64,000 nucleotides of DNA. Source: an uncultured Chlamydiales bacterium (lineage in GTDB: Bacteria; Chlamydiota; Chlamydiia; Chlamydiales; Rhabdochlamydiaceae). Where the stretch lies: positions 1,088,001 to 1,152,000 of the forward strand of contig OY969554.1 of NCBI GenBank assembly GCA_963700985.1, given 5' to 3'. Within the stretch, counting starts at the first letter, position 1. Each line of letters opens with the position of its first letter. The translations under genes and the position numbers were made by a program. Under the pieces are notes generated by a model that was not told the origin of the DNA, did not search any database, and saw only the letters and a list, made by a program, of their open reading frames with translations. Of the stretch, positions 1 to 64,000 are shown piece by piece.

Positions 1-536
1 CTGAGGCGCAATATCTTCTAGGCTGGATGTGTCAAAACGGTGAGGGCGGAGAAAAAGATCCACTTGAGGCCGTAACATGGTGGGAAAAAGCTGCAGCACA
101 AGGACACTCTGGGGCAAAATTTTCTCTGGGTAAACCAGCTGTTTTCCGTCCTACACCCCGTAAGATCGGTTCGGACGATTCTGATTCTGAGGCTGAAAGT
201 TCAACTCCCTCACCTGCTAAAAAAAGCGAAGAAAAAAAGAGTGCGGCTCCATCTGCAAGCGTTAACAGCTCTCATGAAGAGCTCATGAAACGGGCAAAGG
301 CGGGCGATGTGCAAGCATACTTTGAAATTGGAAAGCTGCTTGAGGGGGAAGGAACAAAGGTGCCGGAATATTATAAAGCAGCCTTTAATATGTATGCAAA
401 AGCTGCTGACACTGGGCATATTGCATCGCAACATGCTTTAGCTAAAATGCTCCAGGTGGGTCGAGAAGGCGTGCCAAAAGACACTGAGCGCGCAAATCAA
501 ATCTTCGAAAAGCTGCGCACTAAAGGATTTTTTTAG
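1..536 (+). CDS. SEL1-like repeat protein (5' partial)
   Basis: Frame is open from the window edge (EAQYLLGWMCQNGEG). SEL1 motifs AVTWWEKAAAQGHSGAKFSLG and YAKAADTGHIASQHALAKM. Confidence 0.85.
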   Translation, partial: EAQYLLGWMCQNGEGGEKDPLEAVTWWEKAAAQGHSGAKFSLGKPAVFRPTPRKIGSDDSDSEAESSTPSPAKKSEEKKSAAPSASVNSSHEELMKRAKAGDVQAYFEIGKLLEGEGTKVPEYYKAAFNMYAKAADTGHIASQHALAKMLQVGREGVPKDTERANQIFEKLRTKGFF

Positions 537-610
537 ACCTCTTGAGTAATTCCATTTGCCCGTTAAAACCGAAGATTTTTTCAGGCAAAGCGAATTACAC
601 AAACGGTCTA

Positions 611-2389
611 TTAGCTCAACGTAGCAAGTTGGCTTTCGATGATCTCCTGCACGCGTATCCACTTAATTCGCTGCTGATCGATCAACTCTTTTTCAGAGTT
701 GCCCATGTAGCGTCCGAGCAATCGATCAAGTGCAGGAACTGCCACAGCCAAGAGCGCTTCATACGCGCTCTCGCGCTGCAGATCAAACTCAAGCACAGAA
801 ATCTTGGTAGACGGGAAAGGGCCAGCAGCGACTTTTATTTCTTCTAAAATCTCTTCGCAGAGAGACTGACATCTACGCAAACTTAAACGCAGCTGTTCAT
901 AGAGCGCAAAAATGCGTGGTGCGGTAAGGCTATTCATCTTTAGATCTTGAATATCCGCGTGCAACCTGCCGCGCAGATCTATCGATTGAATGAGATGCTT
1001 ATCTGCTAGTTCGTTCAAGGGAAGATAGTCGATGTCAGGAAAACCGAGTCCCCCATCCGTAGCATTGATAAATTTACATTCGGGGTGGGCCTTGGCATAG
1101 GCTGCGATGCATTCTGATTCCATCACCCATTTCACCAGCGTGTAAACAGTGTTGCCGGCGCGATCTTTGCGACGCAATAGACGATCTGTGGAGCGTTTAT
1201 CTTTCTTAAGCGCGCTTTTATCAATTGCATTTTGCGTTACGACACCTTCAGCATACCGCTGTTTGCCAGTAAACGCTAAATCGACACCCACGAGCACAAT
1301 CGGACTGCAGCCAAGCGAACAAGCATAAGCGATTGCTAAAGTGGTCACAGAAAAAGCTTCGCGGCCGAGATCGGGTCCGATGGCCGTGCCTTCGATTGAA
1401 AGGCGCTCTTCCATCCATGTTTCAAATAAGCCGCCGGTGTCCGATTTAAGGTAGCCAATCGGCCCGTTACACGTTAAGAAAACATCAGGACGAAGCCTGC
1501 TGGCAAATAAAAGCGGGACTTCAAAAGCAGAACTAGCCCGTAGTCGATCGAACTCTTCAGGGTTTGGATCGAGTGCCATGGCTAAATGCGGCTCTACACC
1601 TTGGTTGCTCAAAGCTGCAATGGCAGATCCACCGGCGATGATGAGCGCCTTGTTTTCAAGTGTTTTGAGCGTGCTGATGGCCGATTTAAGTGAAGGTCCG
1701 GCTCCGCAAATAATCGCAGGCACGCCCGCGTATTTGCCTTCGAGTTTATTAGCAAAAAAAGCATCAGGTAGACGCTTCATATTGGGCGCCAAGTTAGTGA
1801 GGAGCTTATGCGCAAATAGCGCTTCTGAAAACAGGGCATGATAGGAGGAGCTATTACGGAGGAGTTGCAGCCGAATGCGTGCTAATTTGGCTTTATTTTT
1901 TTTGGTGTAGGCAGGCAGCGCAGTTACCGCGATATGTGCGCATGGAAAGATCTGCGCTAGCTCTTCTGCGTCCACTTCCCAATTGCGTACAAAACGTAGC
2001 ACCACTTGAGAGTCTTCTAAAATTTCAGCGGCGAGTTCAGTCTGAAAAAAAGTAGCCAGCGCGCCTAGGTCATCTTCTAAAAAGACGACTCTTCGCTGAG
2101 TCGCTTTTTTCAGCCAGTTCTTCAATGCAAAATATCCATAGCCGAGCCCAATTCCATAAACATAGAGGATTTCAATCTCTTCGAGATCGAGTGCGGAAAA
2201 CCAGCTGCTCGTCTCATCTGCAATGCTCTCAACGGCATGCAGATACTCTTCTTTTTTGCCTTTTATGCGGCGCGCATTTTGCTGCCCATCGGCATTGCTA
2301 ATTAGCTCATATGAGAGATAGTTGTCGTAAGAGAGAAAAAAGTAGAGGTCTGGGTAGCTTTCTAAAAGTTTTTCGGCTTGCATTAACAC
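611..2389 (-). CDS. Maf/DUF115 (motility-associated factor glycosyltransferase / MptE-like) protein
   Basis: YVYGIGLGYG, AIICGAGPSL, IIAGGSA, PHLAMALDP, PIVLVGVDLAF and FINATDGG motifs typical of MAF_flag10. Confidence 0.85.
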   Translation of the reverse strand: MLMQAEKLLESYPDLYFFLSYDNYLSYELISNADGQQNARRIKGKKEEYLHAVESIADETSSWFSALDLEEIEILYVYGIGLGYGYFALKNWLKKATQRRVVFLEDDLGALATFFQTELAAEILEDSQVVLRFVRNWEVDAEELAQIFPCAHIAVTALPAYTKKNKAKLARIRLQLLRNSSSYHALFSEALFAHKLLTNLAPNMKRLPDAFFANKLEGKYAGVPAIICGAGPSLKSAISTLKTLENKALIIAGGSAIAALSNQGVEPHLAMALDPNPEEFDRLRASSAFEVPLLFASRLRPDVFLTCNGPIGYLKSDTGGLFETWMEERLSIEGTAIGPDLGREAFSVTTLAIAYACSLGCSPIVLVGVDLAFTGKQRYAEGVVTQNAIDKSALKKDKRSTDRLLRRKDRAGNTVYTLVKWVMESECIAAYAKAHPECKFINATDGGLGFPDIDYLPLNELADKHLIQSIDLRGRLHADIQDLKMNSLTAPRIFALYEQLRLSLRRCQSLCEEILEEIKVAAGPFPSTKISVLEFDLQRESAYEALLAVAVPALDRLLGRYMGNSEKELIDQQRIKWIRVQEIIESQLATLS

Positions 2390-2907
2390 GTCATGCTCTC
2401 CTCAGTCTCCCCTTCGAGGACCCCTTGTGTATTCCAGATGCGATCTACGCCTTCTTTTTTGCCGAGGCAATAGAGCATGTGCCGTTTGAGTTTTCCATCT
2501 GGATGATAGAGCAGTACTTCTCCATCTAGCACGCCTTTTTCATAGAACATAAGGCTTTTCAGCTTTCCATCTTCGTAATAATACTCTTGCTTACCCTGGC
2601 GTAAGCCATCTTTAAAGCGCTGCACACTGCTAATGGTTCCATTTGGATAGTATTGCCAGGTTTTACCCTGCTGTTTGCCTAAATAGAACCAGCTACGCGA
2701 CAGCACACTTCCCTCTTGGCTGTAAAAAATCGAAGGCCCATGCAGCCCGTCATTTTTATAATAGCAGCTACTTTGCACTTCTCCATTGAGGTAGAGAGTA
2801 TTTGTACGCTCTTGCTCTGGGCTGAAGGCACACTCTAATTTTAGGTCGAGCTCTTCATCTTGAATGATGAAGCGGCCATTTGCGATCTCATAGATTTCTT
2901 TGTGCAT
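2383..2907 (-). CDS. MORN-variant repeat (YwqK-like) protein
   Basis: Repeated G-K-x-x-G-x-x-x-x-Y-Y-x-N/D-G units. Overlaps both neighbours. Confidence 0.8.
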   Translation of the reverse strand: MHKEIYEIANGRFIIQDEELDLKLECAFSPEQERTNTLYLNGEVQSSCYYKNDGLHGPSIFYSQEGSVLSRSWFYLGKQQGKTWQYYPNGTISSVQRFKDGLRQGKQEYYYEDGKLKSLMFYEKGVLDGEVLLYHPDGKLKRHMLYCLGKKEGVDRIWNTQGVLEGETEESMTC

Positions 2908-4372
2908 GAATGATTCTCTTTAAAAAAAGAAGACGATGTAAATAAGGCGATGCAGCTTGTGCATCGCGCAGAAAAAGTGGCCTCCAGATTTGCCACAAGG
3001 GATCCAAAAAAGTGCGGTAGGCAATCTCTTCTTCAAGTTCTACTTCTAAAAGAGCGCCCTCTCCTTTTTCACCTGGCAAAATGGGGTAGCTTTTCTCAAA
3101 TAGCGTCAGAAGCTGCTCACAGAATTTTTCACAGCGCTTGAGACTTTCTTTTATTGCAGCGCTCGTATCAGATGCCTGGGAGTTCGATGCGCAGCAAAGT
3201 GGTAACTCTTTTATTTTAGTGTGCACCATGCCTTTGATATCGAGCATCTGCTGGCCATATTGCTGACGCGTTTGCTCCAAAGACATTCTGGGGATACCGT
3301 TTATGCTTAAGCCGCCTCTGGTGGCATTGATGAACTGTGCATCTGGATGCTGCAGAACAAACTCTTCCATCCAGCTTTTGGCCATCAGCCAGTCTTGCTT
3401 GGTATGCACTTTTTTGCCTTCTACATCCAGCGCTTCGATAAACTCCGCCCCGATCTTCTCATCCACCCCTGCAGCATACACACGCTTCGATGCTGAAGAG
3501 AGCTCCACACCCACTAAAATAATCGGCCGGCACCCCAATGCATAAGCCAGCGCCAAACAAAAGGTCGATACATTCCAGCCTCCATCAAAGGGTGGTTCAT
3601 CGAGGTTCATTTGGCTATTCATCCACTGCTCCACTGGGTAGCCGCCGCTATCGGCTATCCACAGCCTTTCTCCCTGAACCTGTGCCAGCAATTCTTGAGC
3701 CACCCGATTCTGATAGAAAAAGGGCACTTCAAAAGCGCTCTGTTCTAAAAAGCGGCTCAGCGGTGGCGCGGGATCAATCGAGGCCATCATGTCAGGCATA
3801 AGCGCAAAATTAGAAAGCACGTTAAGCGCCGAGCCACCAGCTAAAATCAGCGCGCGGTTTTCCCAAGCTCTCACCTGTTCGATATCTTCTTCCAGTGAGG
3901 GACTAGCACCGCAGATAAGCGCAGGAATGCCCTCAAAGCTCTGGAATAGTCCACGGGCGCATTTTGCACGCTCAAGAGAAGGAAAGTTAGTTAAGTAATT
4001 GGAAAGAATTCTGGCTCCCATGTCACGAAAATCGGAGGCCACAAGGTGAATCCCCAAACGACAACGCTCGATTCGAGCAAAAGCCTCTTCGATATGGGCT
4101 TCTTCATCCGTAAAGCAGCGATAAGAAAAGCGCAAAAAGAGCAGCTCCCAGAGTTGGGCTTTCAGCATCTCATCATCAGCATTTAATGAAAGAAATCGAA
4201 CTTTTGGATGTTCAAATAGCTCTGCAGAAAAATCTCCATCTTGCCTCAAAAAAAGAAGATATCGCTGTTCTTTCTGTTCGAGCCAAGCAGAGAATCTATG
4301 CACAAGTGCCTGTGCGTCCTCTCCATATAGGCAGAGCACATCAGTTTGTTCAAATTCAAGAAGGTCTGACAT
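2888..4372 (-). CDS. Second Maf/DUF115 family protein
   Basis: ALICGASPSL, ILAGGSA, MASIDP, PIILVGVEL and FINATRGG motifs. Paralogue of 611..2389. Confidence 0.8.
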   Translation of the reverse strand: MSDLLEFEQTDVLCLYGEDAQALVHRFSAWLEQKEQRYLLFLRQDGDFSAELFEHPKVRFLSLNADDEMLKAQLWELLFLRFSYRCFTDEEAHIEEAFARIERCRLGIHLVASDFRDMGARILSNYLTNFPSLERAKCARGLFQSFEGIPALICGASPSLEEDIEQVRAWENRALILAGGSALNVLSNFALMPDMMASIDPAPPLSRFLEQSAFEVPFFYQNRVAQELLAQVQGERLWIADSGGYPVEQWMNSQMNLDEPPFDGGWNVSTFCLALAYALGCRPIILVGVELSSASKRVYAAGVDEKIGAEFIEALDVEGKKVHTKQDWLMAKSWMEEFVLQHPDAQFINATRGGLSINGIPRMSLEQTRQQYGQQMLDIKGMVHTKIKELPLCCASNSQASDTSAAIKESLKRCEKFCEQLLTLFEKSYPILPGEKGEGALLEVELEEEIAYRTFLDPLWQIWRPLFLRDAQAASPYLHRLLFLKRIIHAQRNL

Positions 4373-4847
4373 TTTTTAAGAAATCGAGAAGTTGTGCATA
4401 GGATGGAAGAAATGGAAGAAAGGTGAACCCCTCTCCTTTCTGAACACGATAACCGAATAAGACCTCATCTTTAGCTGCCATGGCAATAAAATAGGCCCCC
4501 ACAAAACTGTTATATCCTAATAGCTGTTCTTTCGCGTCCATGCCCAGGTTATCACTTTTGCATTCGATAAGCAATAGAGGATAAAGAGAATATTGCGGGT
4601 GGATCTCCTTACCAAAGCAGAGGATATCTAACCGCCGTTCAGGCAGTTTTTGACCTGTTAAATGAGAAAGCTGACTAATTTCGCGTTCAATAGCCAATAA
4701 TTCTTTAGGATAGCCGAGCTGCTTGACCATCTGCTGCAGAAGGGCTTGACGAACAAGCTCTTCAGGGGTGGCTGCCACCCAGATGCCCCGCAGCTCATCG
4801 AAAATCTGGCGTTTTTTACTCTGGCAGGATAAGCCCATAATGGCCAT
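4356..4847 (-). CDS. Stand-alone type I restriction enzyme HsdR N-terminal (PD-(D/E)xK) domain protein
   Basis: TPEELVRQ...LGYP...IERE...RLDIL...IECK...EQLLGY pattern. Confidence 0.75.
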   Translation of the reverse strand: MAIMGLSCQSKKRQIFDELRGIWVAATPEELVRQALLQQMVKQLGYPKELLAIEREISQLSHLTGQKLPERRLDILCFGKEIHPQYSLYPLLLIECKSDNLGMDAKEQLLGYNSFVGAYFIAMAAKDEVLFGYRVQKGEGFTFLPFLPSYAQLLDFLKNVRPS

Positions 4848-5448
4848 CGTTGCGTCGGTAGATCACTTTGAGTTTCTGATCTTCTTCACTGCGGAAAACC
4901 AGAAAATGATCGCCTGAAAGATCCATCTTCATGACAGCTTCTTCAGAAGTTAAAACCTTTAATGGCAACTTTTCTGAGCCGATGACGTGAGGAGTTTGAT
5001 AAACATCATCTTGGGCTTTTTTGGTTACCTGCTCGATATCAGAGTTAATCTCTTCAAGAACGTTGTAAGGATGTCTGAGAACGTTAACGGTGATATCAGT
5101 AGCCGTGAGCTTCTTCGCATGGTGATCGCGGATGCGATCTTTCCAGCGGCGAATCTTCTGCTGCAAGCGATAAACCGCCTCATCGATAGAGGGATACATA
5201 TCCGTGCTGTCGGCAGAAACTTTAATTTTAAAGGTGTCGAACTTGGCGACAATCACCACCACATGCTCGATACGCTGGATATCCATAATCACATGGACTT
5301 CCAATTTATGGCCGTGGAAACGCTCAAGCTTAGAAAGCTTATCGCGTAAATAATTCTTCATGGCTTCCGTCACGAGGACGCTTTTGCCAAAAATCGTTAG
5401 CTTATACCCTTCAGCATCTTCTGCTTCGAACTTGCTTACATCCACCAT
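4816..5448 (-). CDS. hpf: Ribosome hibernation promoting factor (long HPF, S30AE)
   Basis: VTEAMKNYLRDKLSKL, DMYPSIDEAVYRLQQKIRRWK, and C-terminal EEAVMKMDLSGDHFLVF...VIYRRNDGHYGLI. Confidence 0.9.
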   Translation of the reverse strand: MVDVSKFEAEDAEGYKLTIFGKSVLVTEAMKNYLRDKLSKLERFHGHKLEVHVIMDIQRIEHVVVIVAKFDTFKIKVSADSTDMYPSIDEAVYRLQQKIRRWKDRIRDHHAKKLTATDITVNVLRHPYNVLEEINSDIEQVTKKAQDDVYQTPHVIGSEKLPLKVLTSEEAVMKMDLSGDHFLVFRSEEDQKLKVIYRRNDGHYGLILPE

Positions 5449-5489
5449 AAAATGTCACACGCCTTTTTGATTAAAGATTATTTGCCAGA

Positions 5490-6557
5490 TTATCCATTAA
5501 CCTGAAGATTTGCAACCGATTTTAACTGCCGCTTTCCAAGCTGCCCGCAAGCCGCCATAATGGCTCGTCCTTTTGGATGACGCACCAACGTCTGGTAACC
5601 GCGTTCACGCATCCTCTTGGCAAATGCCTCCATCACCTCTTCTTCCGGCGGCGCGAAAACACCTCGACTTTGCGAATTATATGCGATGAGGTTCACCCGC
5701 ACACGCAATCCTTCTAAATATTGAGCAAGCTCGTCTGCATGCGTAAGAGAGTCGTTAATACCGCGGATCAGCACATACTCTGCAAAAATTTGCCGGCGTG
5801 GGTTGGCGCAATAGCGCAGCAAGACCTCTTTTAGCGCCGCCATATCCCATTTTTTATTCACCGGCATGAGCCTAGCGCGCACGGCATCATTGGGCGCGTT
5901 AACAGACACAGCCAGATTGATCGCCGGATCCATCTCCTCCATAAAACGCACAAGCCCATCCAAATGCCCGCTCGTCGAAACCGTGATGCGCGAGGGGCCG
6001 AAGCCCATGCCCGTAGGCTCAGTCAGAACTTTTAGCGCTTGTGCCAGCTCATCAAAATTATCCAGCGGTTCCCCCATTCCCATAAACACGATATTGCGCA
6101 CCGGCCGTTTCATCTTCTGTTTGGCATAGAAAACTTGAGCGACAATTTCTTGTGCTGACAAAGAACGTAATAGCCCCATCTTAGCCGTTTCACAAAAGGC
6201 GCAGCCCATGCGGCAGCCGATTTGCGAGGAGATGCAAAGCGTGATGCCCGATTGCATAGGGATTAACACCGATTCACTCTCTCTGGCATCGTGATAACGG
6301 AGCAGAAACTTCATCGTTTCGCCTTCTTCGCGCACAAGCGACAACTCTGGCAAAGAAAAATCTGTAAGTTCAATGATCGCACGCACAAGATCTTGCGCCT
6401 GTGTTTCAACCCAAGGGTCTTGCTCAGACACTTCGCCCCTGCGGAACCATTCACTATAAAGTTGGCTAGCATGACGCTCGCCTTTTCCTAATGTAGAGAC
6501 GACAAAAGCTGCAAAACTTCTTTGTGTGTGGCAAAAAATCGAGACTTTAGAAACCAT
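5490..6557 (-). CDS. rlmN: 23S rRNA m2A2503 / tRNA m2A37 radical-SAM methyltransferase
   Basis: CISSQIGCRMGCAFC, FMGMGEP and AACGQL. Start moved to the ATG at 6557 because the longer ORF runs into the tRNA. Confidence 0.92.
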   Translation of the reverse strand: MVSKVSIFCHTQRSFAAFVVSTLGKGERHASQLYSEWFRRGEVSEQDPWVETQAQDLVRAIIELTDFSLPELSLVREEGETMKFLLRYHDARESESVLIPMQSGITLCISSQIGCRMGCAFCETAKMGLLRSLSAQEIVAQVFYAKQKMKRPVRNIVFMGMGEPLDNFDELAQALKVLTEPTGMGFGPSRITVSTSGHLDGLVRFMEEMDPAINLAVSVNAPNDAVRARLMPVNKKWDMAALKEVLLRYCANPRRQIFAEYVLIRGINDSLTHADELAQYLEGLRVRVNLIAYNSQSRGVFAPPEEEVMEAFAKRMRERGYQTLVRHPKGRAIMAACGQLGKRQLKSVANLQVNG

Positions 6558-6580
6558 GAGAGTGAAGAGGGTGAAAAAAG

Positions 6581-6654
6581 TGCACCGAACAGGACTTGAA
6601 CCTGTAACCACCCGGTTCGAAGCCGGGTACTCTATCCGATTGAGCTATCGGTGC
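6581..6654 (-). tRNA. tRNA-Arg (anticodon UCG)
   Basis: Reverse complement GCACCGATAGCTCAATCGGATAGAGTACCCGGCT-TCG-AACCGGGTGGTTACAGGTTCAAGTCCTGTTCGGTGCA folds as a cloverleaf. No encoded CCA. Confidence 0.95.
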
Positions 6655-6708
6655 ATTGAAGTTGAAAATCTAGAGACTTTTAACAAAATCACTCTTTTAA
6701 AGGAAGAA

Positions 6709-7320
6709 ATGGAAGAGACCGAGGGCATAGTCCTTAAAAGCATCGATTTCAAGGATCATGAACGCATTATTACTATTTTCACCCGCGATCTGGGCATCGC
6801 CAGCTTGATCGTGAAAGGCGTGCGCGGCGGCAACTTGCAAAAACTCGCCATCACCACCCCCTTCTGCCAGGTAGAATTTCTTTACAGCCGCGGCAAATCC
6901 GAGCTTTTGCGCTACCACGATAGCACCGTGCTGCATGAACACCATGAGTTGCGCACCCAATACGCTCATTTAGAGGCCGCTGGCCTCATGGCCAAAGCCA
7001 TCCTCCAGTTCCAGCTCCCCGGCACCCCGGCGCCCACTCTATATGCACTTTTTGAACGCTACCTCAAAAAAATCCCCGAATTCCCCAATCCACTGCCCCT
7101 TACTACAAGCTTCCTGCTTAAAATGTTACACCTAGAGGGGCTCATCTCAGAAGACAGTCACGACGGCAGAATAACCTCTACCTTCACATCAGCTGAAAAA
7201 GAAATTCTTAAAGAACTGATCCAAAGCCGCAGCTTCCAAAAACTCAGCCAGCTGCCCGTTACGCCCGAATTCGCCAAGAAGATAAGCGACTTCTTCGCGA
7301 GCCGTATTCAAGGAGATTGA
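6709..7320 (+). CDS. recO: DNA repair protein RecO
   Basis: TEGIVLKSIDFKDHERIITIFTRDLG...VKG N-terminal OB-fold signature. ATG at 6709. Confidence 0.88.
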   Translation: MEETEGIVLKSIDFKDHERIITIFTRDLGIASLIVKGVRGGNLQKLAITTPFCQVEFLYSRGKSELLRYHDSTVLHEHHELRTQYAHLEAAGLMAKAILQFQLPGTPAPTLYALFERYLKKIPEFPNPLPLTTSFLLKMLHLEGLISEDSHDGRITSTFTSAEKEILKELIQSRSFQKLSQLPVTPEFAKKISDFFASRIQGD

Positions 7321-7353
7321 TTAGACCTTTTATGCACCTAGAAAAATAGCCTA

Positions 7354-8232
7354 TTAATCAATGGAATGAGCAGAAAGAAACTTCTCGATTTTCGCAACCA
7401 GAGCAATTGGAGTCTCTATCATTGGATAATGCCCCGACTCTTTGCACCACTCTAACTTAGCATTCGGGTACCACTTCAAAAATGTATCGCGCATGAACGC
7501 TTCGCTTCCTTCAAAGTCATGTTCACCAATTAAGACTAATATAGGGGTGGTTAGGCCTTTTACGGATTCAGAGAAATCGGTATGAAAAAACATGTTCATG
7601 TATCCAAGGCGGGCTTCGCTCGTAGACCACTTACGGTTATCTGAAACCATTTTCTTAGCGAATGCCTTCGTATAACGATTGCTAGTCAATGTATTGACGC
7701 ATTCCATGGCAGCTTCATCGTTGTCTAAGGCTGCACTTGCAAAAAAGTCCATCATCTCTTTAGGACCTGGCGATCCAGAAGCAGGTACCGGCGTTATTGC
7801 TACGACGCTTTTAACTCTTGAGGGATTGTCTACAGCAATTTTTTGAACGATCATACCGGACATTGAGTGCCCAACCAGATGAAATTTACTCCAGGCTAAA
7901 GAATCGATCAACTTCATCGCGTCAGCACTCGCTTCTTTGACTGAATATGTCCCTCTTATATCTTTGGAACGACCATAGCCGCGCAAATCTACAAAAACAT
8001 AGGTAAAATCATCTGTGTTAAGATAAGGAAGCATAGAATCGTAACTCGTCGAATCGCCCATCCAATTATGCATGACAAGTACTTTTTCTTTTCCTGATCC
8101 AATTTGTTTATGAGCGATAAATTCCATATTTTGGTTCTCCGATGAATTGAGGGATTGCGCCGGCACAGAGAATACGAAAGTAGCAAGAAAAGCGATAAAT
8201 CCAGTCATTTTAAAAAAAATGGATTGAAACAT
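7354..8232 (-). CDS. Alpha/beta hydrolase (esterase-like) with probable signal peptide
   Basis: HNW oxyanion region, DLRGYGRS, GHSMSG nucleophile, GEHD, GHYP. Confidence 0.88.
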   Translation of the reverse strand: MFQSIFFKMTGFIAFLATFVFSVPAQSLNSSENQNMEFIAHKQIGSGKEKVLVMHNWMGDSTSYDSMLPYLNTDDFTYVFVDLRGYGRSKDIRGTYSVKEASADAMKLIDSLAWSKFHLVGHSMSGMIVQKIAVDNPSRVKSVVAITPVPASGSPGPKEMMDFFASAALDNDEAAMECVNTLTSNRYTKAFAKKMVSDNRKWSTSEARLGYMNMFFHTDFSESVKGLTTPILVLIGEHDFEGSEAFMRDTFLKWYPNAKLEWCKESGHYPMIETPIALVAKIEKFLSAHSID

Positions 8233-8334
8233 AAGAAACTCTAGGTTCGTGATTTAACTGAAAATCATGACAAAACTGATGTTTTACAACAAGCTTCCAA
8301 AAAGAACGTAGAATTGATAGAAACCGAAGAGAGA

Positions 8335-8418
8335 TGCGAAAGGGGGGACTCGAACCCCCAAGAGGAAAACCCCACTACCACCTCAAGGTAGCGCGTCTGC
8401 CAGTTCCGCCACTTCCGC
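8335..8418 (-). tRNA. tRNA-Leu (anticodon GAG)
   Basis: Reverse complement GCGGAAGTGGCGGAACTGGCAGACGCGCTACCTT-GAG-GTGGTAG...GGTTCGAGTCCCCCCTTTCGCA, with a long variable arm. Confidence 0.95.
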
Positions 8419-8544
8419 AAAGAAAAGCGAACCGATTCTACGTTTAGTAACATATTCGTTCAAGAGTTGTCTTCGTTCAGTCCGCACTTGCCTACAAATA
8501 AATTTTCTACTAACGTCTCTCTGTTCATTGCAACGGAGACCTTT

Positions 8545-10446
8545 ATGAAACGACTATTTTCACTCTTTTTTCTACTCCCCTTGCTTTTAGATGCAGTTGA
8601 TCGCGAAAAAATCTTTTCAGGAAATGAAGATCCTGTCCTCTTCCATCACGTCAATGTGATCTCAGGACATCTCAATCTTTCATTAAGTGATGGCGAAGTG
8701 CAGGGAGCAAAATCTCTTCCACTTACCCGCACCTACACAAGCGCCGGTGCCCTTGAGCGCACGATCAATCAACCTGATCTTATTCTTAAAACTCTGCGCG
8801 GTGGCTGGCTCATCCAAGGCGGATGGGGATACTTCCCTCACGCCAATCTCTTAATAGAACCCTCTTCAAAAGTAAAAAACTACAAAGCCTACCTCGCCCA
8901 ACCTAATGGCACCCTGATCACATATTCGTTTAGTCACAAAGAAGACAAAAACACGCTTTACTTGAAGCCTGATAAAGCTCTTACGCCAGGCTCAAGCGAT
9001 AAAAGTGCGCGCACAAACCCTCGTAATAATCTGTTGCTGCTCGAGCTAAAAACGGGTAAAGCTACTCTTACGCTTCCTGATGGAGCAGTCCGCACTTATG
9101 CAGGGCCTTCGCTCGTGGCGCTTGGACCCCAATTCAGACAGGCGTTTTTCCTGCTTGAAAAAGAGGTTCTCGCCAGTAAGCACTGCATCCAATACTCCTA
9201 TGATAGTGCAAAGCGCTTAAGTCGTGTTTCCGTTACCAATCCAGATGAGACCAAAACTTTCGCCTGGATAAACTTCGATCTGTTTCAAATGAGTTCGCCC
9301 TTCCAATTTCATGCGCTGACTTCTAATGGCAAAGAGATCAACTATCGCGCTATGAATTATAAGCTCCGCGATTACTTATGCGATGTACAGAGCAATTATG
9401 CTCCGCACGAAGCTGTAACTTACGCACCCGGACGCAAAGGAATTGGCGCGCGCTTGGAAAAGTTCTATTTGGATGATAAATTGCAGTTTTCCGTCAGCTA
9501 TTATCTCCCACCAGATGATAAGAGCGATAAAAAATGGGCTGATCACCCTGAAGAAAAAAGCTTCGCAACTGATAAAGTTAGCCTATTAGAAGCTCCGATT
9601 GGACCAGATGGCCAGCTGCTGCCAATTGGCCAGTTCACGTATTATCCAAATCACACTGACGTGCGTGATGAAAACAATCTTCTCACCCGTTACAACCATA
9701 ATGGCAAACACCTCTCTTCAATCGAATACTACGACAAAAATGAACGCCTGCAGTCGACATTGAAATTTCTCTGTCAAGGTGGCCACATGTGCGCGAAAAC
9801 CTTGTTAAATGAAGTAGGCCAGCCGATTCTTTCCAAAACATTCTCCTATGATGACGAAGGCAACCTGCTTGAAGAAACCCTCTGGGGAAATCTTTCCGGC
9901 GTCTTTCCTGTGGAATTTTCCTTGAATCCAGATGGTTCTCTATCTGGGTCAGAAACTTCACGCAAACACTTCACCTATCTCCCCCACTTTAACCTCCCGC
10001 TGGTGGAAGAAGAGGAAGATGGCCTGACATACAGATACACTTACAAGAAAGACACCAACCTGCTCACTTCAAAATTCACATGCATGAAGACAAAAGTTTT
10101 GCGCCGTGAATTTTTCGCATATGACGATGATAACCTTCTGATTGAAGAGATCGTCGATGATGGCGACTCATGCGATCCAGCTGAGTTCAGCCAAGCCACA
10201 GAACGTAAAATTAAAAGATATGAGCTCGATCCCGATTCTGGCTTGCCACGCTTCTTAACCGAAGCTTTTTGGGATCCGATTCTCCAAGATGAGACTCCGA
10301 CTAAAAAAATTAGTTACACACATGACTCTTTTGGGAAACTAATTGATACACAAGAAGTGCCAATCGAGGTCATTAAAGAAATTATTCCCACAAACCCAAC
10401 CGAACCATTAACTGAAACGCCCCCAACTAATGAGGTCGCGGCATAA
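8545..10446 (+). CDS. Short Rhs/YD-repeat protein (N-terminal half only; no Rhs core or toxin), signal peptide
   Basis: MKRLFSLFFLLPLLLDA leader, VNVISGHL...LPLTRTY N-terminal Rhs motif, and YD repeats colinear with the first ~600 aa of the Rhs at 48603..53930. Ends in a P/T/E-rich tail. Confidence 0.8.
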   Translation: MKRLFSLFFLLPLLLDAVDREKIFSGNEDPVLFHHVNVISGHLNLSLSDGEVQGAKSLPLTRTYTSAGALERTINQPDLILKTLRGGWLIQGGWGYFPHANLLIEPSSKVKNYKAYLAQPNGTLITYSFSHKEDKNTLYLKPDKALTPGSSDKSARTNPRNNLLLLELKTGKATLTLPDGAVRTYAGPSLVALGPQFRQAFFLLEKEVLASKHCIQYSYDSAKRLSRVSVTNPDETKTFAWINFDLFQMSSPFQFHALTSNGKEINYRAMNYKLRDYLCDVQSNYAPHEAVTYAPGRKGIGARLEKFYLDDKLQFSVSYYLPPDDKSDKKWADHPEEKSFATDKVSLLEAPIGPDGQLLPIGQFTYYPNHTDVRDENNLLTRYNHNGKHLSSIEYYDKNERLQSTLKFLCQGGHMCAKTLLNEVGQPILSKTFSYDDEGNLLEETLWGNLSGVFPVEFSLNPDGSLSGSETSRKHFTYLPHFNLPLVEEEEDGLTYRYTYKKDTNLLTSKFTCMKTKVLRREFFAYDDDNLLIEEIVDDGDSCDPAEFSQATERKIKRYELDPDSGLPRFLTEAFWDPILQDETPTKKISYTHDSFGKLIDTQEVPIEVIKEIIPTNPTEPLTETPPTNEVAA

Positions 10447-10490
10447 ATGGATAATAGGGTATAAGGGGATTATTCACTTTTTTGGAACCT

Positions 10491-11285
10491 ATGCGTTGCA
10501 CCGGCTATTGCACAGCCTCATCTTACGACATCCCGCGCCTTCAACAGGAAATTCAGAAACAACTTCCTAGCCAGATGTATCGGGACGTCGTTCATTCGCA
10601 AATCCGTGAGGATAAGCGTATTAAGGGCGATGTCTTCTATTTCAACTATGGCATTGTAGTTTTCTGGGGATTTACCCAAGAAGAAGAGCAAGAGCTGCTG
10701 CGCTCCCTAAAAGACTTCGAAAAAGAACCCTATCATAAGCCTGAGATCGATGAGTTCACCTATGTCTATGGTGAAGCCATGAAGATCGAAGAAGATGAGA
10801 TCGTGCTGCAAAACAAGAGCAGCCTCACTAAACTGGCCATCTCTTACGGCATCGCTCAATCGGTTAAGCTCACCATTTTTGAAGAGATGATCCAGAAAAC
10901 CATCGATCATACCAAGCATCTGCCCTCTTCCCTGGCCAAGCATGGAAAAATCGCTCTAACGCGTAAAGAAATCTCTCAAAAGATGGGCGAGATCTTCATT
11001 GAACGCAGCTTTATTAACCTGCATTCAGAAATCCTCGATACGCCTGAGTTTTTCTGGAATCACCCCGAACTTGAGCCTTTCTATCGCCGGACAGCCCATT
11101 ATCTGGATGTCACTAAGCGCGTAGAGCTTCTGAATAAGCGCCTCAACGTCGTGCATGAACTTTTCGAAGTACTTACAAGCGAACTCAACCACCAACACTC
11201 CTCTCGCCTCGAGATGGCCATTATCGGCCTAATCGTCATCGAAGTCGTGCTGGCCGTTATGAAAGACATCTTCCACCTGATTTAA
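10491..11285 (+). CDS. RMD1/DUF155 family protein
   Basis: YCTASSY, FNYGIVVFWG, AISYGIAQSVKL, LDTPEFFW, HSSRLEMAIIGLIVIE. Confidence 0.88.
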   Translation: MRCTGYCTASSYDIPRLQQEIQKQLPSQMYRDVVHSQIREDKRIKGDVFYFNYGIVVFWGFTQEEEQELLRSLKDFEKEPYHKPEIDEFTYVYGEAMKIEEDEIVLQNKSSLTKLAISYGIAQSVKLTIFEEMIQKTIDHTKHLPSSLAKHGKIALTRKEISQKMGEIFIERSFINLHSEILDTPEFFWNHPELEPFYRRTAHYLDVTKRVELLNKRLNVVHELFEVLTSELNHQHSSRLEMAIIGLIVIEVVLAVMKDIFHLI

Positions 11286-11326
11286 AATAATAATTTTATA
11301 TCAAAGCCCACCCTTAAATACCGCTC

Positions 11327-11356
11327 TTGTAAGTTATAGTATGTTTGTATTATAAT
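11327..11356 (+). promoter_or_regulatory. Putative sigma66/sigma70 promoter
   Basis: TTGTAA-N18-TATAAT upstream of an AGAGG RBS and the ATG at 11379. Confidence 0.4.
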
Positions 11357-11378
11357 TTTTGTAACTTAAGAGGTAATT

Positions 11379-12254
11379 ATGACATCAGGCATTACTCCCA
11401 CAAATCAAAAAATTCATACTCAAAATGACATTGCGCCCTTCTCAGCGCATAAAAACCAGTCTCAAGCTGATTTTAGTTCCTCTTCCTTATCAGCTTCTAC
11501 GCAACCCCCAAAGAATGTTGCAAACTCATCCTGGGATTGCCTTTCTGCCGTTTGGGAATTTTTCGCCGGCTGCTTAAGCGATATTGGGTCTTTTTTCCAG
11601 GGCATCTTCTCCTTTTTCTTCTCTGCTGCAGAATCGCCCCCGCTTCCACTTACCCCATCCCAGTTAGTCTCTGCTTTTTGCGAGAAATGGAAAAAATTTG
11701 ATCGTACTGTTGCACCTACTCCAGAAGCTATTGCCGAGTGGGGAAATGAGCTTGAAGCTCTTCCTGATACAGCACGCCATAAGGCTCTCATGAAATTTTC
11801 TGAAGGAGAACGCAAGGGAGGCCCTGTTTCACTTGCTCAGGAATTCGAGTTCATGAAAAGAGCCGTGGCTAATAACGAAGTCTTAATTTCTCTACAGAAG
11901 TGGCTAATCACACAAAAGCGTATAGAAGCTTTTCCTAAAGTCGAACAATTTTTCATGAAGTGGAGTAATCCTCTAAAATCTGCTAGTCTACAACAGATGC
12001 AAAGCGTATGGAAGACAGAGATGGCCGCCACTCTCGCTCTTTCATCTGAAATTGCTGAATATGCCATTCAATCTTACATTCATGATCACGCTAAAGAATT
12101 CCCCGGTTACATGGGTGAATGGAATGAGCAAATGAATGCTAAAATCACTGCAACTATCTTGGATTCATGCGCAGATAATTCGGCGCTTCTAGGTCTTAGA
12201 GAGTGGCTTGCAATGGCCAAAACTGAAAAGCACGAATCCAAAAGAGGTCATTAA
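11379..12254 (+). CDS. Hypothetical protein, effector-like
   Basis: S/T-rich N-terminus, an aromatic amphipathic segment and two internal helical repeats. Has an RBS. Confidence 0.65.
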   Translation: MTSGITPTNQKIHTQNDIAPFSAHKNQSQADFSSSSLSASTQPPKNVANSSWDCLSAVWEFFAGCLSDIGSFFQGIFSFFFSAAESPPLPLTPSQLVSAFCEKWKKFDRTVAPTPEAIAEWGNELEALPDTARHKALMKFSEGERKGGPVSLAQEFEFMKRAVANNEVLISLQKWLITQKRIEAFPKVEQFFMKWSNPLKSASLQQMQSVWKTEMAATLALSSEIAEYAIQSYIHDHAKEFPGYMGEWNEQMNAKITATILDSCADNSALLGLREWLAMAKTEKHESKRGH

Positions 12255-12327
12255 TTAAATTATTAATCGAACATTAATATTTAATTAATCTGTATTTCCG
12301 AAATGCCATTCATTAATATCCTACAGT

Positions 12328-12687
12328 ATGGTTACCAAACCAACTGTATTAACTTCCCTCACAAAGGCTGAAACAAAGAGTCGCCAAGCGGACTCTCACC
12401 CTCAGCCCATTCCCACATTAATGCGAAAAGCTCTGATGCGCGCAGGCGTACTCGAAAATGAAATCCCTAATTTCTTATCTTGGGCGTTCGAAGGCAGAGT
12501 CCCCTCCACCTTCCATGAGCTCTGTGTGATCTGGAATGAAAAATTCGGCAGTCAGTTATGGCTGAACGTACAACAATTGAGCTCAGCTCAAGAGTGCTCA
12601 GATTTTTTCTTCCAAATGGGCAAAGTCTTTGTAGATACACGTTCAAATAAGAGAAAATCTTTGCCGCATATGTGCACGATTGTCTAA
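12328..12687 (+). CDS. Hypothetical protein
   Basis: 119-aa ORF filling the gap before parE. No recognised motif. Confidence 0.5.
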   Translation: MVTKPTVLTSLTKAETKSRQADSHPQPIPTLMRKALMRAGVLENEIPNFLSWAFEGRVPSTFHELCVIWNEKFGSQLWLNVQQLSSAQECSDFFFQMGKVFVDTRSNKRKSLPHMCTIV

Positions 12688-12780
12688 GATGAAAATTTCA
12701 CAAATTAATTAGAGTAAAAGCTTTAATCATTCGCAAAATACTCATATATATAAGAAAAAGCGAGAAGATAGATCCTGATT

Positions 12781-14586
12781 ATGGCTAAAAAATACGATGA
12801 AAGCACAGTTCTCTCCCTAGATGCATTAGCTCACATCAGGTTGCGCTCTGGGATGTATATCGGTCGTTTAGGCGATGGTTCCCATCCTGATGATGGGATC
12901 TACATCATGCTCAAAGAGGTGATTGATAACTCGGTGGATGAGTTCATCATGCGCCACGGATCAAAGATCTCTATTGAGCTCGATGAGAAAACCTCAACCG
13001 TCTCTGTGCGCGATTATGGGCGCGGCATTCCTTTGGGCAAAGTCATCGAGTGCGTCAGCCAGATTAATACAGGCGCTAAATACAACGATGATGTCTTCCA
13101 ATTTTCTGTGGGTCTAAACGGCGTGGGTACAAAAGCCGTCAACGCCCTCTCCTCTAGCTTCACAGTTAGAAGTATGCGCGATGGCGAATTTGTCGAAGCG
13201 CACTTCTCAAAAGGAGTCTTGAAAGACAAGAAAAAGGGAAAAACTAAAGAGCCTGACGGGACGTATATGCAATTTACGCCCGACACCGAAATCTTCAAGA
13301 AGTTTGCCTTCCGCCAAGAACTGATCATCAAAAGACTCTGGCACTACGCCTATCTCAATACAGGGCTCACCCTGATTTTCAATGGCCAGGAGATCCGCTC
13401 GGAAAATGGCCTGCTCGATCTCTTAAATGAAGAGGTCAAAGAAGATCGCCTCTATGAACCGCTTCACTTCCGCGGTAAAAACATCGAATTTGCTTTTCTG
13501 CATGCTTCGAGCTATGGCGAAACCTACTTCTCATTTGTAAACGGTCAATATACGCGCGATGGCGGCACGCACCTTTCAGCTTTTCGCGAAGGCATCCTAA
13601 AAGGCATCAACGATTTTGCGAAAAAGAACTTCCAAGGTATCGACATCCGTGAAGGCATCGTCGGCGCCATCTTGGTTAAAGTGAAAGATCCGATTTTCGA
13701 ATCTCAAACAAAGAACAAGCTATCGAATAACGAGATTCGCGGCCCGATCGTGCAAGAAGTAAAAGATGCCGTGCAAGATCTGCTCTATAAAAATCCAGAG
13801 ACTGGCCAAAAAATTATCGAGCGCGTGCTCTTTAATGAAAAATTGCGCAAAGAGCTGGCCGCCGTCAAAAAAGAAGCAAAAGAGAAACAGAAAAAAATCT
13901 CTTTCAAAATTCCCAAGCTTCGCGACTCGAAATTTCATTATGGCGACGGCTCAAAAGAGGGCGAACAATCGGTTATCTTCCTCACCGAGGGAGAATCGGC
14001 TTCTGCCTCGATCGTGATGGCCAGAGACCCACTTACGCAAGCCGTGATGTCACTGCGCGGCAAGCCGCTCAACGTGCATGGCATGAAGCTCGATCAACTC
14101 TACAAAAACGAAGAGATGTTCAATCTCATGTCGGCACTCAATGTAGAAGATGATCTCGCCAACTTGCGCTACAACAAAGTGATCTTGGCAACTGATGCTG
14201 ATGTCGACGGCATGCACATCCGCAACCTGCTGATCACCTTCTTTTTAACTTATTTCGAAGGGCTTGTCTTAAACGGACACCTCTACATCCTTGAAACCCC
14301 GCTTTTTAAAGTACGCAACAAAGAAAAGACACTCTATTGCTACTCACAAGAAGAGATGCAGACAGCTGCGGACACACTCAAAAAAGGCGTGGAAATCACC
14401 CGCTTCAAAGGACTTGGAGAGATCTCCCCAGATGAATTTAAACAGTTCATCGCCAAAGACATTCGCCTGCTGCCGGTTATGATCCAGAACCTCTCGGATA
14501 TTAAGCCCACCCTCGAATTCTACATGGGCAAGAACACTCCCGAGAGAAAAAGCTTTATTATGCACAATCTTGTAAACGACCTATAA
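12781..14586 (+). CDS. parE: DNA topoisomerase IV subunit B
   Basis: HIRLRSGMYIG, EVIDNSVDE, GLNGVGTKAVNALS, LTEGESA, LRGKPLN, TDADVDGMHIR, RFKGLGE. ~600 aa, lacking the gyrase insertion. Confidence 0.93.
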   Translation: MAKKYDESTVLSLDALAHIRLRSGMYIGRLGDGSHPDDGIYIMLKEVIDNSVDEFIMRHGSKISIELDEKTSTVSVRDYGRGIPLGKVIECVSQINTGAKYNDDVFQFSVGLNGVGTKAVNALSSSFTVRSMRDGEFVEAHFSKGVLKDKKKGKTKEPDGTYMQFTPDTEIFKKFAFRQELIIKRLWHYAYLNTGLTLIFNGQEIRSENGLLDLLNEEVKEDRLYEPLHFRGKNIEFAFLHASSYGETYFSFVNGQYTRDGGTHLSAFREGILKGINDFAKKNFQGIDIREGIVGAILVKVKDPIFESQTKNKLSNNEIRGPIVQEVKDAVQDLLYKNPETGQKIIERVLFNEKLRKELAAVKKEAKEKQKKISFKIPKLRDSKFHYGDGSKEGEQSVIFLTEGESASASIVMARDPLTQAVMSLRGKPLNVHGMKLDQLYKNEEMFNLMSALNVEDDLANLRYNKVILATDADVDGMHIRNLLITFFLTYFEGLVLNGHLYILETPLFKVRNKEKTLYCYSQEEMQTAADTLKKGVEITRFKGLGEISPDEFKQFIAKDIRLLPVMIQNLSDIKPTLEFYMGKNTPERKSFIMHNLVNDL

Positions 14587-14592
14587 AACGCC

Positions 14593-16479
14593 ATGGATGA
14601 TCTCAAAGAACAGATGAAGGAACACTTCATCAAGTATGCCTCCTACGTGATCCTCGACAGAGCGATCCCGAACGTGGTTGACGGCCTAAAACCCGTGCAA
14701 AGACGTATTTTAGAGATCCTCTGGCGCCAGAACGATGAGAAATTCCACAAAGTAGCGAACATGGTTGGACAAACCATGCAGTTACACCCACATGGCGACG
14801 CACCGATTTACGAAGCTCTCATCAACCTCGCCTCAAAAGGCTTTGTGATGGATAAGCAAGGAAATTTCGGTAACATCCTCACGGGTGATCCCTCGGCTGC
14901 TGCACGTTACATCGAAGCGCGTCTTTCTCCCCTTGCCCGCGAAACACTTTTCAATCCCGATATCACCAAAAAAATCCCATCTTACGATGGACGAAACACC
15001 GAACCCGTAACCTTGCCCGCCAAAATCCCCCTGCTGCTCATGCAAGGCGCCGAAGGGATTGCCGTTGGGATGTCCACACGCATTCTGCCACACAATTTTG
15101 CAGAACTGCTCGAAGCACAAATCGCCTGCCTCGAAGAGAGAAAGTTTAAGATCCAGCCAGACTTCCCCACCGGCGGCATCGCCGACACCAGCCAGTATGA
15201 AAAGGGCCGAGGTAAAGTTAAGCTGCGCGCCAAAATTCAGATCAAAGATCCCAAAACACTCGTCATCCGCGAGATCTGCTATGGCACAACCACTGAAAGC
15301 TTAATACGTTCCATTGATGAAGCCGCTAAAAAAGGCAAAATCAAAATCGAGGCTATTAACGATTATACCGCTAGCGAAGTTGAAATCGAAATCAGACTGC
15401 CTCGCGGCCAGTATGCCGAAGAGATCCTCGACGCGCTTTATGGCTTCACCGAATGCGAAGTCTCACTAAGTTCTCAGATCATCGTCATCAAAGATGGCCA
15501 CCCATGGGAAACAGACATTCATGAGATTTTAACTTACAACACCCAGAATCTAGTTGAGTTTCTCAGACTTGAACTTCAGATCGATCGCGATCGCCTGCTT
15601 GAAAAGATCTTCTACAAATCTCTCGAAAAAATCTTCATCGAGAACCGGCTTTATAAAAAAATTGAAAGCGTTAAAACCCTCGAAGCCATTCATCAGACCC
15701 TCGAGACAGCACTTCTGCCCTTCGAGAAAAAACTGCTGCGCAAACCTACCCACGACGATCGCGAAAAACTCCTGCAAATTCCTATCCGCCGCATCTCACA
15801 ATTTGACATCGACAAGAACAAAGAAGAGATCGCCGCACTTGAAGAAGCCTTAAATCGCGTGCTTAAAGACCTCAAAAACGTCAAAAAATACACCATCAAC
15901 TATCTACGTGGCCTAATCGAGAGATTTGGCACCCAATACCCCCGCAAAACGCGCATCAAAGCCATCGAAGAAATCGATCGCCGCGCCATCGAAACCAAAC
16001 AGATCAAAATTTCCTATGATCCGCAAAGCGGATTTGTCGGCACCAAAGTTTCCGGACCCATCCATCTCGAAGGCACCAACTTCGATAAACTCCTCGTCTT
16101 CTACAAAGATGGAACCTACAAAGTTACCAACATGCCCGAGAAGCAATATCTCGAAAATGCTGCTTGGGTAAGCGTCGCCGACAAAAAAACCATCATGAAC
16201 GTGGCTTATAAAAACAAAGAAACCGGCCTCGTTTCAGGCAAACGCTTCATCGTCGATAAGTTCATCCTCGAAAAACCCTACCGCTACCTCGACGAAAACC
16301 AAGAACTCCAATTTATCTCATCCAACTCCGAAGCTGCTATTGAGCTTCACTTCGTTCCCCAGGCCCGTCAAAAAGTCAACAAGCTCCGCGTCACCCTCAA
16401 AGGCGTGCTCGTCAAAGGAGCCCAAGCCCGCGGCACCCGCCTGGCCAACCAAAAAGTCAAAAAAGTCACCCCAGCCTAA
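14593..16479 (+). CDS. parC: DNA topoisomerase IV subunit A
   Basis: DGLKPVQRRIL, HPHGD and AAARYIEARL (catalytic Tyr). Short CTD with no GyrA box seen. Confidence 0.92.
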   Translation: MDDLKEQMKEHFIKYASYVILDRAIPNVVDGLKPVQRRILEILWRQNDEKFHKVANMVGQTMQLHPHGDAPIYEALINLASKGFVMDKQGNFGNILTGDPSAAARYIEARLSPLARETLFNPDITKKIPSYDGRNTEPVTLPAKIPLLLMQGAEGIAVGMSTRILPHNFAELLEAQIACLEERKFKIQPDFPTGGIADTSQYEKGRGKVKLRAKIQIKDPKTLVIREICYGTTTESLIRSIDEAAKKGKIKIEAINDYTASEVEIEIRLPRGQYAEEILDALYGFTECEVSLSSQIIVIKDGHPWETDIHEILTYNTQNLVEFLRLELQIDRDRLLEKIFYKSLEKIFIENRLYKKIESVKTLEAIHQTLETALLPFEKKLLRKPTHDDREKLLQIPIRRISQFDIDKNKEEIAALEEALNRVLKDLKNVKKYTINYLRGLIERFGTQYPRKTRIKAIEEIDRRAIETKQIKISYDPQSGFVGTKVSGPIHLEGTNFDKLLVFYKDGTYKVTNMPEKQYLENAAWVSVADKKTIMNVAYKNKETGLVSGKRFIVDKFILEKPYRYLDENQELQFISSNSEAAIELHFVPQARQKVNKLRVTLKGVLVKGAQARGTRLANQKVKKVTPA

Positions 16480-16482
16480 TTA

Positions 16483-16514
16483 AAGCGCGCGCGCGATCAC
16501 CTCGCCGCGCGCTT
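16483..16514 (+). terminator. GC-rich hairpin after parC
   Basis: AAGCGCGCG...CGCGCGCTT inverted repeat just after the stop. U-tract is weak. Confidence 0.5.
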
Positions 16515-16655
16515 ACTTCGTGAATAAAGATTTGAATAATATTATTTAAAGTTTTAATAATACTCCGGAAAGTTGTTTTTCCTGTGGGATTTTTTGCGCA
16601 CACGATCCCATGCCGACAACTTCTAAAACGGTTATTCACCTAGGAGGAACCCATC

Positions 16656-17903
16656 ATGTCAGTCCAATCTTCTACTAAAGTTGATCTACAAAATATCTTG
16701 AGCACGTTCTCATCTTTTGACGCATTTGCTTATCGCCTAGAGCTCCCTAGAGCGCTTGAAAAAAACAAAAAAAGAGAAAGCAACCCGCTACTCAGGGGCT
16801 TTCGCATTCCATCCGAAGAGGAGGTCTCATTAAAATGCGCAAAAGCAATAAAGATCGCAAATGAAAGAGTAAATAAATGCTTAAGGGAAACAGACACACC
16901 GCCTAGACATTACACTCCCGAACCCCCGAAAGTAAAACTGCCTGAAAACTTGTTCCTTGCAAGATCTATAGCAATGCAAGAATTCGGACCCCAAAACTTA
17001 TCACCATTTGTTTTTAAAGAATTACCCAGAGAAATGCTCCTAGCAACAACATTAGGAAGAATGGATTACGAATCTAGAGGCAAGTCTAGTGTCCCGGTTA
17101 GTTCTATTTATGACCCGCGGATCGTTGGCATGCAAGAATGCGGCTTTAATTTATGCGGTATCGCCATACCTTCTTCTCAACAACTAACCTTTATAGGGGG
17201 CGGCACTCTTGGACTTGCTACCGGAGTAGCCTCTCTCTTAACTGGTAATCCGCTGGGCATCATAAATCTGGCTCTTGGAGGCCTAGGATTCATGGGTAGC
17301 TGTTCTCAAGCCAACGCTGAAAATATCGAAGCCACGGTTACTGATTTGAGAGCTGAGAATATCAGATCAGCTGCAACAACCACTAGACTAGAAGAAACAG
17401 TTACAAATTTGAAAGCTGAGAACGCCAAAACAGCTGCGACAAACGCTGACCTAAAAGAAACAGTTACAGATTTGAGAGCTGAGAATGCCAGAGCAGCAGC
17501 GACAAACGCTAACCTAGAAACCCGTAATACCGAACTAGAATCGCTTATTCAAAACGGAAATCGCGTGCTACGTGACCAGGTCGCTGAATTTCATCAATTA
17601 AAAGAAGACATAGCTGTTGCACGCGCAAAATTAACTGCCGTACAAAGAGACGTAAGAACCACCACGGATCAATTACAAGAAGCCACAACATCTCTACAAG
17701 AAGTTCGAAGAGAAACCGTAGAAGCTACTCGGCACTTAATCGCAGCAGGGCGAGAAACGGTGAGAAATATCAATACCGCCATCACTGAAGGAGCTCAGCA
17801 CTTTGGCGCTGTTGCTAGTGATTTGAGAGGAGCCGCAGCTCCGTTTGTAGGACCAGATCCTGCATTCCCTATATCGCCACTTCGACAAGCTCTTCGCGTT
17901 TAA
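16656..17903 (+). CDS. Inc-like protein: bilobed hydrophobic segment followed by coiled coil
   Basis: AGGAGG RBS. Hydrophobic LTFIGGGTLGLATGVASLLTGNPLGIINLALGGLGFMG, then heptad-rich repeats. Confidence 0.65.
   Translation: MSVQSSTKVDLQNILSTFSSFDAFAYRLELPRALEKNKKRESNPLLRGFRIPSEEEVSLKCAKAIKIANERVNKCLRETDTPPRHYTPEPPKVKLPENLFLARSIAMQEFGPQNLSPFVFKELPREMLLATTLGRMDYESRGKSSVPVSSIYDPRIVGMQECGFNLCGIAIPSSQQLTFIGGGTLGLATGVASLLTGNPLGIINLALGGLGFMGSCSQANAENIEATVTDLRAENIRSAATTTRLEETVTNLKAENAKTAATNADLKETVTDLRAENARAAATNANLETRNTELESLIQNGNRVLRDQVAEFHQLKEDIAVARAKLTAVQRDVRTTTDQLQEATTSLQEVRRETVEATRHLIAAGRETVRNINTAITEGAQHFGAVASDLRGAAAPFVGPDPAFPISPLRQALRV
17334..17522 (+). repeat. 3 x 63-bp (21-aa) intragenic tandem repeat
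   Basis: TVTDLRAENIRSAATTTRLEE / TVTNLKAENAKTAATNADLKE / TVTDLRAENARAAATNANLET. Confidence 0.85.
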
Positions 17904-17921
17904 ATTTATTAATCCCCAGCC

Positions 17922-17957
17922 AAAGAGAGAAAGATCACAAACGATCTTTCTCTCTTT
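17922..17957 (+). terminator. Rho-independent terminator
   Basis: Perfect 15-bp inverted repeat AAAGAGAGAAAGATC-acaaac-GATCTTTCTCTCTTT followed by TGTTT. Confidence 0.8.
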
Positions 17958-18043
17958 TGTTTCTGAATCATTTGAACCTATTCAACCAAGTTAGGTAGGC
18001 TTCTAAGCCGAACGCACACCACTCTTACTTGGATAAAAAATCG

Positions 18044-18562
18044 ATGGTATCTTCAGTCACACTTCAAAGAGTAGCGGGCGCGGATTTTAACTGCTCCATT
18101 TGCCTAGGAAGCAACAGCACACGCTTTTTTGCCCATGTAATAAACTCAAAAGGCGAAATGGGCCACCACGTTCATGAGAAATGCCTCAAAACCTGGCTGC
18201 ATACGAAAAAATCTTTCAAATGCCTTATTTGCCAACTCAACTTCGATGATAGATCGGTGCTCCCCTTGCAAAGACCCCGCCCACGCGTTGTTTACGTGCC
18301 ATTAACCCCTCTTGCTGAAGACACCTGGGATTCCCTAAATATGGGAGCCGCCGCCGCAGTGCTCCCAACAGCCTCATGCATAGCTGCAGCACTAGTTTTA
18401 GGATTATCACCTTCCTCTCATTCCCTAAAGGATAGAGCCACCATTCTCGCTGATGAATCACTAATGTGGACAATCGCACAAAACGCCCTCGCGGTTGCAT
18501 CCCTTCTTTTCTTATCAGTTTCCTCTATCAGCTTCGCATACCTCCGCCACCGCCGAACCTAA
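18044..18562 (+). CDS. RING-variant zinc finger plus two TM helices (putative E3 ligase effector)
   Basis: CSIC...AH...HHVHEKCLKTW...CLIC followed by two hydrophobic segments. Confidence 0.75.
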   Translation: MVSSVTLQRVAGADFNCSICLGSNSTRFFAHVINSKGEMGHHVHEKCLKTWLHTKKSFKCLICQLNFDDRSVLPLQRPRPRVVYVPLTPLAEDTWDSLNMGAAAAVLPTASCIAAALVLGLSPSSHSLKDRATILADESLMWTIAQNALAVASLLFLSVSSISFAYLRHRRT

Positions 18563-18736
18563 AGCAAAATTTAAAATAATATTCACCTTTGATACTTATT
18601 TATAAAATTAACTTAACAGCTTTTTTTATAATAAAATTTACTGCAAGATAACTAATAATTACTATATTTAAATAATCGAAAACAATTAAGCAACAACATA
18701 TAATTATCGCCATCTTCATTTAAATATGGTGTAATT

Positions 18737-20386
18737 ATGTGTTCTTTAAGATTATCCCCAGAATGCCTTCCTTCTCGTTCTATTTCAAATATGCTTTCAT
18801 TTCTCTCTCATCAAGAAAGCTCACTGCTTGCATCAACTACTAAATCTTGGAATACAAGAATTGATCTGATCTGGGAAGCATATGCTGCTAAACGTTCTGG
18901 AGCTAACGGCCTTGATAAAGTAAGCGACTATTTAACTCACTTTGATTCATTACCCTCTCGCGGATGCTGCACGATTCATACCCATGATGGACGTGTTTCG
19001 TATTTTAAAAATGATGCCTTGAAAATTTTCACTATCTCTTTTCGCGGAACGAATAACGTAGAAAATGCCATCAATGACCTATGGCTTGGGCGCGAGGATA
19101 TCACAAAACTCAAAGAGACGATGACATCAGAAAAGATTGCATTGAAACAAAATGCATGGACGCCAGGTACCGAACTTACTGAGGAACAAATTACAGATCT
19201 CTCAAAGGCAAAAATCCAGGATGCAAATATTTCAGAAGCTACTAAACGCAAAGTCTCAGAGATTTTTACAAGGAGGGGGTTCACACCTATAGAGATGTCT
19301 GCCTTTGCAAACGCCCTCAACAGGATCCATCTTCCTAGTATCTTTGATACATTGGATAGCACGATACCTGTTAATGAGCGAATGACCAGAAAAGCTCACA
19401 GATTGATATCTCATGCTTTCTCTAGTGCAAGTACTAGATTCACACCTGAAAAAATTTCCGAACTCTCAACTAGTCTTCTAACAGTCAAAGCTAGCAATAT
19501 AAAGACAAAAACCCAGCGGTTCGAATTAGCTCATAGAATCATATTTTCGATTTTTCAAGACAAGTTTACCTCAGAAGAAAAAGAAAGAGTAAGGGGAATG
19601 CTCCAGAGGGTATTAAAAACAGATATTCCCTACGACTTTCAATCTTTTGAAATGCACAAGGGATTTGCCTATGAATACAGACAATTGAGAGCCGACATTT
19701 ACCATAAATTAGAAAATGAATTCTTCCCACTTGCAGTTTGCAATTGGCGTATCTTGATAACGGGGCATTCTCTCGGTGGAGCTATGGCAACTCTTTGTAC
19801 AGCAGATTTGCTAATGAATAAAGTCGCACCTGCTAGCCACATTGCTCTTATTACACTTGGGTCTCCTAGAGCCGTGAATTATGATTTCGCAAGATGGATT
19901 GACTCTCAGGGCTTATTCAAGAATATTCGTGTCGAATATGAAAATGATTTTTTTACGTCTGTACCTGCACAAAATAATGGAGCCTTCTGGCATCGCGGTA
20001 AACGAACACATTTGACTATTAATGCAGATAGTCACGATCGAACAGTTGCTTCCACATATGGAGAAGAAAATGGCATTGTGAGACAAGCTGGCAACTTAGT
20101 TTCTACTGCTCTAAGAGTAACAGATGGGATAGATCCTGCTATTTCTCGAATTACAACAAGCACCATAGGCGCTGCGATCGATCTCGGTGGCAGTATAGCA
20201 ATTTTCGCCCTTGACCTTCTGAGCATCCCATTTGTTCTCCCATTTAAGGGCTGGTCTTCTCTTGCTCGAATACAACCTCCTTTATTATCTCCATTTTATA
20301 ATCATGCTTATTATTGGAGTTTTGCACCGTATCAAGAAAATACAAGTCGAAAGGATATTGAGAGAGCAAAGTCAGCCCTTAGCTGA
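18737..20386 (+). CDS. Class 3 lipase with F-box-like N-terminus
   Basis: ISFRGT, MHKGF, ITGHSLGGAMA, TLGSPR, DFFTSVP. N-terminal LPSRSISNMLSFLS...TTKSWN. Confidence 0.8.
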   Translation: MCSLRLSPECLPSRSISNMLSFLSHQESSLLASTTKSWNTRIDLIWEAYAAKRSGANGLDKVSDYLTHFDSLPSRGCCTIHTHDGRVSYFKNDALKIFTISFRGTNNVENAINDLWLGREDITKLKETMTSEKIALKQNAWTPGTELTEEQITDLSKAKIQDANISEATKRKVSEIFTRRGFTPIEMSAFANALNRIHLPSIFDTLDSTIPVNERMTRKAHRLISHAFSSASTRFTPEKISELSTSLLTVKASNIKTKTQRFELAHRIIFSIFQDKFTSEEKERVRGMLQRVLKTDIPYDFQSFEMHKGFAYEYRQLRADIYHKLENEFFPLAVCNWRILITGHSLGGAMATLCTADLLMNKVAPASHIALITLGSPRAVNYDFARWIDSQGLFKNIRVEYENDFFTSVPAQNNGAFWHRGKRTHLTINADSHDRTVASTYGEENGIVRQAGNLVSTALRVTDGIDPAISRITTSTIGAAIDLGGSIAIFALDLLSIPFVLPFKGWSSLARIQPPLLSPFYNHAYYWSFAPYQENTSRKDIERAKSALS

Positions 20387-20462
20387 TTTTTAATAGATCA
20401 GAGACTTTCAGAAGCTATCTATTGCCTGAGTGAGAAATTTGAAGCTGATGAAAAAAGCCTGC

Positions 20463-20882
20463 TCACCCGTAAAGTCTGAGTCCAAGACACGCCATGTAGG
20501 GCGCAATAAAAATTAAAGATATAGCTAATGTTGTGAGAGCTAGCCCAAAACTCGCAGTGAAAGTGACTGGGAACCCGACATAGGTTGTTACTGCAGCTGC
20601 TGAAGCATTTGGAGCAAGCAATGACAGGACCGCAAAAGGCCAAAGGACTAAAGTCGCTATTCTCATTAAACAGCTATCATTTCTTGCACAAAGATCTAAA
20701 TAGTATCCCAGACACGCACCAACAATTAGGGCGACTGCATAAAACACCCCACCAAAAACCATGCCACCTACAAAAGAGAGCTCTGTAACTGCCATCGCTG
20801 CAAGACCACCACCGATTGCAGTCAAACTACCAGTGATTACATAAGGCACAATTCCTGGATCTGGATGAATTCTTGCTGCCAT
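20463..20882 (-). CDS. Small multi-pass membrane protein, copy 1
   Basis: About four hydrophobic segments, AGGTTT RBS, near-identical to 21057..21476. Confidence 0.7.
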   Translation of the reverse strand: MAARIHPDPGIVPYVITGSLTAIGGGLAAMAVTELSFVGGMVFGGVFYAVALIVGACLGYYLDLCARNDSCLMRIATLVLWPFAVLSLLAPNASAAAVTTYVGFPVTFTASFGLALTTLAISLIFIAPYMACLGLRLYG

Positions 20883-21056
20883 AATAAACCTCAATTAAAC
20901 CTAAATCTAGAGTAGGATTAAGGCGCTAATAATACGTAAATATTAAAAAATTGTAAAGATTTAACGAGAGAGCTTCCTTTTATCCACTGACGTATTTAAA
21001 ATTTAATTTACCCACCCAAGCAAGTCTCAAATTTGAATTTTAATGATTAAGCCTGC

Positions 21057-21476
21057 TCACCCGTAAAGTCTGAGTCCAAGACACGCCATGTAGGGAGCAA
21101 TAAAAATTAAAGATATAGCTAATGTTGTGAGAGCTAGCCCAAAACTCGCAGTGAAAGTGACTGGGAACCCGACATAGGTTGTTACTGCAGCTGCTGAAGC
21201 ATTTGGAGCAAGCAATGACAGGACCGCAAAAGGCCAAAGGACTAAAGTCGCTATTCTCATTAAACAGCTATCATTTCTTGCACAAAGATCTAAATAGTAT
21301 CCCAGACACGCACCAACAATTAGGGTGACTGCATAAAACACCCCACCAAAAACCATGCCACCTACAAAAGAGAGCTCTGTAACTGCCATCGCTGCAAGAC
21401 CACCACCGATTGCAGTCAAACTACCAGTGATTACATAAGGCACAATTCCTGGATCTGGATGAATTCTTGCTGTCAT
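21057..21476 (-). CDS. Small multi-pass membrane protein, copy 2
   Basis: Differs from copy 1 by two A->T amino-acid changes. Confidence 0.7.
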   Translation of the reverse strand: MTARIHPDPGIVPYVITGSLTAIGGGLAAMAVTELSFVGGMVFGGVFYAVTLIVGACLGYYLDLCARNDSCLMRIATLVLWPFAVLSLLAPNASAAAVTTYVGFPVTFTASFGLALTTLAISLIFIAPYMACLGLRLYG

Positions 21477-21504
21477 AAAAAACCTAATAAGTTGATTGTG
21501 TAGG

Positions 21505-21540
21505 CCTTTTTAAAGACCCTCCTAAAAATTCACTTCCTAA
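21505..21540 (+). pseudogene. Remnant of the 3' end of the 22653..23534 gene
   Basis: cctttttaaagaccctcct-aa-aaattcacttcctaa aligns to 23497..23534 with 2 mismatches and 2 gaps. Confidence 0.6.
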
Positions 21541-22139
21541 CTCAACACCACAGATTCCGAAGCAACTTTCTCCAGCCTCGCCTTCTTTGCGATATACTCA
21601 TCAGCCAAACGAGATTTAAACATCGGCACTTTTTCCATCAGAGCATAGAACTTTACATCTAAATCCGCTAAGCTTTGAGCATTCTCAATCTCGAGAGATG
21701 CCTGCACATACGCCGGATCCACAGGCTTATTGCCGTATCGAATAGCTCTGTTAACCTGAAGCAACTTGCTAGCAGTTAAAACCCACCAAATGCACAAAGG
21801 GCTCTCTACGCAGATCGAAACATAAGTCAAAACGTCTGGATTACTCAGAAGTTCCTTAAATATATGTGTCAATAGTTTGATAGGCATCGAGACCAACCAA
21901 AAAGTCAGCATCCAGATTCCATACTTTTTATAAGCAAAATAGTAAGGGAGGCAGAAGCCGATCAAAGACATAATTGCCATACTCGAAATTATGTATGTAG
22001 GACTCTCCTGTCCAGGCTCAAAAAGGCATAATACGCACCATACCATTGGTATTACAATTGTTCGAACAACGTGTGCGATCAGCCACTGCTTTCGGATTTT
22101 TGCATCACTTTCACTGAGCACTGGATTAATCTTAGACAT
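21537..22139 (-). CDS. 4-TM membrane protein, paralogue of 23586..24203
   Basis: RKQWL...YFAYKKYG...SLADLDVKFYALMEKVP matches RKHWL...FLAYRRPG...TLEDLDVQFFDLVKKWP. Confidence 0.7.
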   Translation of the reverse strand: MSKINPVLSESDAKIRKQWLIAHVVRTIVIPMVWCVLCLFEPGQESPTYIISSMAIMSLIGFCLPYYFAYKKYGIWMLTFWLVSMPIKLLTHIFKELLSNPDVLTYVSICVESPLCIWWVLTASKLLQVNRAIRYGNKPVDPAYVQASLEIENAQSLADLDVKFYALMEKVPMFKSRLADEYIAKKARLEKVASESVVLS

Positions 22140-22296
22140 TTTCTGCTACTCCTTAAAAATTCTTAAGAATCCAGAAATGAAACCAGAAATTCCGATTTCA
22201 ACACAAGAACAACCATGCCCATTGATCCTTGACATTTGAGTATTATTCTTTAAGATGCATTCTCCTTGAGATTTTAAAACCTATGTAGGAGAAACA

Positions 22297-22656
22297 ATGA
22301 AAATAAAATTCTTAGCCCTATTTTGCTCAATCTTCATTTGCATCACACAAAGTACATATTCAGATTGTCGAGGCTGCAATCAACATGAGACCGCAATAAC
22401 TGCTCCTATTCAGAAAACTTATCTTCAACCCGACCAAATCGCATTCCATAACTCCAAAATCTATGTTCAGCTTGAGGAAGGTATTTTTACTGTTCCCGCA
22501 GTTTTCTCTGATCAACATGGCTTATATATTCCAAATGAAAAGCAACCTCGTGGAAGATGCGAGCCTTATGAATGGAAATGCCCCAATCCTAGATGTGATA
22601 AATGCAATGACTTTTACAATCACAGATGTCCCTCTTGCGGAACTGAGATGGAATGA
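22297..22656 (+). CDS. Small secreted protein with C-terminal RanBP2-type zinc finger
   Basis: Signal peptide MKIKFLALFCSIFICI. WKCPNPRCDKCNDFYNHRCPSC fits W-x-C-x4-C-x3-N-x6-C-x2-C. AGGAG RBS. Confidence 0.7.
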   Translation: MKIKFLALFCSIFICITQSTYSDCRGCNQHETAITAPIQKTYLQPDQIAFHNSKIYVQLEEGIFTVPAVFSDQHGLYIPNEKQPRGRCEPYEWKCPNPRCDKCNDFYNHRCPSCGTEME

Positions 22657-23534
22657 AAGTTTTAAAAGCTGGAATCGCATTTCTATGTCTTTTTGGCATT
22701 GCTTTGGGCCTCTATTTCTCTATTTCAAAAGATGACCCTATCCGCAAAGCCTTAAGCACCATCCCAGCTGACGAAAAGCTGTTTCTAGAATACTTCTTCC
22801 GAGACCTATTGCTCCGTGAAGGCGGAGCGTATGTTCTTAATGGAACCAAGCCTATTACTGAAGAAGATTTCGAGTCTCCTACCCTTCGAGAAGTTTTTTT
22901 CTTTGGAAATCGCTTTCTTAAAAGTGCTGTGCTTCTCAAAAAAGGCTTTGAGATTTGGAACAAGTACCAACACCTTTTCCCCTCTACTAAGTACGCTCTA
23001 CTCTGCTATCAGAATAAAACTGATGGAACATTTCAAGTTCTCTTAATCAACAAGAAAGCAGTCGTTAACGAAATCGAAAAAAACATCGAAGATTTCAAAG
23101 CCATTCTTGGCCCTACAATCACTCCAACTGCCCTGCTCGAAAAAATCATCAGCGAAGATAAGCACCTATCAGAAATTTTAAACGAGCACACAGGTTTGTT
23201 TGGAATGCTCCTCGGATATGGAAAGCACAACTCACAGCTTTTCTACCAAAGAGAGATGCTTCAAGATCAAATTGAAGATAATCAATTCATTCCCAAAAGA
23301 TTCGAGCTGATCGAAGAAAAACTAAACGCAGCAGAAAAAAGATTTCTCGCCACAGACCCAAAGAAAAGAAGAAACCGCTTGATCTTCACCTCTCTCCCAG
23401 CCTTTGTCTTCGATCCCGAGCATCCCGAAACCCAAAAACTCCTAAAAAGCTACGAAGAGCAAAGAAAAGAAATCACAAAATCTTACCAAGACGTCTCCTT
23501 TTTAGAGACCTTCCTTAAGAAATTCACTTCCTAA
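22653..23534 (+). CDS. Hypothetical protein (GAYVLxGTKP / GxLLG[YF]G family), N-terminal signal or anchor
   Basis: ATGA overlap with the upstream gene. Paralogue of 35281..36225. Confidence 0.75.
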   Translation: MKVLKAGIAFLCLFGIALGLYFSISKDDPIRKALSTIPADEKLFLEYFFRDLLLREGGAYVLNGTKPITEEDFESPTLREVFFFGNRFLKSAVLLKKGFEIWNKYQHLFPSTKYALLCYQNKTDGTFQVLLINKKAVVNEIEKNIEDFKAILGPTITPTALLEKIISEDKHLSEILNEHTGLFGMLLGYGKHNSQLFYQREMLQDQIEDNQFIPKRFELIEEKLNAAEKRFLATDPKKRRNRLIFTSLPAFVFDPEHPETQKLLKSYEEQRKEITKSYQDVSFLETFLKKFTS

Positions 23535-23585
23535 TACAACCTCTTGACGTTTCATTTCCTAACTCTGTAGAGTTTCTAATCAATT

Positions 23586-24203
23586 ATGGGGTTTTCTATG
23601 AGAAAAAAATCTATTAACTACACTTATACAGCAAAACAAAAAACAACAAGAAAACATTGGCTATTTGTTACTGCTGTCCTCTGTCTTGGAATACCATTTC
23701 TTTACTATTCTGCGATTTACATCTTATCAGGAAATATTCGTAGCGACTACACCAATTCAATATTGGAATCTGCGATTAGATCATTCTTCGACTCATTGGC
23801 TCTTTGTCTCTTGTATTTTCTTGCCTATAGAAGACCCGGAACACTTTACCTCTCTTATCTACTTGTTGCAGGGCCATTTTTCATGGCAAAAGAGTTAATG
23901 TTGTTGTTGTTGAGACCTACTGAAAAGTGGGACCTTATATTATTTGCTGTTAATCTATTAGTATGTTCTGTGTGGTACACATTAAGTCTTCGTTTAAGAA
24001 AAATAAATATAGAAATCAAATTCAACAGGCAAATTTTTCAAAAATATCTGTCTGCAGCATCTTTAATGGAAAGTTCCACGACTTTAGAAGATTTAGACGT
24101 GCAGTTTTTCGACTTAGTTAAGAAATGGCCTCAATACGAGCCCGATTCCACTAAAAGCTATCACTTAAGAAAAGAAAATCTCCTTACAAATGCCGTGCAA
24201 TAG
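23586..24203 (+). CDS. 4-TM membrane protein, paralogue of 21537..22139
   Basis: Hydrophobic segments and shared motifs with 21537..22139. Confidence 0.7.
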   Translation: MGFSMRKKSINYTYTAKQKTTRKHWLFVTAVLCLGIPFLYYSAIYILSGNIRSDYTNSILESAIRSFFDSLALCLLYFLAYRRPGTLYLSYLLVAGPFFMAKELMLLLLRPTEKWDLILFAVNLLVCSVWYTLSLRLRKINIEIKFNRQIFQKYLSAASLMESSTTLEDLDVQFFDLVKKWPQYEPDSTKSYHLRKENLLTNAVQ

Positions 24204-24352
24204 CAGTGCAATATTTATCCCCTAGGACTTGAAGAAAGCACTATTTTTTAAAAAAATGAGAACAGAAGAAGAAAAAGAGATATGAACTCTTTGCTTTTCG
24301 TGAATTTATCTTATTGAAGGAACTTTACAACCTAAGAACTAGAGAAACATTT

Positions 24353-25822
24353 ATGAGTTTAATCCTTGCTCAAAGGCCAATCCAACAGTCACCCCTGCAA
24401 CAGGTGTTCCAGATTGGAGGAAAGCATAACCCGATGCGCGAGATATGCAGTTATCTCGATGAAACAGCAGTTTCAGCTGCATGTAAAATTTTCCGACAAA
24501 GCAATCAGCAAGAGATGATTGTTGTGAGCAAACAATTGTTAAGTAGAGTCACTTCATTAAACTTGGCTGTTGAGGGAAATCTCAATCTAGAAGAGGCCAC
24601 CGAAGCTTTACGCTCTCTTTTGCCACAGCTGTCAGACTCCGTAACCGCTAGAATTCCCCGTAATCATCTAAATTATTCCGATGCTTTTGAGCTTTTTTCT
24701 GAGGTTGAAGATTGCCTCGTTGCCGGCGCTTCTGATGCAAATAAAAATAATATTTTTCGATATCTTAGCTACCTCGAAAAATTGAAAAACACCCTAGGAA
24801 GAGATGAAGACAGACATAATCCTCTCTCAAGAGAAGAGAATTACAATATATTTAAAGTTCTCTGCAACGCTCTTCTACACGAAAGCCTGACCAAACGTTT
24901 TAAGAAAGCTGTTACAGAACTCGAACAAGGAAATCAACCTCTTGATATAGATAATCCCGAGAAAATTTCGAAGTGTCTAGGAGCTCTGTTTCAAAGCCAA
25001 AAGCAATCTGCAACTACTTATTCTCAAGTACATCTTCTAGAATTCAATAGAATTCAAGCTCAATACGCCGGGAATTTTTCTGTAGAACGTTTTATGCAGC
25101 AAGAACGGCTCGCACACGAAGAGGATAAATTCAAAGACTCGAATTATCAAAAACTTTGGGAAGCAATTAATGGAAGATTTCGACTCCTTCAAATTGATAT
25201 CGGACCCAATCCACCAACCACGCCTTTTCAAATTAAAAGATGGATGCGACTAGAGGAAAACGCTGCCTATCTCCAAAGAATAGATAGCCTACATATTCAT
25301 GGATTATCCCATATTCCTCCTGAGATTGTAAGGCTAACAAACCTTCGAGAGCTTTACTGTATTGGAAATACGTATAATTATCTTAAAGAGCTTCCTCTTT
25401 TTTTGACTAACCTACCTAATTTACGTTGCCTAGACGTTGGACATAATCGAATCGCAATAATGCCCGAACCGATTCACCGACACATAGCTGCTTTTTCACC
25501 AATTTTTCCCGATCTTTGCCGATACGTTCTAGTTCTATGTACCCACCGGCCATGTCATATATACATTGATCATACCTACTTGAAACAGATACCTTTCCGT
25601 ATGTGGTTCAAAATAGACATAAACAGCCCTTTTCAATCATGTTTATCATTTACAGGGTGGCACAACAACGCTTGGGGTCTTTTATTGCTGATCACTCTCT
25701 TCATGCCTCTTGTTGTTCTAAATTGGCTGCTTCGAGATCTAGTCGAACCTATTGTAAGCTTCTTCAGAAATCTTTTAGGCTATGGCAACATGATAGAGGT
25801 CGAACCTCTACAAAGAGGATAA
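24353..25822 (+). CDS. LRR protein with F-box-like N-terminus and C-terminal hydrophobic segment
   Basis: LSHIPPEIVRLTNLRELY and LKELPLFLTNLPNLRCLDVGHNRI. N-terminal NPMREICSYLD...ACKIF. Confidence 0.75.
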   Translation: MSLILAQRPIQQSPLQQVFQIGGKHNPMREICSYLDETAVSAACKIFRQSNQQEMIVVSKQLLSRVTSLNLAVEGNLNLEEATEALRSLLPQLSDSVTARIPRNHLNYSDAFELFSEVEDCLVAGASDANKNNIFRYLSYLEKLKNTLGRDEDRHNPLSREENYNIFKVLCNALLHESLTKRFKKAVTELEQGNQPLDIDNPEKISKCLGALFQSQKQSATTYSQVHLLEFNRIQAQYAGNFSVERFMQQERLAHEEDKFKDSNYQKLWEAINGRFRLLQIDIGPNPPTTPFQIKRWMRLEENAAYLQRIDSLHIHGLSHIPPEIVRLTNLRELYCIGNTYNYLKELPLFLTNLPNLRCLDVGHNRIAIMPEPIHRHIAAFSPIFPDLCRYVLVLCTHRPCHIYIDHTYLKQIPFRMWFKIDINSPFQSCLSFTGWHNNAWGLLLLITLFMPLVVLNWLLRDLVEPIVSFFRNLLGYGNMIEVEPLQRG

Positions 25823-25982
25823 AATGATAGCAACCCTCTTACGGCCAAGAGATGAATGACATTGTAAACGGCTCTTAGGCTCAGAATAGAAAGTGATCCA
25901 AAAAAGATAGATACCTAAAAAAATTCACTTCTTGACTCACTTTTTTCGTATTAATTCGGCCACGTTGAAAAGACATTCTTTC

Positions 25983-26873
25983 TTACATCATGCGCGATCG
26001 GAGATTAGAGAGGACCCTCGAGATTTCAGCTGAGGTTTCATAATCAAGAGGCGGCAGGATTCGCGGATTAAGTGACGATGACTCAGTAAAATATCCAAAG
26101 ACTATATTGACAAGATCTAATGACATTGCCAGAGACTCTTTAAAGATCAGCCAAGTGTCATGCAATTCAGCAAAGGATATGAGAATGGATCCAGCAGTGC
26201 GGGCAATCGGTTCCTCAATGCGTCGAGAAGGGGTTAGAGCAAGTTGTTGGAGATGGGTGAAGAGTTGCTCTCTATCATTGCGATGCAAAAGAGCTGTAAT
26301 GAATGGTGTAATATTATGATATCGTCCAAGAAGCGTATTGATTTCTGCTGAAGGAACATCTCGGCTTCCTGGGGAATAATGCGCATCCTTTCTAACTAAC
26401 CAAGTGATGAGTTCGGGATTAGGACACTGTGCGCGAACGGCCATGTACAAAACTGTTCGTCCGTGCCTGTCTAAAGCGTTAGGGTTACGCGGGGGAGAAA
26501 CTTCGAGCTCATCAAAAGTAACGGGCGGCTCACGATAGATTAGTGGGTGCGCCAGTTCTATCGTATGATCAAACGGCGGATGAGCAATAGCCACCGCAGC
26601 CGGCATGGGAACTAATGCAGCAGGTGGCGCAATAGCTACAGCGGGAGGGACAAAGGGTGGTAAAGCGGCTGGCATCTCGTTAAAATAGGAATAAACGTAT
26701 TTAGCAATTAAATCGACGATTGCAGCCAAGGCCCCGATGAGGGGGATCATCTCTATTGTTGCAATGGAGTAGTGGAGCCATTTCCCTACACACGTAATTT
26801 GTAGATCATTGGCCTGAAGCAAGTGATCATCCGCTAACTCATACTGCCATGAAAAATTAATTGAGCTTGCCAT
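25983..26873 (-). CDS. Ankyrin-repeat-containing effector-like protein
   Basis: NALDRHGRTVLYMAVRAQ...ELITWLVRKDA, an N-terminal hydrophobic segment and a P/A-rich linker. Confidence 0.65.
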   Translation of the reverse strand: MASSINFSWQYELADDHLLQANDLQITCVGKWLHYSIATIEMIPLIGALAAIVDLIAKYVYSYFNEMPAALPPFVPPAVAIAPPAALVPMPAAVAIAHPPFDHTIELAHPLIYREPPVTFDELEVSPPRNPNALDRHGRTVLYMAVRAQCPNPELITWLVRKDAHYSPGSRDVPSAEINTLLGRYHNITPFITALLHRNDREQLFTHLQQLALTPSRRIEEPIARTAGSILISFAELHDTWLIFKESLAMSLDLVNIVFGYFTESSSLNPRILPPLDYETSAEISRVLSNLRSRMM

Positions 26874-27198
26874 GTAATATTTATTTTTACAGTTAATTTT
26901 TGATGCAATATATTTTATTGGTTTAATTCAGGTTTACAACCAAGAAAATCGCATGAAGAAAGGATTTTCATCAAACTTCTTTAAGAAGCTTAACTCTTTC
27001 CTGACATTCTTTCCATTGCAAGATCTCTTTCCTTGTAAGCACCCTCGGAAAAGCTTACTCTCTCCAAATGCACCAGGCTAGGTAGCTGCGATAGTTACAG
27101 CGCTCTCAGGGCTCAGAGGAACCATAGACGCAGGTGGTTTAAAATCAGAGCCAAAAATGGCGCGAGAAAGTTGTTTAATGACTTTCGATTGATCAGGG

Positions 27199-27606
27199 CT
27201 AGGCTTTATTAAGCCATTTCAAACCTTCCGCTTTATTAGGTTGTGCAACCAACCCATCATTATGCATTATTGCCAAACGGTATTGCGCGCCAGCATTTCC
27301 GCCCTCTGCCGCAACTTTAAGCAGCTTTGAAGCTTCCTGATAATTTCGCCCAACACCCTCACCCTTATAGTACATCTCGCCAAGCTTGAAGTAAGCTTGA
27401 GCAACCTCGCGAGTTTCACTTACACTCATAGGTTCTGCACACGCTTTTGCCGTTGGGGATGCCGGAGCTTCCGAGATGCTACTCTTACAGCTATCATAAA
27501 CTTTTGAGGCTTTACACTCTTCTCGAGGTCCTCTTTGTGTTGTGAGAAAACATTGACCATTAGGAGATGCTACTGGTTGGATTGAGCCCAGAACTTTTAC
27601 TGCCAT
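27199..27606 (-). CDS. SEL1-like repeat protein, possibly truncated
   Basis: AYFKLGEMYYKGEGVGRNYQEASKLLKVAAEGGNAGAQYRLA. Stops mid-repeat at KWLNKA*. Confidence 0.7.
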   Translation of the reverse strand: MAVKVLGSIQPVASPNGQCFLTTQRGPREECKASKVYDSCKSSISEAPASPTAKACAEPMSVSETREVAQAYFKLGEMYYKGEGVGRNYQEASKLLKVAAEGGNAGAQYRLAIMHNDGLVAQPNKAEGLKWLNKA

Positions 27607-27787
27607 AATTGAATTTCCAAGTATATTTTTTCTAAAACACAGAAGAGTTACAAATAAAACTCTCAAAGAATGCAGAAAAAATTTAAATTCGTTAATCCAA
27701 GCGAAGCAGTTTTTTGCTTATATTTTCCAAGATAGAAACTTTTTAGAGCTTACTCTTCAGCAGCTAATGGAATAAGGATTTTCTGTC

Positions 27788-28393
27788 TTAATTATAGATA
27801 TAAAATGTCGGTTTTTGAGCCTGATTAGGATTTGCAAATTTGTAGTTTTTGACAAATTCCTTAAGAAGCTTTTGGACTGCTCCTACAACCTTATCCTCAG
27901 ATTTAATATCCAATGGTGAATCTACAAAATCGTTAATAGACCATACCCTTGGCATGGATTTTACATTGGTTTTACTGATAACAACGGAAGTCTCAACATT
28001 GAGAGTAACTCGGGAGATAGGAAGCTCTCCTCCATCCCATTTAGAAACACGACCTATCAAGATGTTTAATATGCTCCCTGTTCCAAAGCCATTCATATCC
28101 TCGCTTTTGGCTTTGATGATAGTTCCTATGGAACCTAGCTCCTTTTCGATAATTGCTTCGACCTTCTTATTAACCTCAGAACTTTGAAGGGAATAAGGAG
28201 GAATCACAGCAAAGGCGTTTAGTCCTTCCAAAGGATTGCCACTGAAGAAAACTGGCACGTCTTGAAAGTTTAGGTAAATTCCGGGATTCCTCTTGAGTCT
28301 CTCTATGTTGCTATCTTCATTAACGTTATCCGCACAAAATCCATGCGCAGAAAACAATGTCAGAATCAATAGATGTGTGAGTGTTCTTTTCAT
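27788..28393 (-). CDS. Secreted hypothetical protein
   Basis: Signal peptide, GGAGG RBS and ATGA overlap with the upstream gene. Confidence 0.7.
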   Translation of the reverse strand: MKRTLTHLLILTLFSAHGFCADNVNEDSNIERLKRNPGIYLNFQDVPVFFSGNPLEGLNAFAVIPPYSLQSSEVNKKVEAIIEKELGSIGTIIKAKSEDMNGFGTGSILNILIGRVSKWDGGELPISRVTLNVETSVVISKTNVKSMPRVWSINDFVDSPLDIKSEDKVVGAVQKLLKEFVKNYKFANPNQAQKPTFYIYN

Positions 28394-29271
28394 ACTCCTC
28401 CTTCATTTACATATAGAGGCAAGTTTTGCTTATTTGGAGGGATGTGATTTTCTTTATTATTCTTCCAGCTTTGCCATTTCCTAGTGATAGGAGCAACACA
28501 AGCCTTCCAAAATTCGCCTGTTTGGCAGCACTTTAGGCCCCTTACAAGTAAAACCTCAACAGCACCCACCAAGGTTACTTTGATTGCAGGACTAGGAGCT
28601 TGGAGCGCAATGACCTCCATGACTCTTGCTACACCTGTCATAATTTCCTCACACCATCCAGGTTCAGGGGGCTGGCTAGGACCCAAGATATCATCGTAGT
28701 TATTCCGTGCCTGTGGCTGATTTTCCTGTTTAGTTCTCTTATCTTTGCAAGCAACAATCATGTCTCGAAAGTGCAAGCTATTTACTGTGGGCCTAGTCAT
28801 GTTACGAAAATGAGGTTTGTTAGTAGATCGGCTAGCAGTTTCTTGAAAAGGCTGACGTTCTAAGCAATTACCGCCAACATGACCGACAATTATTTGGAGT
28901 TGTTGGATTGCCCTTTCAGTATCTTCCTGCATTCCAAGATTATCATAGCTAACAACCTCTCCAAATGCCGCTCTAAATGCAACAATCAACGCAGTCTCTA
29001 TATTCTGAGACCGCCCTAAGAGAGAATTAGCATTTTGAAAATCATCAACTGCTTTTTCATATTGAGCCGACAGCAGGTAACTCTCCCCTCGCGAGACATA
29101 AAGTTCAGCCAGCTCATCATATTCAGCCGGATGTGTATTAGCTATCTCTTGAGTTTCTCTTGCGATTACGTCTTGAATCGATTCACAGGAGCTATAATCT
29201 ACTTCGCGAGCGTAGGACGCGCCTACAACCAACATACAGAAACAAGCCAGAAGAAACATAACTCGATTCAT
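28390..29271 (-). CDS. Secreted TPR-containing protein with Cys-rich C-terminus
   Basis: Signal peptide and TPR LAELYVSRGESYLLSAQYEKAVDDFQNA. AGGAGG RBS. Confidence 0.7.
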   Translation of the reverse strand: MNRVMFLLACFCMLVVGASYAREVDYSSCESIQDVIARETQEIANTHPAEYDELAELYVSRGESYLLSAQYEKAVDDFQNANSLLGRSQNIETALIVAFRAAFGEVVSYDNLGMQEDTERAIQQLQIIVGHVGGNCLERQPFQETASRSTNKPHFRNMTRPTVNSLHFRDMIVACKDKRTKQENQPQARNNYDDILGPSQPPEPGWCEEIMTGVARVMEVIALQAPSPAIKVTLVGAVEVLLVRGLKCCQTGEFWKACVAPITRKWQSWKNNKENHIPPNKQNLPLYVNEGGV

Positions 29272-29674
29272 TTTCGACCTCCTGCATAAGAAAACATTTA
29301 GTTTGTTCAGGCAAGCCGATTAAGTCAAGGCGAGCTACTAAATTCTTTGTTTTCTACTCCTTGATTAAGCACCCAGTTTTTTAAGAAGGGTTCTCTATAT
29401 ATCAAACCCGCTGCTAATTTCTTTCATTCTTGATAGTCTAATTCATCTGTCCTAGAGAAAAGCAGTAAAAATGCTGAGAAATGCAGGAAACCAACTGCGG
29501 TTATCTACGATCTGATGTCCACATTAACGGAAATTATTCCTTGTTATTTTAAAGATTATAAAATATACATGTAATCAAACAATTTTTGTATTTGAAAACT
29601 ATCTTTATTGAGAGTTCACAAAAAAGCTAGGACAGCATATCCTCTTAGAGAAATTATTTTTCCGGGGAAATATA

Positions 29675-31024
29675 ATGCAGACTTTTCAGGCAGCAAGTCA
29701 TTCGACCAAAAAAAATGAAAGCTTAGCATCTTTCACCTTTCCGGACTCTCGTCCTTTCCCCTACCCACCTTTAGATGACATTGCAGATCTGAAAACCCAA
29801 CTTCCTGCAACAGCTATTATAAATGGCAGTCACCATAGCACTCAAACCACCCTGGTTTCTAAAGACAATCTACTTTTCTGCTATCGCGCATTGATAAGAA
29901 CAATCGAGGCATGCTTAGAAAAACGCTATACCGATTTCGATGCTCATACAACAGCAAACTGTTGTCATGGTATGGCACTCTTGGTTAGGGATCTCATCCT
30001 TGCAGTATTGGAGTTAGATCTATATCAACTACAACAGGAAGCCGCACAGAAGATTCAAAATCTTGAAAAGGCTACGGTCTTAAATAACCAATGTTTATGT
30101 GAACTATCGGTGCCAGGATCTCTCATTGATTTAACTTGTCTCTATGTGCTTGCCTTTATCAAAGAAGCAGATCCCCAGCGAGGAGGGCGAACGGTCACAA
30201 AAAAATTAAAATTGATAAGCCCAGTAGGCACTCAATTTTGTGATAAGATCATACGTAATCTGCAAAAGAATTTTTCTAGCTTTGTTGCAATTCGGTACAG
30301 TCATTATCTGAATAAAATAAAAAATGGAACGCGAATCAACGGAGCTCCTATTGAAATGTGGGGGCAATATGTAGCTCCTAATAACCTCAAAATTGATCGA
30401 AATGGAATTCATTACGCATCCAATCTTTTTTCAATGCAGGTCTCTTTAGCACACCTCATCCTTTCCAAGGCAAAAATTGCTATAGTTAATGACTTAATAA
30501 GCACCACGGGAAAACTGCGAGGGCGTTATACTTGCCTACTTGAAGGAGACGGGCAAGAACATTTTACGGTGCTGAATGATGAAAACATTAAACTAGATCA
30601 ATCATATCGAAATGATCCAGTCGTTGTTTTTGGAGGGTGTGTGTACTCAGATCAAATGGATTTGGATATGTTGGTAAATCGGACAAGCCGATGGCTAAAT
30701 CATTTTCCAAGCTTAGTTTTAGCCTGTGACATTTTTTACCCGCAATTTCCAAGCGTAATGAATGATCCAGAATTCGACAGTCAACCATTGATTCCTAGAG
30801 AGCAACTATTAAAAGAAATCATAGACGTTCATTCAGGCATCCAAGGAGTTTCTTCCTCAGATCCATCGCTCTTTTGTTTAGCTCATATTTACCCTGCAAG
30901 CGTTGATCAAATACTTAGAGATGAAGAAAACGAAGACAAAGCCATATTACCAACATCTTACATTCCTGCTAATAAAACATCCTTAAATGCTGAGAATGAA
31001 AGTATCTTGGCAGCTAATAAATAA
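29675..31024 (+). CDS. Hypothetical protein
   Basis: 449-aa ORF with no family recognised. Confidence 0.7.
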   Translation: MQTFQAASHSTKKNESLASFTFPDSRPFPYPPLDDIADLKTQLPATAIINGSHHSTQTTLVSKDNLLFCYRALIRTIEACLEKRYTDFDAHTTANCCHGMALLVRDLILAVLELDLYQLQQEAAQKIQNLEKATVLNNQCLCELSVPGSLIDLTCLYVLAFIKEADPQRGGRTVTKKLKLISPVGTQFCDKIIRNLQKNFSSFVAIRYSHYLNKIKNGTRINGAPIEMWGQYVAPNNLKIDRNGIHYASNLFSMQVSLAHLILSKAKIAIVNDLISTTGKLRGRYTCLLEGDGQEHFTVLNDENIKLDQSYRNDPVVVFGGCVYSDQMDLDMLVNRTSRWLNHFPSLVLACDIFYPQFPSVMNDPEFDSQPLIPREQLLKEIIDVHSGIQGVSSSDPSLFCLAHIYPASVDQILRDEENEDKAILPTSYIPANKTSLNAENESILAANK

Positions 31025-31043
31025 GATGGGGATTTCATTAAGC

Positions 31044-32291
31044 CTATGTTTTTTCACCTAAGAAAATCTTTCTAATTGCCCAAATCGATTCTTCTAGAAA
31101 ACTAATAAATAAAAAAACCATTAAGCTTGATCCAAAACCACCAATCAAAGCCCGCCATGGTTCTCCAGGATTATGAATAAGAACGATAGTTGCTGTAACT
31201 CCTCCCATAAACCAACAAAAAATATTTACAATTTTTTCTAATGGTCGAGGTCTGTGTCTGACCAAAATTTTAACTAAAAAAGCGAGCAATAGGACTGCTC
31301 CTAAACTGGATATAAAATTATCAGCCATCTCTTCTAAAAATTGCATAGGTGGAAAAGTTTGAAGAAAAGCATAACCGGCAGTACCAAGTAGCCCCACTAT
31401 TGCATATTCTTTTATGCTCCATCTATGAGGGAAAATCATTTCAAATCCGGCCGATGCAAAGTAAATATTAACTAGATTTACACATATCGAAGATAAAACT
31501 AAAAACCCAAAAGCAAACACTAAATAAACATTAATTCCATAGCCTCTTTCATTCGCAGTAAACAGTCCTGAAAATTCTGAAATATTTAGGTAAATACTAA
31601 GCACCTGAAATAGAGAAACAAAAACAGTCATAAGCGTTAAAGCAAGAAATGAATCAGCCCTTGAACGCGAATGTCGAAAAAATGTGGGTAAGTTAACAAC
31701 ACCTGGCAAAGTTACAGACATAACTGAAATTATGCCAGGCATAGAAATTCCCCATGTTCCAATGAAACTTACAGGTTTATTAATTACTATAATTGCATAG
31801 AAAAGAAAACTTAGTAGCAAAGGAAACGCTATGACACAGGTCCATTTTATTAAGCGAATTCCTCCAATAGAAAGTAAAGCCGTTAACAGGCCAAGCGCTA
31901 CTCCAATTCTTATATCTCCTTGCCATTTTTGATCATCTGAAAAAAGAACACTAACTCCAGCGCTTACAGATTTGATTTGCAAAAGATACCAGGACAAAAA
32001 TGCAATCATCAAGATCCAAGCCGCCAATGTGCTGCCACCTTTGCCAAGATATTTACGAATATTTTCGATTGCATTTTTCCTTTCAACAGCTGCCATGGAG
32101 ATGATGGTTAATCCAATTATCCAAAGAATAATATTCCCAATACAAACTGAAATGACTGCTGTCCCTGCTCCATATATCACCGAGAGTTGCCCCCCAATTA
32201 TTATCCCTGGTAAGCCTAAAGCTGTGCTTTGTATGCATGATAATTGCCAGAAATTTTGGTGGCGATCTGGTATGTGTTGATATTTTTCCAT
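31044..32291 (-). CDS. NCS1/CodB-like (cytosine/purine) permease
   Basis: About 12 TM segments, LPGIIIGGQL, LPTFFRHSRS, VNLVNIYFAS. Confidence 0.75.
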   Translation of the reverse strand: MEKYQHIPDRHQNFWQLSCIQSTALGLPGIIIGGQLSVIYGAGTAVISVCIGNIILWIIGLTIISMAAVERKNAIENIRKYLGKGGSTLAAWILMIAFLSWYLLQIKSVSAGVSVLFSDDQKWQGDIRIGVALGLLTALLSIGGIRLIKWTCVIAFPLLLSFLFYAIIVINKPVSFIGTWGISMPGIISVMSVTLPGVVNLPTFFRHSRSRADSFLALTLMTVFVSLFQVLSIYLNISEFSGLFTANERGYGINVYLVFAFGFLVLSSICVNLVNIYFASAGFEMIFPHRWSIKEYAIVGLLGTAGYAFLQTFPPMQFLEEMADNFISSLGAVLLLAFLVKILVRHRPRPLEKIVNIFCWFMGGVTATIVLIHNPGEPWRALIGGFGSSLMVFLFISFLEESIWAIRKIFLGEKT

Positions 32292-32298
32292 TTCTTCC

Positions 32299-33555
32299 TT
32301 ACGGCGAAGTCAACTTAACAAATGACCTTTTAAGAACGTTACTCACCGACAATCCTAAAATCACAACAGCTAAAATGGCTAGAACTCCGATCAATATTGG
32401 TGGGTATTTTGTGGTCATTATGCCACAAAACTGGAGAATGTTTAGAGTCGTAGAAATTAGCCAGGCGAAAAAATAAGTTCCTTTTTCGAGACTACTTGGT
32501 GAACGCCGAAACAATAGAGAGAGTACATAGGCTAAAACCAATACAAGACACAGATTTACAAGGGCATTATCGGTCGTATCTAGAAGTGAGTGCATAGAGA
32601 AAATATTTGCCACAAGGATATATATTGTTGTTAGACCCAGGCCTAGGATTAGGTATTCTTTTCGACCTGCAAAGATTGGTGCAATTATTTCCCAGCCGAC
32701 TGAAGATGAGTAAACGTTTGATACGTTTGCACATACGACTGAGACAAAAATCAAAATAATTATGAAAATTTTTTGCGCTGTACTGCTAGCTGCAAAATTT
32801 ATACCTTCTTGAGACTCTAGCCACGGACTAATAACGGGCCCAAGAAAAAGCCCCGCGATGCTAATCGCTAAACTGACTAATTGGATAATGGTTAATGCAT
32901 TGATAGATGTCTTCCATGAACGGCTATGCCGGAAAAATGTCGGTAAGTCAACGGTAATACCAAGGCTTGTTCCCAAGGCAATTGATAAGCCCATCAATGA
33001 AATGCCGACAGTCTCTGATGATATTGTTTGTAAGGGCGACGTAAAGAGTACTCCGATAAAAACTAAGATCAAAATAGGAAATGAAAAGACTGCTAACAGG
33101 CGAAGGACTACGATTCCTTCCATACAAAAAAGCGTGCTTAGAATTCCGAGAACAACGCTTGTTTGAATAAAACGATTAACGCCTTCTCCGGTATTTAAGG
33201 GAATGAGTTGAGTTAAGACATTGCTCGCCAAAGTTGTTTCAACAATAAACCATGCCAGAGTTGAAGCCAATAATAGAGCTCCAATGAAATAACCCCCAAT
33301 ATTTCCTAGGTAATCTTGCGCAATATCAAGAGCACTTTTTCGTCCTTTATAGCTCATAGAAATAATGCCATAACGAATGACCCACAGTATGACATTCGCT
33401 AACACAACTGTTACGACAGCATCGGTAAAATTCGTGAGGTGACGAATCAAAACACTCGATGCCAAAACGGGTAAACTAATAATACCTGTTAGCTGGATGA
33501 CGGCAAGCTGCAGAGAGGATTGATGAGTGTCAGGAAGCGTATGCGCTTTTGCCAT
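32299..33555 (-). CDS. Second NCS1/CodB-like permease
   Basis: About 12 TM segments, LPTFFRHSRS, ANVSNVYSSS. Start placed at the ATG at 33555, after GAGG. Confidence 0.75.
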   Translation of the reverse strand: MAKAHTLPDTHQSSLQLAVIQLTGIISLPVLASSVLIRHLTNFTDAVVTVVLANVILWVIRYGIISMSYKGRKSALDIAQDYLGNIGGYFIGALLLASTLAWFIVETTLASNVLTQLIPLNTGEGVNRFIQTSVVLGILSTLFCMEGIVVLRLLAVFSFPILILVFIGVLFTSPLQTISSETVGISLMGLSIALGTSLGITVDLPTFFRHSRSWKTSINALTIIQLVSLAISIAGLFLGPVISPWLESQEGINFAASSTAQKIFIIILIFVSVVCANVSNVYSSSVGWEIIAPIFAGRKEYLILGLGLTTIYILVANIFSMHSLLDTTDNALVNLCLVLVLAYVLSLLFRRSPSSLEKGTYFFAWLISTTLNILQFCGIMTTKYPPILIGVLAILAVVILGLSVSNVLKRSFVKLTSP

Positions 33556-33742
33556 ATAAGCAGAGACCTCTTTTATAGCTCCATAGTTTGCCACCATAAT
33601 CAAAGGTCGAGAAAAATTGTATATAACTTTTTCTAAGGCGAGTGCTTTTAGATTTTGCAAGAGGTGGTGAGGCAAAAAGCAAAAACCTTCATTGCGAAAA
33701 GCTAGTTCTCGCTACCTATTTCTTTTCAGCTTCGGAATTGAG

Positions 33743-33881
33743 CTAAAGGGCTTTGGGCTTGGTGGCTAGAACCTCGAGTGAATCAACTTGCTGGGTCAGT
33801 TGGGTTTGTTGGAAGTCGATGCAGAGGTGTTCGGGATAGGCGTTGGTAAATTGAATGTGAAATCCTGAGGGGATCAGATGG
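33743..33881 (-). pseudogene. Displaced 3' fragment of the class I methyltransferase
   Basis: Translates HLIPSGFHIQFTNAYPEHLCIDFQQTQLTQQVDSLEVLATKPKAL*, versus HLTSSGFRIQSTKAYPEQLCIDFQRTQLAQQLDSLIEVLATK* at 36232..36361. Confidence 0.85.
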
Positions 33882-34220
33882 GTACACTCTTAATGAATGT
33901 CCATACGATCATCCTTCACGCCATGGGGATGGAAGATGCAGTCAGAAAAGTTGGGTTTTCAGTAGTTACCGTTCACTTCGATAAGTGTAGAATTTTCCCA
34001 ACTATTTATGCAGTGAAGTAGAGCTGATTTTCTTTGGAAGAGATGAGTAGTGATCTAACTAAAAATCAATCGAAAGCAGTCGCCATTGGACCTATAGACC
34101 TTGTCATGCTGACAAGGTCCTGAAACTCCTTGACATAAGTGATGCGGATGTTTCAAGCTTAGCACTCCAGAAGACCGAGTGCTTAAAAATGCCTTAAACC
34201 ACAGAAAAAGGATTGTTGAT

Positions 34221-34811
34221 ATGACCAAAAATAGAGAACAGCCACAACCCAATGCTCCATCAATACCAAGTGATCCGAAACTATCGAGTGGAGAAATAAA
34301 TGCCTTGTTAAGCGCCTTAAACAATCTATCGGTCAAGTTAGGAGAAGCAACAGGGGCAATTGTCTTTGTCGAAATCCAAATGCGTTTAATCTGTCAGTTA
34401 TCTGAACCAGCGCGGATAAAATTAGTTGAACATACAGCAAAGTCTCGAGATAATAGAAAATCATATTGGGAATGTGATCCGGCGCCCCTAGCCCAAGCAA
34501 TAGCTGACATATTTAAAGCAGTTTTGAACGATGAAGAACAAAAGCAAATTCTAATAATTCCATCGTTAAGAGCCAAACTCCTCCATGGTGAATTAATCGG
34601 TCTGCTGGAGCGTTTGGGAGTAAATCCGCTAAGCCGACAGATGACTTTATTAGCAGGTAGTCTTCAGGCGCAGAAAGTAGAAGCCAAGGACATCGTAGAG
34701 GCTATCAAATGCATCGATCGGAATGATGGCTTGGGAAAAGTACGGCGTCATGCATTGACAACGTCCGGTATTCTTGAAAGAATTATCAAGAATCATCTTT
34801 GCTCTAACTAA
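34221..34811 (+). CDS. Hypothetical protein, possible HEPN-like domain
   Basis: All-helical pattern with an upstream Glu (FVEIQMR) and an Rx4H motif (LRAKLLHG). Confidence 0.55.
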   Translation: MTKNREQPQPNAPSIPSDPKLSSGEINALLSALNNLSVKLGEATGAIVFVEIQMRLICQLSEPARIKLVEHTAKSRDNRKSYWECDPAPLAQAIADIFKAVLNDEEQKQILIIPSLRAKLLHGELIGLLERLGVNPLSRQMTLLAGSLQAQKVEAKDIVEAIKCIDRNDGLGKVRRHALTTSGILERIIKNHLCSN

Positions 34812-34830
34812 GAGAACATAAAAGGCGATA

Positions 34831-35181
34831 TTATTTTGGTTTGTAACTGAATGTTTTTAAAACGTCTTTTGCTAAGTTCATAATTTTTGTCCATTCTGGA
34901 GTATCTATGAATTCTTCCGGAAAATCATTTTTATCGGCGAAAATCCTAAATTCATCATGGAACTTTTTTAGAATTTGGTATTGACTTTGTGAAAGTCCAT
35001 AATCTTGATAGTTTTCTAAAATAGGGCCACCATCTCCGAAAAAATCATTGACGGCTTCATCAAAGTCATGGCATTCCGGACCTGTTCCTTCTATCCATAT
35101 CTTTTTTTGATATTCTTTATTAGAAATGCAATAAAGATTTCGCAAAAACTCTTCAACTACATCTTTTCTATTAATTTCCAT
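34831..35181 (-). CDS. Orphan immunity-like protein (SCO4402-like)
   Basis: Small acidic protein, ISNKEYQKKIW...DFDEAVNDFF...PEW. Its start overlaps a toxin-tail remnant. Confidence 0.7.
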   Translation of the reverse strand: MEINRKDVVEEFLRNLYCISNKEYQKKIWIEGTGPECHDFDEAVNDFFGDGGPILENYQDYGLSQSQYQILKKFHDEFRIFADKNDFPEEFIDTPEWTKIMNLAKDVLKTFSYKPK

Positions 35182-35254
35182 TTATATGGCTCTTATAAAC
35201 AAACTCTTCAAAGGGTATATGAGCTTCGGGAGCATCTGATGATTTATCAATTAG
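35171..35254 (-). pseudogene. Remnant polymorphic-toxin C-terminus
   Basis: LIDKSSDAPEAHIPFEEFVYKSHINGN* resembles the local Rhs ends GGHIPLENLYYK* and GSESSHLYP. Its stop overlaps the immunity gene start by 11 nt. Confidence 0.55.
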
Positions 35255-35280
35255 GCACGAAAATTCTGGCCGACAAGTCG

Positions 35281-36225
35281 CTACCTAGTTAGCCACTCTA
35301 AAGCCAAATCAACCTCATTTTGTTCTTGGTAAAGATTATTGATTTTTTGTCGGTCCATCTTATATTGCTCGAATAGCTCTTTGTCAGTTGGATAGAGTCC
35401 GTAAGTTCTAAAGACAGGCAAAAAGAAAGCCTCACTAGTCGGGCCATATATTTGTCCTATCTCTTGGTAAAAATTCGAAGAAAACGAGGCAAAAAAATCA
35501 CCCTGCTTACCAGGCGTATTGTCATATTGGATCATCCATTCGAAAAACCAAGAATTATCTCTTCCAAATCCTAGGAGGATTCCGAGTAGGACGTGATGTT
35601 TTTGTACATCATTCCAAAATTTGGAATCTCTGTTTTCAACCTCGAAAACAACTTGAAAGGGATCAAAGCCATAGCCAAGAACCCTCCGAAAATCGATATA
35701 ATTTGCAAGAAGCGTTCTTATCATTTGCTCGATGTTCACAAAGAATAGATTATCAATGCTGTTATCATATCGATTGGGGAACCTTCCAAATAAGTATTGA
35801 CTGACTGGAAAGCGACGCTTGATTTGCTCCCACTTCTGAAAATTTGCCTTAAGATCAAAATGCTCTCTTTTCAAAACAATGAGTCTCTCTTTTTCTTCGG
35901 AGGAAAGAGATTCAATCCGTGCTTTGTGTTCAGCTAGTTCTGCTTCTGTAGCTGGATCTTCGAGAAGAGACCAAGACATTGGTTTAGTCCCATATAAGAC
36001 GTAAGCTCCGGGATCATCAAACAAGAGGTCATGGAAAAATTCTCGAAGCCAAACACGTTCTTCATTGGTTACATCAAACTTAGAAGTAGAAGATGTAGCC
36101 GTCTCAGATGCTGAGCACAAATTGGCTACAAATGGCGAAAGCGGACAGAAAAACACAAGCAGCAATAGGCTATTCTTACAGACAATGCTGAAGCTTTTAG
36201 CGAGAAATTTTCTCTTCATATTCAT
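35281..36225 (-). CDS. Hypothetical protein (GAYVLYGTKP / GILLGFG family), signal peptide
   Basis: Paralogue of 22653..23534. Starts 6 nt after the methyltransferase stop. Confidence 0.75.
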   Translation of the reverse strand: MNMKRKFLAKSFSIVCKNSLLLLVFFCPLSPFVANLCSASETATSSTSKFDVTNEERVWLREFFHDLLFDDPGAYVLYGTKPMSWSLLEDPATEAELAEHKARIESLSSEEKERLIVLKREHFDLKANFQKWEQIKRRFPVSQYLFGRFPNRYDNSIDNLFFVNIEQMIRTLLANYIDFRRVLGYGFDPFQVVFEVENRDSKFWNDVQKHHVLLGILLGFGRDNSWFFEWMIQYDNTPGKQGDFFASFSSNFYQEIGQIYGPTSEAFFLPVFRTYGLYPTDKELFEQYKMDRQKINNLYQEQNEVDLALEWLTR

Positions 36226-36231
36226 ACCCTC

Positions 36232-36882
36232 TTACTTGGTGGCAAGGACTTCGATAAGCGAGTCAAGTTGCTGGGCTAGTTGGGTTCGTTGGAAGTCGAT
36301 GCAGAGCTGCTCGGGATAGGCTTTGGTAGATTGAATGCGAAATCCTGAGGAGGTCAGATGGTTTTGGATAGATTCTTGGGTGTGAAAATATCGGCTGTAG
36401 GTGTGTCCGTTGGAGGTATAGGTGGTCATTCGAGTTTCTTGATCATAGGCTGCATCTGGGGTTTTGGCTTCGAAGCAATCGGTGGAACGCACGACTACGA
36501 ATATTCTGCCGCTGGGTTTTAGCACACGATAAAGTTCTTGTAGGGTTTGTTCGAGGGTGTGTCTGGGAAGGTAATGAAGAACTAGGCGTGCGTAGATAAA
36601 ATCGAAATGGTCATCTGTGTAGGGCAGCGGCTTGGCTACATCTTCTAGCTTGATATCGATTTGTCCAAGAAGCCCGGCTGATTCAACATGCTCTTGGGCA
36701 AATTTTAAGCCATTTGGATCGATGGTAGTGGCAACTATCTGACGTTTAGGGTTTGCATGCGCCATGCGCATTTCTGCTACGCCCCCGGTTGAAATGCCAA
36801 CGCTATAAACTAATCGATCAGCGTCTGAGAGTGCTGCAATGCCGTTATTTTCACTGATGGAAGGATATGTCAACTTATTCAT
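36232..36882 (-). CDS. Class I SAM-dependent methyltransferase
   Basis: VYSVGISTGG, EDVAKPLPYTDDHFDFIYARLVLHYL, LYRVLKPSG. Confidence 0.85.
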   Translation of the reverse strand: MNKLTYPSISENNGIAALSDADRLVYSVGISTGGVAEMRMAHANPKRQIVATTIDPNGLKFAQEHVESAGLLGQIDIKLEDVAKPLPYTDDHFDFIYARLVLHYLPRHTLEQTLQELYRVLKPSGRIFVVVRSTDCFEAKTPDAAYDQETRMTTYTSNGHTYSRYFHTQESIQNHLTSSGFRIQSTKAYPEQLCIDFQRTQLAQQLDSLIEVLATK

Positions 36883-37008
36883 GCGTCTTCATTTTTCATC
36901 AATAAATCAATTTTTTGCAGCTGAAATAGAATAGTGCCTTTCATGAAAGCACCACTTTCCTTCGATGAAAATGATCTTTCTAACTCACATTCAATGGAAA
37001 ATTTACTC

Positions 37009-37476
37009 CTAATTTTTTGGATCTCTGCTTTGAAAGTCTGACATAAGAAACTCTACCTCTTTATATTTTTTCGCTAGTTGATCGATCCAATTTGTATCTC
37101 TTGAAAAAACTTCCCAAAACCCACCGTCAATCATCTCGATAACAGTATCGCAAGTTTCATACATTTTTTGATCTTCTTTATATCGATGAAGATTTTCTTT
37201 AATTCTACATCCAATAATAAGAACCTCAATTTCCTGGAAAATTTTTTTAGAAAGCTCAACTAATGATTCAAAGGTGCAAGTAAGCCCTTCTTCAGACTCA
37301 TTGACTTTTTTTTCTAGTTCACAGATCAGCTTTCCTTCTTTTTTAATGGGAGTTACATCAAACCATAATAATGCCCAATTGAACTGATTTGCATATGGAA
37401 TGTCTACTAATATCTCAGAAAGAGGAATACACTTCCCATCCCTTATATCAGATACCCTGAGTCCCTTAGTATTCAT
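37009..37476 (-). CDS. Putative immunity protein of Rhs 37473..42545
   Basis: ATGA overlap with the Rhs stop. Small, acidic, AT-rich, with IEMIDGGFWEVFS. Confidence 0.8.
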   Translation of the reverse strand: MNTKGLRVSDIRDGKCIPLSEILVDIPYANQFNWALLWFDVTPIKKEGKLICELEKKVNESEEGLTCTFESLVELSKKIFQEIEVLIIGCRIKENLHRYKEDQKMYETCDTVIEMIDGGFWEVFSRDTNWIDQLAKKYKEVEFLMSDFQSRDPKN

Positions 37477-40400
37477 AAATAGTTCCATCCCGTTACAGGT
37501 TGACCTTTGGGATCTCTAATAGGAGTTCCTCCGGTAGGATTTGGTTTATGTTCGTGTTGATGAGGATTTGGATGATTCTGAGGCCGGCCGTGGTCGGTAA
37601 AATCAATATCGCGCACTGGATTACCATGCTCATCAAATTCCCTTGCTTGAGGATATTCCCCTTTACGCCCTCCTTTTGTACCAAGTTGAGTATGTGGAGC
37701 ATCTACATCCGGAATATGCACTCCATCAGGAGTATTGGGCAATGGCCTATCTGGCACATATACATTAGTGTTCTTTTTTGCCTGAATAAGGGCATTTGGT
37801 ACCAGGCCAAAGATGTTTTGGGCGGCTCCATTAATTGCTTCGTTTGTGGAGTTTCCTGAACTGATTAAATGCTGGTCGATCTCGTAGCTCACAAAAGCTG
37901 TCACCGCTGCAACAGCAACTAACTTCCAAGTTAGTGCCAATAGGGGAACGGCAAATATAAATTGCCCATCGGGATCGACATAATGGAAGGGGTTGTTGAG
38001 GACATACTGGTAGAGGTTGATGCTGTCGATGAAGCCGGCGGGGTCGATGGTTAGCCAGCGGGAGCTAGCGGGGTCGTAGTAGCGCTTACCGAAATAGATG
38101 AGGTTTAGTTCGGGATCGAAGCGTTTGGAAGCATAGCGCCAGGGGTTGAAATAGCTTTCTGTTTTTGGGTTCAGTTCTTCGCCAAAGGCGGTGAAGGTGT
38201 AGCTGTGGGAGCAGGATTTATAGTGGAGATCGATGAGGCGGCAGATGCTGCCTTGGTAGTCGATGATGGGTGCAAAGGTTTGTCCTCCTATCTCGATGGC
38301 GATGGTTAAGGGGAATCTTTTTTGGTTTCTGAGGCCGAGGATGCGCAGGTTTACGGGTGCTGAAGTGGTTGTAAAGGCACCGATCTCATTTTGTCCATCA
38401 TAGAGGTAGTGCTCTTGGGTAGTGCGTGTTCCCCAGAAAGAGGGGGCTCGCACGGTTTTGCTGAGGCGTCTATCGAGTGGGTCGTAGGTGAACTCGACAG
38501 TGACTTCAGCATTCTCGGCTTTGATGAGGCGGTTTAAAGGATCGTAGGTGAAATTAAAAGCCCCTGAGGGGCTTTTTTTGAGGATCTGGTTGCCATTTAG
38601 GTCGAAGGTATGTTGGAGATCACCTGAAGTAAGCAGCTCGTTCAGGGCATTGATTTCGCATGTTTGGGTGTTTTTCTTGGTGCGGTTGTAGAGAGAATCA
38701 TAGGCGTAAGAGGAGCTATTTTCTGAGGTGAGCTGCGCTAGATCATCGTAGGTGTAGGTTTGTGGGGTTGTGTCGATGTGTCTGCTAAGAAGGTTGCCAC
38801 AGGGGTCAAAGCTGTTTTGTTGGAGGAAATAGCTGCTGCTTGTGGAAAGGTTCTGGCCTTTCAAATCGGTGCTATGCATGACTTGGCCAAGGTTGCCAAT
38901 CAAGCTTTCAACTACGAGATTGCCATCTTGATCGTATAGGTCGTAGCTATGGGTATAAAGTATTTCTCCAGAATAGGAAGCACGTGTGACGTTTCTTAAG
39001 AATAGTGGGTCGTATGTGTAGATCACTTTTCCTTTGTCAGGGAGAGTCAGAGTTATAGGTCGATCAAAGGCATCATAGGTTTTTTCGATTGCGAGGCCCC
39101 CTGGGAAAGTTTCTTTTAATATGTTGCCGGAGGGGTCGAGTTCTCGTTGGATAGAGCTTTTCTGCACTTCATCTGTGGCGGTGAGAAGTTGTCCTAAACA
39201 ATTGCGCAGGAAGGAGAATTGGATCTTTCCGTCGGAAGAGTGTAGATTTTGAAGGTGACCCATTGGGTGATAAGCATAGTTGAGGCATATGCCATCGGGT
39301 AAGGTTTTGCTTGCGAGTTTACCGGCAGGGGTATAGGTAAAAGTGGTTGTTCTGCTGTTGCTAGTATTAAAGGCACGAGTTAAAGATGCTGTTTGGTTTC
39401 GGTTGTTATAGGTGTATTTAGCGAGTTGGGTGTTTTTGTAGAGAGTATTCTCGTAAACGTGATCTTTTCTTAGAGTTAGGTTGCCGCTCGGATCGTAGAT
39501 TATTTCTTGGCGTGAGATGAGGACGTTTAGAGGATTTAAGATCTCTTTTTTGACCAACCTGCCATGTGCATCCTGCGTCTCAACCCTGATAATGTTACGT
39601 GGATCGGTTTCTACAATTTGGAGAACTTTTTGACCTAGTTGGTTGGTGTAGTTTTCATCATAGGTGGTTTTGGTCAAATAGCCCAGCGCATCTTGTTCCT
39701 CGATCTGTCTATGAAAAGAGTCGCATGTAAACGTGTGAATGGCTTCCTTGCCATTAATGTAACGGGTGATTGTGTTCTGGTTGCCATCTTCGTCATAGGT
39801 ATACGACACCCTGGTAAGCGGCTGACCTAAAACATCTGTTTTAGACTCCTCTATAAGACGTCCTTCAACGTCTCTTTTGTAATGAATCAGAAGTGTGTTA
39901 TCTCCATTGTATTTGTGGATGGTTGCAAGTTGGCCAAGGATGTCATAACTAAAATCGCTGATTTTGCCGCCAAACTCCTCGCGGGTTTTCCTGCCAGCAC
40001 CATCATAGAAGTATTGGATTAGATTGCCTTCTCTATCGGTTTCTGTAAGGAGATTAAAGCCGTTGTAGGTGAAAATTTCCTCGGCAATCGCGCTGCCGTC
40101 GGATGAGATGTATGTTTTTGAAAGCGTTCTGCCAAGTACATCATTTTGATACTGAACTGTAAGTCCATCAGAATCTGTATGTCGGGCGAGTTTTCCATTC
40201 TTGAAATAACGAAAGTGCTCTTTGCTGCCGTCTGGATATGTGATCTCAATTGGAGATCCATACGCGTTATAGCGATAGGTGGTTACATTCCCATTGGCAT
40301 CTGTTTTAGTTAGTTCTCTTCCGAAGGGATCATAGCTTGAGAATGTGGTAACAGAAGAGGCTTGGCCTTCTGCAGAAATAACTGATGGAAAGTCGGTGCA

Positions 40401-42545
40401 TGCAACCTGATTAACAAGAGGATCATAAGTGTAATGCGTTGTATCAGCGAAGGGCTCTGTTTTTTGAATCAGGCGATCATGCGCATCGTAGGAATAAGAG
40501 AAAAAATGCAAGATCTCATCATCCCCTCTTTCCATTTTTCCGCGCAGGCGTCCTTTTGTGTCGTGATGATAGGTTTTGAGTAGTCTTTGAGAAAAATTGG
40601 TCGCGCTGTCTATTTGTCCTTTTGGATCATAGGCATAGGTGGCTTGTTGTCCTAGGCGATTTGTTTCAGAGATGAGATCTCCGCGCTCATTGTATTGTTT
40701 ATAGATGGTGTAGGCGAGTACTCCATCAGCATCGTAAACCTCTTCTTGCACAACATTGCCTTGCTGGTCATAGATTAAATGACTTTTTTTCAAAGGCACT
40801 TCAATGCCGACTTCCCAATATTTCTCTTCTATCCATTCGGGCATATGTAGGAAAGGGACTTGCTGGCGCAAGATGTAATTTGTAATTGTCCTTTGCGAAA
40901 CGCCCAATAGGGTGTCTTCATCAGCACTTTCCCCATCATCTGAGATCTGCTGAATGAGATTGTTGCAGTCATCGTATTTGGAGAACTCTCGAAGAAGGAT
41001 TCTATCCCCATCCTTTGTTAACTTGGAAGTGACGAGGTTAGAATGGGGAAGATAGGTATAGCAGATGACTTTGCTATCATCACAGGCTTCTTTTAACAGC
41101 AGGTTTCTGCCATCTTGAGAAAACTCGCGTGCGATCGTGTAGTCTTCTTGAGTGCCACTCCCAGTTAAATCACCGTTAAAGACTTCCAAGATTGGATTGC
41201 CAAAAGCATCAAAGTTGTAAGATCTTTTGTAGAGAATGTTTTTTTGACCATCACGCATTTCAATCGATTTGAGCCAGTTCTTTTCAGTCCAGGAATAGGC
41301 TTTTTCTTTTTTGAGTTTCCCATCTTGGTCAAAATAGTGGATTGCATTTGTGAGCAGGTTTTTTGAGAAATGATAAGTGATCGAGGTCCCATCGCTGTTT
41401 TTAATTGTGGTTGTGCCTTCTTTTTCTCCAGCAATTGGGGGTTGATAGGTCAGTTCATGAACAGGATAGAAGCTATCGTTTTGACCTACTGGAAGTAAGA
41501 GCTTATGCACTTTGAAATGAGACTCCTTTCCAAAGCCCGTATGTTCGCATTTAAAGACATCGTTTTTTCCAGAATATGAATCTAATAGAAAGCGATCGTT
41601 ATAGTTCAGGCTTTCATAGCGGTAAAAAGGACTGCTTACGGATGTGAGAATAGACGGAGAAGAAGAACGAGATTCTTCATGGCCGCCCTTTATGCTCATC
41701 CTCCAATGAAGAGGTCTTTGTTGATGGGTGTAATCGACTGTCACGCCAGAAGAAGAGACATAATGCTGATTGTTGCGGGGCCTATGGATGGAGGCATAAA
41801 CAAAACGCTCTTTAGGATCTAAACTTTCCATAGCCATAGCTAAGGAATTTTGAGTATAGGTGTACCTAATCACTTTTCCATTTGGCAGAATCTCTTTTTC
41901 TAACGAAAGCATGAGCGTTCCAGTCAATGGAAATTTTGCGCGATAAAGACGCTTAGTTCCATCAGGAGCATGAACTGTAACCAGCTTACTTCCCTTGTCG
42001 CACGTAATGCGTGTATTTCTAGGGTCATACTTACCGCTTGGAAGATCTCCCGCAGCGTTGCTTAATGCATACGGAGGAGATAAAAGAGTGGTTGTTGAAT
42101 AGTTAGGACCAGATAAACGAAACGCCAGCGTAGTTCCATTGGGATCAGTGAGATGCACCTCCATGCGCTGTGCATCTAATTTGAGTCGAAGGTATGGAAG
42201 AATGCGCCACCCCTGATAATTATTTTTGAGATGCTCTTGCAAGTAGCGCTTGTTCCACTCTTTTCGGTAACGTTTGTGTTCTGGAAAAGAAGTGGGCATG
42301 TAAATAGGAACATAAACACGGCTAAGGCTGAGGTTTTGCGCGCCTTTAACGATCAGGTCAGTTTGTCTTAAAACAAGTTGACCACCGAGAGGGCTAATCA
42401 ACCCACCGATGAGATAACTTGGTTCGCTTGTAAGTGCAGCAACTTGATCGGGAGTAGAGAGAATAAACTCTTCGTGTGATTCTTCATCTGAAAAAGCAGC
42501 AATTGTCAGTAAGCAACAAATCAAGCTCAAAAAATAGCGCTGCAT
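37473..42545 (-). CDS. Rhs polymorphic toxin 1 (signal peptide; His-rich, Ntox24-like C-terminus)
   Basis: YD repeats, Rhs core NPWRYASKRFD...RYYDP...NNPFHYVDPDG, hydrophobic helix, then DIDFTDHGRPQNHPNPHQH. Confidence 0.93.
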   Translation of the reverse strand: MQRYFLSLICCLLTIAAFSDEESHEEFILSTPDQVAALTSEPSYLIGGLISPLGGQLVLRQTDLIVKGAQNLSLSRVYVPIYMPTSFPEHKRYRKEWNKRYLQEHLKNNYQGWRILPYLRLKLDAQRMEVHLTDPNGTTLAFRLSGPNYSTTTLLSPPYALSNAAGDLPSGKYDPRNTRITCDKGSKLVTVHAPDGTKRLYRAKFPLTGTLMLSLEKEILPNGKVIRYTYTQNSLAMAMESLDPKERFVYASIHRPRNNQHYVSSSGVTVDYTHQQRPLHWRMSIKGGHEESRSSSPSILTSVSSPFYRYESLNYNDRFLLDSYSGKNDVFKCEHTGFGKESHFKVHKLLLPVGQNDSFYPVHELTYQPPIAGEKEGTTTIKNSDGTSITYHFSKNLLTNAIHYFDQDGKLKKEKAYSWTEKNWLKSIEMRDGQKNILYKRSYNFDAFGNPILEVFNGDLTGSGTQEDYTIAREFSQDGRNLLLKEACDDSKVICYTYLPHSNLVTSKLTKDGDRILLREFSKYDDCNNLIQQISDDGESADEDTLLGVSQRTITNYILRQQVPFLHMPEWIEEKYWEVGIEVPLKKSHLIYDQQGNVVQEEVYDADGVLAYTIYKQYNERGDLISETNRLGQQATYAYDPKGQIDSATNFSQRLLKTYHHDTKGRLRGKMERGDDEILHFFSYSYDAHDRLIQKTEPFADTTHYTYDPLVNQVACTDFPSVISAEGQASSVTTFSSYDPFGRELTKTDANGNVTTYRYNAYGSPIEITYPDGSKEHFRYFKNGKLARHTDSDGLTVQYQNDVLGRTLSKTYISSDGSAIAEEIFTYNGFNLLTETDREGNLIQYFYDGAGRKTREEFGGKISDFSYDILGQLATIHKYNGDNTLLIHYKRDVEGRLIEESKTDVLGQPLTRVSYTYDEDGNQNTITRYINGKEAIHTFTCDSFHRQIEEQDALGYLTKTTYDENYTNQLGQKVLQIVETDPRNIIRVETQDAHGRLVKKEILNPLNVLISRQEIIYDPSGNLTLRKDHVYENTLYKNTQLAKYTYNNRNQTASLTRAFNTSNSRTTTFTYTPAGKLASKTLPDGICLNYAYHPMGHLQNLHSSDGKIQFSFLRNCLGQLLTATDEVQKSSIQRELDPSGNILKETFPGGLAIEKTYDAFDRPITLTLPDKGKVIYTYDPLFLRNVTRASYSGEILYTHSYDLYDQDGNLVVESLIGNLGQVMHSTDLKGQNLSTSSSYFLQQNSFDPCGNLLSRHIDTTPQTYTYDDLAQLTSENSSSYAYDSLYNRTKKNTQTCEINALNELLTSGDLQHTFDLNGNQILKKSPSGAFNFTYDPLNRLIKAENAEVTVEFTYDPLDRRLSKTVRAPSFWGTRTTQEHYLYDGQNEIGAFTTTSAPVNLRILGLRNQKRFPLTIAIEIGGQTFAPIIDYQGSICRLIDLHYKSCSHSYTFTAFGEELNPKTESYFNPWRYASKRFDPELNLIYFGKRYYDPASSRWLTIDPAGFIDSINLYQYVLNNPFHYVDPDGQFIFAVPLLALTWKLVAVAAVTAFVSYEIDQHLISSGNSTNEAINGAAQNIFGLVPNALIQAKKNTNVYVPDRPLPNTPDGVHIPDVDAPHTQLGTKGGRKGEYPQAREFDEHGNPVRDIDFTDHGRPQNHPNPHQHEHKPNPTGGTPIRDPKGQPVTGWNYL

Positions 42546-42562
42546 TCATGCCCTCCAAAGTC

Positions 42563-42603
42563 AAGAGGGAGAATTCTTAATACATGTTGCCCAGAAAGTC
42601 AAT
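42563..42603 (-). promoter_or_regulatory. Conserved Rhs promoter (copy 1)
   Basis: Reverse complement ATTGACTTTCTgggcaacaTGTATTAAGAATTCT (TTGACT-N17-TAAGAA). Conserved at 54001. Confidence 0.65.
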
Positions 42604-42721
42604 GCTTTCTGGATGTTTGTGTGAAATTGCAGGAATGATGAAAGCTTGTGCAATAAAAATTCACACAGTTGTGCATTTTTTCAAAGTTCTAGATATTATT
42701 GAGAGTGCGATTTAAGGAACG

Positions 42722-42760
42722 GAATTTTAATAACTTTCAAAACTTGAAAATAATATGGCA
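42722..42760 (+). repeat. 39-bp leader identical to 44468..44506
   Basis: GAATTTTAATAACTTTCAAAACTTGAAAATAATATGGCA precedes both LRR genes. Confidence 0.9.
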
Positions 42761-44476
42761 ACATTACCGCCGACGCTTTCTACTTTGCCTCGAGATCCTT
42801 TGAATCACATTGCAATTTTTGTGAGGGATCATTACCTGCTGTCACAGGTGGCGAAGAGATTTGGAGGGGCTTCAGAGGGGTATTTTGAGCGCCTTTGGAG
42901 GGCTTATGGTGAAGAGAGAGCTTTGCAATGCGAAGTTCAAGCTATTTCTCATCTTTCATCCCCAATGTTGTGTGTAAAGGATCTCTATAAAGGAATTGTC
43001 CAACGGGCAACTGATAGCAACATTCCACCTCTTGCAAATGGTCAAAGTAAATTCGATCCTTCGAGACTGTCTGCGATTGCTCTTTCTTTGGCGGCTGATC
43101 TTTGTACCTTTTTTACTATCTTTGCTGATCTCCAATCAGATCCTAAACCGCTTGTTTTCCATTCCGCACAAAAATTTCTTTCCCGTTTGCCAGAAGATCT
43201 TACTGCAAAAGCAGAGGCTATCAGTGCATGGATGGGGCGCCATAAGCGTGAGCTGTCTACTATCACATCTTTAAATCTTGAGAATCGCAATCTTACTCAT
43301 ATACCTTCACAGATAGAGAGATTTACAAATTTAAGAATCCTCAATCTAAGTCCCAATCAGTTTACTACCTTTCCAAAAAACATCGGTCGGTGTCCAATAT
43401 TAAAGGAGCTAAATCTCCACGACAATCAACTCACAGCTCTTCCTGTCCAGATCGGAAAATGTGCAAAACTAAGAATCTTTAACGCTTCTTCTAACCAGCT
43501 TACATCCTTATCGGGCGGCATCGGTTTATGCGAGGAAATAGAGCATCTAGATCTTTCAAACAATCAACTTACGGCTCTGCCTGATCAACTAGGGATGCTT
43601 ACTAAGCTGAAAGTGCTTAACTTTGCTCAGAATTTATTTACATCTTTATCTGGAAGAATCAGTTCATGCTCTGCTCTGCAGCGTCTCAATCTTAGCGGTA
43701 ACAAGCTCACAATTATTCCTGCTGTGCTAGGTCTGCTTGCTAAATTGGAAACTCTCGATCTTTCGTATAATCAGATTACAATTCTTAATGGAGGAATCCG
43801 TTCCTACTCTTCAATACGGCATCTCAATCTGAGACATAACAAGCTCACAGTTATTCCTGATGCACTCGGTCTGCTTGCTAAACTGGAGGATCTCGATCTT
43901 TCATATAATCAGATTACAGTTTTTGCAGCAGAAATTATTCGATATAACATATTGCAACGTCTTAATCTTTCCAATAATAGACTTACTTCTGTTCAAATAG
44001 AAGTCGGCGCCTGCACCAAATTGGGGAATCTCAATCTTTATGGGAATCATCTAACAAACCTGCCTGAGGAAATTTTTGACCTTCCTGAATTGCACCACCT
44101 AGATCTTTCGAGCAATCAATTAACAACAATATCCAGTCGAATGGGCTCTTCAAGATTAGCCTGGCTTAATTTATCTGGTAATCCTCTTACGTTTTTACCA
44201 CCTGAAATTCAACGTTGTAATTGTTTTATTGAAGTCTCTCCTTTCCGATTGGAATTTTTGGATGGAATTATGCATTTGTTGCCCCCTGAAGGTGTTGATT
44301 TGCCCCCCATGCCTCCATTGCCTGCTTTGCCAGAGCTTGCTGAAGTCCCAGCTCAGTTAAACTGTTTCCAATATATATTTCGAAGCATTGGGATGGTCTT
44401 TTCTTGGATCGCAAACCAACTACTGTCTCTAGTTCATAGCCTTATTCAATGCTTTCAGAAAATTTGCGAATTTTAA
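42755..44476 (+). CDS. F-box-like/LRR effector protein
   Basis: About 14 LxxLxLxxNxL 23-aa repeats. N-terminal LSTLPRDPLNHIAIFV...LSQVAKRF and an amphipathic C-terminus. Confidence 0.9.
   Translation: MATLPPTLSTLPRDPLNHIAIFVRDHYLLSQVAKRFGGASEGYFERLWRAYGEERALQCEVQAISHLSSPMLCVKDLYKGIVQRATDSNIPPLANGQSKFDPSRLSAIALSLAADLCTFFTIFADLQSDPKPLVFHSAQKFLSRLPEDLTAKAEAISAWMGRHKRELSTITSLNLENRNLTHIPSQIERFTNLRILNLSPNQFTTFPKNIGRCPILKELNLHDNQLTALPVQIGKCAKLRIFNASSNQLTSLSGGIGLCEEIEHLDLSNNQLTALPDQLGMLTKLKVLNFAQNLFTSLSGRISSCSALQRLNLSGNKLTIIPAVLGLLAKLETLDLSYNQITILNGGIRSYSSIRHLNLRHNKLTVIPDALGLLAKLEDLDLSYNQITVFAAEIIRYNILQRLNLSNNRLTSVQIEVGACTKLGNLNLYGNHLTNLPEEIFDLPELHHLDLSSNQLTTISSRMGSSRLAWLNLSGNPLTFLPPEIQRCNCFIEVSPFRLEFLDGIMHLLPPEGVDLPPMPPLPALPELAEVPAQLNCFQYIFRSIGMVFSWIANQLLSLVHSLIQCFQKICEF
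43684..43918 (+). repeat. 138-bp (two-LRR) internal duplication
   Basis: NKLTIIPAVLGLLAKLETLDLSYNQIT and NKLTVIPDALGLLAKLEDLDLSYNQIT, also conserved at nucleotide level. Confidence 0.8.
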
Positions 44477-44500
44477 TAACTTTCAAAACTTGAAAATAAT

Positions 44501-45559
44501 ATGGCAGCATTACCACCGACACTCCCGACATTCCAGGCGTTACCGCATGATCCTTTGAACCTCATTGCATACCTTTCGGAACAGCCACATTCGATGGCAC
44601 AGGTCTCAAAGGGGTTAAGGCATATCTCGGATGCCTTTTACAAGCCTCTTTGGGTTGAATGCCAAAAAAAATGGGCTTTAAGGTATGAAGTTCAAGCAGT
44701 TTCGCATCTAGCCTCATATCGAGAAAAGGTAAAGGCTGTTTGCATAAGAAATTTTCAAAGAGCAAAAGCCTGTGGCATTCCACTTATTGAACCCACTCAG
44801 TGGATATCCAATGCACCAAGATTGGCTGCGCTTACGCATTCTTCTGATGCTGCTCTGAATCACTTTTTTGCCTTTTTTGCTGATTCCGGACTTGCTCCTG
44901 CAACGGCTCAAGACGTTATTTGTCGTGACGGAGATTTGGCTACGATAGCAAAAGCTATTGTTGATTGGATGGAAGAATACAAGTTTTGGCTGGGCACTTT
45001 CACAACTCTGGACTTCAGTAATCAAAATCTAACTCAGCTGCCAATGCAGATCGGGTCATTTACAGGCCTGAAAACACTTAATCTCTCCGGTAATCAACTT
45101 GAAGCCGTACCGTTTACAATTAATCAGTGCAGCATGTTAGAGCTGCTAGATCTCTCAAATAATCGGATTACAAGCTTATCTGCTAAGCTCTTTCCATTAA
45201 CTGCGCTACAGACTCTCAATCTTAGTGGAAATCAATTAACGGCCATACCTAGTCAAATTGGAGGCTGCCGTGCTCTAGGATTGATCGACCTTTCGAGAAA
45301 CCGGCCCATACGTCTACCGCCGGAAGTAGCTTTATGTCCCTATCTGTATTTGATTAAACTTCCTTCTGATATGTCCTTGTATTTTGGTGAAATTCAACAA
45401 CTATTGCCGCCTAGAGGTGAAGAGCTTCCGATTCCCCATCCTGAACCTGATAATTGCTTTTGGCAGGCATTAAGGGGTATTGAAAGCGTTTTTCTTTGGA
45501 TAGCTAATTTGGCAATGAGTTGGTTTGAGAGCCTGGTTCTATATTGCAAAGGCTCATGA
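44501..45559 (+). CDS. F-box-like/LRR effector protein (shorter paralogue)
   Basis: About 5 LRRs, with the same N- and C-terminal architecture as 42755..44476. Confidence 0.88.
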   Translation: MAALPPTLPTFQALPHDPLNLIAYLSEQPHSMAQVSKGLRHISDAFYKPLWVECQKKWALRYEVQAVSHLASYREKVKAVCIRNFQRAKACGIPLIEPTQWISNAPRLAALTHSSDAALNHFFAFFADSGLAPATAQDVICRDGDLATIAKAIVDWMEEYKFWLGTFTTLDFSNQNLTQLPMQIGSFTGLKTLNLSGNQLEAVPFTINQCSMLELLDLSNNRITSLSAKLFPLTALQTLNLSGNQLTAIPSQIGGCRALGLIDLSRNRPIRLPPEVALCPYLYLIKLPSDMSLYFGEIQQLLPPRGEELPIPHPEPDNCFWQALRGIESVFLWIANLAMSWFESLVLYCKGS

Positions 45560-45568
45560 GTTCTGGTC

Positions 45569-46522
45569 TCACTCCTCTTCTTCTGGCTCGGGGTTGGTTT
45601 CTTTGCGGTGGCGGCGTTCGGGTGGGGCTTCTTTGGGCTTGTTGGCTTGTTTCTGGTCGAGGCCCATGGTGAGGGCGGTCATGCCGGAGAGGCCGCCGAG
45701 TTGCATGGTTTCGATGGCGGAGCTGGGCACGATGACGATGGTTGAGTTATCTTTGATGCCTTCATAGAGCATGTTCATGGCGCGGAGGTGGAGTGCGACG
45801 GGGTTGTTGATGTAGGTCTGGGCGGCTTCGCCGAATTTTTCGGCGATTTGGCGCTCGGAGTCGCCGAGGATGACGCGGGCTTGGCGTTCTCTTTCGGCTT
45901 GGGCTTGCATGGACATGGCGTCTTCGAGGGCTGGGGGTATTAGGACGTCTTTGATCTCGACGGAGATGACGGTGATGCCCCAGGGCTCGGTGCGTTCATC
46001 GATGATCTCTTGCAGTTCGTGGCTGATTTTGCTGCGGCCTTCGAGCATGTCTGAGAGCATGGTTTTACCGATGACATCACGGAGGGCTGTTTGTGAGGCC
46101 CAGCCGATGGCGCTTTGATAGTCGGCGATTTCAAGGGCGGCTTTTTTTGGATCGATTACTTTCCAGAAGAGCACGGCGTCAACATCTACGGGCACGGTAT
46201 CTTTGGTGAGGGTTTTTTCGGCTTTAAAGGCGGTGGCGATGACGCGGATGTCAATCCAGTATGAAATTCTATCGATGATGGGGATGAGGAAAAACAATCC
46301 TGGGCCTCTTAAAGCGCGGAAGCGTCCGAGTCTGAGAATCACGGCGCGATCCCACTGGTTCGCAACTTGAACGGAACTGGCAGCTAGGCATGCAAGCAGA
46401 AGTGTGACGCCAAAGATCATTACCGCGCTTCCTGGCATGGTTTGATAGGCGGGATAGCCAAGTGCTGCGCCTACACATAAGATGAAGATAAATAAGAGGG
46501 TTGAAACAGAGCTGTTTTTCAT
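45569..46522 (-). CDS. SPFH/band-7 (slipin/stomatin-like) protein
   Basis: NQWDRAVILRLGRF...GPGLFF, LTKDTVPVDVDAVLFW, QTALRDVIG, QAQAERERQA. Confidence 0.92.
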   Translation of the reverse strand: MKNSSVSTLLFIFILCVGAALGYPAYQTMPGSAVMIFGVTLLLACLAASSVQVANQWDRAVILRLGRFRALRGPGLFFLIPIIDRISYWIDIRVIATAFKAEKTLTKDTVPVDVDAVLFWKVIDPKKAALEIADYQSAIGWASQTALRDVIGKTMLSDMLEGRSKISHELQEIIDERTEPWGITVISVEIKDVLIPPALEDAMSMQAQAERERQARVILGDSERQIAEKFGEAAQTYINNPVALHLRAMNMLYEGIKDNSTIVIVPSSAIETMQLGGLSGMTALTMGLDQKQANKPKEAPPERRHRKETNPEPEEEE

Positions 46523-46673
46523 AAGTGTGCCCGCGAGTGATCTCGCTTTTTTTAAACATGTATCAAGCTCACCCTACTTATTCTTAAAAAACATTTCCAT
46601 GGTTAATTTGATGAGGCCATATCGTTAAATTTTTCTTGATCTTTTGTGCGTTTGCACTATGCTTTTTGCTCGC

Positions 46674-48227
46674 ATGACCATCAAATCCTTATCATCTTCC
46701 TCTTTTTCTTCTCTTCAAGATCTTCTTCTTTTGCCGCGGGTGCGAGATGATGATGAGTCGTCTGTTAATACTGTCGACAAAGCGTATGACCGAACTAACA
46801 GCGTACGGCGCACCATGGAGTCTGAAGATCTGGTCAGACGGGCGCTTTTAGAAGGGCCACTTCAACATTCTGATCCTGTCGATCGCTATGGCAGTCTTCG
46901 GCTAACAGCGCGTGTAACGGGTGGGGTAATTGCTGCTGCAGCAATAGTGCCTTATCTCCAGGTTTCTATGCGTTTGTCTGCAGGAATAGCTCAAGCTTCT
47001 GCTGTGGCAAATAGTATTGCCACCTGGGGCTTTGAATTCTGGGCGCTTAATCAGACGATTAGTGAGCCGCTTGGTCCAAAAGGAAGATGCGAAATCCTGC
47101 TGCTTCAGCGTAACTCTTCAGGAAAATGTTGCGTGGTGATCTTAACCACCACGGTTGTGGCATTGGCTCTTTTATCTCAGGTTCCTATTGCGTTTGGAAC
47201 TTTTGATTACGATAAAAACCACACACCTGTGGGATTTGGTGTTTTACTTGCCGCAGGAGCTCTACCCATTATTCGTTCTCTACAACTTTCATTAAATGCT
47301 CTGCAGCTGCATAGGTGCAGATTTGATTACGTTCAGAAAAAAATCGAAGCGATTCGCTCTGAAGTGGTTGGTCTTATTGATCTGCATCGTGAGCTCTTTG
47401 TGGAGACAGCGAAGCGTGAGAAGCTCTTCTTTCTACAGCTACTTGCTCCTTTGCGTTATGGTGATGATCCAAATAGGTTAGATACTTACATTTCAAAAAT
47501 CTTAGGGATTCCTCCAGAGTTTGCAGCTACTCGAGCAACTCCCCTTTCTGGTCGTGTGTCCCTTTTCATTGGGTTATGTTTTAACGTTTCTTTTCAAACA
47601 GCCTGGATGATGTATGCATTTTCCAAAACTAAAGCCTATCTAGCGAATGACGACGGCGCCGCGGGTACTCTAGCAGCTGTTACGGTGGTTTCAGGCCTTT
47701 ATCTAACCAGTAGCGCGATTGTTAAAATGACACAACGCGTTGCCAAAGCTGTCTTAAGTCGTTTATGTTGCCGAAGAGAGAAATCGCTATCAGAACAGCT
47801 CGAACCCAAGCTTACGGTTACACTCAGATTTATCGGCCTGCTGATAAACCTTACGGCTCTTCGTACCTCATTGGTTATTTGGGAAGATTTCTTCGACAAG
47901 AATAAAGTCGAGCAAGTCTATTTTGGTGTCACCATGTACGCTTCTCTCTTCATGCTGCTTTCGACGTCCACCCTAGATCTTATCGATGACATTGTGGAGA
48001 TGGTTGTCCGACATAAGGGAACACGTGAAGATCGACGCATCTATGATTTTTATAACGAGCTTCATTGTTTCCAGCACATCCTGCGTGACAGCTCAGTATT
48101 TGATTTCAGCATTTTTGTCTTAAAGCTGCCTGAGTCACTCAGGACACAAATACTGCAAAGAGTTAGTTTGAACTTAGAAGACCTCGAAGGCTGTATGGAT
48201 ACAGATAGCGTGGTTGCCCAAGCCTGA
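46674..48227 (+). CDS. Multi-pass membrane hypothetical protein
   Basis: S-rich N-terminus and about 8 hydrophobic segments in two groups. Start is uncertain (46644-46674). Confidence 0.65.
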   Translation: MTIKSLSSSSFSSLQDLLLLPRVRDDDESSVNTVDKAYDRTNSVRRTMESEDLVRRALLEGPLQHSDPVDRYGSLRLTARVTGGVIAAAAIVPYLQVSMRLSAGIAQASAVANSIATWGFEFWALNQTISEPLGPKGRCEILLLQRNSSGKCCVVILTTTVVALALLSQVPIAFGTFDYDKNHTPVGFGVLLAAGALPIIRSLQLSLNALQLHRCRFDYVQKKIEAIRSEVVGLIDLHRELFVETAKREKLFFLQLLAPLRYGDDPNRLDTYISKILGIPPEFAATRATPLSGRVSLFIGLCFNVSFQTAWMMYAFSKTKAYLANDDGAAGTLAAVTVVSGLYLTSSAIVKMTQRVAKAVLSRLCCRREKSLSEQLEPKLTVTLRFIGLLINLTALRTSLVIWEDFFDKNKVEQVYFGVTMYASLFMLLSTSTLDLIDDIVEMVVRHKGTREDRRIYDFYNELHCFQHILRDSSVFDFSIFVLKLPESLRTQILQRVSLNLEDLEGCMDTDSVVAQA

Positions 48228-48246
48228 AATTCAAGACTAGATTTAT

Positions 48247-48585
48247 TTAGTTAGAAAAATCATCTTTTTCTAACTGATATTGTACAAGCCATTCAGGTTT
48301 TTTATACTTTATAACAGCAAAGGCTCCATAACGTGCGGTCCCTGATAGAGCATGATATGATTTATCATCAAAAATACCATTGTTAGACCAGATAGTGCCA
48401 AGAGATTCGCCGCATGAGTTTAAAACCAGAGCATTTTCGCTTAGGTCCTTACCTTTTTTTAATAGAGCAATTACAGCTCGTGTATCCGAAAATTCACTTA
48501 GATCGGTAGCAGCTTCATCACGTTCAGTAATAGAAGCTGTTTTATCAAAAAGCAAATTCATAAGCATTTCCACCCTATCTTTCAT
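48247..48585 (-). CDS. Putative immunity protein (HEAT-like) of Rhs 48603..53930
   Basis: 17 nt downstream of the Rhs stop. ERDEAATDLSEF...AVIALL...SCGESLGTIW. Confidence 0.75.
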   Translation of the reverse strand: MKDRVEMLMNLLFDKTASITERDEAATDLSEFSDTRAVIALLKKGKDLSENALVLNSCGESLGTIWSNNGIFDDKSYHALSGTARYGAFAVIKYKKPEWLVQYQLEKDDFSN

Positions 48586-48602
48586 TATTAATGAACCTCT
48601 GT

Positions 48603-51600
48603 CTATTTATAATACAGGTTCTCAAGGGGTATGTGTCCACCAACATTGACACCCCCCGTTTCTCCTGTAAATGGATTTATATATAACTCTTTTTCAAATC
48701 GTGCACTAGCTCTAGGAACATTACTATTAACATGTAGACCCTCTCTAAAACTAGCTTCGGGCTTAATCTTTAATCTCCAATCAAATTTGTTAAATGAGTT
48801 GAAGTTACCCCATGTTTCTGGTGCACCGGGTGAATTAGGAAATTTTTCCCAACCTTTGCTTTTTGCCCAGCCTCTTAAGATACGGATATTGTTTTGTCCT
48901 GTCTCTGAAAGATTTCGGGCAGCCTGGTGAAAGCGATTTAGTTGAAGTTCTTGAATAGCGGGCTTTGATATTTTCCGCAAGTCCATCATTCCTCTAGCTG
49001 CAGAGAAGCCCTTCTGAGCAAAGAAAGAGGCTCCTTTCACAACAGCTGCGTAAGCGCCGACTGCAAGCGTACCTAGTCCTATGCCGTCGTTCGTTCCGTG
49101 GCGGAATAAGCCATATCCTCTGTGGTTCATATCGCCAGGGAGGGCACTCTGCATCCAGCGCTTGCCTGACGCATGCAGGGCTGCGTTAGAGCGTTGAATT
49201 GATTCCCAATCTTGAGAGAAGGTGCTTCTACCACTCATCCAGTTGACAGATCGGAAAGGAACAGTTAGTCCCCAACCGGCTGTGGATAAGAAAGACGCGG
49301 TGTTGAGAGCGAAGTCGCCGATTCCATGTGCAGTACCAATGCCAGCTTGCTTGAAATCGTTGGTCGTGAAAGTTGAATACTGACGGCTGCCCAAGAGTCC
49401 GTAGAGATCTACGTGAGTAAGCGGAGAGTTTGAAACAAAGGCGTACATGTTGGGACCGGCATCGAGGCCAAGCGGATCTGGCGTGAGCCAGCGGCCGTAA
49501 TCGGAAAGGTAGTAGCGGCGGCCAAAGTAGACTAGGTTGGTTTCTTCATCGAGGCGTTTTGAGGAGAAGCGCCAGGGGTTGCGTGAAAGAGGTATAGGAT
49601 GCTTCGCTTCGCCAAATGCGGTGTAGCGATACTGTTCACAGGTTTGATCTGAAACCGAGACAAGCATGGCGACGTTGCCATGGATGTCATGCAGGGGTGC
49701 GTAGGTTTGGCCATGAAGTTCAAGCGCAACGGCTGCACCGATTTCAGCTTGAGGGGTTTTTCCGAGAATGCGCAGCTCTTGCAGTTTGCCACGAGCATCA
49801 ACGGCGCCTATTTCATTCTGATCATCGTAAAGATAAAAAACTGTCTGAGTGGGCTTCCAGAGGCCATTTTCAAAAATATAGACGGTTTTTGAAAGTCGTC
49901 GGTGATAAGAATCATAGGTGAACTTGAGACGCTGGGTGATGTTTTCGATGCTGATAAGACGATCCAAAGCATCGTAAGTATAATGCGCCTTAGCATGAGA
50001 GCTTGGGTTGCCATCTGGATTGTAAGTAAACTCGGTGGGCAGTTGATTTAAGCAATTGACTGCATAGGTAGAGGCGTCTTTCTGGAAACGATTGTAGAGC
50101 GAATCATAGCCATAGGTATGGTCTTTTTCTGAAACTAACTGATAGAGGTCGTCATATGCATAATCGAGTGTTTCATTATGGAGACGAGATTTGAGAATGT
50201 TGCCAACCTCATCATATCGCAGAATCTCGTGCGAAAAATAGCGTGAGTTATAGCTAATAGGTCGTCCTGCTGCATCGTAGGTGCGGTATAATTGGCCAAG
50301 GTTGCCAATCATCTCTTGAGAGAGAGGGTTCCCGGCAAGATCGTAGCTAGAATAAATGTGTGTATATTGGGCGTTACCATTTGAGTCGCGGCGTGCAACA
50401 GCGCGCAGATAAAGCGGATCAAAAGAGTAAGTGACAAATGAGTTGTCGGGAAGATCTAGGCGAGTGCGGCGGCCTTGTTTGTCATAGCCATTTTGAATGC
50501 TAAGATCCAAATTAAGATGATTGGATAGTGTTTCGCTAAGAAGGCGGCCTTTAGGATCATAGGTGCGTTTCAAAGTTGTTTTCTCACGCTCATCTCTACT
50601 TTGCAGTAAATGACCTAGGCGATTGTGGATGTAAGTATAATTGATCGTTTCATCGGAAGATTTTTGTGAGCGGAGATGATCAAGTGGATCATAAGTAATC
50701 GTAAGAGTGATGCCACTAGGCTTGGTCGTTTGAAAGAGCAAACCCTTGGGTGTATAGGCATATTCTGTAATTTTTTGCTCTGAAGTCCCTGCTGCTTCTG
50801 TAAGCATGCTGAGTCGATTTAGAGGACCATAACTCCACAATGTGGTAATGGTTCGATTGGGATTGAAAAGAGCGCTTTCTTTGCGGAACAGATTATCATT
50901 GGCATCATAGAAGCTCTCTTCTCGATAAAGACGTTCATTTCGCGAGTTACGTTTCTCAAATGTAGAACGCAAGTAATGCGAGTTAAAGCGCTCGATAAAT
51001 TGAAGACCCAGCGGATCGATAGTTGTCAGTTGATGTAGTTGATCGTTGTGAATAAAGGAGGTGCTATTTCCCAGTGGATCTTTGTTTTCAATTAGGCGAT
51101 TAAAAGAATCATATTTGAGAATTTCAGTTGATTCTTTTCCATGCACAAAGCGCGTAGTTGATTTTCTGTTGCCTGCTTCATCATAAGTGTAGGTAACTCT
51201 AGAAAGAATATTTCCATACGCATCTTCTTTGCGCTCTTCCAAGATATTATCTAAGAAATCGTATTCGGTGATGGAGAGAAGATTTTCTCTTTGGACAACA
51301 TTAAGTCTGCCTAATGAATCGTATGCGTAATCTACGCATTCTTGATTCTGCTCTTCGAAAATGATGCGGCCAGCACCATCATATGCGTAAAAGGTCGTGC
51401 TGCCTTCTGCATTGGTTTGAGCAATTAAGTGATAAGCATCGTAAGCGAAAGTTTCCTGCGAACAGATCTCTTCTTGCGAGGAGATTATTTTAGACAGGAT
51501 GCGTCCAAAAACATCGTAGGCATATGTTGTCTGTGTGCCATTTTGATCGATCTGTTTGTGGATAGTTCCATCGAGATTATAAATGAACTGCTCCTCCGTG

Positions 51601-53930
51601 CCATCTGGATGCTGGATGCGCATGGGTTTAGAGTAGGCATTATAGGTTGTGAGTGTGGTGTAACCTTGCGCATCGGTATGTGAGATTTCACAGCCTGCTG
51701 CATCATAGATCGAAGAAATAACGGATCGCAGCTCGCCCACGGCCTCTGGGTGGGTTTCTTTGAGATTGCCTAATGCGTCATAGACATAACGCGTCTCATA
51801 TCCATGTGGATCACGTGTCAAAATCTTATTGTTTCTTTTGTCATAAGCATGATGCGTAATGCGTATGAGGCTATCATCCCCTTCTTCCTTGGATTCAATC
51901 AGTCGATTCGAGTAGTCATACTTCATTTGCAGAAAACTACGGCCGCCGAAACTCTGAGAAAAAGTCTTATTCCCCACTTCATCATAAGCACTTTTAGAAA
52001 TCTGATTTAACGCATTAGTTTCTTCTTTTAGGCGTCCTTTCTCATCGTATTTGTACGTGAGGCTGAAGCGTAGTTGATCATTTGCATCATAGATGTCTTT
52101 TTGAGAAATCCGTCCGCCCGTTGTGTAGTGAAGAACAGTTTTCTTGAGAAGCTTTTCAGTTAGCCCATCCCAATATTTTTCTTCGAGAATTTGAGGCATC
52201 CCAAAATAAGGTTGGTCGCTTTTAGGATAAATACACTGGATAAGGCGTGTTTTAACATCGCTTAAATCATTCTTATCTGGTGTTGAACCATCATCGGTCA
52301 GTTCGCGGATCAGAATTCGATCGGCATTATACTCATAGAATTTCCGTCTTCTAACCTTACCTCGCTCATATGAGAGCTCCAAAGTAGGAAGATTAGTGCC
52401 TGGAAGATACTCATATCTAATGTCAGACCCATTATCTTCGCTGCGTCGAGTGAGAAGGTTTCTGCCATCTTGAGAATACTCAAAACGTTTGGAGTAGGCT
52501 TCGACGCCGTTTTCAATGGGAAAGTTATTAGAGTCGAGCGAAAGAGAAATGCCCTGTCCGCTCAAATTTCCATAGAATTTTTCTTGCACAACATTCCCAT
52601 GCTGATCATAAAAATAGCGCGTGGCGTGCATAGGTCTGCGATTTTCATCTAAGAGAATTTTGCAAAGCAGGTTCGATGCATCTGTTGCATTGTTTGATCC
52701 CCAAACGAAGCGCGTGCTATTGTATAGTTTTTCCGGTGTTGAAAACCGATCGATAGAAGTCAGGCGTAGATTTTCGTCCCAATAATAATGAGTTGGTACA
52801 CCCTCGGCATCAAAAACCTGAGTTTTACGACTTGGAATATCGTAATAGAATCTTCGTGTGGGTAAAGAATTAGCATCTGTTCCTACGGGAGCTGAAAGAG
52901 CTTTAACGCGGCAGTAAAGAGGATCGCTCATCTCTCTAATTTTTGCGCCATTGTCATTTTTACCAAGATTGTAATAGCTAACGTTGAGACGACGTGAATT
53001 TGGAAGGAAAATTTCCGAGAGAAGTCTCCGACCACCTTCGATATTTTGATATCTCATTTCTTCGGGAGGGAGATCTGAAGAATCTATATGATGCAAATAC
53101 CAGCCACCACTTTCTTTAGGACCATCACATAAATAGCGATATTGTAGAATGCGCCCATCACTCGTATGTACATCCAGATTGCGTGTGTCTAAATACTTAT
53201 GTCCTTTCTTCTCTTTCAGACTACCATGAAAGTGAAAGGTAGCTTGGGCATAAGTTTTTTGCCCGCTAGGATCCGCAGTGCGTATTGAAGTGATCTTTTC
53301 ATTGTCCCAGCTATAGATAATTTGATTACCATCTGGCAACCCCTCGGAAACGAGAATAAACACAACTTGCGAATCATCAACATCTCTGGCCTTTTTTTGT
53401 TCTTTGGTAAGAGCATTGTAAACTCTTCTGGTTCCATTTGGACAGTAGACGATGAGTTCCTTACCAATGCTACTTTCTCTGACATACTGGTTTTTTAAGT
53501 TGTTATTAGCAGAAAGGGCCCCTCGAGCAGTATTCGTAAGTCCTTTGGCATCCGTGGTTAAGTCTAGCGGCAGAAAGATCACTTCCTGGGGATTTTTCTT
53601 CTTTTTATGAGGCTCAATTCTTCGATTTGAATGATATCTCAAAACTGTGCCGTTCGGCTCTATCAATTTTAAGACACCAGTTGTAAAAAGAACCGCTTCG
53701 TTACCAGGAAAAAGTCTCCAGGTCTTCTCTCCTTTTGAGCTAATATACGTGCGCTTCAGATGCAAAGGCTCGACGCCTTGGACAACAACATCTTCTTCAA
53801 AACTAAAAAGATCGCCTGTAATAGCACTGACAAGGCCATCGACAAGAGAACTGGGATCATTCTCAGTAACAGCCACCTGCCCGAAAAGAGTCGTAGTAAC
53901 TGAAAAGAATAAAAGAAGAAAATACTTCAT
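48603..53930 (-). CDS. Rhs polymorphic toxin 2 (signal peptide; unassigned nuclease-like C-terminus)
   Basis: MKYFLLLFFSVTTTLFG leader, YD repeats, core NPWRFSSKRLD...WLTPDP...NSPLTHVDLYG, and a C-terminal domain ending YINPFTG...GGHIPL. Confidence 0.93.
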   Translation of the reverse strand: MKYFLLLFFSVTTTLFGQVAVTENDPSSLVDGLVSAITGDLFSFEEDVVVQGVEPLHLKRTYISSKGEKTWRLFPGNEAVLFTTGVLKLIEPNGTVLRYHSNRRIEPHKKKKNPQEVIFLPLDLTTDAKGLTNTARGALSANNNLKNQYVRESSIGKELIVYCPNGTRRVYNALTKEQKKARDVDDSQVVFILVSEGLPDGNQIIYSWDNEKITSIRTADPSGQKTYAQATFHFHGSLKEKKGHKYLDTRNLDVHTSDGRILQYRYLCDGPKESGGWYLHHIDSSDLPPEEMRYQNIEGGRRLLSEIFLPNSRRLNVSYYNLGKNDNGAKIREMSDPLYCRVKALSAPVGTDANSLPTRRFYYDIPSRKTQVFDAEGVPTHYYWDENLRLTSIDRFSTPEKLYNSTRFVWGSNNATDASNLLCKILLDENRRPMHATRYFYDQHGNVVQEKFYGNLSGQGISLSLDSNNFPIENGVEAYSKRFEYSQDGRNLLTRRSEDNGSDIRYEYLPGTNLPTLELSYERGKVRRRKFYEYNADRILIRELTDDGSTPDKNDLSDVKTRLIQCIYPKSDQPYFGMPQILEEKYWDGLTEKLLKKTVLHYTTGGRISQKDIYDANDQLRFSLTYKYDEKGRLKEETNALNQISKSAYDEVGNKTFSQSFGGRSFLQMKYDYSNRLIESKEEGDDSLIRITHHAYDKRNNKILTRDPHGYETRYVYDALGNLKETHPEAVGELRSVISSIYDAAGCEISHTDAQGYTTLTTYNAYSKPMRIQHPDGTEEQFIYNLDGTIHKQIDQNGTQTTYAYDVFGRILSKIISSQEEICSQETFAYDAYHLIAQTNAEGSTTFYAYDGAGRIIFEEQNQECVDYAYDSLGRLNVVQRENLLSITEYDFLDNILEERKEDAYGNILSRVTYTYDEAGNRKSTTRFVHGKESTEILKYDSFNRLIENKDPLGNSTSFIHNDQLHQLTTIDPLGLQFIERFNSHYLRSTFEKRNSRNERLYREESFYDANDNLFRKESALFNPNRTITTLWSYGPLNRLSMLTEAAGTSEQKITEYAYTPKGLLFQTTKPSGITLTITYDPLDHLRSQKSSDETINYTYIHNRLGHLLQSRDEREKTTLKRTYDPKGRLLSETLSNHLNLDLSIQNGYDKQGRRTRLDLPDNSFVTYSFDPLYLRAVARRDSNGNAQYTHIYSSYDLAGNPLSQEMIGNLGQLYRTYDAAGRPISYNSRYFSHEILRYDEVGNILKSRLHNETLDYAYDDLYQLVSEKDHTYGYDSLYNRFQKDASTYAVNCLNQLPTEFTYNPDGNPSSHAKAHYTYDALDRLISIENITQRLKFTYDSYHRRLSKTVYIFENGLWKPTQTVFYLYDDQNEIGAVDARGKLQELRILGKTPQAEIGAAVALELHGQTYAPLHDIHGNVAMLVSVSDQTCEQYRYTAFGEAKHPIPLSRNPWRFSSKRLDEETNLVYFGRRYYLSDYGRWLTPDPLGLDAGPNMYAFVSNSPLTHVDLYGLLGSRQYSTFTTNDFKQAGIGTAHGIGDFALNTASFLSTAGWGLTVPFRSVNWMSGRSTFSQDWESIQRSNAALHASGKRWMQSALPGDMNHRGYGLFRHGTNDGIGLGTLAVGAYAAVVKGASFFAQKGFSAARGMMDLRKISKPAIQELQLNRFHQAARNLSETGQNNIRILRGWAKSKGWEKFPNSPGAPETWGNFNSFNKFDWRLKIKPEASFREGLHVNSNVPRASARFEKELYINPFTGETGGVNVGGHIPLENLYYK

Positions 53931-54000
53931 AAGATTTTATTGGTATCTTTACGAATATCCGGGGATTCTGTTCCAGGTAGTATTTTATTTCAATGAAGTA

Positions 54001-54040
54001 ATTGACTTTCTCTGCGACTTGTATTAAGAATTCTTCCTCT
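54001..54040 (+). promoter_or_regulatory. Conserved Rhs promoter (copy 2)
   Basis: ATTGACTTTCTctgcgactTGTATTAAGAATTCT. The GGAGGG RBS is also shared with Rhs 1. Confidence 0.65.
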
Positions 54041-54084
54041 TTGCACAAGCTTTCATGTTTTGTGTTTTCTTTTGGAGGGAACGG

Positions 54085-57000
54085 ATGATGCGCTATTTAT
54101 TGAGTCTGATTTGCTGCTTATTAACGGTGGGTGCTTTTTCTGAAGAAGAAGATCAGGATGCATTCATCATTTCTACTCCAGATCAAGTTGCGGCACTTTC
54201 AAGTGAACCAAACTATCTCATTGGTGGTTTGATCAGTCCTCTGAGTGGTCAGCCTGTTTTAAGGCAAACAGATCTTGTTGTTAAAGGCGCTCAGAACCTA
54301 AGCCTTAGCCGCACGTATATTCCGCCTTACATGCCCGTTGCTTTCGAGAAACATAAACATAACAAGAAGGAATGGGATAAGTATCACTTACATCAACATA
54401 TACGCGACAACTATAAAGGCTGGCAGTTTTTACCCCACCTGAAACTTCGGCTAATCTCTCGATCTATGGAGGTTCATCTTACTGATCCCAATGGAATGAC
54501 ATTGGCTTTTCATTTATCAGGTCCAAACTATTCAACAGCAACTTTAGCCTCCCCTTCTTATGCAATCACTAATACTGTAGGCGAGCTACCAAGTGGCAAA
54601 TATGATCCACGAAATACGAGAATTTCTTACGAAGATAACGGCAATAAACTCGTTGTTCATGCACCTGATGGAGCTTCTCGATTTTACTATAGAAAAGGAG
54701 CCGCAAGCAAACGTTTATACATTCTTGAAAAAGAAATTCTCCCTAATGGAAAAGTTCTCAAATACACATACGACGAGAAACTTAAGCTAATCTCCGTTGA
54801 GAGTTTAGATCCTAAAGAACGTTATGTCTATGCCTCTATTCGCATTCAAGAACCTCATGGTTCATTTCACTTCCTTTCTTCTACTGGTACGACTGTTGAC
54901 TATAGTTACCAGAGAAGGCCGATACACGTAAGAATCAAGGAAAAAGCCAAGGGTCGCGAAACTATTCAAGAATCTAATTACACCTGCCGTCCGATTCTTA
55001 CTTCTGTAAGCAGCCCATTTTACCGATATGAGAGCTTGAATTATGGAGACCGTTTTCTATTAGACTCATATTTTGGAAAAAATGAAGTTTTCAAATGCGA
55101 ACACGCAAGTTTTGGAGAGGGTGTTCCACATTTCAAGGTTCACAAACTCCTTTTGCCGGTGGGTCAAAATGACAGTTTTTATCCTGTGCATGAAATGGTC
55201 TATCAGCCACCAGTGGCTGGAGAAAAAGCCGGGACAACAACAGTTAAGAACAGTGATGGAACCTCAATCACTTATCATTTTTCAAAAAACCTTCTGACGA
55301 CGGCAATTCAATATTTCGGACAGGATGGCAAACTCAAAAAAGAGAAGATCTTCTCTTGGAGCGAGAAAAACTGGCTTAAATCTATTGAAATGCGAGATGA
55401 CCAGAACAACTCTCTCTACAAAAGATCTTACGAATTTGATGGATTTGGCAATCCAATTTCCGAAATCTTCGTCGGAGATCTAACGGGAAATGGCGCACAA
55501 GAGAGCTATACCATTACTAGAGAGTTTTCCCAAGATGGACGAAACCTTCTTCTAAAAGAAGCGCATGAAAGTGGAAAAGTCATCTGTTTTGCCTATCTTC
55601 CTAATTCAAATCTTGTCACTTCCAAGATAACGAAAGACGGTGACAGAATTCTTCTCCGTGAATTTTCAAAATATGACGATTGTCACAATCTCGTTCAGAA
55701 TATTTTGGATGATGGAGAAAGCTCTGATGAGAGCATCCTAGCTGGGGTTACTGAGCGAACGATCACAAATTACACATTGCGTCAGCAGGCTCCATTCCTA
55801 CATATGCCTGAATGGATAGAAGAGAAATATTGGGAAGGTGGCAGTGAAAAACTGCTGAAAAAAATTCATTTAATCTACGACCAGCATGGCAATATTGCAC
55901 AAGAAGAGGTTCATGATGCGGATGGGATACTCGCATACATCATCTACAAACAATACAACGAGCGTGGCGACCTTGTCACAGAAACAAATCGTTTAGGACA
56001 GCAAGCCACTTATACTTACGATCCGCGTGGACGACTTGAAAGCTCTCTTAATTTTTCCCAGAAACTGCTTAAAACTTTTCATCATGATATGAAAGGTCGT
56101 TTCCGCGAGAAAATAGAGAAAGGCGATGGCGAAATTGCTCATGCTTTCTCTTATGCATACGATGCTCATGATCGCCTAATTCAGAAAACCGAGCCTTTCT
56201 CTGATACAACACATTACACCTATGATCCGCTTGTCAGCCAGATCACACGGACAGATTCTCCTTCTGTGACTTCCGCGGATGGGCAGGCCATCCCAGTTAC
56301 AACTTTTGCAACTTATGATCCTTTTGGAAGAGAAGTAACTAAAGTAGATGCAAATGGCCATACAACGACCTACCGCTATAACGCATACGGATCACCGACT
56401 GAGATCACTTACCCAGACAGCAGCAAAGAATATTTCCGCTATACCAAAAAAGGAAAACTTGCAAGCCACATAGATCCCGATGGCCTTACCATTCAATACC
56501 AAAATGATCTGCTGGATAGAGTTCTCTCAAAAACTTACATCTCAGCTGACGGTAAAACACTCGCTGAAGAAGTTTTTACCTACAACGGTTTTAATCTCCT
56601 TACGGAAACCGATCGAGAAGGCAACCTGACTCAATACACTTATGATGGTACCGGAAGAAAGATCCGCGAAGAGTTTTGTGGCAAAATCACAAGCTTTAGC
56701 TATGACTCACTAGGGCAGCTTTCAATCCTTTGCAAATACAATGGAGACAACACCCTTCAAGTTCATTACAAAAGAGACGTAGAAGGACGTGTAATCGAGG
56801 AATCTCAAACAGACATCTCGAATCAGCTTCTTACTAGAATTTCCTATACTTTTGATGAAGACGGCAATCGAAATACCATTGTGCGTTACATCAATGGAAA
56901 AGAAGCGATTAACGCATTTACTTATGATGCTTTCCACAGGCTGATCGAAGAGCAAGACGCGCTTGGCTATGAAAGTAAAACAGTCTATCAAGAAGCTTAC

Positions 57001-59244
57001 ACTAACCAACTCGGTCAAAAAGTGTTGCAAACTTCGACAACTGACCCAAGAGGCGTCACTACTGTTGAAACTCAAGATGCCTATGGCAGGGTAGTCAAAA
57101 AAGAGGTCTTAAATTCTCAAAAAGCGCCAATCTCAAGTGCAGAAACTTACCATGATGCAAATGGTAATCTTACCCTACAAAAGGATCATTTATTCGAAAA
57201 TGAGCATTACCTGAAGACACAGTGCACAAAATATACTTACACAAACCGCAATCAGATAGCCTCCTTAATACGCGCTTTGGGAACTCCAAATGCCAGAAGC
57301 ACCACCTTCACCTATACGCCTTCAGGCAAGAGAGAGAGTAAAACTCTGCCCGATGGCATCAGCCTAACTTATGGCTATCACCCCTTAGGTTATCTTCAGA
57401 ATTTACAATCATCCGATGGGAAAATTCAGTTCACCTTCCTGCGCAACCGGTTGGGGCAACTCCTCTGCGCAACTGATGAAGTGCAAAAGAGCTCTATCCA
57501 TAGAGAACTCGATCCCTGTGGCAACATCATCAGAGAAGAGTTTCCAAGTGGCCTTACCCTAGAAAAAACTTATGATGCTTTTGATCGACCTCTGACTTTG
57601 ACACTCCCAGACAAAGGAGAAGTGATCTACACCTATGACCCATTATTTTTACGAAGTGTTACACGCACCTCTGCAGGTGACACTCTTTACACGCATAGTT
57701 ACGACCTATATGATCAAGACGGCAATCTTGTTGTTGAAAGCTTGATTGGCAATCTCGGTCGCGTGATGCACAGCACAGATTCCAAAGGTCAAAAGCTATC
57801 TATCAATTGCTCATACTTCTCGCAACAGAACCGCTTTGACCCTTGCGGAAATCTCGTGAGCAGTACTGTAGATGCAACTCCTCAAACCTACATCTATGAT
57901 GATTTATCACAGTTAACCTCGGAAAAAAGCAGCCCAAGTAGCTTCATTTACGCCTATGATTCTTTATACAATCGAACAAAGAAGAATGACCAAATCTGCG
58001 AAACCAATGAGCTGAATGAACTACTCAGCTCAGGAGACATCCGTTGCTCTTACGATCGCAATGGCAATCAGACCCAGCAACAGAGCTTTTCTAAGACTTA
58101 TAATTTTACCTACGACCCCTTGAACCGACTCATCAGAGCTGAAAATTCTGAAGTCACCATAGAGTTCGCCTATGATCCATTAGACAGACGCCTGAGCAAA
58201 ACCGTGCATTCTTCCTCATTCTGGGGAAAATATGTCGACGTAGAGCACTATCTCTACGATGGACAAAACGAGATTGGAGCTTTCACTAGCCCAACTTCTG
58301 TCAAAAACCTGCGCGTTCTAGGACTTACAAAGCCACATACCCTCCCCTCAACGATTGCCATCGAATTAGGAGGTCAGGCTTTTGCACCCATACTTGATTA
58401 CCAAGGCAGCGTGCGGCAACTCATCGATCTCTATTACAAATCGTGTACTGCGAGCTACAACTTCACTGCCTTCGGTGAAGAACTCAATCCAAAATATGAG
58501 AGATATTTCAACCCATGGCGCTTTGTCTCAAAACGCTTCGACCCCGAACTCAATCTTATCTACTTTGGTAAACGCTACTACGATCCAGCTCTGGCTCGCT
58601 GGCTAACAACAGACCCAGCTGGCTTCGTCGATAGCATCAACCTTTACCAATATGTGCTGAATAATCCATTCCGTTATTGCGACCCTGACGGACAGTTTCT
58701 ACAGCTTGCAGTTCCTCTTGTTATATGGGGAGCTGAAGCTATTTTTCCTGCACTTGCCACTTACGTTGCGCCTCTGATTTATGGAGCCGTAACAGGAACT
58801 ATTGCATATGGTGGCTACAAGGTTGTTCACGCATTAAATCAAGCTGGACAAAATACTTCCTTCAATCCGATGGAGAAAGCTTATATTAATAGATACATCA
58901 GTCAGCAAGAAAAAGCGGCAAAAATGCAAAGGAAAAAGAAGGGAGAAGTGGATGCGAAACTATCCGATGACCCTCTTAATGATCCAAATCTAGAAGATGT
59001 AAGTCATCCACAAGCCAAAGAAAAAGGACATCATAAATTTAAAGACAAGCGTACTGGTCAGATAATTGAATATGATAAAGCAAAACCGGGCTCACCTGGC
59101 CATAAAGGACATGATCATTACCATCGACCTAATCCAAATACAACAGGAGAAAATGATACCTACCTCGATTCAAAAGGAAATCCCGTTCCTGATGGTAGTG
59201 AATCTTCACATCTTTATCCGCCCGAATGGATTTGGTGGAAATAA
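54085..59244 (+). CDS. Rhs polymorphic toxin 3 (close paralogue of Rhs 1, different C-terminus)
   Basis: MMRYLLSLICCLLTVGAFS leader, core ending NNPFRYCDPDG, and a C-terminal domain with YDKAKPG...HDHYHRPNP...YLDSKGNPV...SSHLYP. Confidence 0.93.
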   Translation: MMRYLLSLICCLLTVGAFSEEEDQDAFIISTPDQVAALSSEPNYLIGGLISPLSGQPVLRQTDLVVKGAQNLSLSRTYIPPYMPVAFEKHKHNKKEWDKYHLHQHIRDNYKGWQFLPHLKLRLISRSMEVHLTDPNGMTLAFHLSGPNYSTATLASPSYAITNTVGELPSGKYDPRNTRISYEDNGNKLVVHAPDGASRFYYRKGAASKRLYILEKEILPNGKVLKYTYDEKLKLISVESLDPKERYVYASIRIQEPHGSFHFLSSTGTTVDYSYQRRPIHVRIKEKAKGRETIQESNYTCRPILTSVSSPFYRYESLNYGDRFLLDSYFGKNEVFKCEHASFGEGVPHFKVHKLLLPVGQNDSFYPVHEMVYQPPVAGEKAGTTTVKNSDGTSITYHFSKNLLTTAIQYFGQDGKLKKEKIFSWSEKNWLKSIEMRDDQNNSLYKRSYEFDGFGNPISEIFVGDLTGNGAQESYTITREFSQDGRNLLLKEAHESGKVICFAYLPNSNLVTSKITKDGDRILLREFSKYDDCHNLVQNILDDGESSDESILAGVTERTITNYTLRQQAPFLHMPEWIEEKYWEGGSEKLLKKIHLIYDQHGNIAQEEVHDADGILAYIIYKQYNERGDLVTETNRLGQQATYTYDPRGRLESSLNFSQKLLKTFHHDMKGRFREKIEKGDGEIAHAFSYAYDAHDRLIQKTEPFSDTTHYTYDPLVSQITRTDSPSVTSADGQAIPVTTFATYDPFGREVTKVDANGHTTTYRYNAYGSPTEITYPDSSKEYFRYTKKGKLASHIDPDGLTIQYQNDLLDRVLSKTYISADGKTLAEEVFTYNGFNLLTETDREGNLTQYTYDGTGRKIREEFCGKITSFSYDSLGQLSILCKYNGDNTLQVHYKRDVEGRVIEESQTDISNQLLTRISYTFDEDGNRNTIVRYINGKEAINAFTYDAFHRLIEEQDALGYESKTVYQEAYTNQLGQKVLQTSTTDPRGVTTVETQDAYGRVVKKEVLNSQKAPISSAETYHDANGNLTLQKDHLFENEHYLKTQCTKYTYTNRNQIASLIRALGTPNARSTTFTYTPSGKRESKTLPDGISLTYGYHPLGYLQNLQSSDGKIQFTFLRNRLGQLLCATDEVQKSSIHRELDPCGNIIREEFPSGLTLEKTYDAFDRPLTLTLPDKGEVIYTYDPLFLRSVTRTSAGDTLYTHSYDLYDQDGNLVVESLIGNLGRVMHSTDSKGQKLSINCSYFSQQNRFDPCGNLVSSTVDATPQTYIYDDLSQLTSEKSSPSSFIYAYDSLYNRTKKNDQICETNELNELLSSGDIRCSYDRNGNQTQQQSFSKTYNFTYDPLNRLIRAENSEVTIEFAYDPLDRRLSKTVHSSSFWGKYVDVEHYLYDGQNEIGAFTSPTSVKNLRVLGLTKPHTLPSTIAIELGGQAFAPILDYQGSVRQLIDLYYKSCTASYNFTAFGEELNPKYERYFNPWRFVSKRFDPELNLIYFGKRYYDPALARWLTTDPAGFVDSINLYQYVLNNPFRYCDPDGQFLQLAVPLVIWGAEAIFPALATYVAPLIYGAVTGTIAYGGYKVVHALNQAGQNTSFNPMEKAYINRYISQQEKAAKMQRKKKGEVDAKLSDDPLNDPNLEDVSHPQAKEKGHHKFKDKRTGQIIEYDKAKPGSPGHKGHDHYHRPNPNTTGENDTYLDSKGNPVPDGSESSHLYPPEWIWWK

Positions 59245-59268
59245 CCATTTACTAGAGTACAATTATTT

Positions 59269-59676
59269 ATGAATATCTCCAAATATGCGGCCTTTTTTCA
59301 TGATGGATCCGTTTTTGATATTAAACATACAGGAAGCAAAATTGAACTTTCAATGCGAAGTGCAGAGATGGACGAAGAAGATGTCAAAGATGATATTGTC
59401 CTCTCAAAAGATGATCGCATTCAAGGAAAATTACATATTGAGGGGATCAAAAGCATAGAAATCAACAGCAAGCTTTTTTTAAACGTGCTACAAAAAGAGT
59501 ATGATAATGGAAGGATTTTTGATTTCGAAATCGCGGAAAATTCCATTGAATTATCAATAGACTGGGTAAATTTCCCTCCTCATTCAGAAGTTAATGATTT
59601 TTCAGTTATTAGGATTGAAGCTAGCAACATTTACTGGGAGAATATTCCAAATCTAGTAGATCCAAAAAACGCCTAA
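59269..59676 (+). CDS. Putative immunity protein of Rhs 3
   Basis: 24 nt after the Rhs stop. Small, acidic, beta-rich, with an FHDG motif. Confidence 0.75.
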   Translation: MNISKYAAFFHDGSVFDIKHTGSKIELSMRSAEMDEEDVKDDIVLSKDDRIQGKLHIEGIKSIEINSKLFLNVLQKEYDNGRIFDFEIAENSIELSIDWVNFPPHSEVNDFSVIRIEASNIYWENIPNLVDPKNA

Positions 59677-59777
59677 TAAGCTTATCGATAAAAGATCTTC
59701 AGTTGCTTTATAGGCCTGCGACAAAATTCAAAGAAATCAATTTTTGGAATCTGACTTTGAAAATAAGATCTCAAAAA

Positions 59778-60593
59778 TTAGAACCGATAACCCAGTAACA
59801 GACGTCCGCCGAAAATATTCAAGTTTTCCTTAGCGTTAAACTTGAGATAGTAGGGTTCTAGTTGAAGATCCCATTGTTTGGTATCACCTAGATGCCAAGT
59901 TAACGGCAGATCAATTTCGTATCCCCAGCTATTTTTAAGAGATCCTGTTCTGTACAAGATAGGGCTTTCAAATTTAATTCTCCCGCTGAAGCTGCGCATT
60001 CCTTTTAAGATGAGTCCGAGATCAATTGATGGGCAAATATCGAAGACCGTACGCATTCCAAGTGCATAGTAACCCCAAGATGAAGTCAAACGCGTGCTGT
60101 TTCGAAAATACATCTCTTCAATGGTCCAACTTGAAGTAGAACGGGAATAATAACCTCCGAGTCCTAAAAATGGAGTCATCAAGAACCGTGATCCTGCCCG
60201 AAAGTTGTATCCTAAACGGGCCTCAGCATGAGCGAATCTAGTTCTGGCCTTATATTCCCAAGAGTAATTGCCAAGAGAATAGTATGGATTAAAGTTATAA
60301 TGCTCTATGTAGCCGCGTTCTTTTCCAAGAGCGTAGAGACCGTCGATACCGGCATAAATCGCTTTTGGTTTGAAGTAATCGTATCCCGCTTTCACACCTC
60401 CTAAAAATCCATGCGATTTTACTTTGGTTTGCGCTTTATGGTTATGATCGCGCATGTAAAAAAGATCTGGTCCAATGTAAACTCTATGGGGATTCTGAGG
60501 ATTTTCTGAAAAATTTTCCGCTTTGTCTGCGAAAGCCATTGAATAGAATATATTGCTTGTCACGCTAAGAATCGCAATCATTGTCATTCGCAT
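59778..60593 (-). CDS. Outer-membrane beta-barrel protein
   Basis: Signal peptide, alternating aromatic/Gly beta-strands and a C-terminal LGYRF BamA-type signal. Confidence 0.8.
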   Translation of the reverse strand: MRMTMIAILSVTSNIFYSMAFADKAENFSENPQNPHRVYIGPDLFYMRDHNHKAQTKVKSHGFLGGVKAGYDYFKPKAIYAGIDGLYALGKERGYIEHYNFNPYYSLGNYSWEYKARTRFAHAEARLGYNFRAGSRFLMTPFLGLGGYYSRSTSSWTIEEMYFRNSTRLTSSWGYYALGMRTVFDICPSIDLGLILKGMRSFSGRIKFESPILYRTGSLKNSWGYEIDLPLTWHLGDTKQWDLQLEPYYLKFNAKENLNIFGGRLLLGYRF

Positions 60594-60854
60594 ATTCACT
60601 CCAGCAGAAATCAGTTTAGTGGCAGAATCGTATCTCTAAATTAACGATTAAAAAAACTAAATTAAAGTATACTAATCGCATTAAAGATTTTAATAAGTCA
60701 TTTTCTAGATTCGGCAAATTCATATTATGATCTTTGAAATGCCTTCAGTAATTGACTTATCACTCTGGGTGAGATTTTCTTTACGGGATCCTTGTTAGGA
60801 CTTAAACTACTTGCTGTTGTTGAAGAACAGAATGGCAAGAAAGGAAAAGGATTA

Positions 60855-61331
60855 ATGGCGGCGGCTCCTATCGGTTTTAAAAGAGCGCAAGGACAAGGGT
60901 TCGAGTGTTATATTTGCTATCAAGATGATGGTTCGAATTTTGTGGCACACGAAGATGAGGGAAGTGAAGATGGAGGCATGATACATCATGTTCACGAGAC
61001 GTGCCTCCGGGTTTGGCAGCAAAAAAGCAAAAACATTGAATGTCCTACATGTCGAAAACCTCCTCATAGAAGCTTCCTAGTTCCCCTTTCGACAGATATT
61101 TCCGAATCGATTAAAACTGGTGTTTTCATTGGAATCGCACTAACTGCGTTTGGATCGACATTGGGGAAAATTTTACTCGTAGCCACAAGATCATCTTTAT
61201 TTTGCTCTCCTCGAACTCCGTGCTTCTTACAATACACGCTGGTTGCGGGAGGGGCTTTTACGTTGCTTCTTACTGCTGGTATTTTGGTGAAAACTCGCTG
61301 GTGCCCAAGAGAACATGAGCATGATCTCTAA
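60855..61331 (+). CDS. RING-variant plus two TM helices (paralogue of 18044..18562)
   Basis: CYIC...FVAH...HHVHETCLRVW...CPTC followed by two hydrophobic segments. Confidence 0.75.
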   Translation: MAAAPIGFKRAQGQGFECYICYQDDGSNFVAHEDEGSEDGGMIHHVHETCLRVWQQKSKNIECPTCRKPPHRSFLVPLSTDISESIKTGVFIGIALTAFGSTLGKILLVATRSSLFCSPRTPCFLQYTLVAGGAFTLLLTAGILVKTRWCPREHEHDL

Positions 61332-61343
61332 ATTGGAGGAATT

Positions 61344-62504
61344 TTGAACTTTAGATTCTTGAATATTCCGGTGTTCATTCATCCTTCGTTCTGGCTCTTT
61401 TTGCTATTTTTTACGGGCATCATTCGGGGAGTTTCCATCGAAGGCCTCATTTTGGGAGGGGTTTTATTCCTGAGCTTATTGGTGCATGAGTATGGCCATG
61501 CTTTAACGGCTCTGTATTTTGGAGCGAGGCCTATAATTACCCTGGAAGCATTTGGCGGCCAAGCGCAATACGATAGTTATAGAATTACGCCCAAGCAGCG
61601 CTTCATCATTACCTTAAACGGGCCACTTTTAGAAAGCGTGTTGATTGGCCTTTCTTATGCACTTCTCGAGATGGACATTTTCGAAAATTATTATGTGCGC
61701 TACTTCCTATCTGTGACGCTGCGACTGAACATCTTGTGGTGCTTGCTCAATCTAATTCCCGTTGTGCCGCTTGATGGCGGGCACATTCTTCGTTATCTGT
61801 TGGAGAAGAAATTTGGAGAAAGTGGTCAGAAACTCAGCTCGATAATTGGAGTTATGTGCGCAGTTGGCGGGGCACCTATTCTCTTTTACTTGGGGTATTT
61901 CTTTTTTGGCATATTGCTATTGATCTTTGCTTATCAGAACTTCCAGATGATTCAAAAACCTAAAAGCTTGCCTAACGGTAAGAATCAATATAGCCGCTAT
62001 CTCAAAGGGGTTGAGGCGATTAAAAATAATGATCTTGAAAACGCCAAGCTTCTGCTTACCAAACTCTTAAAATCTAAGCAAAAAGAGATCAAACACGCAG
62101 CGATAGAATCTCTGGCTAAAGTCTACATTCAAGAAAACGAGAGTCAAAAATCTTACGAACTACTTTTACAGGCGGATCATGAACTTCTCAAAGAAGGCAA
62201 GTGCCTGCTCTGCCAATTAGCCTTCGAACAGAAAAACTATGCGCTTGTGGGTAATTATGCCTGGGATATCTACGGTCTCAATCCCTCCTATGAAATCGCG
62301 CTGCTCAACTCGAAAGCCTTTGCCTGTTTGAATCAGCCGTCAGAATCGGGAGCTTGGCTTGAAACTGCTTCTCTGTTTGGAACTGACTCCAAAAAGAGCA
62401 TCGAAGAGCTATTGCAACAGCAGATTTATGCGTCGGTTAAAGAGCATAAAGCCTTTCAAGAGTACTCCGAAAAAATCGTCGCGAATCTCAACAAATCAGA
62501 ATAA
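61344..62504 (+). CDS. Site-2 protease (M50 family) with C-terminal TPR-like region
   Basis: HEYGH, LNGPL and NLIPVVPLDGG. TTG start after GGAGG. Confidence 0.9.
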   Translation: MNFRFLNIPVFIHPSFWLFLLFFTGIIRGVSIEGLILGGVLFLSLLVHEYGHALTALYFGARPIITLEAFGGQAQYDSYRITPKQRFIITLNGPLLESVLIGLSYALLEMDIFENYYVRYFLSVTLRLNILWCLLNLIPVVPLDGGHILRYLLEKKFGESGQKLSSIIGVMCAVGGAPILFYLGYFFFGILLLIFAYQNFQMIQKPKSLPNGKNQYSRYLKGVEAIKNNDLENAKLLLTKLLKSKQKEIKHAAIESLAKVYIQENESQKSYELLLQADHELLKEGKCLLCQLAFEQKNYALVGNYAWDIYGLNPSYEIALLNSKAFACLNQPSESGAWLETASLFGTDSKKSIEELLQQQIYASVKEHKAFQEYSEKIVANLNKSE

Positions 62505-62581
62505 GCGCAACGTTGGTGCTCTTGATCGATTAATATTTTTACTTTATCTTCTTCGCCAGAAGTTTTCTCAAAGGAGATTTT

Positions 62582-62980
62582 ATGGCGGCTGTCACAAAAA
62601 CAAATCCTTTATCGGCGCTTGGTGGTATCGACTTTCCGAAGGCTCTGGTCAATGTCAAACAAGTTCAAGGAGACGTGAGTGGCACTGCGAATAAAGGCAA
62701 TGCCTACTTCAACAACTCCACCATCAACGTACAAATTTTCGTGCTAGACCCCAACAGTGAAGATGCAAAAAAATGGCTGGCCTTGTCCGCAGTTGCTGCG
62801 CTTGCAATCAAAGCCGCGCCCCCAGAAAAGAAGAAAACACTTATCGGCTTTTTGTCAGTCGCCGCAGGTTTAATTGGAATTTTAGGTGTGTCGAAATTCA
62901 TCTGGGAACTTCACAAACAAAACAGCGAAAATAAACAGAAAATCCAAAAATTAGAAGCAGCGTTATTAAACAAAGCTTAA
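62582..62980 (+). CDS. Hypothetical Inc-like small membrane protein
   Basis: GGAG RBS. Two adjacent hydrophobic helices followed by a short coiled coil. Confidence 0.6.
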   Translation: MAAVTKTNPLSALGGIDFPKALVNVKQVQGDVSGTANKGNAYFNNSTINVQIFVLDPNSEDAKKWLALSAVAALAIKAAPPEKKKTLIGFLSVAAGLIGILGVSKFIWELHKQNSENKQKIQKLEAALLNKA

Positions 62981-62998
62981 CCAAATAGGAGAAGAATT

Positions 62999-63331
62999 AT
63001 GGCAACCACTACTACTAAGATTACAAATGTAATAGGACCTGTTACTTTGGGTCCATATACCGAAAATAGTTTAGTCGACCAGAGTACACGCATATCAGTC
63101 TCATTCAAGGGTCATCCGGCAGCAGCCGCGCTTCTTCCCGTAGCCGTGGGAAGCCTGGGATTTCTTGCACCTGGCATTTTAGCTAAAGTCAATGGGGCTA
63201 TTCAATTTAGAGAAGATCAGAGCTATCTTTCTCGCCTGAAAACTCTGGGTGCTTATTCCTGGGAACATAAAGCGGAAAGTCTTGCAGCTGGAGTCAGCTT
63301 TGCAGTTGTTGCAGCCCTGCTCCTTAGATAA
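62999..63331 (+). CDS. Hypothetical small membrane protein
   Basis: AGGAG RBS, T-rich N-terminus and two hydrophobic segments. Confidence 0.6.
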   Translation: MATTTTKITNVIGPVTLGPYTENSLVDQSTRISVSFKGHPAAAALLPVAVGSLGFLAPGILAKVNGAIQFREDQSYLSRLKTLGAYSWEHKAESLAAGVSFAVVAALLLR

Positions 63332-63403
63332 GGACTATCTGAAAAAATTACTTTACGCATTGAGAGATAAAGTGCTAGTTTCAGAGAAAATAGGTCTGTG
63401 AAT

Positions 63404-64000
63404 ATGGCTAAGGCAAAAAGCAAAGAAACTAAAAAACTCGACCAGCTCTATACATATTGTAAGAAAGCAGCTGGTGAAATGGCGGGCTATCCCGTTCGCC
63501 ACTTTTTTGATTATTCCAAGTTACATCGCTTTCTAAAGTTCCACATCAACAACCTGGGAGATCCATTCCAAAAGCGGGGCTATTTCCGGGTTAATACTCT
63601 CGACATTGAAAAAGAAGTAATCGATCGGGTGGCTGAATTGTTTAATGCTCCCAAGGATAGTTATTGGGGATATGTAACAAGTGGCGGAACGGATGGGAAT
63701 ATGTACGGACTTTATGCAGGACGCGAACTATTTCCTGAAGGGGTCGTCTTCTATTCTGATCAGACACATTACAGCATTCCTAAATGCTTAAGAATCCTAC
63801 GCATGCAATCGATTGTAGTCAAAGCCCAGCCGAATGGCGAAATAGATTATGGAAACTTGCAGTGCTGCTTAATGGCCGAGAGAAAAGGTTTGGATAGACC
63901 ACCCATTATCATGGCCAACATTGGCACGACAATGAAGGGCGCTGTCGATGACATCGTGCGCATTAAAGAGATCATGGCCGACTTAAAAATTAAGAAATTT
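63404..64000 (+). CDS. hdc: PLP-dependent group II decarboxylase, histidine decarboxylase-like (3' partial)
   Basis: Not in the ORF track because it runs off the edge. MAGYP, INNLGDPF, YWGYVTSGGTDGNMYG, THYS, NIGTTMKGAVDD. Confidence 0.8.
   Translation, partial: MAKAKSKETKKLDQLYTYCKKAAGEMAGYPVRHFFDYSKLHRFLKFHINNLGDPFQKRGYFRVNTLDIEKEVIDRVAELFNAPKDSYWGYVTSGGTDGNMYGLYAGRELFPEGVVFYSDQTHYSIPKCLRILRMQSIVVKAQPNGEIDYGNLQCCLMAERKGLDRPPIIMANIGTTMKGAVDDIVRIKEIMADLKIKKF

Follow-up and report, generated by a model that had tools for sequence, protein, structure and literature searches.

Three Rhs toxin–immunity modules with Sec-like leaders in a chlamydial genome without T6SS genes, putatively directed at rival bacteria

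Rhs toxins have so far been studied almost entirely as cargo of T6SS or Tc machines, and for Gram-negative bacteria the exit of a leader-bearing Rhs protein and its entry into a target have a single precedent, a Xanthomonas bacteriocin. The window (the whole stretch of 64,000 nucleotides that was analysed) carries three long Rhs genes from an uncultured soil chlamydia, each with a putative signal peptide and each followed by a small gene, which raises the question of how their products might leave the cell and at whom they would be directed. The reading given somewhat better than an even chance is that the loci are three Rhs polymorphic toxin–immunity modules of the Sec/type II secretion system (T2SS) class, aimed most likely at rival bacteria.

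Open reading frames of 1690, 1775 and 1719-1729 amino acids were found where a preliminary description of this DNA had placed three Rhs genes of about 1700 residues. The features discussed are the following, with the hydrophobicity of the linkers expressed as the Kyte-Doolittle 19-residue mean (KD19):

37009..37476, minus strand: immunity gene I1 (putative), 155 aa from M5, the longest ORF starting at 37488; pI 4.84
37473..42545, minus strand: Rhs gene 1, 1690 aa, with leader (about residues 1-17), YD shell and core
37476..37760, minus strand: toxin domain 1, about 95 aa, modelled as all-beta, weakly Ntox24-like
37884..37964, minus strand: hydrophobic linker of gene 1 (residues 1528-1554), KD19 2.17
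48247..48585, minus strand: immunity gene I2 (putative), 112 aa, pI 4.95
48603..53930, minus strand: Rhs gene 2, 1775 aa, with leader (about residues 1-17)
48606..48950, minus strand: toxin domain 2, about 115 aa, alpha+beta, with LRGWAKSKGW, KIKPE, PRFDAR and HIPL
48975..49364, minus strand: Gly-rich helical bundle of tail 2 (tail residues 12-141), AF2 model with pLDDT mostly >85
54085..59244, plus strand: Rhs gene 3, 1719 aa from M11; the longest ORF, from 54055, has 1729 aa
58699..58824, plus strand: hydrophobic linker of gene 3, KD19 1.64-1.68, kept in CT3 homologues
58975..59241, plus strand: toxin domain 3, His-rich (SHP..KGH..GHK..DHYH..NPN..SHLYPP)
59269..59676, plus strand: immunity gene I3 (putative), 135 aa, pI 4.61

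The RHS_repeat family (PF05593) matched the products of Rhs genes 1, 2 and 3 with E values of 1.4e-47, 2e-51 and 5.4e-50, and TIGR01643 was also found in all three (E 1e-37 to 1e-47). The Rhs-associated core TIGR03696 is complete in each protein, from position 1-2 to position 76 of 76, at residues 1452-1528, 1436-1512 and 1471-1547, respectively, in agreement with the intact cores ending in DPDG or DLYG that had been reported. The core of gene 1 ends in DPDG at residue 1527 (window position 37965), followed by a tail of 163 aa (37476-37964); that of gene 2 in DLYG at residue 1511 (49398), with a tail of 264 aa; and that of gene 3 in DPDG at residue 1546 (58692), with a tail of 183 aa. Paired core motifs are DPAG...DPDG in genes 1 and 3 and DPLG...DLYG in gene 2, the second motif of the latter being a variant. 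Although genes 1 and 3 have an overall identity of 68% and share their upstream region, their tails lack detectable homology: the C-terminal domains CT1 and CT3 were aligned by hhalign with a probability of 15%, and CT2 gave no score better than E 1.8 with either of them, so that the three domains are distinct, as described. A homologous Rhs shell in a Parachlamydia locus (L004) has an Ntox37 end (35 bits, cut-off 27.8) and a different downstream gene. By their repeats, core, variable tail and putative downstream immunity gene, all three are classified as Rhs/YD-repeat polymorphic toxins.

A hydrophobic helix had been described behind every core. It is present in genes 1 and 3 (KD19 2.17 and 1.68), beginning in gene 1 directly behind the predicted autocleavage motif, but is missing from the tail of gene 2, where KD19 stays below 1.6 and the Gly-rich bundle, with generic helical structural matches (Z about 7), sits between the core and the toxin domain. 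The invariant residues of toxin domain 1 (A4 numbering) are H32, T33, Y45, R49, E50, D65, H66, H72, H76 and H78. Its likeness to Ntox24 (PF15529; E 0.0072, 17 bits, below the 24-bit cut-off) was judged on the all-beta fold and the conserved Y, H, H of that family, with Y45 and several His being invariant in CT1. The structure search proposed earlier for the C-terminal domains has been carried out: no fold match was found for the CT1 model, and the top Foldseek match of CT2 was a weak one to the DNase PT7(Bc) (PDB 8owu; E 0.52; VIA Z 6.0, rmsd 3.0 Å, 75/76 aligned, 16% identity), with no match for CT2 among PDB sequence profiles. CT3, whose His-rich motif is conserved in its homologues, resembles HNH/EndoVII domains in language-model features only (Atlas feature score of 0.91 and 183-184 shared features with Tox-HNH-EHHH, PF15657) and gave no Pfam match at E up to 10. 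The toxins are probably nucleases acting in the cytoplasm.

The small acidic genes are as tightly linked as had been claimed: the start of I1, read from M5, overlaps the Rhs stop (ATGA), and I2 and I3 follow after 17 nt and 24 nt. None of the three has an N-terminal hydrophobic leader, which fits a cytoplasmic action of the toxins. An I1-like gene lies directly 3' of a CT1-like domain at 17 of 30 loci, an I2-like ORF directly after a CT2-like ORF at 35 of 38, and an I3-like ORF directly after a CT3-like ORF at L022, L033 and L041; all three toxin-immunity pairs thus recur linked in other chlamydial MAGs. The closest orthologue (L001) has a CT1-like tail with an unrelated downstream gene. Seven loci each carry at least two I1 paralogues, and tandem orphan CT2/I2 and CT3/I3 cassettes are present in related chlamydial loci; the source genome itself has neither orphan cassettes nor spare immunity genes. 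Complex prediction for toxin 1 with I1 reached ipSAE 0.73 in 3/3 runs, with 0.00 for the best of three controls (the mark applied was reached by 58/80 solved complexes and by 2/110 mismatched pairs). The runs share at least 88% of contacts, the pLDDT of the partner was 90-91, and the predicted interface covers the invariant H66 and H72. This model supports the binding of toxin 1 to its neighbour, and by position and linkage I1, I2 and I3 are putative cognate immunity genes with a presumed neutralising function.

A Sec-type leader had been assigned to each protein, and the N-termini agree with it. The predicted leaders are MQRYFLSLICCLLTIAAF/SDEE for gene 1, MKYFLLLFFSVTTTLFG/QV for gene 2 and, from the M11 start, MMRYLLSLICCLLTVGAF/SEEE for gene 3. 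M11 (window position 54085) is probably the true start of gene 3, because GGAGG lies 6-8 nt upstream and the protein then aligns with that of gene 1. The leaders display the n/h/c layout with small residues at -3 and -1, and this layout is conserved in 5/5 genomic paralogues as well as in the full-length homologues examined from other chlamydial loci, so that they are considered Sec-like leaders (putative signal peptides).

The genome is closed, with a single contig of 2.07 Mb and 99% completeness, and the sole sequencing run containing the window DNA was a soil-metagenome DNA run. Three matches to TLC nucleotide translocases (ATP/ADP), together with closest Rhs loci that all belong to Chlamydiales, Simkaniaceae or Parachlamydiaceae MAGs, bear out the chlamydial identity suggested before; judged by gene content, the TLC translocases, the organism is classed as an obligate intracellular energy parasite. 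The absence of PAAR, VgrG, Hcp and EagR genes, first noticed for the window, extends to the entire closed genome: Hcp, VipB/TssC, PAAR, Phage_GPD/VgrG, DcrB/EagR, Phage_sheath_1 and SpvB searches (PF05488, PF05954, PF05638, PF05943, PF08786, PF04984 and, for SpvB, PF03534) gave no match, with positive controls that worked for Hcp, TssC, PAAR, VgrG, DcrB/EagR, phage sheath and SpvB. TcA_TcB_BD (PF18276), searched without a positive control, gave no match in the genome either. The same genome-wide search for T6SS, T2SS and TPS genes revealed a type II secretion operon gspD/gspE/gspF (gspD, 777 aa; gspE, E 1e-141) and one TpsA/TpsB pair. The statement that TpsB is missing therefore holds within the window and not for the genome, where a TpsB gene about 225 kb from the Rhs loci adjoins its own 628-aa TpsA. 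Three delivery candidates were rejected on these grounds: a T6SS Rhs effector, the Rhs N-termini having no PAAR domain and the T6SS genes no match in the genome; a Tc toxin BC component, with no SpvB or TcdB-mid domain in the Rhs proteins and no PF03534 in the genome; and TpsA cargo, the Rhs proteins carrying no TPS domain and the sole TpsB adjoining its own TpsA. The earlier view of T6SS-independent, leader-bearing Rhs proteins with cognate immunity genes is in line with this search, no complete T6SS having been found elsewhere in the genome.

Across the phylum, Rhs homologues were detected in 236 of 301 sampled genomes and 149 of 165 genera, being near-universal among the non-Chlamydiaceae members, and the T6SS sheath gene TssC in 10 of 300 (5/61 in the same family), with at least 226 of the 236 Rhs-positive genomes lacking a TssC match. 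The arrangement of leader, Rhs protein and antidote gene is very common across environmental chlamydiae. These counts make the chlamydiae a rich natural collection of Rhs systems without T6SS.

Sec-exported Rhs proteins are familiar from Bacillus subtilis, in which WapA, built of YD/Rhs repeats with a polymorphic nuclease at the C-terminus and encoded next to its immunity gene, acts in contact-dependent competition; this bacterium is Gram-positive and WapA is wall-anchored, with no outer membrane to cross. In the Tc BC component (TcB/TcC), a YD shell encloses the C-terminal toxin and frees it by autoproteolysis, and encapsulation and autocleavage are established from solved structures of T6SS Rhs and Tc BC proteins; the chlamydial proteins have a similar YD shell without SpvB or TcdB domains. 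The prePAAR-PAAR-Rhs architecture is delivered by T6SS, its prePAAR and PAAR N-terminal domains being the mark of T6SS effectors. Over 84 residues, CT1 shares 70% identity with the C-terminal end of an E. coli protein of that type (P0302, 1359 aa), which has the same Rhs shell, core and toxin domain as gene 1; the E. coli type starts with a prePAAR motif and PAAR and has a 14-residue core-toxin linker, whereas the chlamydial carriers have a leader and, for the most part, a membrane-like linker of about 75 residues. Among 110 CT1 carriers, 11 of which could not be parsed, all 19 PAAR-type carriers have the 14-residue linker with KD19 <= -0.85, and 51 of the 64 of the unassigned class have a linker with a median of 75 residues and KD19 >=1.5; the classes were taken from Pfam labels, and the unassigned one is mixed and includes the chlamydial leader-bearing Rhs proteins. 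Some CT1 carriers contain SpvB and TcdB-mid domains (P0316). The contrast between a 14-residue linker and a membrane-like one of about 75 residues offers a concrete and testable hypothesis of self-translocation.

The preliminary description had called the outer-membrane route uncharacterised, which overstates the case in view of the gspD/E/F operon and of Bcn-A, the RHS-family bacteriocin of Xanthomonas perforans, which is active in the supernatant, has an immunity gene (ORF5) and loses its activity in an xpsD (gspD, T2SS) mutant (PMC7259588). Bcn-A, whose producer is Gram-negative and whose immunity gene lies downstream, is the best functional analogue for leader-bearing Rhs proteins in a T2SS-positive, T6SS-free genome. 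As described in that report, Bcn-A, likened here by description and not by sequence, differs in having 1398 aa and in depending on the accessory ORF2 and ORF4 (a signal peptide and two TM helices being present in one of the two), which have no evident counterparts at the chlamydial loci; its producer is free-living and plant-associated, the chlamydia intracellular. Earlier still, Zhang et al. 2012 (PMC3482391) had defined a 'T2SS/Sec-dependent, signal peptide, RHS' toxin class and published the idea of intra-host conflict, proposed between amoeba endosymbionts carrying immunity genes. The three modules, with their putative signal peptide, RHS repeats, variable C-terminal toxin and adjacent immunity gene, would belong to that catalogued class and not to a new one. 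Tables in the same work place chlamydiae under RHS-linked Ntox24 and Ntox37 and under Imm32, Imm53 and Imm54; it is a purely computational study, and its relevant sections mention neither the hydrophobic linker nor the phylum-wide prevalence.

In the proposed mechanism, the precursor would cross the inner membrane via Sec with removal of the leader, and the shell would fold around the tail in the periplasm, the core cutting the tail free. The loaded shell would most plausibly exit by the T2SS of the genome or be displayed on the cell surface; only two things point to T2SS dependence, gene presence and the distant Bcn-A precedent. When the shell meets another cell, the linker (hydrophobic, or helical and Gly-rich) may aid the membrane crossing of the toxin, a role that in the E. 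coli CT1 carriers would fall to the T6SS and the prePAAR region of the N-terminus. The toxins, probably nucleases, would then act in the cytoplasm, with I1, I2 and I3 shielding kin. The targets are most likely bacteria that share the host or vacuole, such as rival chlamydiae and other intracellular bacteria of protists. That immunity genes imply bacterial targets, as had been argued, is weak on its own because a cytoplasmically active nuclease always needs self-protection; the argument is strengthened by the immunity arrays, the orphan cassettes and the CT1 domain shared with the E. coli prePAAR-PAAR-Rhs protein.

These same observations bear on a less probable alternative, in which the shells reach the inclusion or host cytosol, the enzymes hit the eukaryotic host, a predator or a competitor eukaryote, and the small genes only guard the producer during synthesis. 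Since its gene content marks the producer as an obligate intracellular energy parasite, the foreign cell closest to it is at all times that of the host; the spread of Rhs genes over 236/301 genomes and 149/165 genera resembles a core lifestyle trait, the fourth Rhs protein of the genome has a DUF687-like end, and in a Simkaniaceae protein the CT1 toxin domain is fused to that of a ubiquitin hydrolase (UCH). PT7, whose fold comes nearest to that of CT2, is lethal to both yeast and E. coli (bioRxiv 10.1101/2021.10.19.465003), and Waddlia toxins were read as host-directed by Zhang et al. 2012 (PMC3482391). However, immunity paralogue arrays and orphan cassettes are hard to explain without incoming bacterial toxins, the tight 1:1 toxin–immunity co-inheritance fits interbacterial use, CT1 is common to E. 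coli proteins with T6SS-effector N-terminal domains, and the same authors assign endosymbiont toxins with adjacent immunity genes to intra-specific conflict (PMC3482391).

The hydrophobic segment can also be read in another way, since, behind a cleavable leader, a TM-grade segment might stop Sec transfer and anchor the protein, so that the toxin would stay in the producer cytoplasm, and the transit of such a segment through SecYEG counts against the Sec/T2SS toxin explanation. It is thus conceivable, though improbable, that nothing is delivered: the YD shell would be a periplasmic or surface adhesin or structural protein, and the tail and its partner would stay in the producer as a membrane-tethered, toxin–antitoxin-like pair, if active. 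A cleavable leader with one C-terminal TM-grade segment (KD19 2.17) gives N-out, C-in by Sec rules; moreover, Heinz et al. 2009 list the cluster 'RhsB, RhsD - RHS family proteins' among predicted chlamydial outer membrane proteins (PMC2811131) and Ntox24 is also known from classical toxin–antitoxin systems (Zhang et al. 2012, PMC3482391). Against this, two or three Gly-zipper-like segments take the place of the single helix in many homologues, which also lack a positive-inside flank; the tail sits inside the shell in the solved Rhs and Tc structures; and swapped C-termini, orphan cassettes and arrays of immunity genes are typical marks of polymorphic toxins that are delivered. Ordinary T6SS or Tc cargo with its machinery elsewhere in the genome is close to refuted: the TcA-binding-domain search without positive control and the few TssC-positive genomes of the phylum and family leave it a little room, but the closed genome has no Hcp, TssC, PAAR, VgrG, DcrB/EagR, phage sheath or SpvB match, the Rhs N-termini are putative leaders and not PAAR or SpvB, and nearly all Rhs-positive genomes lack a TssC match.

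Returning to modules aimed at bacteria, a broader joint reading is advanced tentatively and is itself rather doubtful: environmental chlamydiae would routinely wage toxin warfare on bacteria through T6SS-free Sec/T2SS Rhs proteins, a shell-shielded membrane-insertion linker would replace the injection machine and the prePAAR region, and the same cassettes would circulate among protist-dwelling intracellular bacteria that are not related to one another (Chlamydiota, Coxiellaceae, Berkiella). If true, the host cell or vacuole would be a real arena of interbacterial competition. Conserved immunity genes and their arrays in obligate intracellular bacteria bear on direct competition of symbionts inside hosts and, speculatively, on symbiont-mediated exclusion of other intracellular bacteria.

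The genome contains five Rhs paralogues. The DUF687-like end of the fourth Rhs protein was matched with E 1e-6 (32.9 bits, 25-bit cut-off), and to our knowledge DUF687 is specific to Chlamydia.

The three large open reading frames (ORFs) of the window encode Rhs/YD-repeat proteins (PF05593, E 1e-47 to 2e-51), each with a complete Rhs-associated core (TIGR03696, positions 1-2 to 76 of 76) that ends in DPDG in genes 1 and 3 and in DLYG in gene 2. The tails located after the core (CT1, CT2 and CT3) comprise 163, 264 and 183 residues, respectively. These matches and the N-terminal layout confirmed the preliminary description of three intact, leader-bearing Rhs genes with full cores, and an NCBIfam search added no toxin or immunity names. 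The three genes are the following:

37473-42545, minus strand, Rhs gene 1 (ORF call, PF05593 and TIGR03696)
48603-53930, minus strand, Rhs gene 2 (ORF call, PF05593 and TIGR03696)
54055-59244, plus strand, Rhs gene 3 (longest ORF, PF05593 and TIGR03696)

The N-termini of the five Rhs genes present in the genome consist of a basic residue, 12-16 hydrophobic residues and then small residues, followed in genes 1 and 3 by an acidic stretch. The same layout was found in full-length homologues at other chlamydial loci, and we infer that these N-termini are signal-peptide leaders. Genes 1 and 3 are paralogous (68% identity over the full length), and gene 2 shows about 32% identity to each of them, being nearer to two Rhs genes located elsewhere in the genome (38-40% identity). 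A near-identical stretch, TTGACTTTCT...GTATTAAGAATTCT.CCTCTT, found upstream of both gene 1 (42546-42610) and gene 3 (53990-54054), suggests that a promoter or regulatory site was duplicated. Since the two genes have a GGAGG ribosome-binding site and upstream sequence in common, the true start of gene 3 would be at M11 (window position 54085). CT1 and CT3 were also considered as one family from a BLAST match in a six-sequence database (27% identity over 146 aa, E 0.007), but their homology was not supported by profile-profile comparison with hhalign (probability 15%, 36 columns only).

As previously described, a small acidic ORF (I1, I2 and I3; pI 4.6-4.95) is tightly linked to each Rhs gene, with an ATGA overlap for gene 1 and spacers of 17 nt for gene 2 and 24 nt for gene 3, and none has a hydrophobic N-terminus. 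The proposal that they are cognate immunity genes was sustained for all three by co-inheritance, which argues for this function, and additionally for the first pair by a predicted complex. I1 has 95 relatives at E <= 0.001, the few named ones being chlamydial or 'Verrucomicrobia' MAG proteins. A profile scan with I1 revealed 30 loci, in 17 of which an ORF with a CT1-like ending abuts the I1-like gene, and seven loci contain two to four I1 paralogues. A counter-example is locus L001, whose Rhs gene is the nearest orthologue of gene 1; it has a CT1-like tail (58% identical) and a downstream gene without BLAST similarity to I1. An I2-like ORF is located directly after the CT2-like domain in 35/38 loci (scanned with the 14-sequence alignment A5, alignment A2 being too diverse), and tandem CT2/I2 cassettes occur at several of them. 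MAGs with the labels Candidatus Berkiella, Coxiellaceae, Gammaproteobacteria and Abditibacterium also contain the CT2/I2 module (L047, L055, L059, L073, L075 and L078), which suggests that unrelated bacteria, some of which live inside protists, exchange cassettes. At three loci (L022, L033 and L041) a CT3-like ORF is followed by an I3-like ORF beside I1-like genes. Within the window's own genome, tblastn and blastp searches with the three tails and the three small genes returned only themselves, with no orphan cassettes.

Complex prediction for toxin domain 1 with I1 gave 0.73 in 3/3 runs, and the best of three controls gave 0.00; 58 of 80 solved complexes, against 2 of 110 mismatched pairs, attain the mark set for these predictions. 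The runs share at least 88% of contacts, with a partner pLDDT of 90-91, and the predicted interface includes the invariant toxin residues His66 and His72. These models support the binding of I1 to toxin 1.

Toxin 1 is a polymorphic-toxin domain of cosmopolitan distribution; 110 carriers were identified, in the protein size range 929-2958 aa. Among them are many Rhs proteins of chlamydiae and prePAAR-PAAR-Rhs proteins of E. coli (70% identity over 84 residues), together with HINT toxins of actinobacteria, DUF6443 proteins of Bacteroidota and proteins of the SpvB/TcdB type. A below-threshold match to Pfam Ntox24 was obtained (E 0.007), a family that may act as a metal-independent endoRNase, as suggested by Zhang et al. 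2012 (PMC3482391). The AF2 model of this domain is all-beta (pLDDT 75, confident in 1/5 models). In structural searches of the C-terminal domains with Foldseek, which had been recommended, toxin 1 matched nothing in the PDB at E <= 0.001, and the top match of toxin 2 was a weak one to PT7(Bc) (E 0.52). Weak matches of the A1 profile to phage/PVC baseplate sequences in the PDB (E 0.013-0.016) were confined to the hydrophobic linker between core and toxin domain and were discarded as compositional.

Toxin 2 has two parts, which a confident model (pLDDT 87) resolves as a helical bundle rich in Gly and an alpha+beta domain of 115 residues. PT7(Bc) is the sole toxin-like structural neighbour of this toxin (VIA: Z 6.0, rmsd 3.0 Å over 75/76 residues), and no link was obtained with its sequence profile against the PDB. 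PT7 has been described as a Mg-dependent non-specific DNase, toxic in E. coli and yeast (bioRxiv 10.1101/2021.10.19.465003). The N-terminal part of CT2 has no Pfam match up to E 10 and shares 163 features with the MafB domain (Atlas feature score 0.94), so that a MafB identity is taken as a lead only. Toxin 3 is rich in His, and its likeness to Tox-HNH-EHHH clusters is limited to language-model features. The activities assigned to the three toxins are likewise leads.

The genome is a closed single contig of 2,067,302 bp (99% complete), with three TLC nucleotide-translocase matches, and its nearest Rhs loci are all from MAGs of Chlamydiales, Simkaniaceae or Parachlamydiaceae. The only public run containing the window's DNA is labelled soil metagenome (share 0.72); two further runs of the same study gave a share of 0.00, and no RNA run was among the matches listed. 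The lack of T6SS parts noted for the window holds genome-wide: Hcp, VipB/TssC, PAAR, Phage_GPD/VgrG, DcrB/EagR, Phage_sheath_1 and SpvB were not detected, with working positive controls for each, and a TcA_TcB_BD search, run without a positive control, was empty. The proposed genome check for other routes revealed three secretins, one of them located within a gspD-gspE-gspF (T2SS) operon, and, at a distance of about 225 kb from the window, a single TpsB that adjoins its own TpsA:

G000:C1:861218-864800 (L008:3218-6800), two-partner secretion pair: 628-aa TpsA (TPS domain E 1e-30) and 560-aa ShlB/TpsB-type transporter

The TPS domain was absent from the Rhs proteins. A survey of the phylum with gene 1 as query (E 1e-20 or better) found an Rhs match in 236 of 301 sampled genomes, spread over 149 of 165 genera. 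A match was present in 1/30 genomes of a family with genome sizes of about 1 Mb, and in 0/25 of its main genus. Ten of 300 sampled genomes, in 9 of 165 genera, carry the VipB/TssC sheath gene (E about 1e-101 to 1e-113); among them are 5 of the 61 genomes of the window's family, and the gene had no match in either of the 2 other genomes of the window's genus. Among the Rhs-positive genomes, at least 226 therefore have no T6SS sheath match, and a T6SS-like system is carried by a minority of chlamydiae. The three systems are considered genuine Sec-class Rhs polymorphic toxin-immunity modules without T6SS, as judged from their sequences.

A hydrophobic helix had been described after each core. A TM-grade hydrophobic segment was found directly after the core in genes 1 and 3, whereas gene 2 has a helical bundle in its place; scanned alone against Pfam, the linkers gave no match. 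Linkers were compared among the 110 toxin-1 carriers (11/110 not parsed), with carrier classes taken from precomputed Pfam columns. A 14-residue, non-hydrophobic linker was present in 19/19 carriers with a PAAR or PAAR-like N-terminus, whereas 51 of 64 carriers in the heterogeneous class without N-terminal assignment, to which the chlamydial leader-bearing proteins belong, have a linker (median 75 residues) in which the Kyte-Doolittle mean over 19 residues reaches at least 1.5. The E. coli PAAR proteins start instead with a prePAAR motif (PF25799, residues 1-53), the N-terminal residues of which include a hydrophobic stretch. Sec-type Rhs proteins would carry the hydrophobic module beside the toxin, where it could help the freed toxin across the target membrane. 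Eag chaperones shield the transmembrane regions of prePAAR, and the shell may shield the module of Sec-type Rhs proteins in the same way. Alternatively, the linker segment may be a Sec stop-transfer anchor, and the Rhs proteins may have an envelope-anchored role; an RHS cluster appears among the predicted chlamydial outer membrane proteins of Heinz et al. 2009 (PMC2811131). The bacteriocin Bcn-A of Xanthomonas perforans, placed in the RHS family by bioinformatic analysis, was shown to be present in the supernatant, to depend on the T2SS and to have an immunity gene (Marutani-Hert et al. 2020, PMC7259588).

Competition among co-infecting symbionts had been proposed, and an interbacterial use of the modules is the best-supported reading, because immunity arrays and orphan cassettes are present in relatives, toxin and immunity genes are tightly co-inherited, and toxin 1 also occurs in E. 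coli proteins with the architecture of T6SS effectors. The toxins may instead have a host target. In Zhang et al. 2012 (PMC3482391), Waddlia, which is immunity-poor, is read as aiming its toxins at the host, and the toxins that endosymbionts (Simkania, Odyssella and Rickettsia bellii) encode next to immunity genes are argued to serve in intra-specific conflict. The same work defines a 'T2SS/Sec-dependent' toxin class by signal peptide and RHS repeats, and records Ntox24, Ntox37 and several Imm families for chlamydiae. This kind of system is already known and has been recorded for chlamydiae since 2012. In the open-access main texts covered, no functional study of chlamydial Rhs and no paper on environmental chlamydiae with toxin and immunity were found; Rhs occurred with named chlamydial genera only in Zhang et al. 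2012 and in table lines of Heinz et al. 2009 and de Barsy et al. 2016, the latter listing rhs9 of Waddlia among the targets of the regulator Euo. The genome-wide exclusion of contractile systems, the prevalence of Rhs over the phylum, the conserved toxin/immunity modules, the predicted toxin 1-I1 complex and the linker contrast between PAAR-type and chlamydial carriers are added here.

Two further leader-bearing Rhs genes are located outside the window. The fourth (1760 aa; G000:C1:46684-51966, plus strand; L012:2684-7966) has a tail that, scanned alone, matches DUF687 (PF05095; 32.9 bits, cut-off 25 bits), to our knowledge specific to Chlamydia. It is followed, with a 4-nt overlap, by a 174-aa ORF without Pfam match (L012:7963-8487). 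Host-directed or lipase-like cargo may be carried here on the same Rhs chassis. The fifth (1613 aa; G000:C1:326142-330983, minus strand; L013:5142-9983) has a tail of only 53 residues after the core, and a 603-aa family-2 glycosyltransferase ORF (L013:3330-5141) begins in frame at the codon after its stop; this may be a split or read-through glycosyltransferase toxin, or merely a tightly packed neighbour.

Other genes located close to the Rhs genes in the window are the following:

42755-44476, plus strand, leucine-rich-repeat protein between Rhs genes 1 and 2
44501-45559, plus strand, leucine-rich-repeat protein between Rhs genes 1 and 2
46644-48227, plus strand, 527-aa protein with several long hydrophobic stretches and no Pfam match, converging on I2
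59778-60599, minus strand, 273-aa protein with a weak OMP beta-barrel match (PF13505, E 9e-5, below cut-off), converging on I3
60792-61331, plus strand, RING-variant zinc-finger protein after I3

No link of the convergent 527-aa and 273-aa proteins to the Rhs genes was established. The leucine-rich-repeat and RING-variant domains are eukaryote-like and typical of host-interaction proteins of environmental chlamydiae. A Simkaniaceae MAG protein of 1605 aa (P0283), in which no Rhs repeats were detected, contains a ubiquitin C-terminal hydrolase (UCH) domain (residues 163-435) and a C-terminal CT1-type toxin domain. This chain combines a eukaryote-directed domain with a polymorphic-toxin domain.
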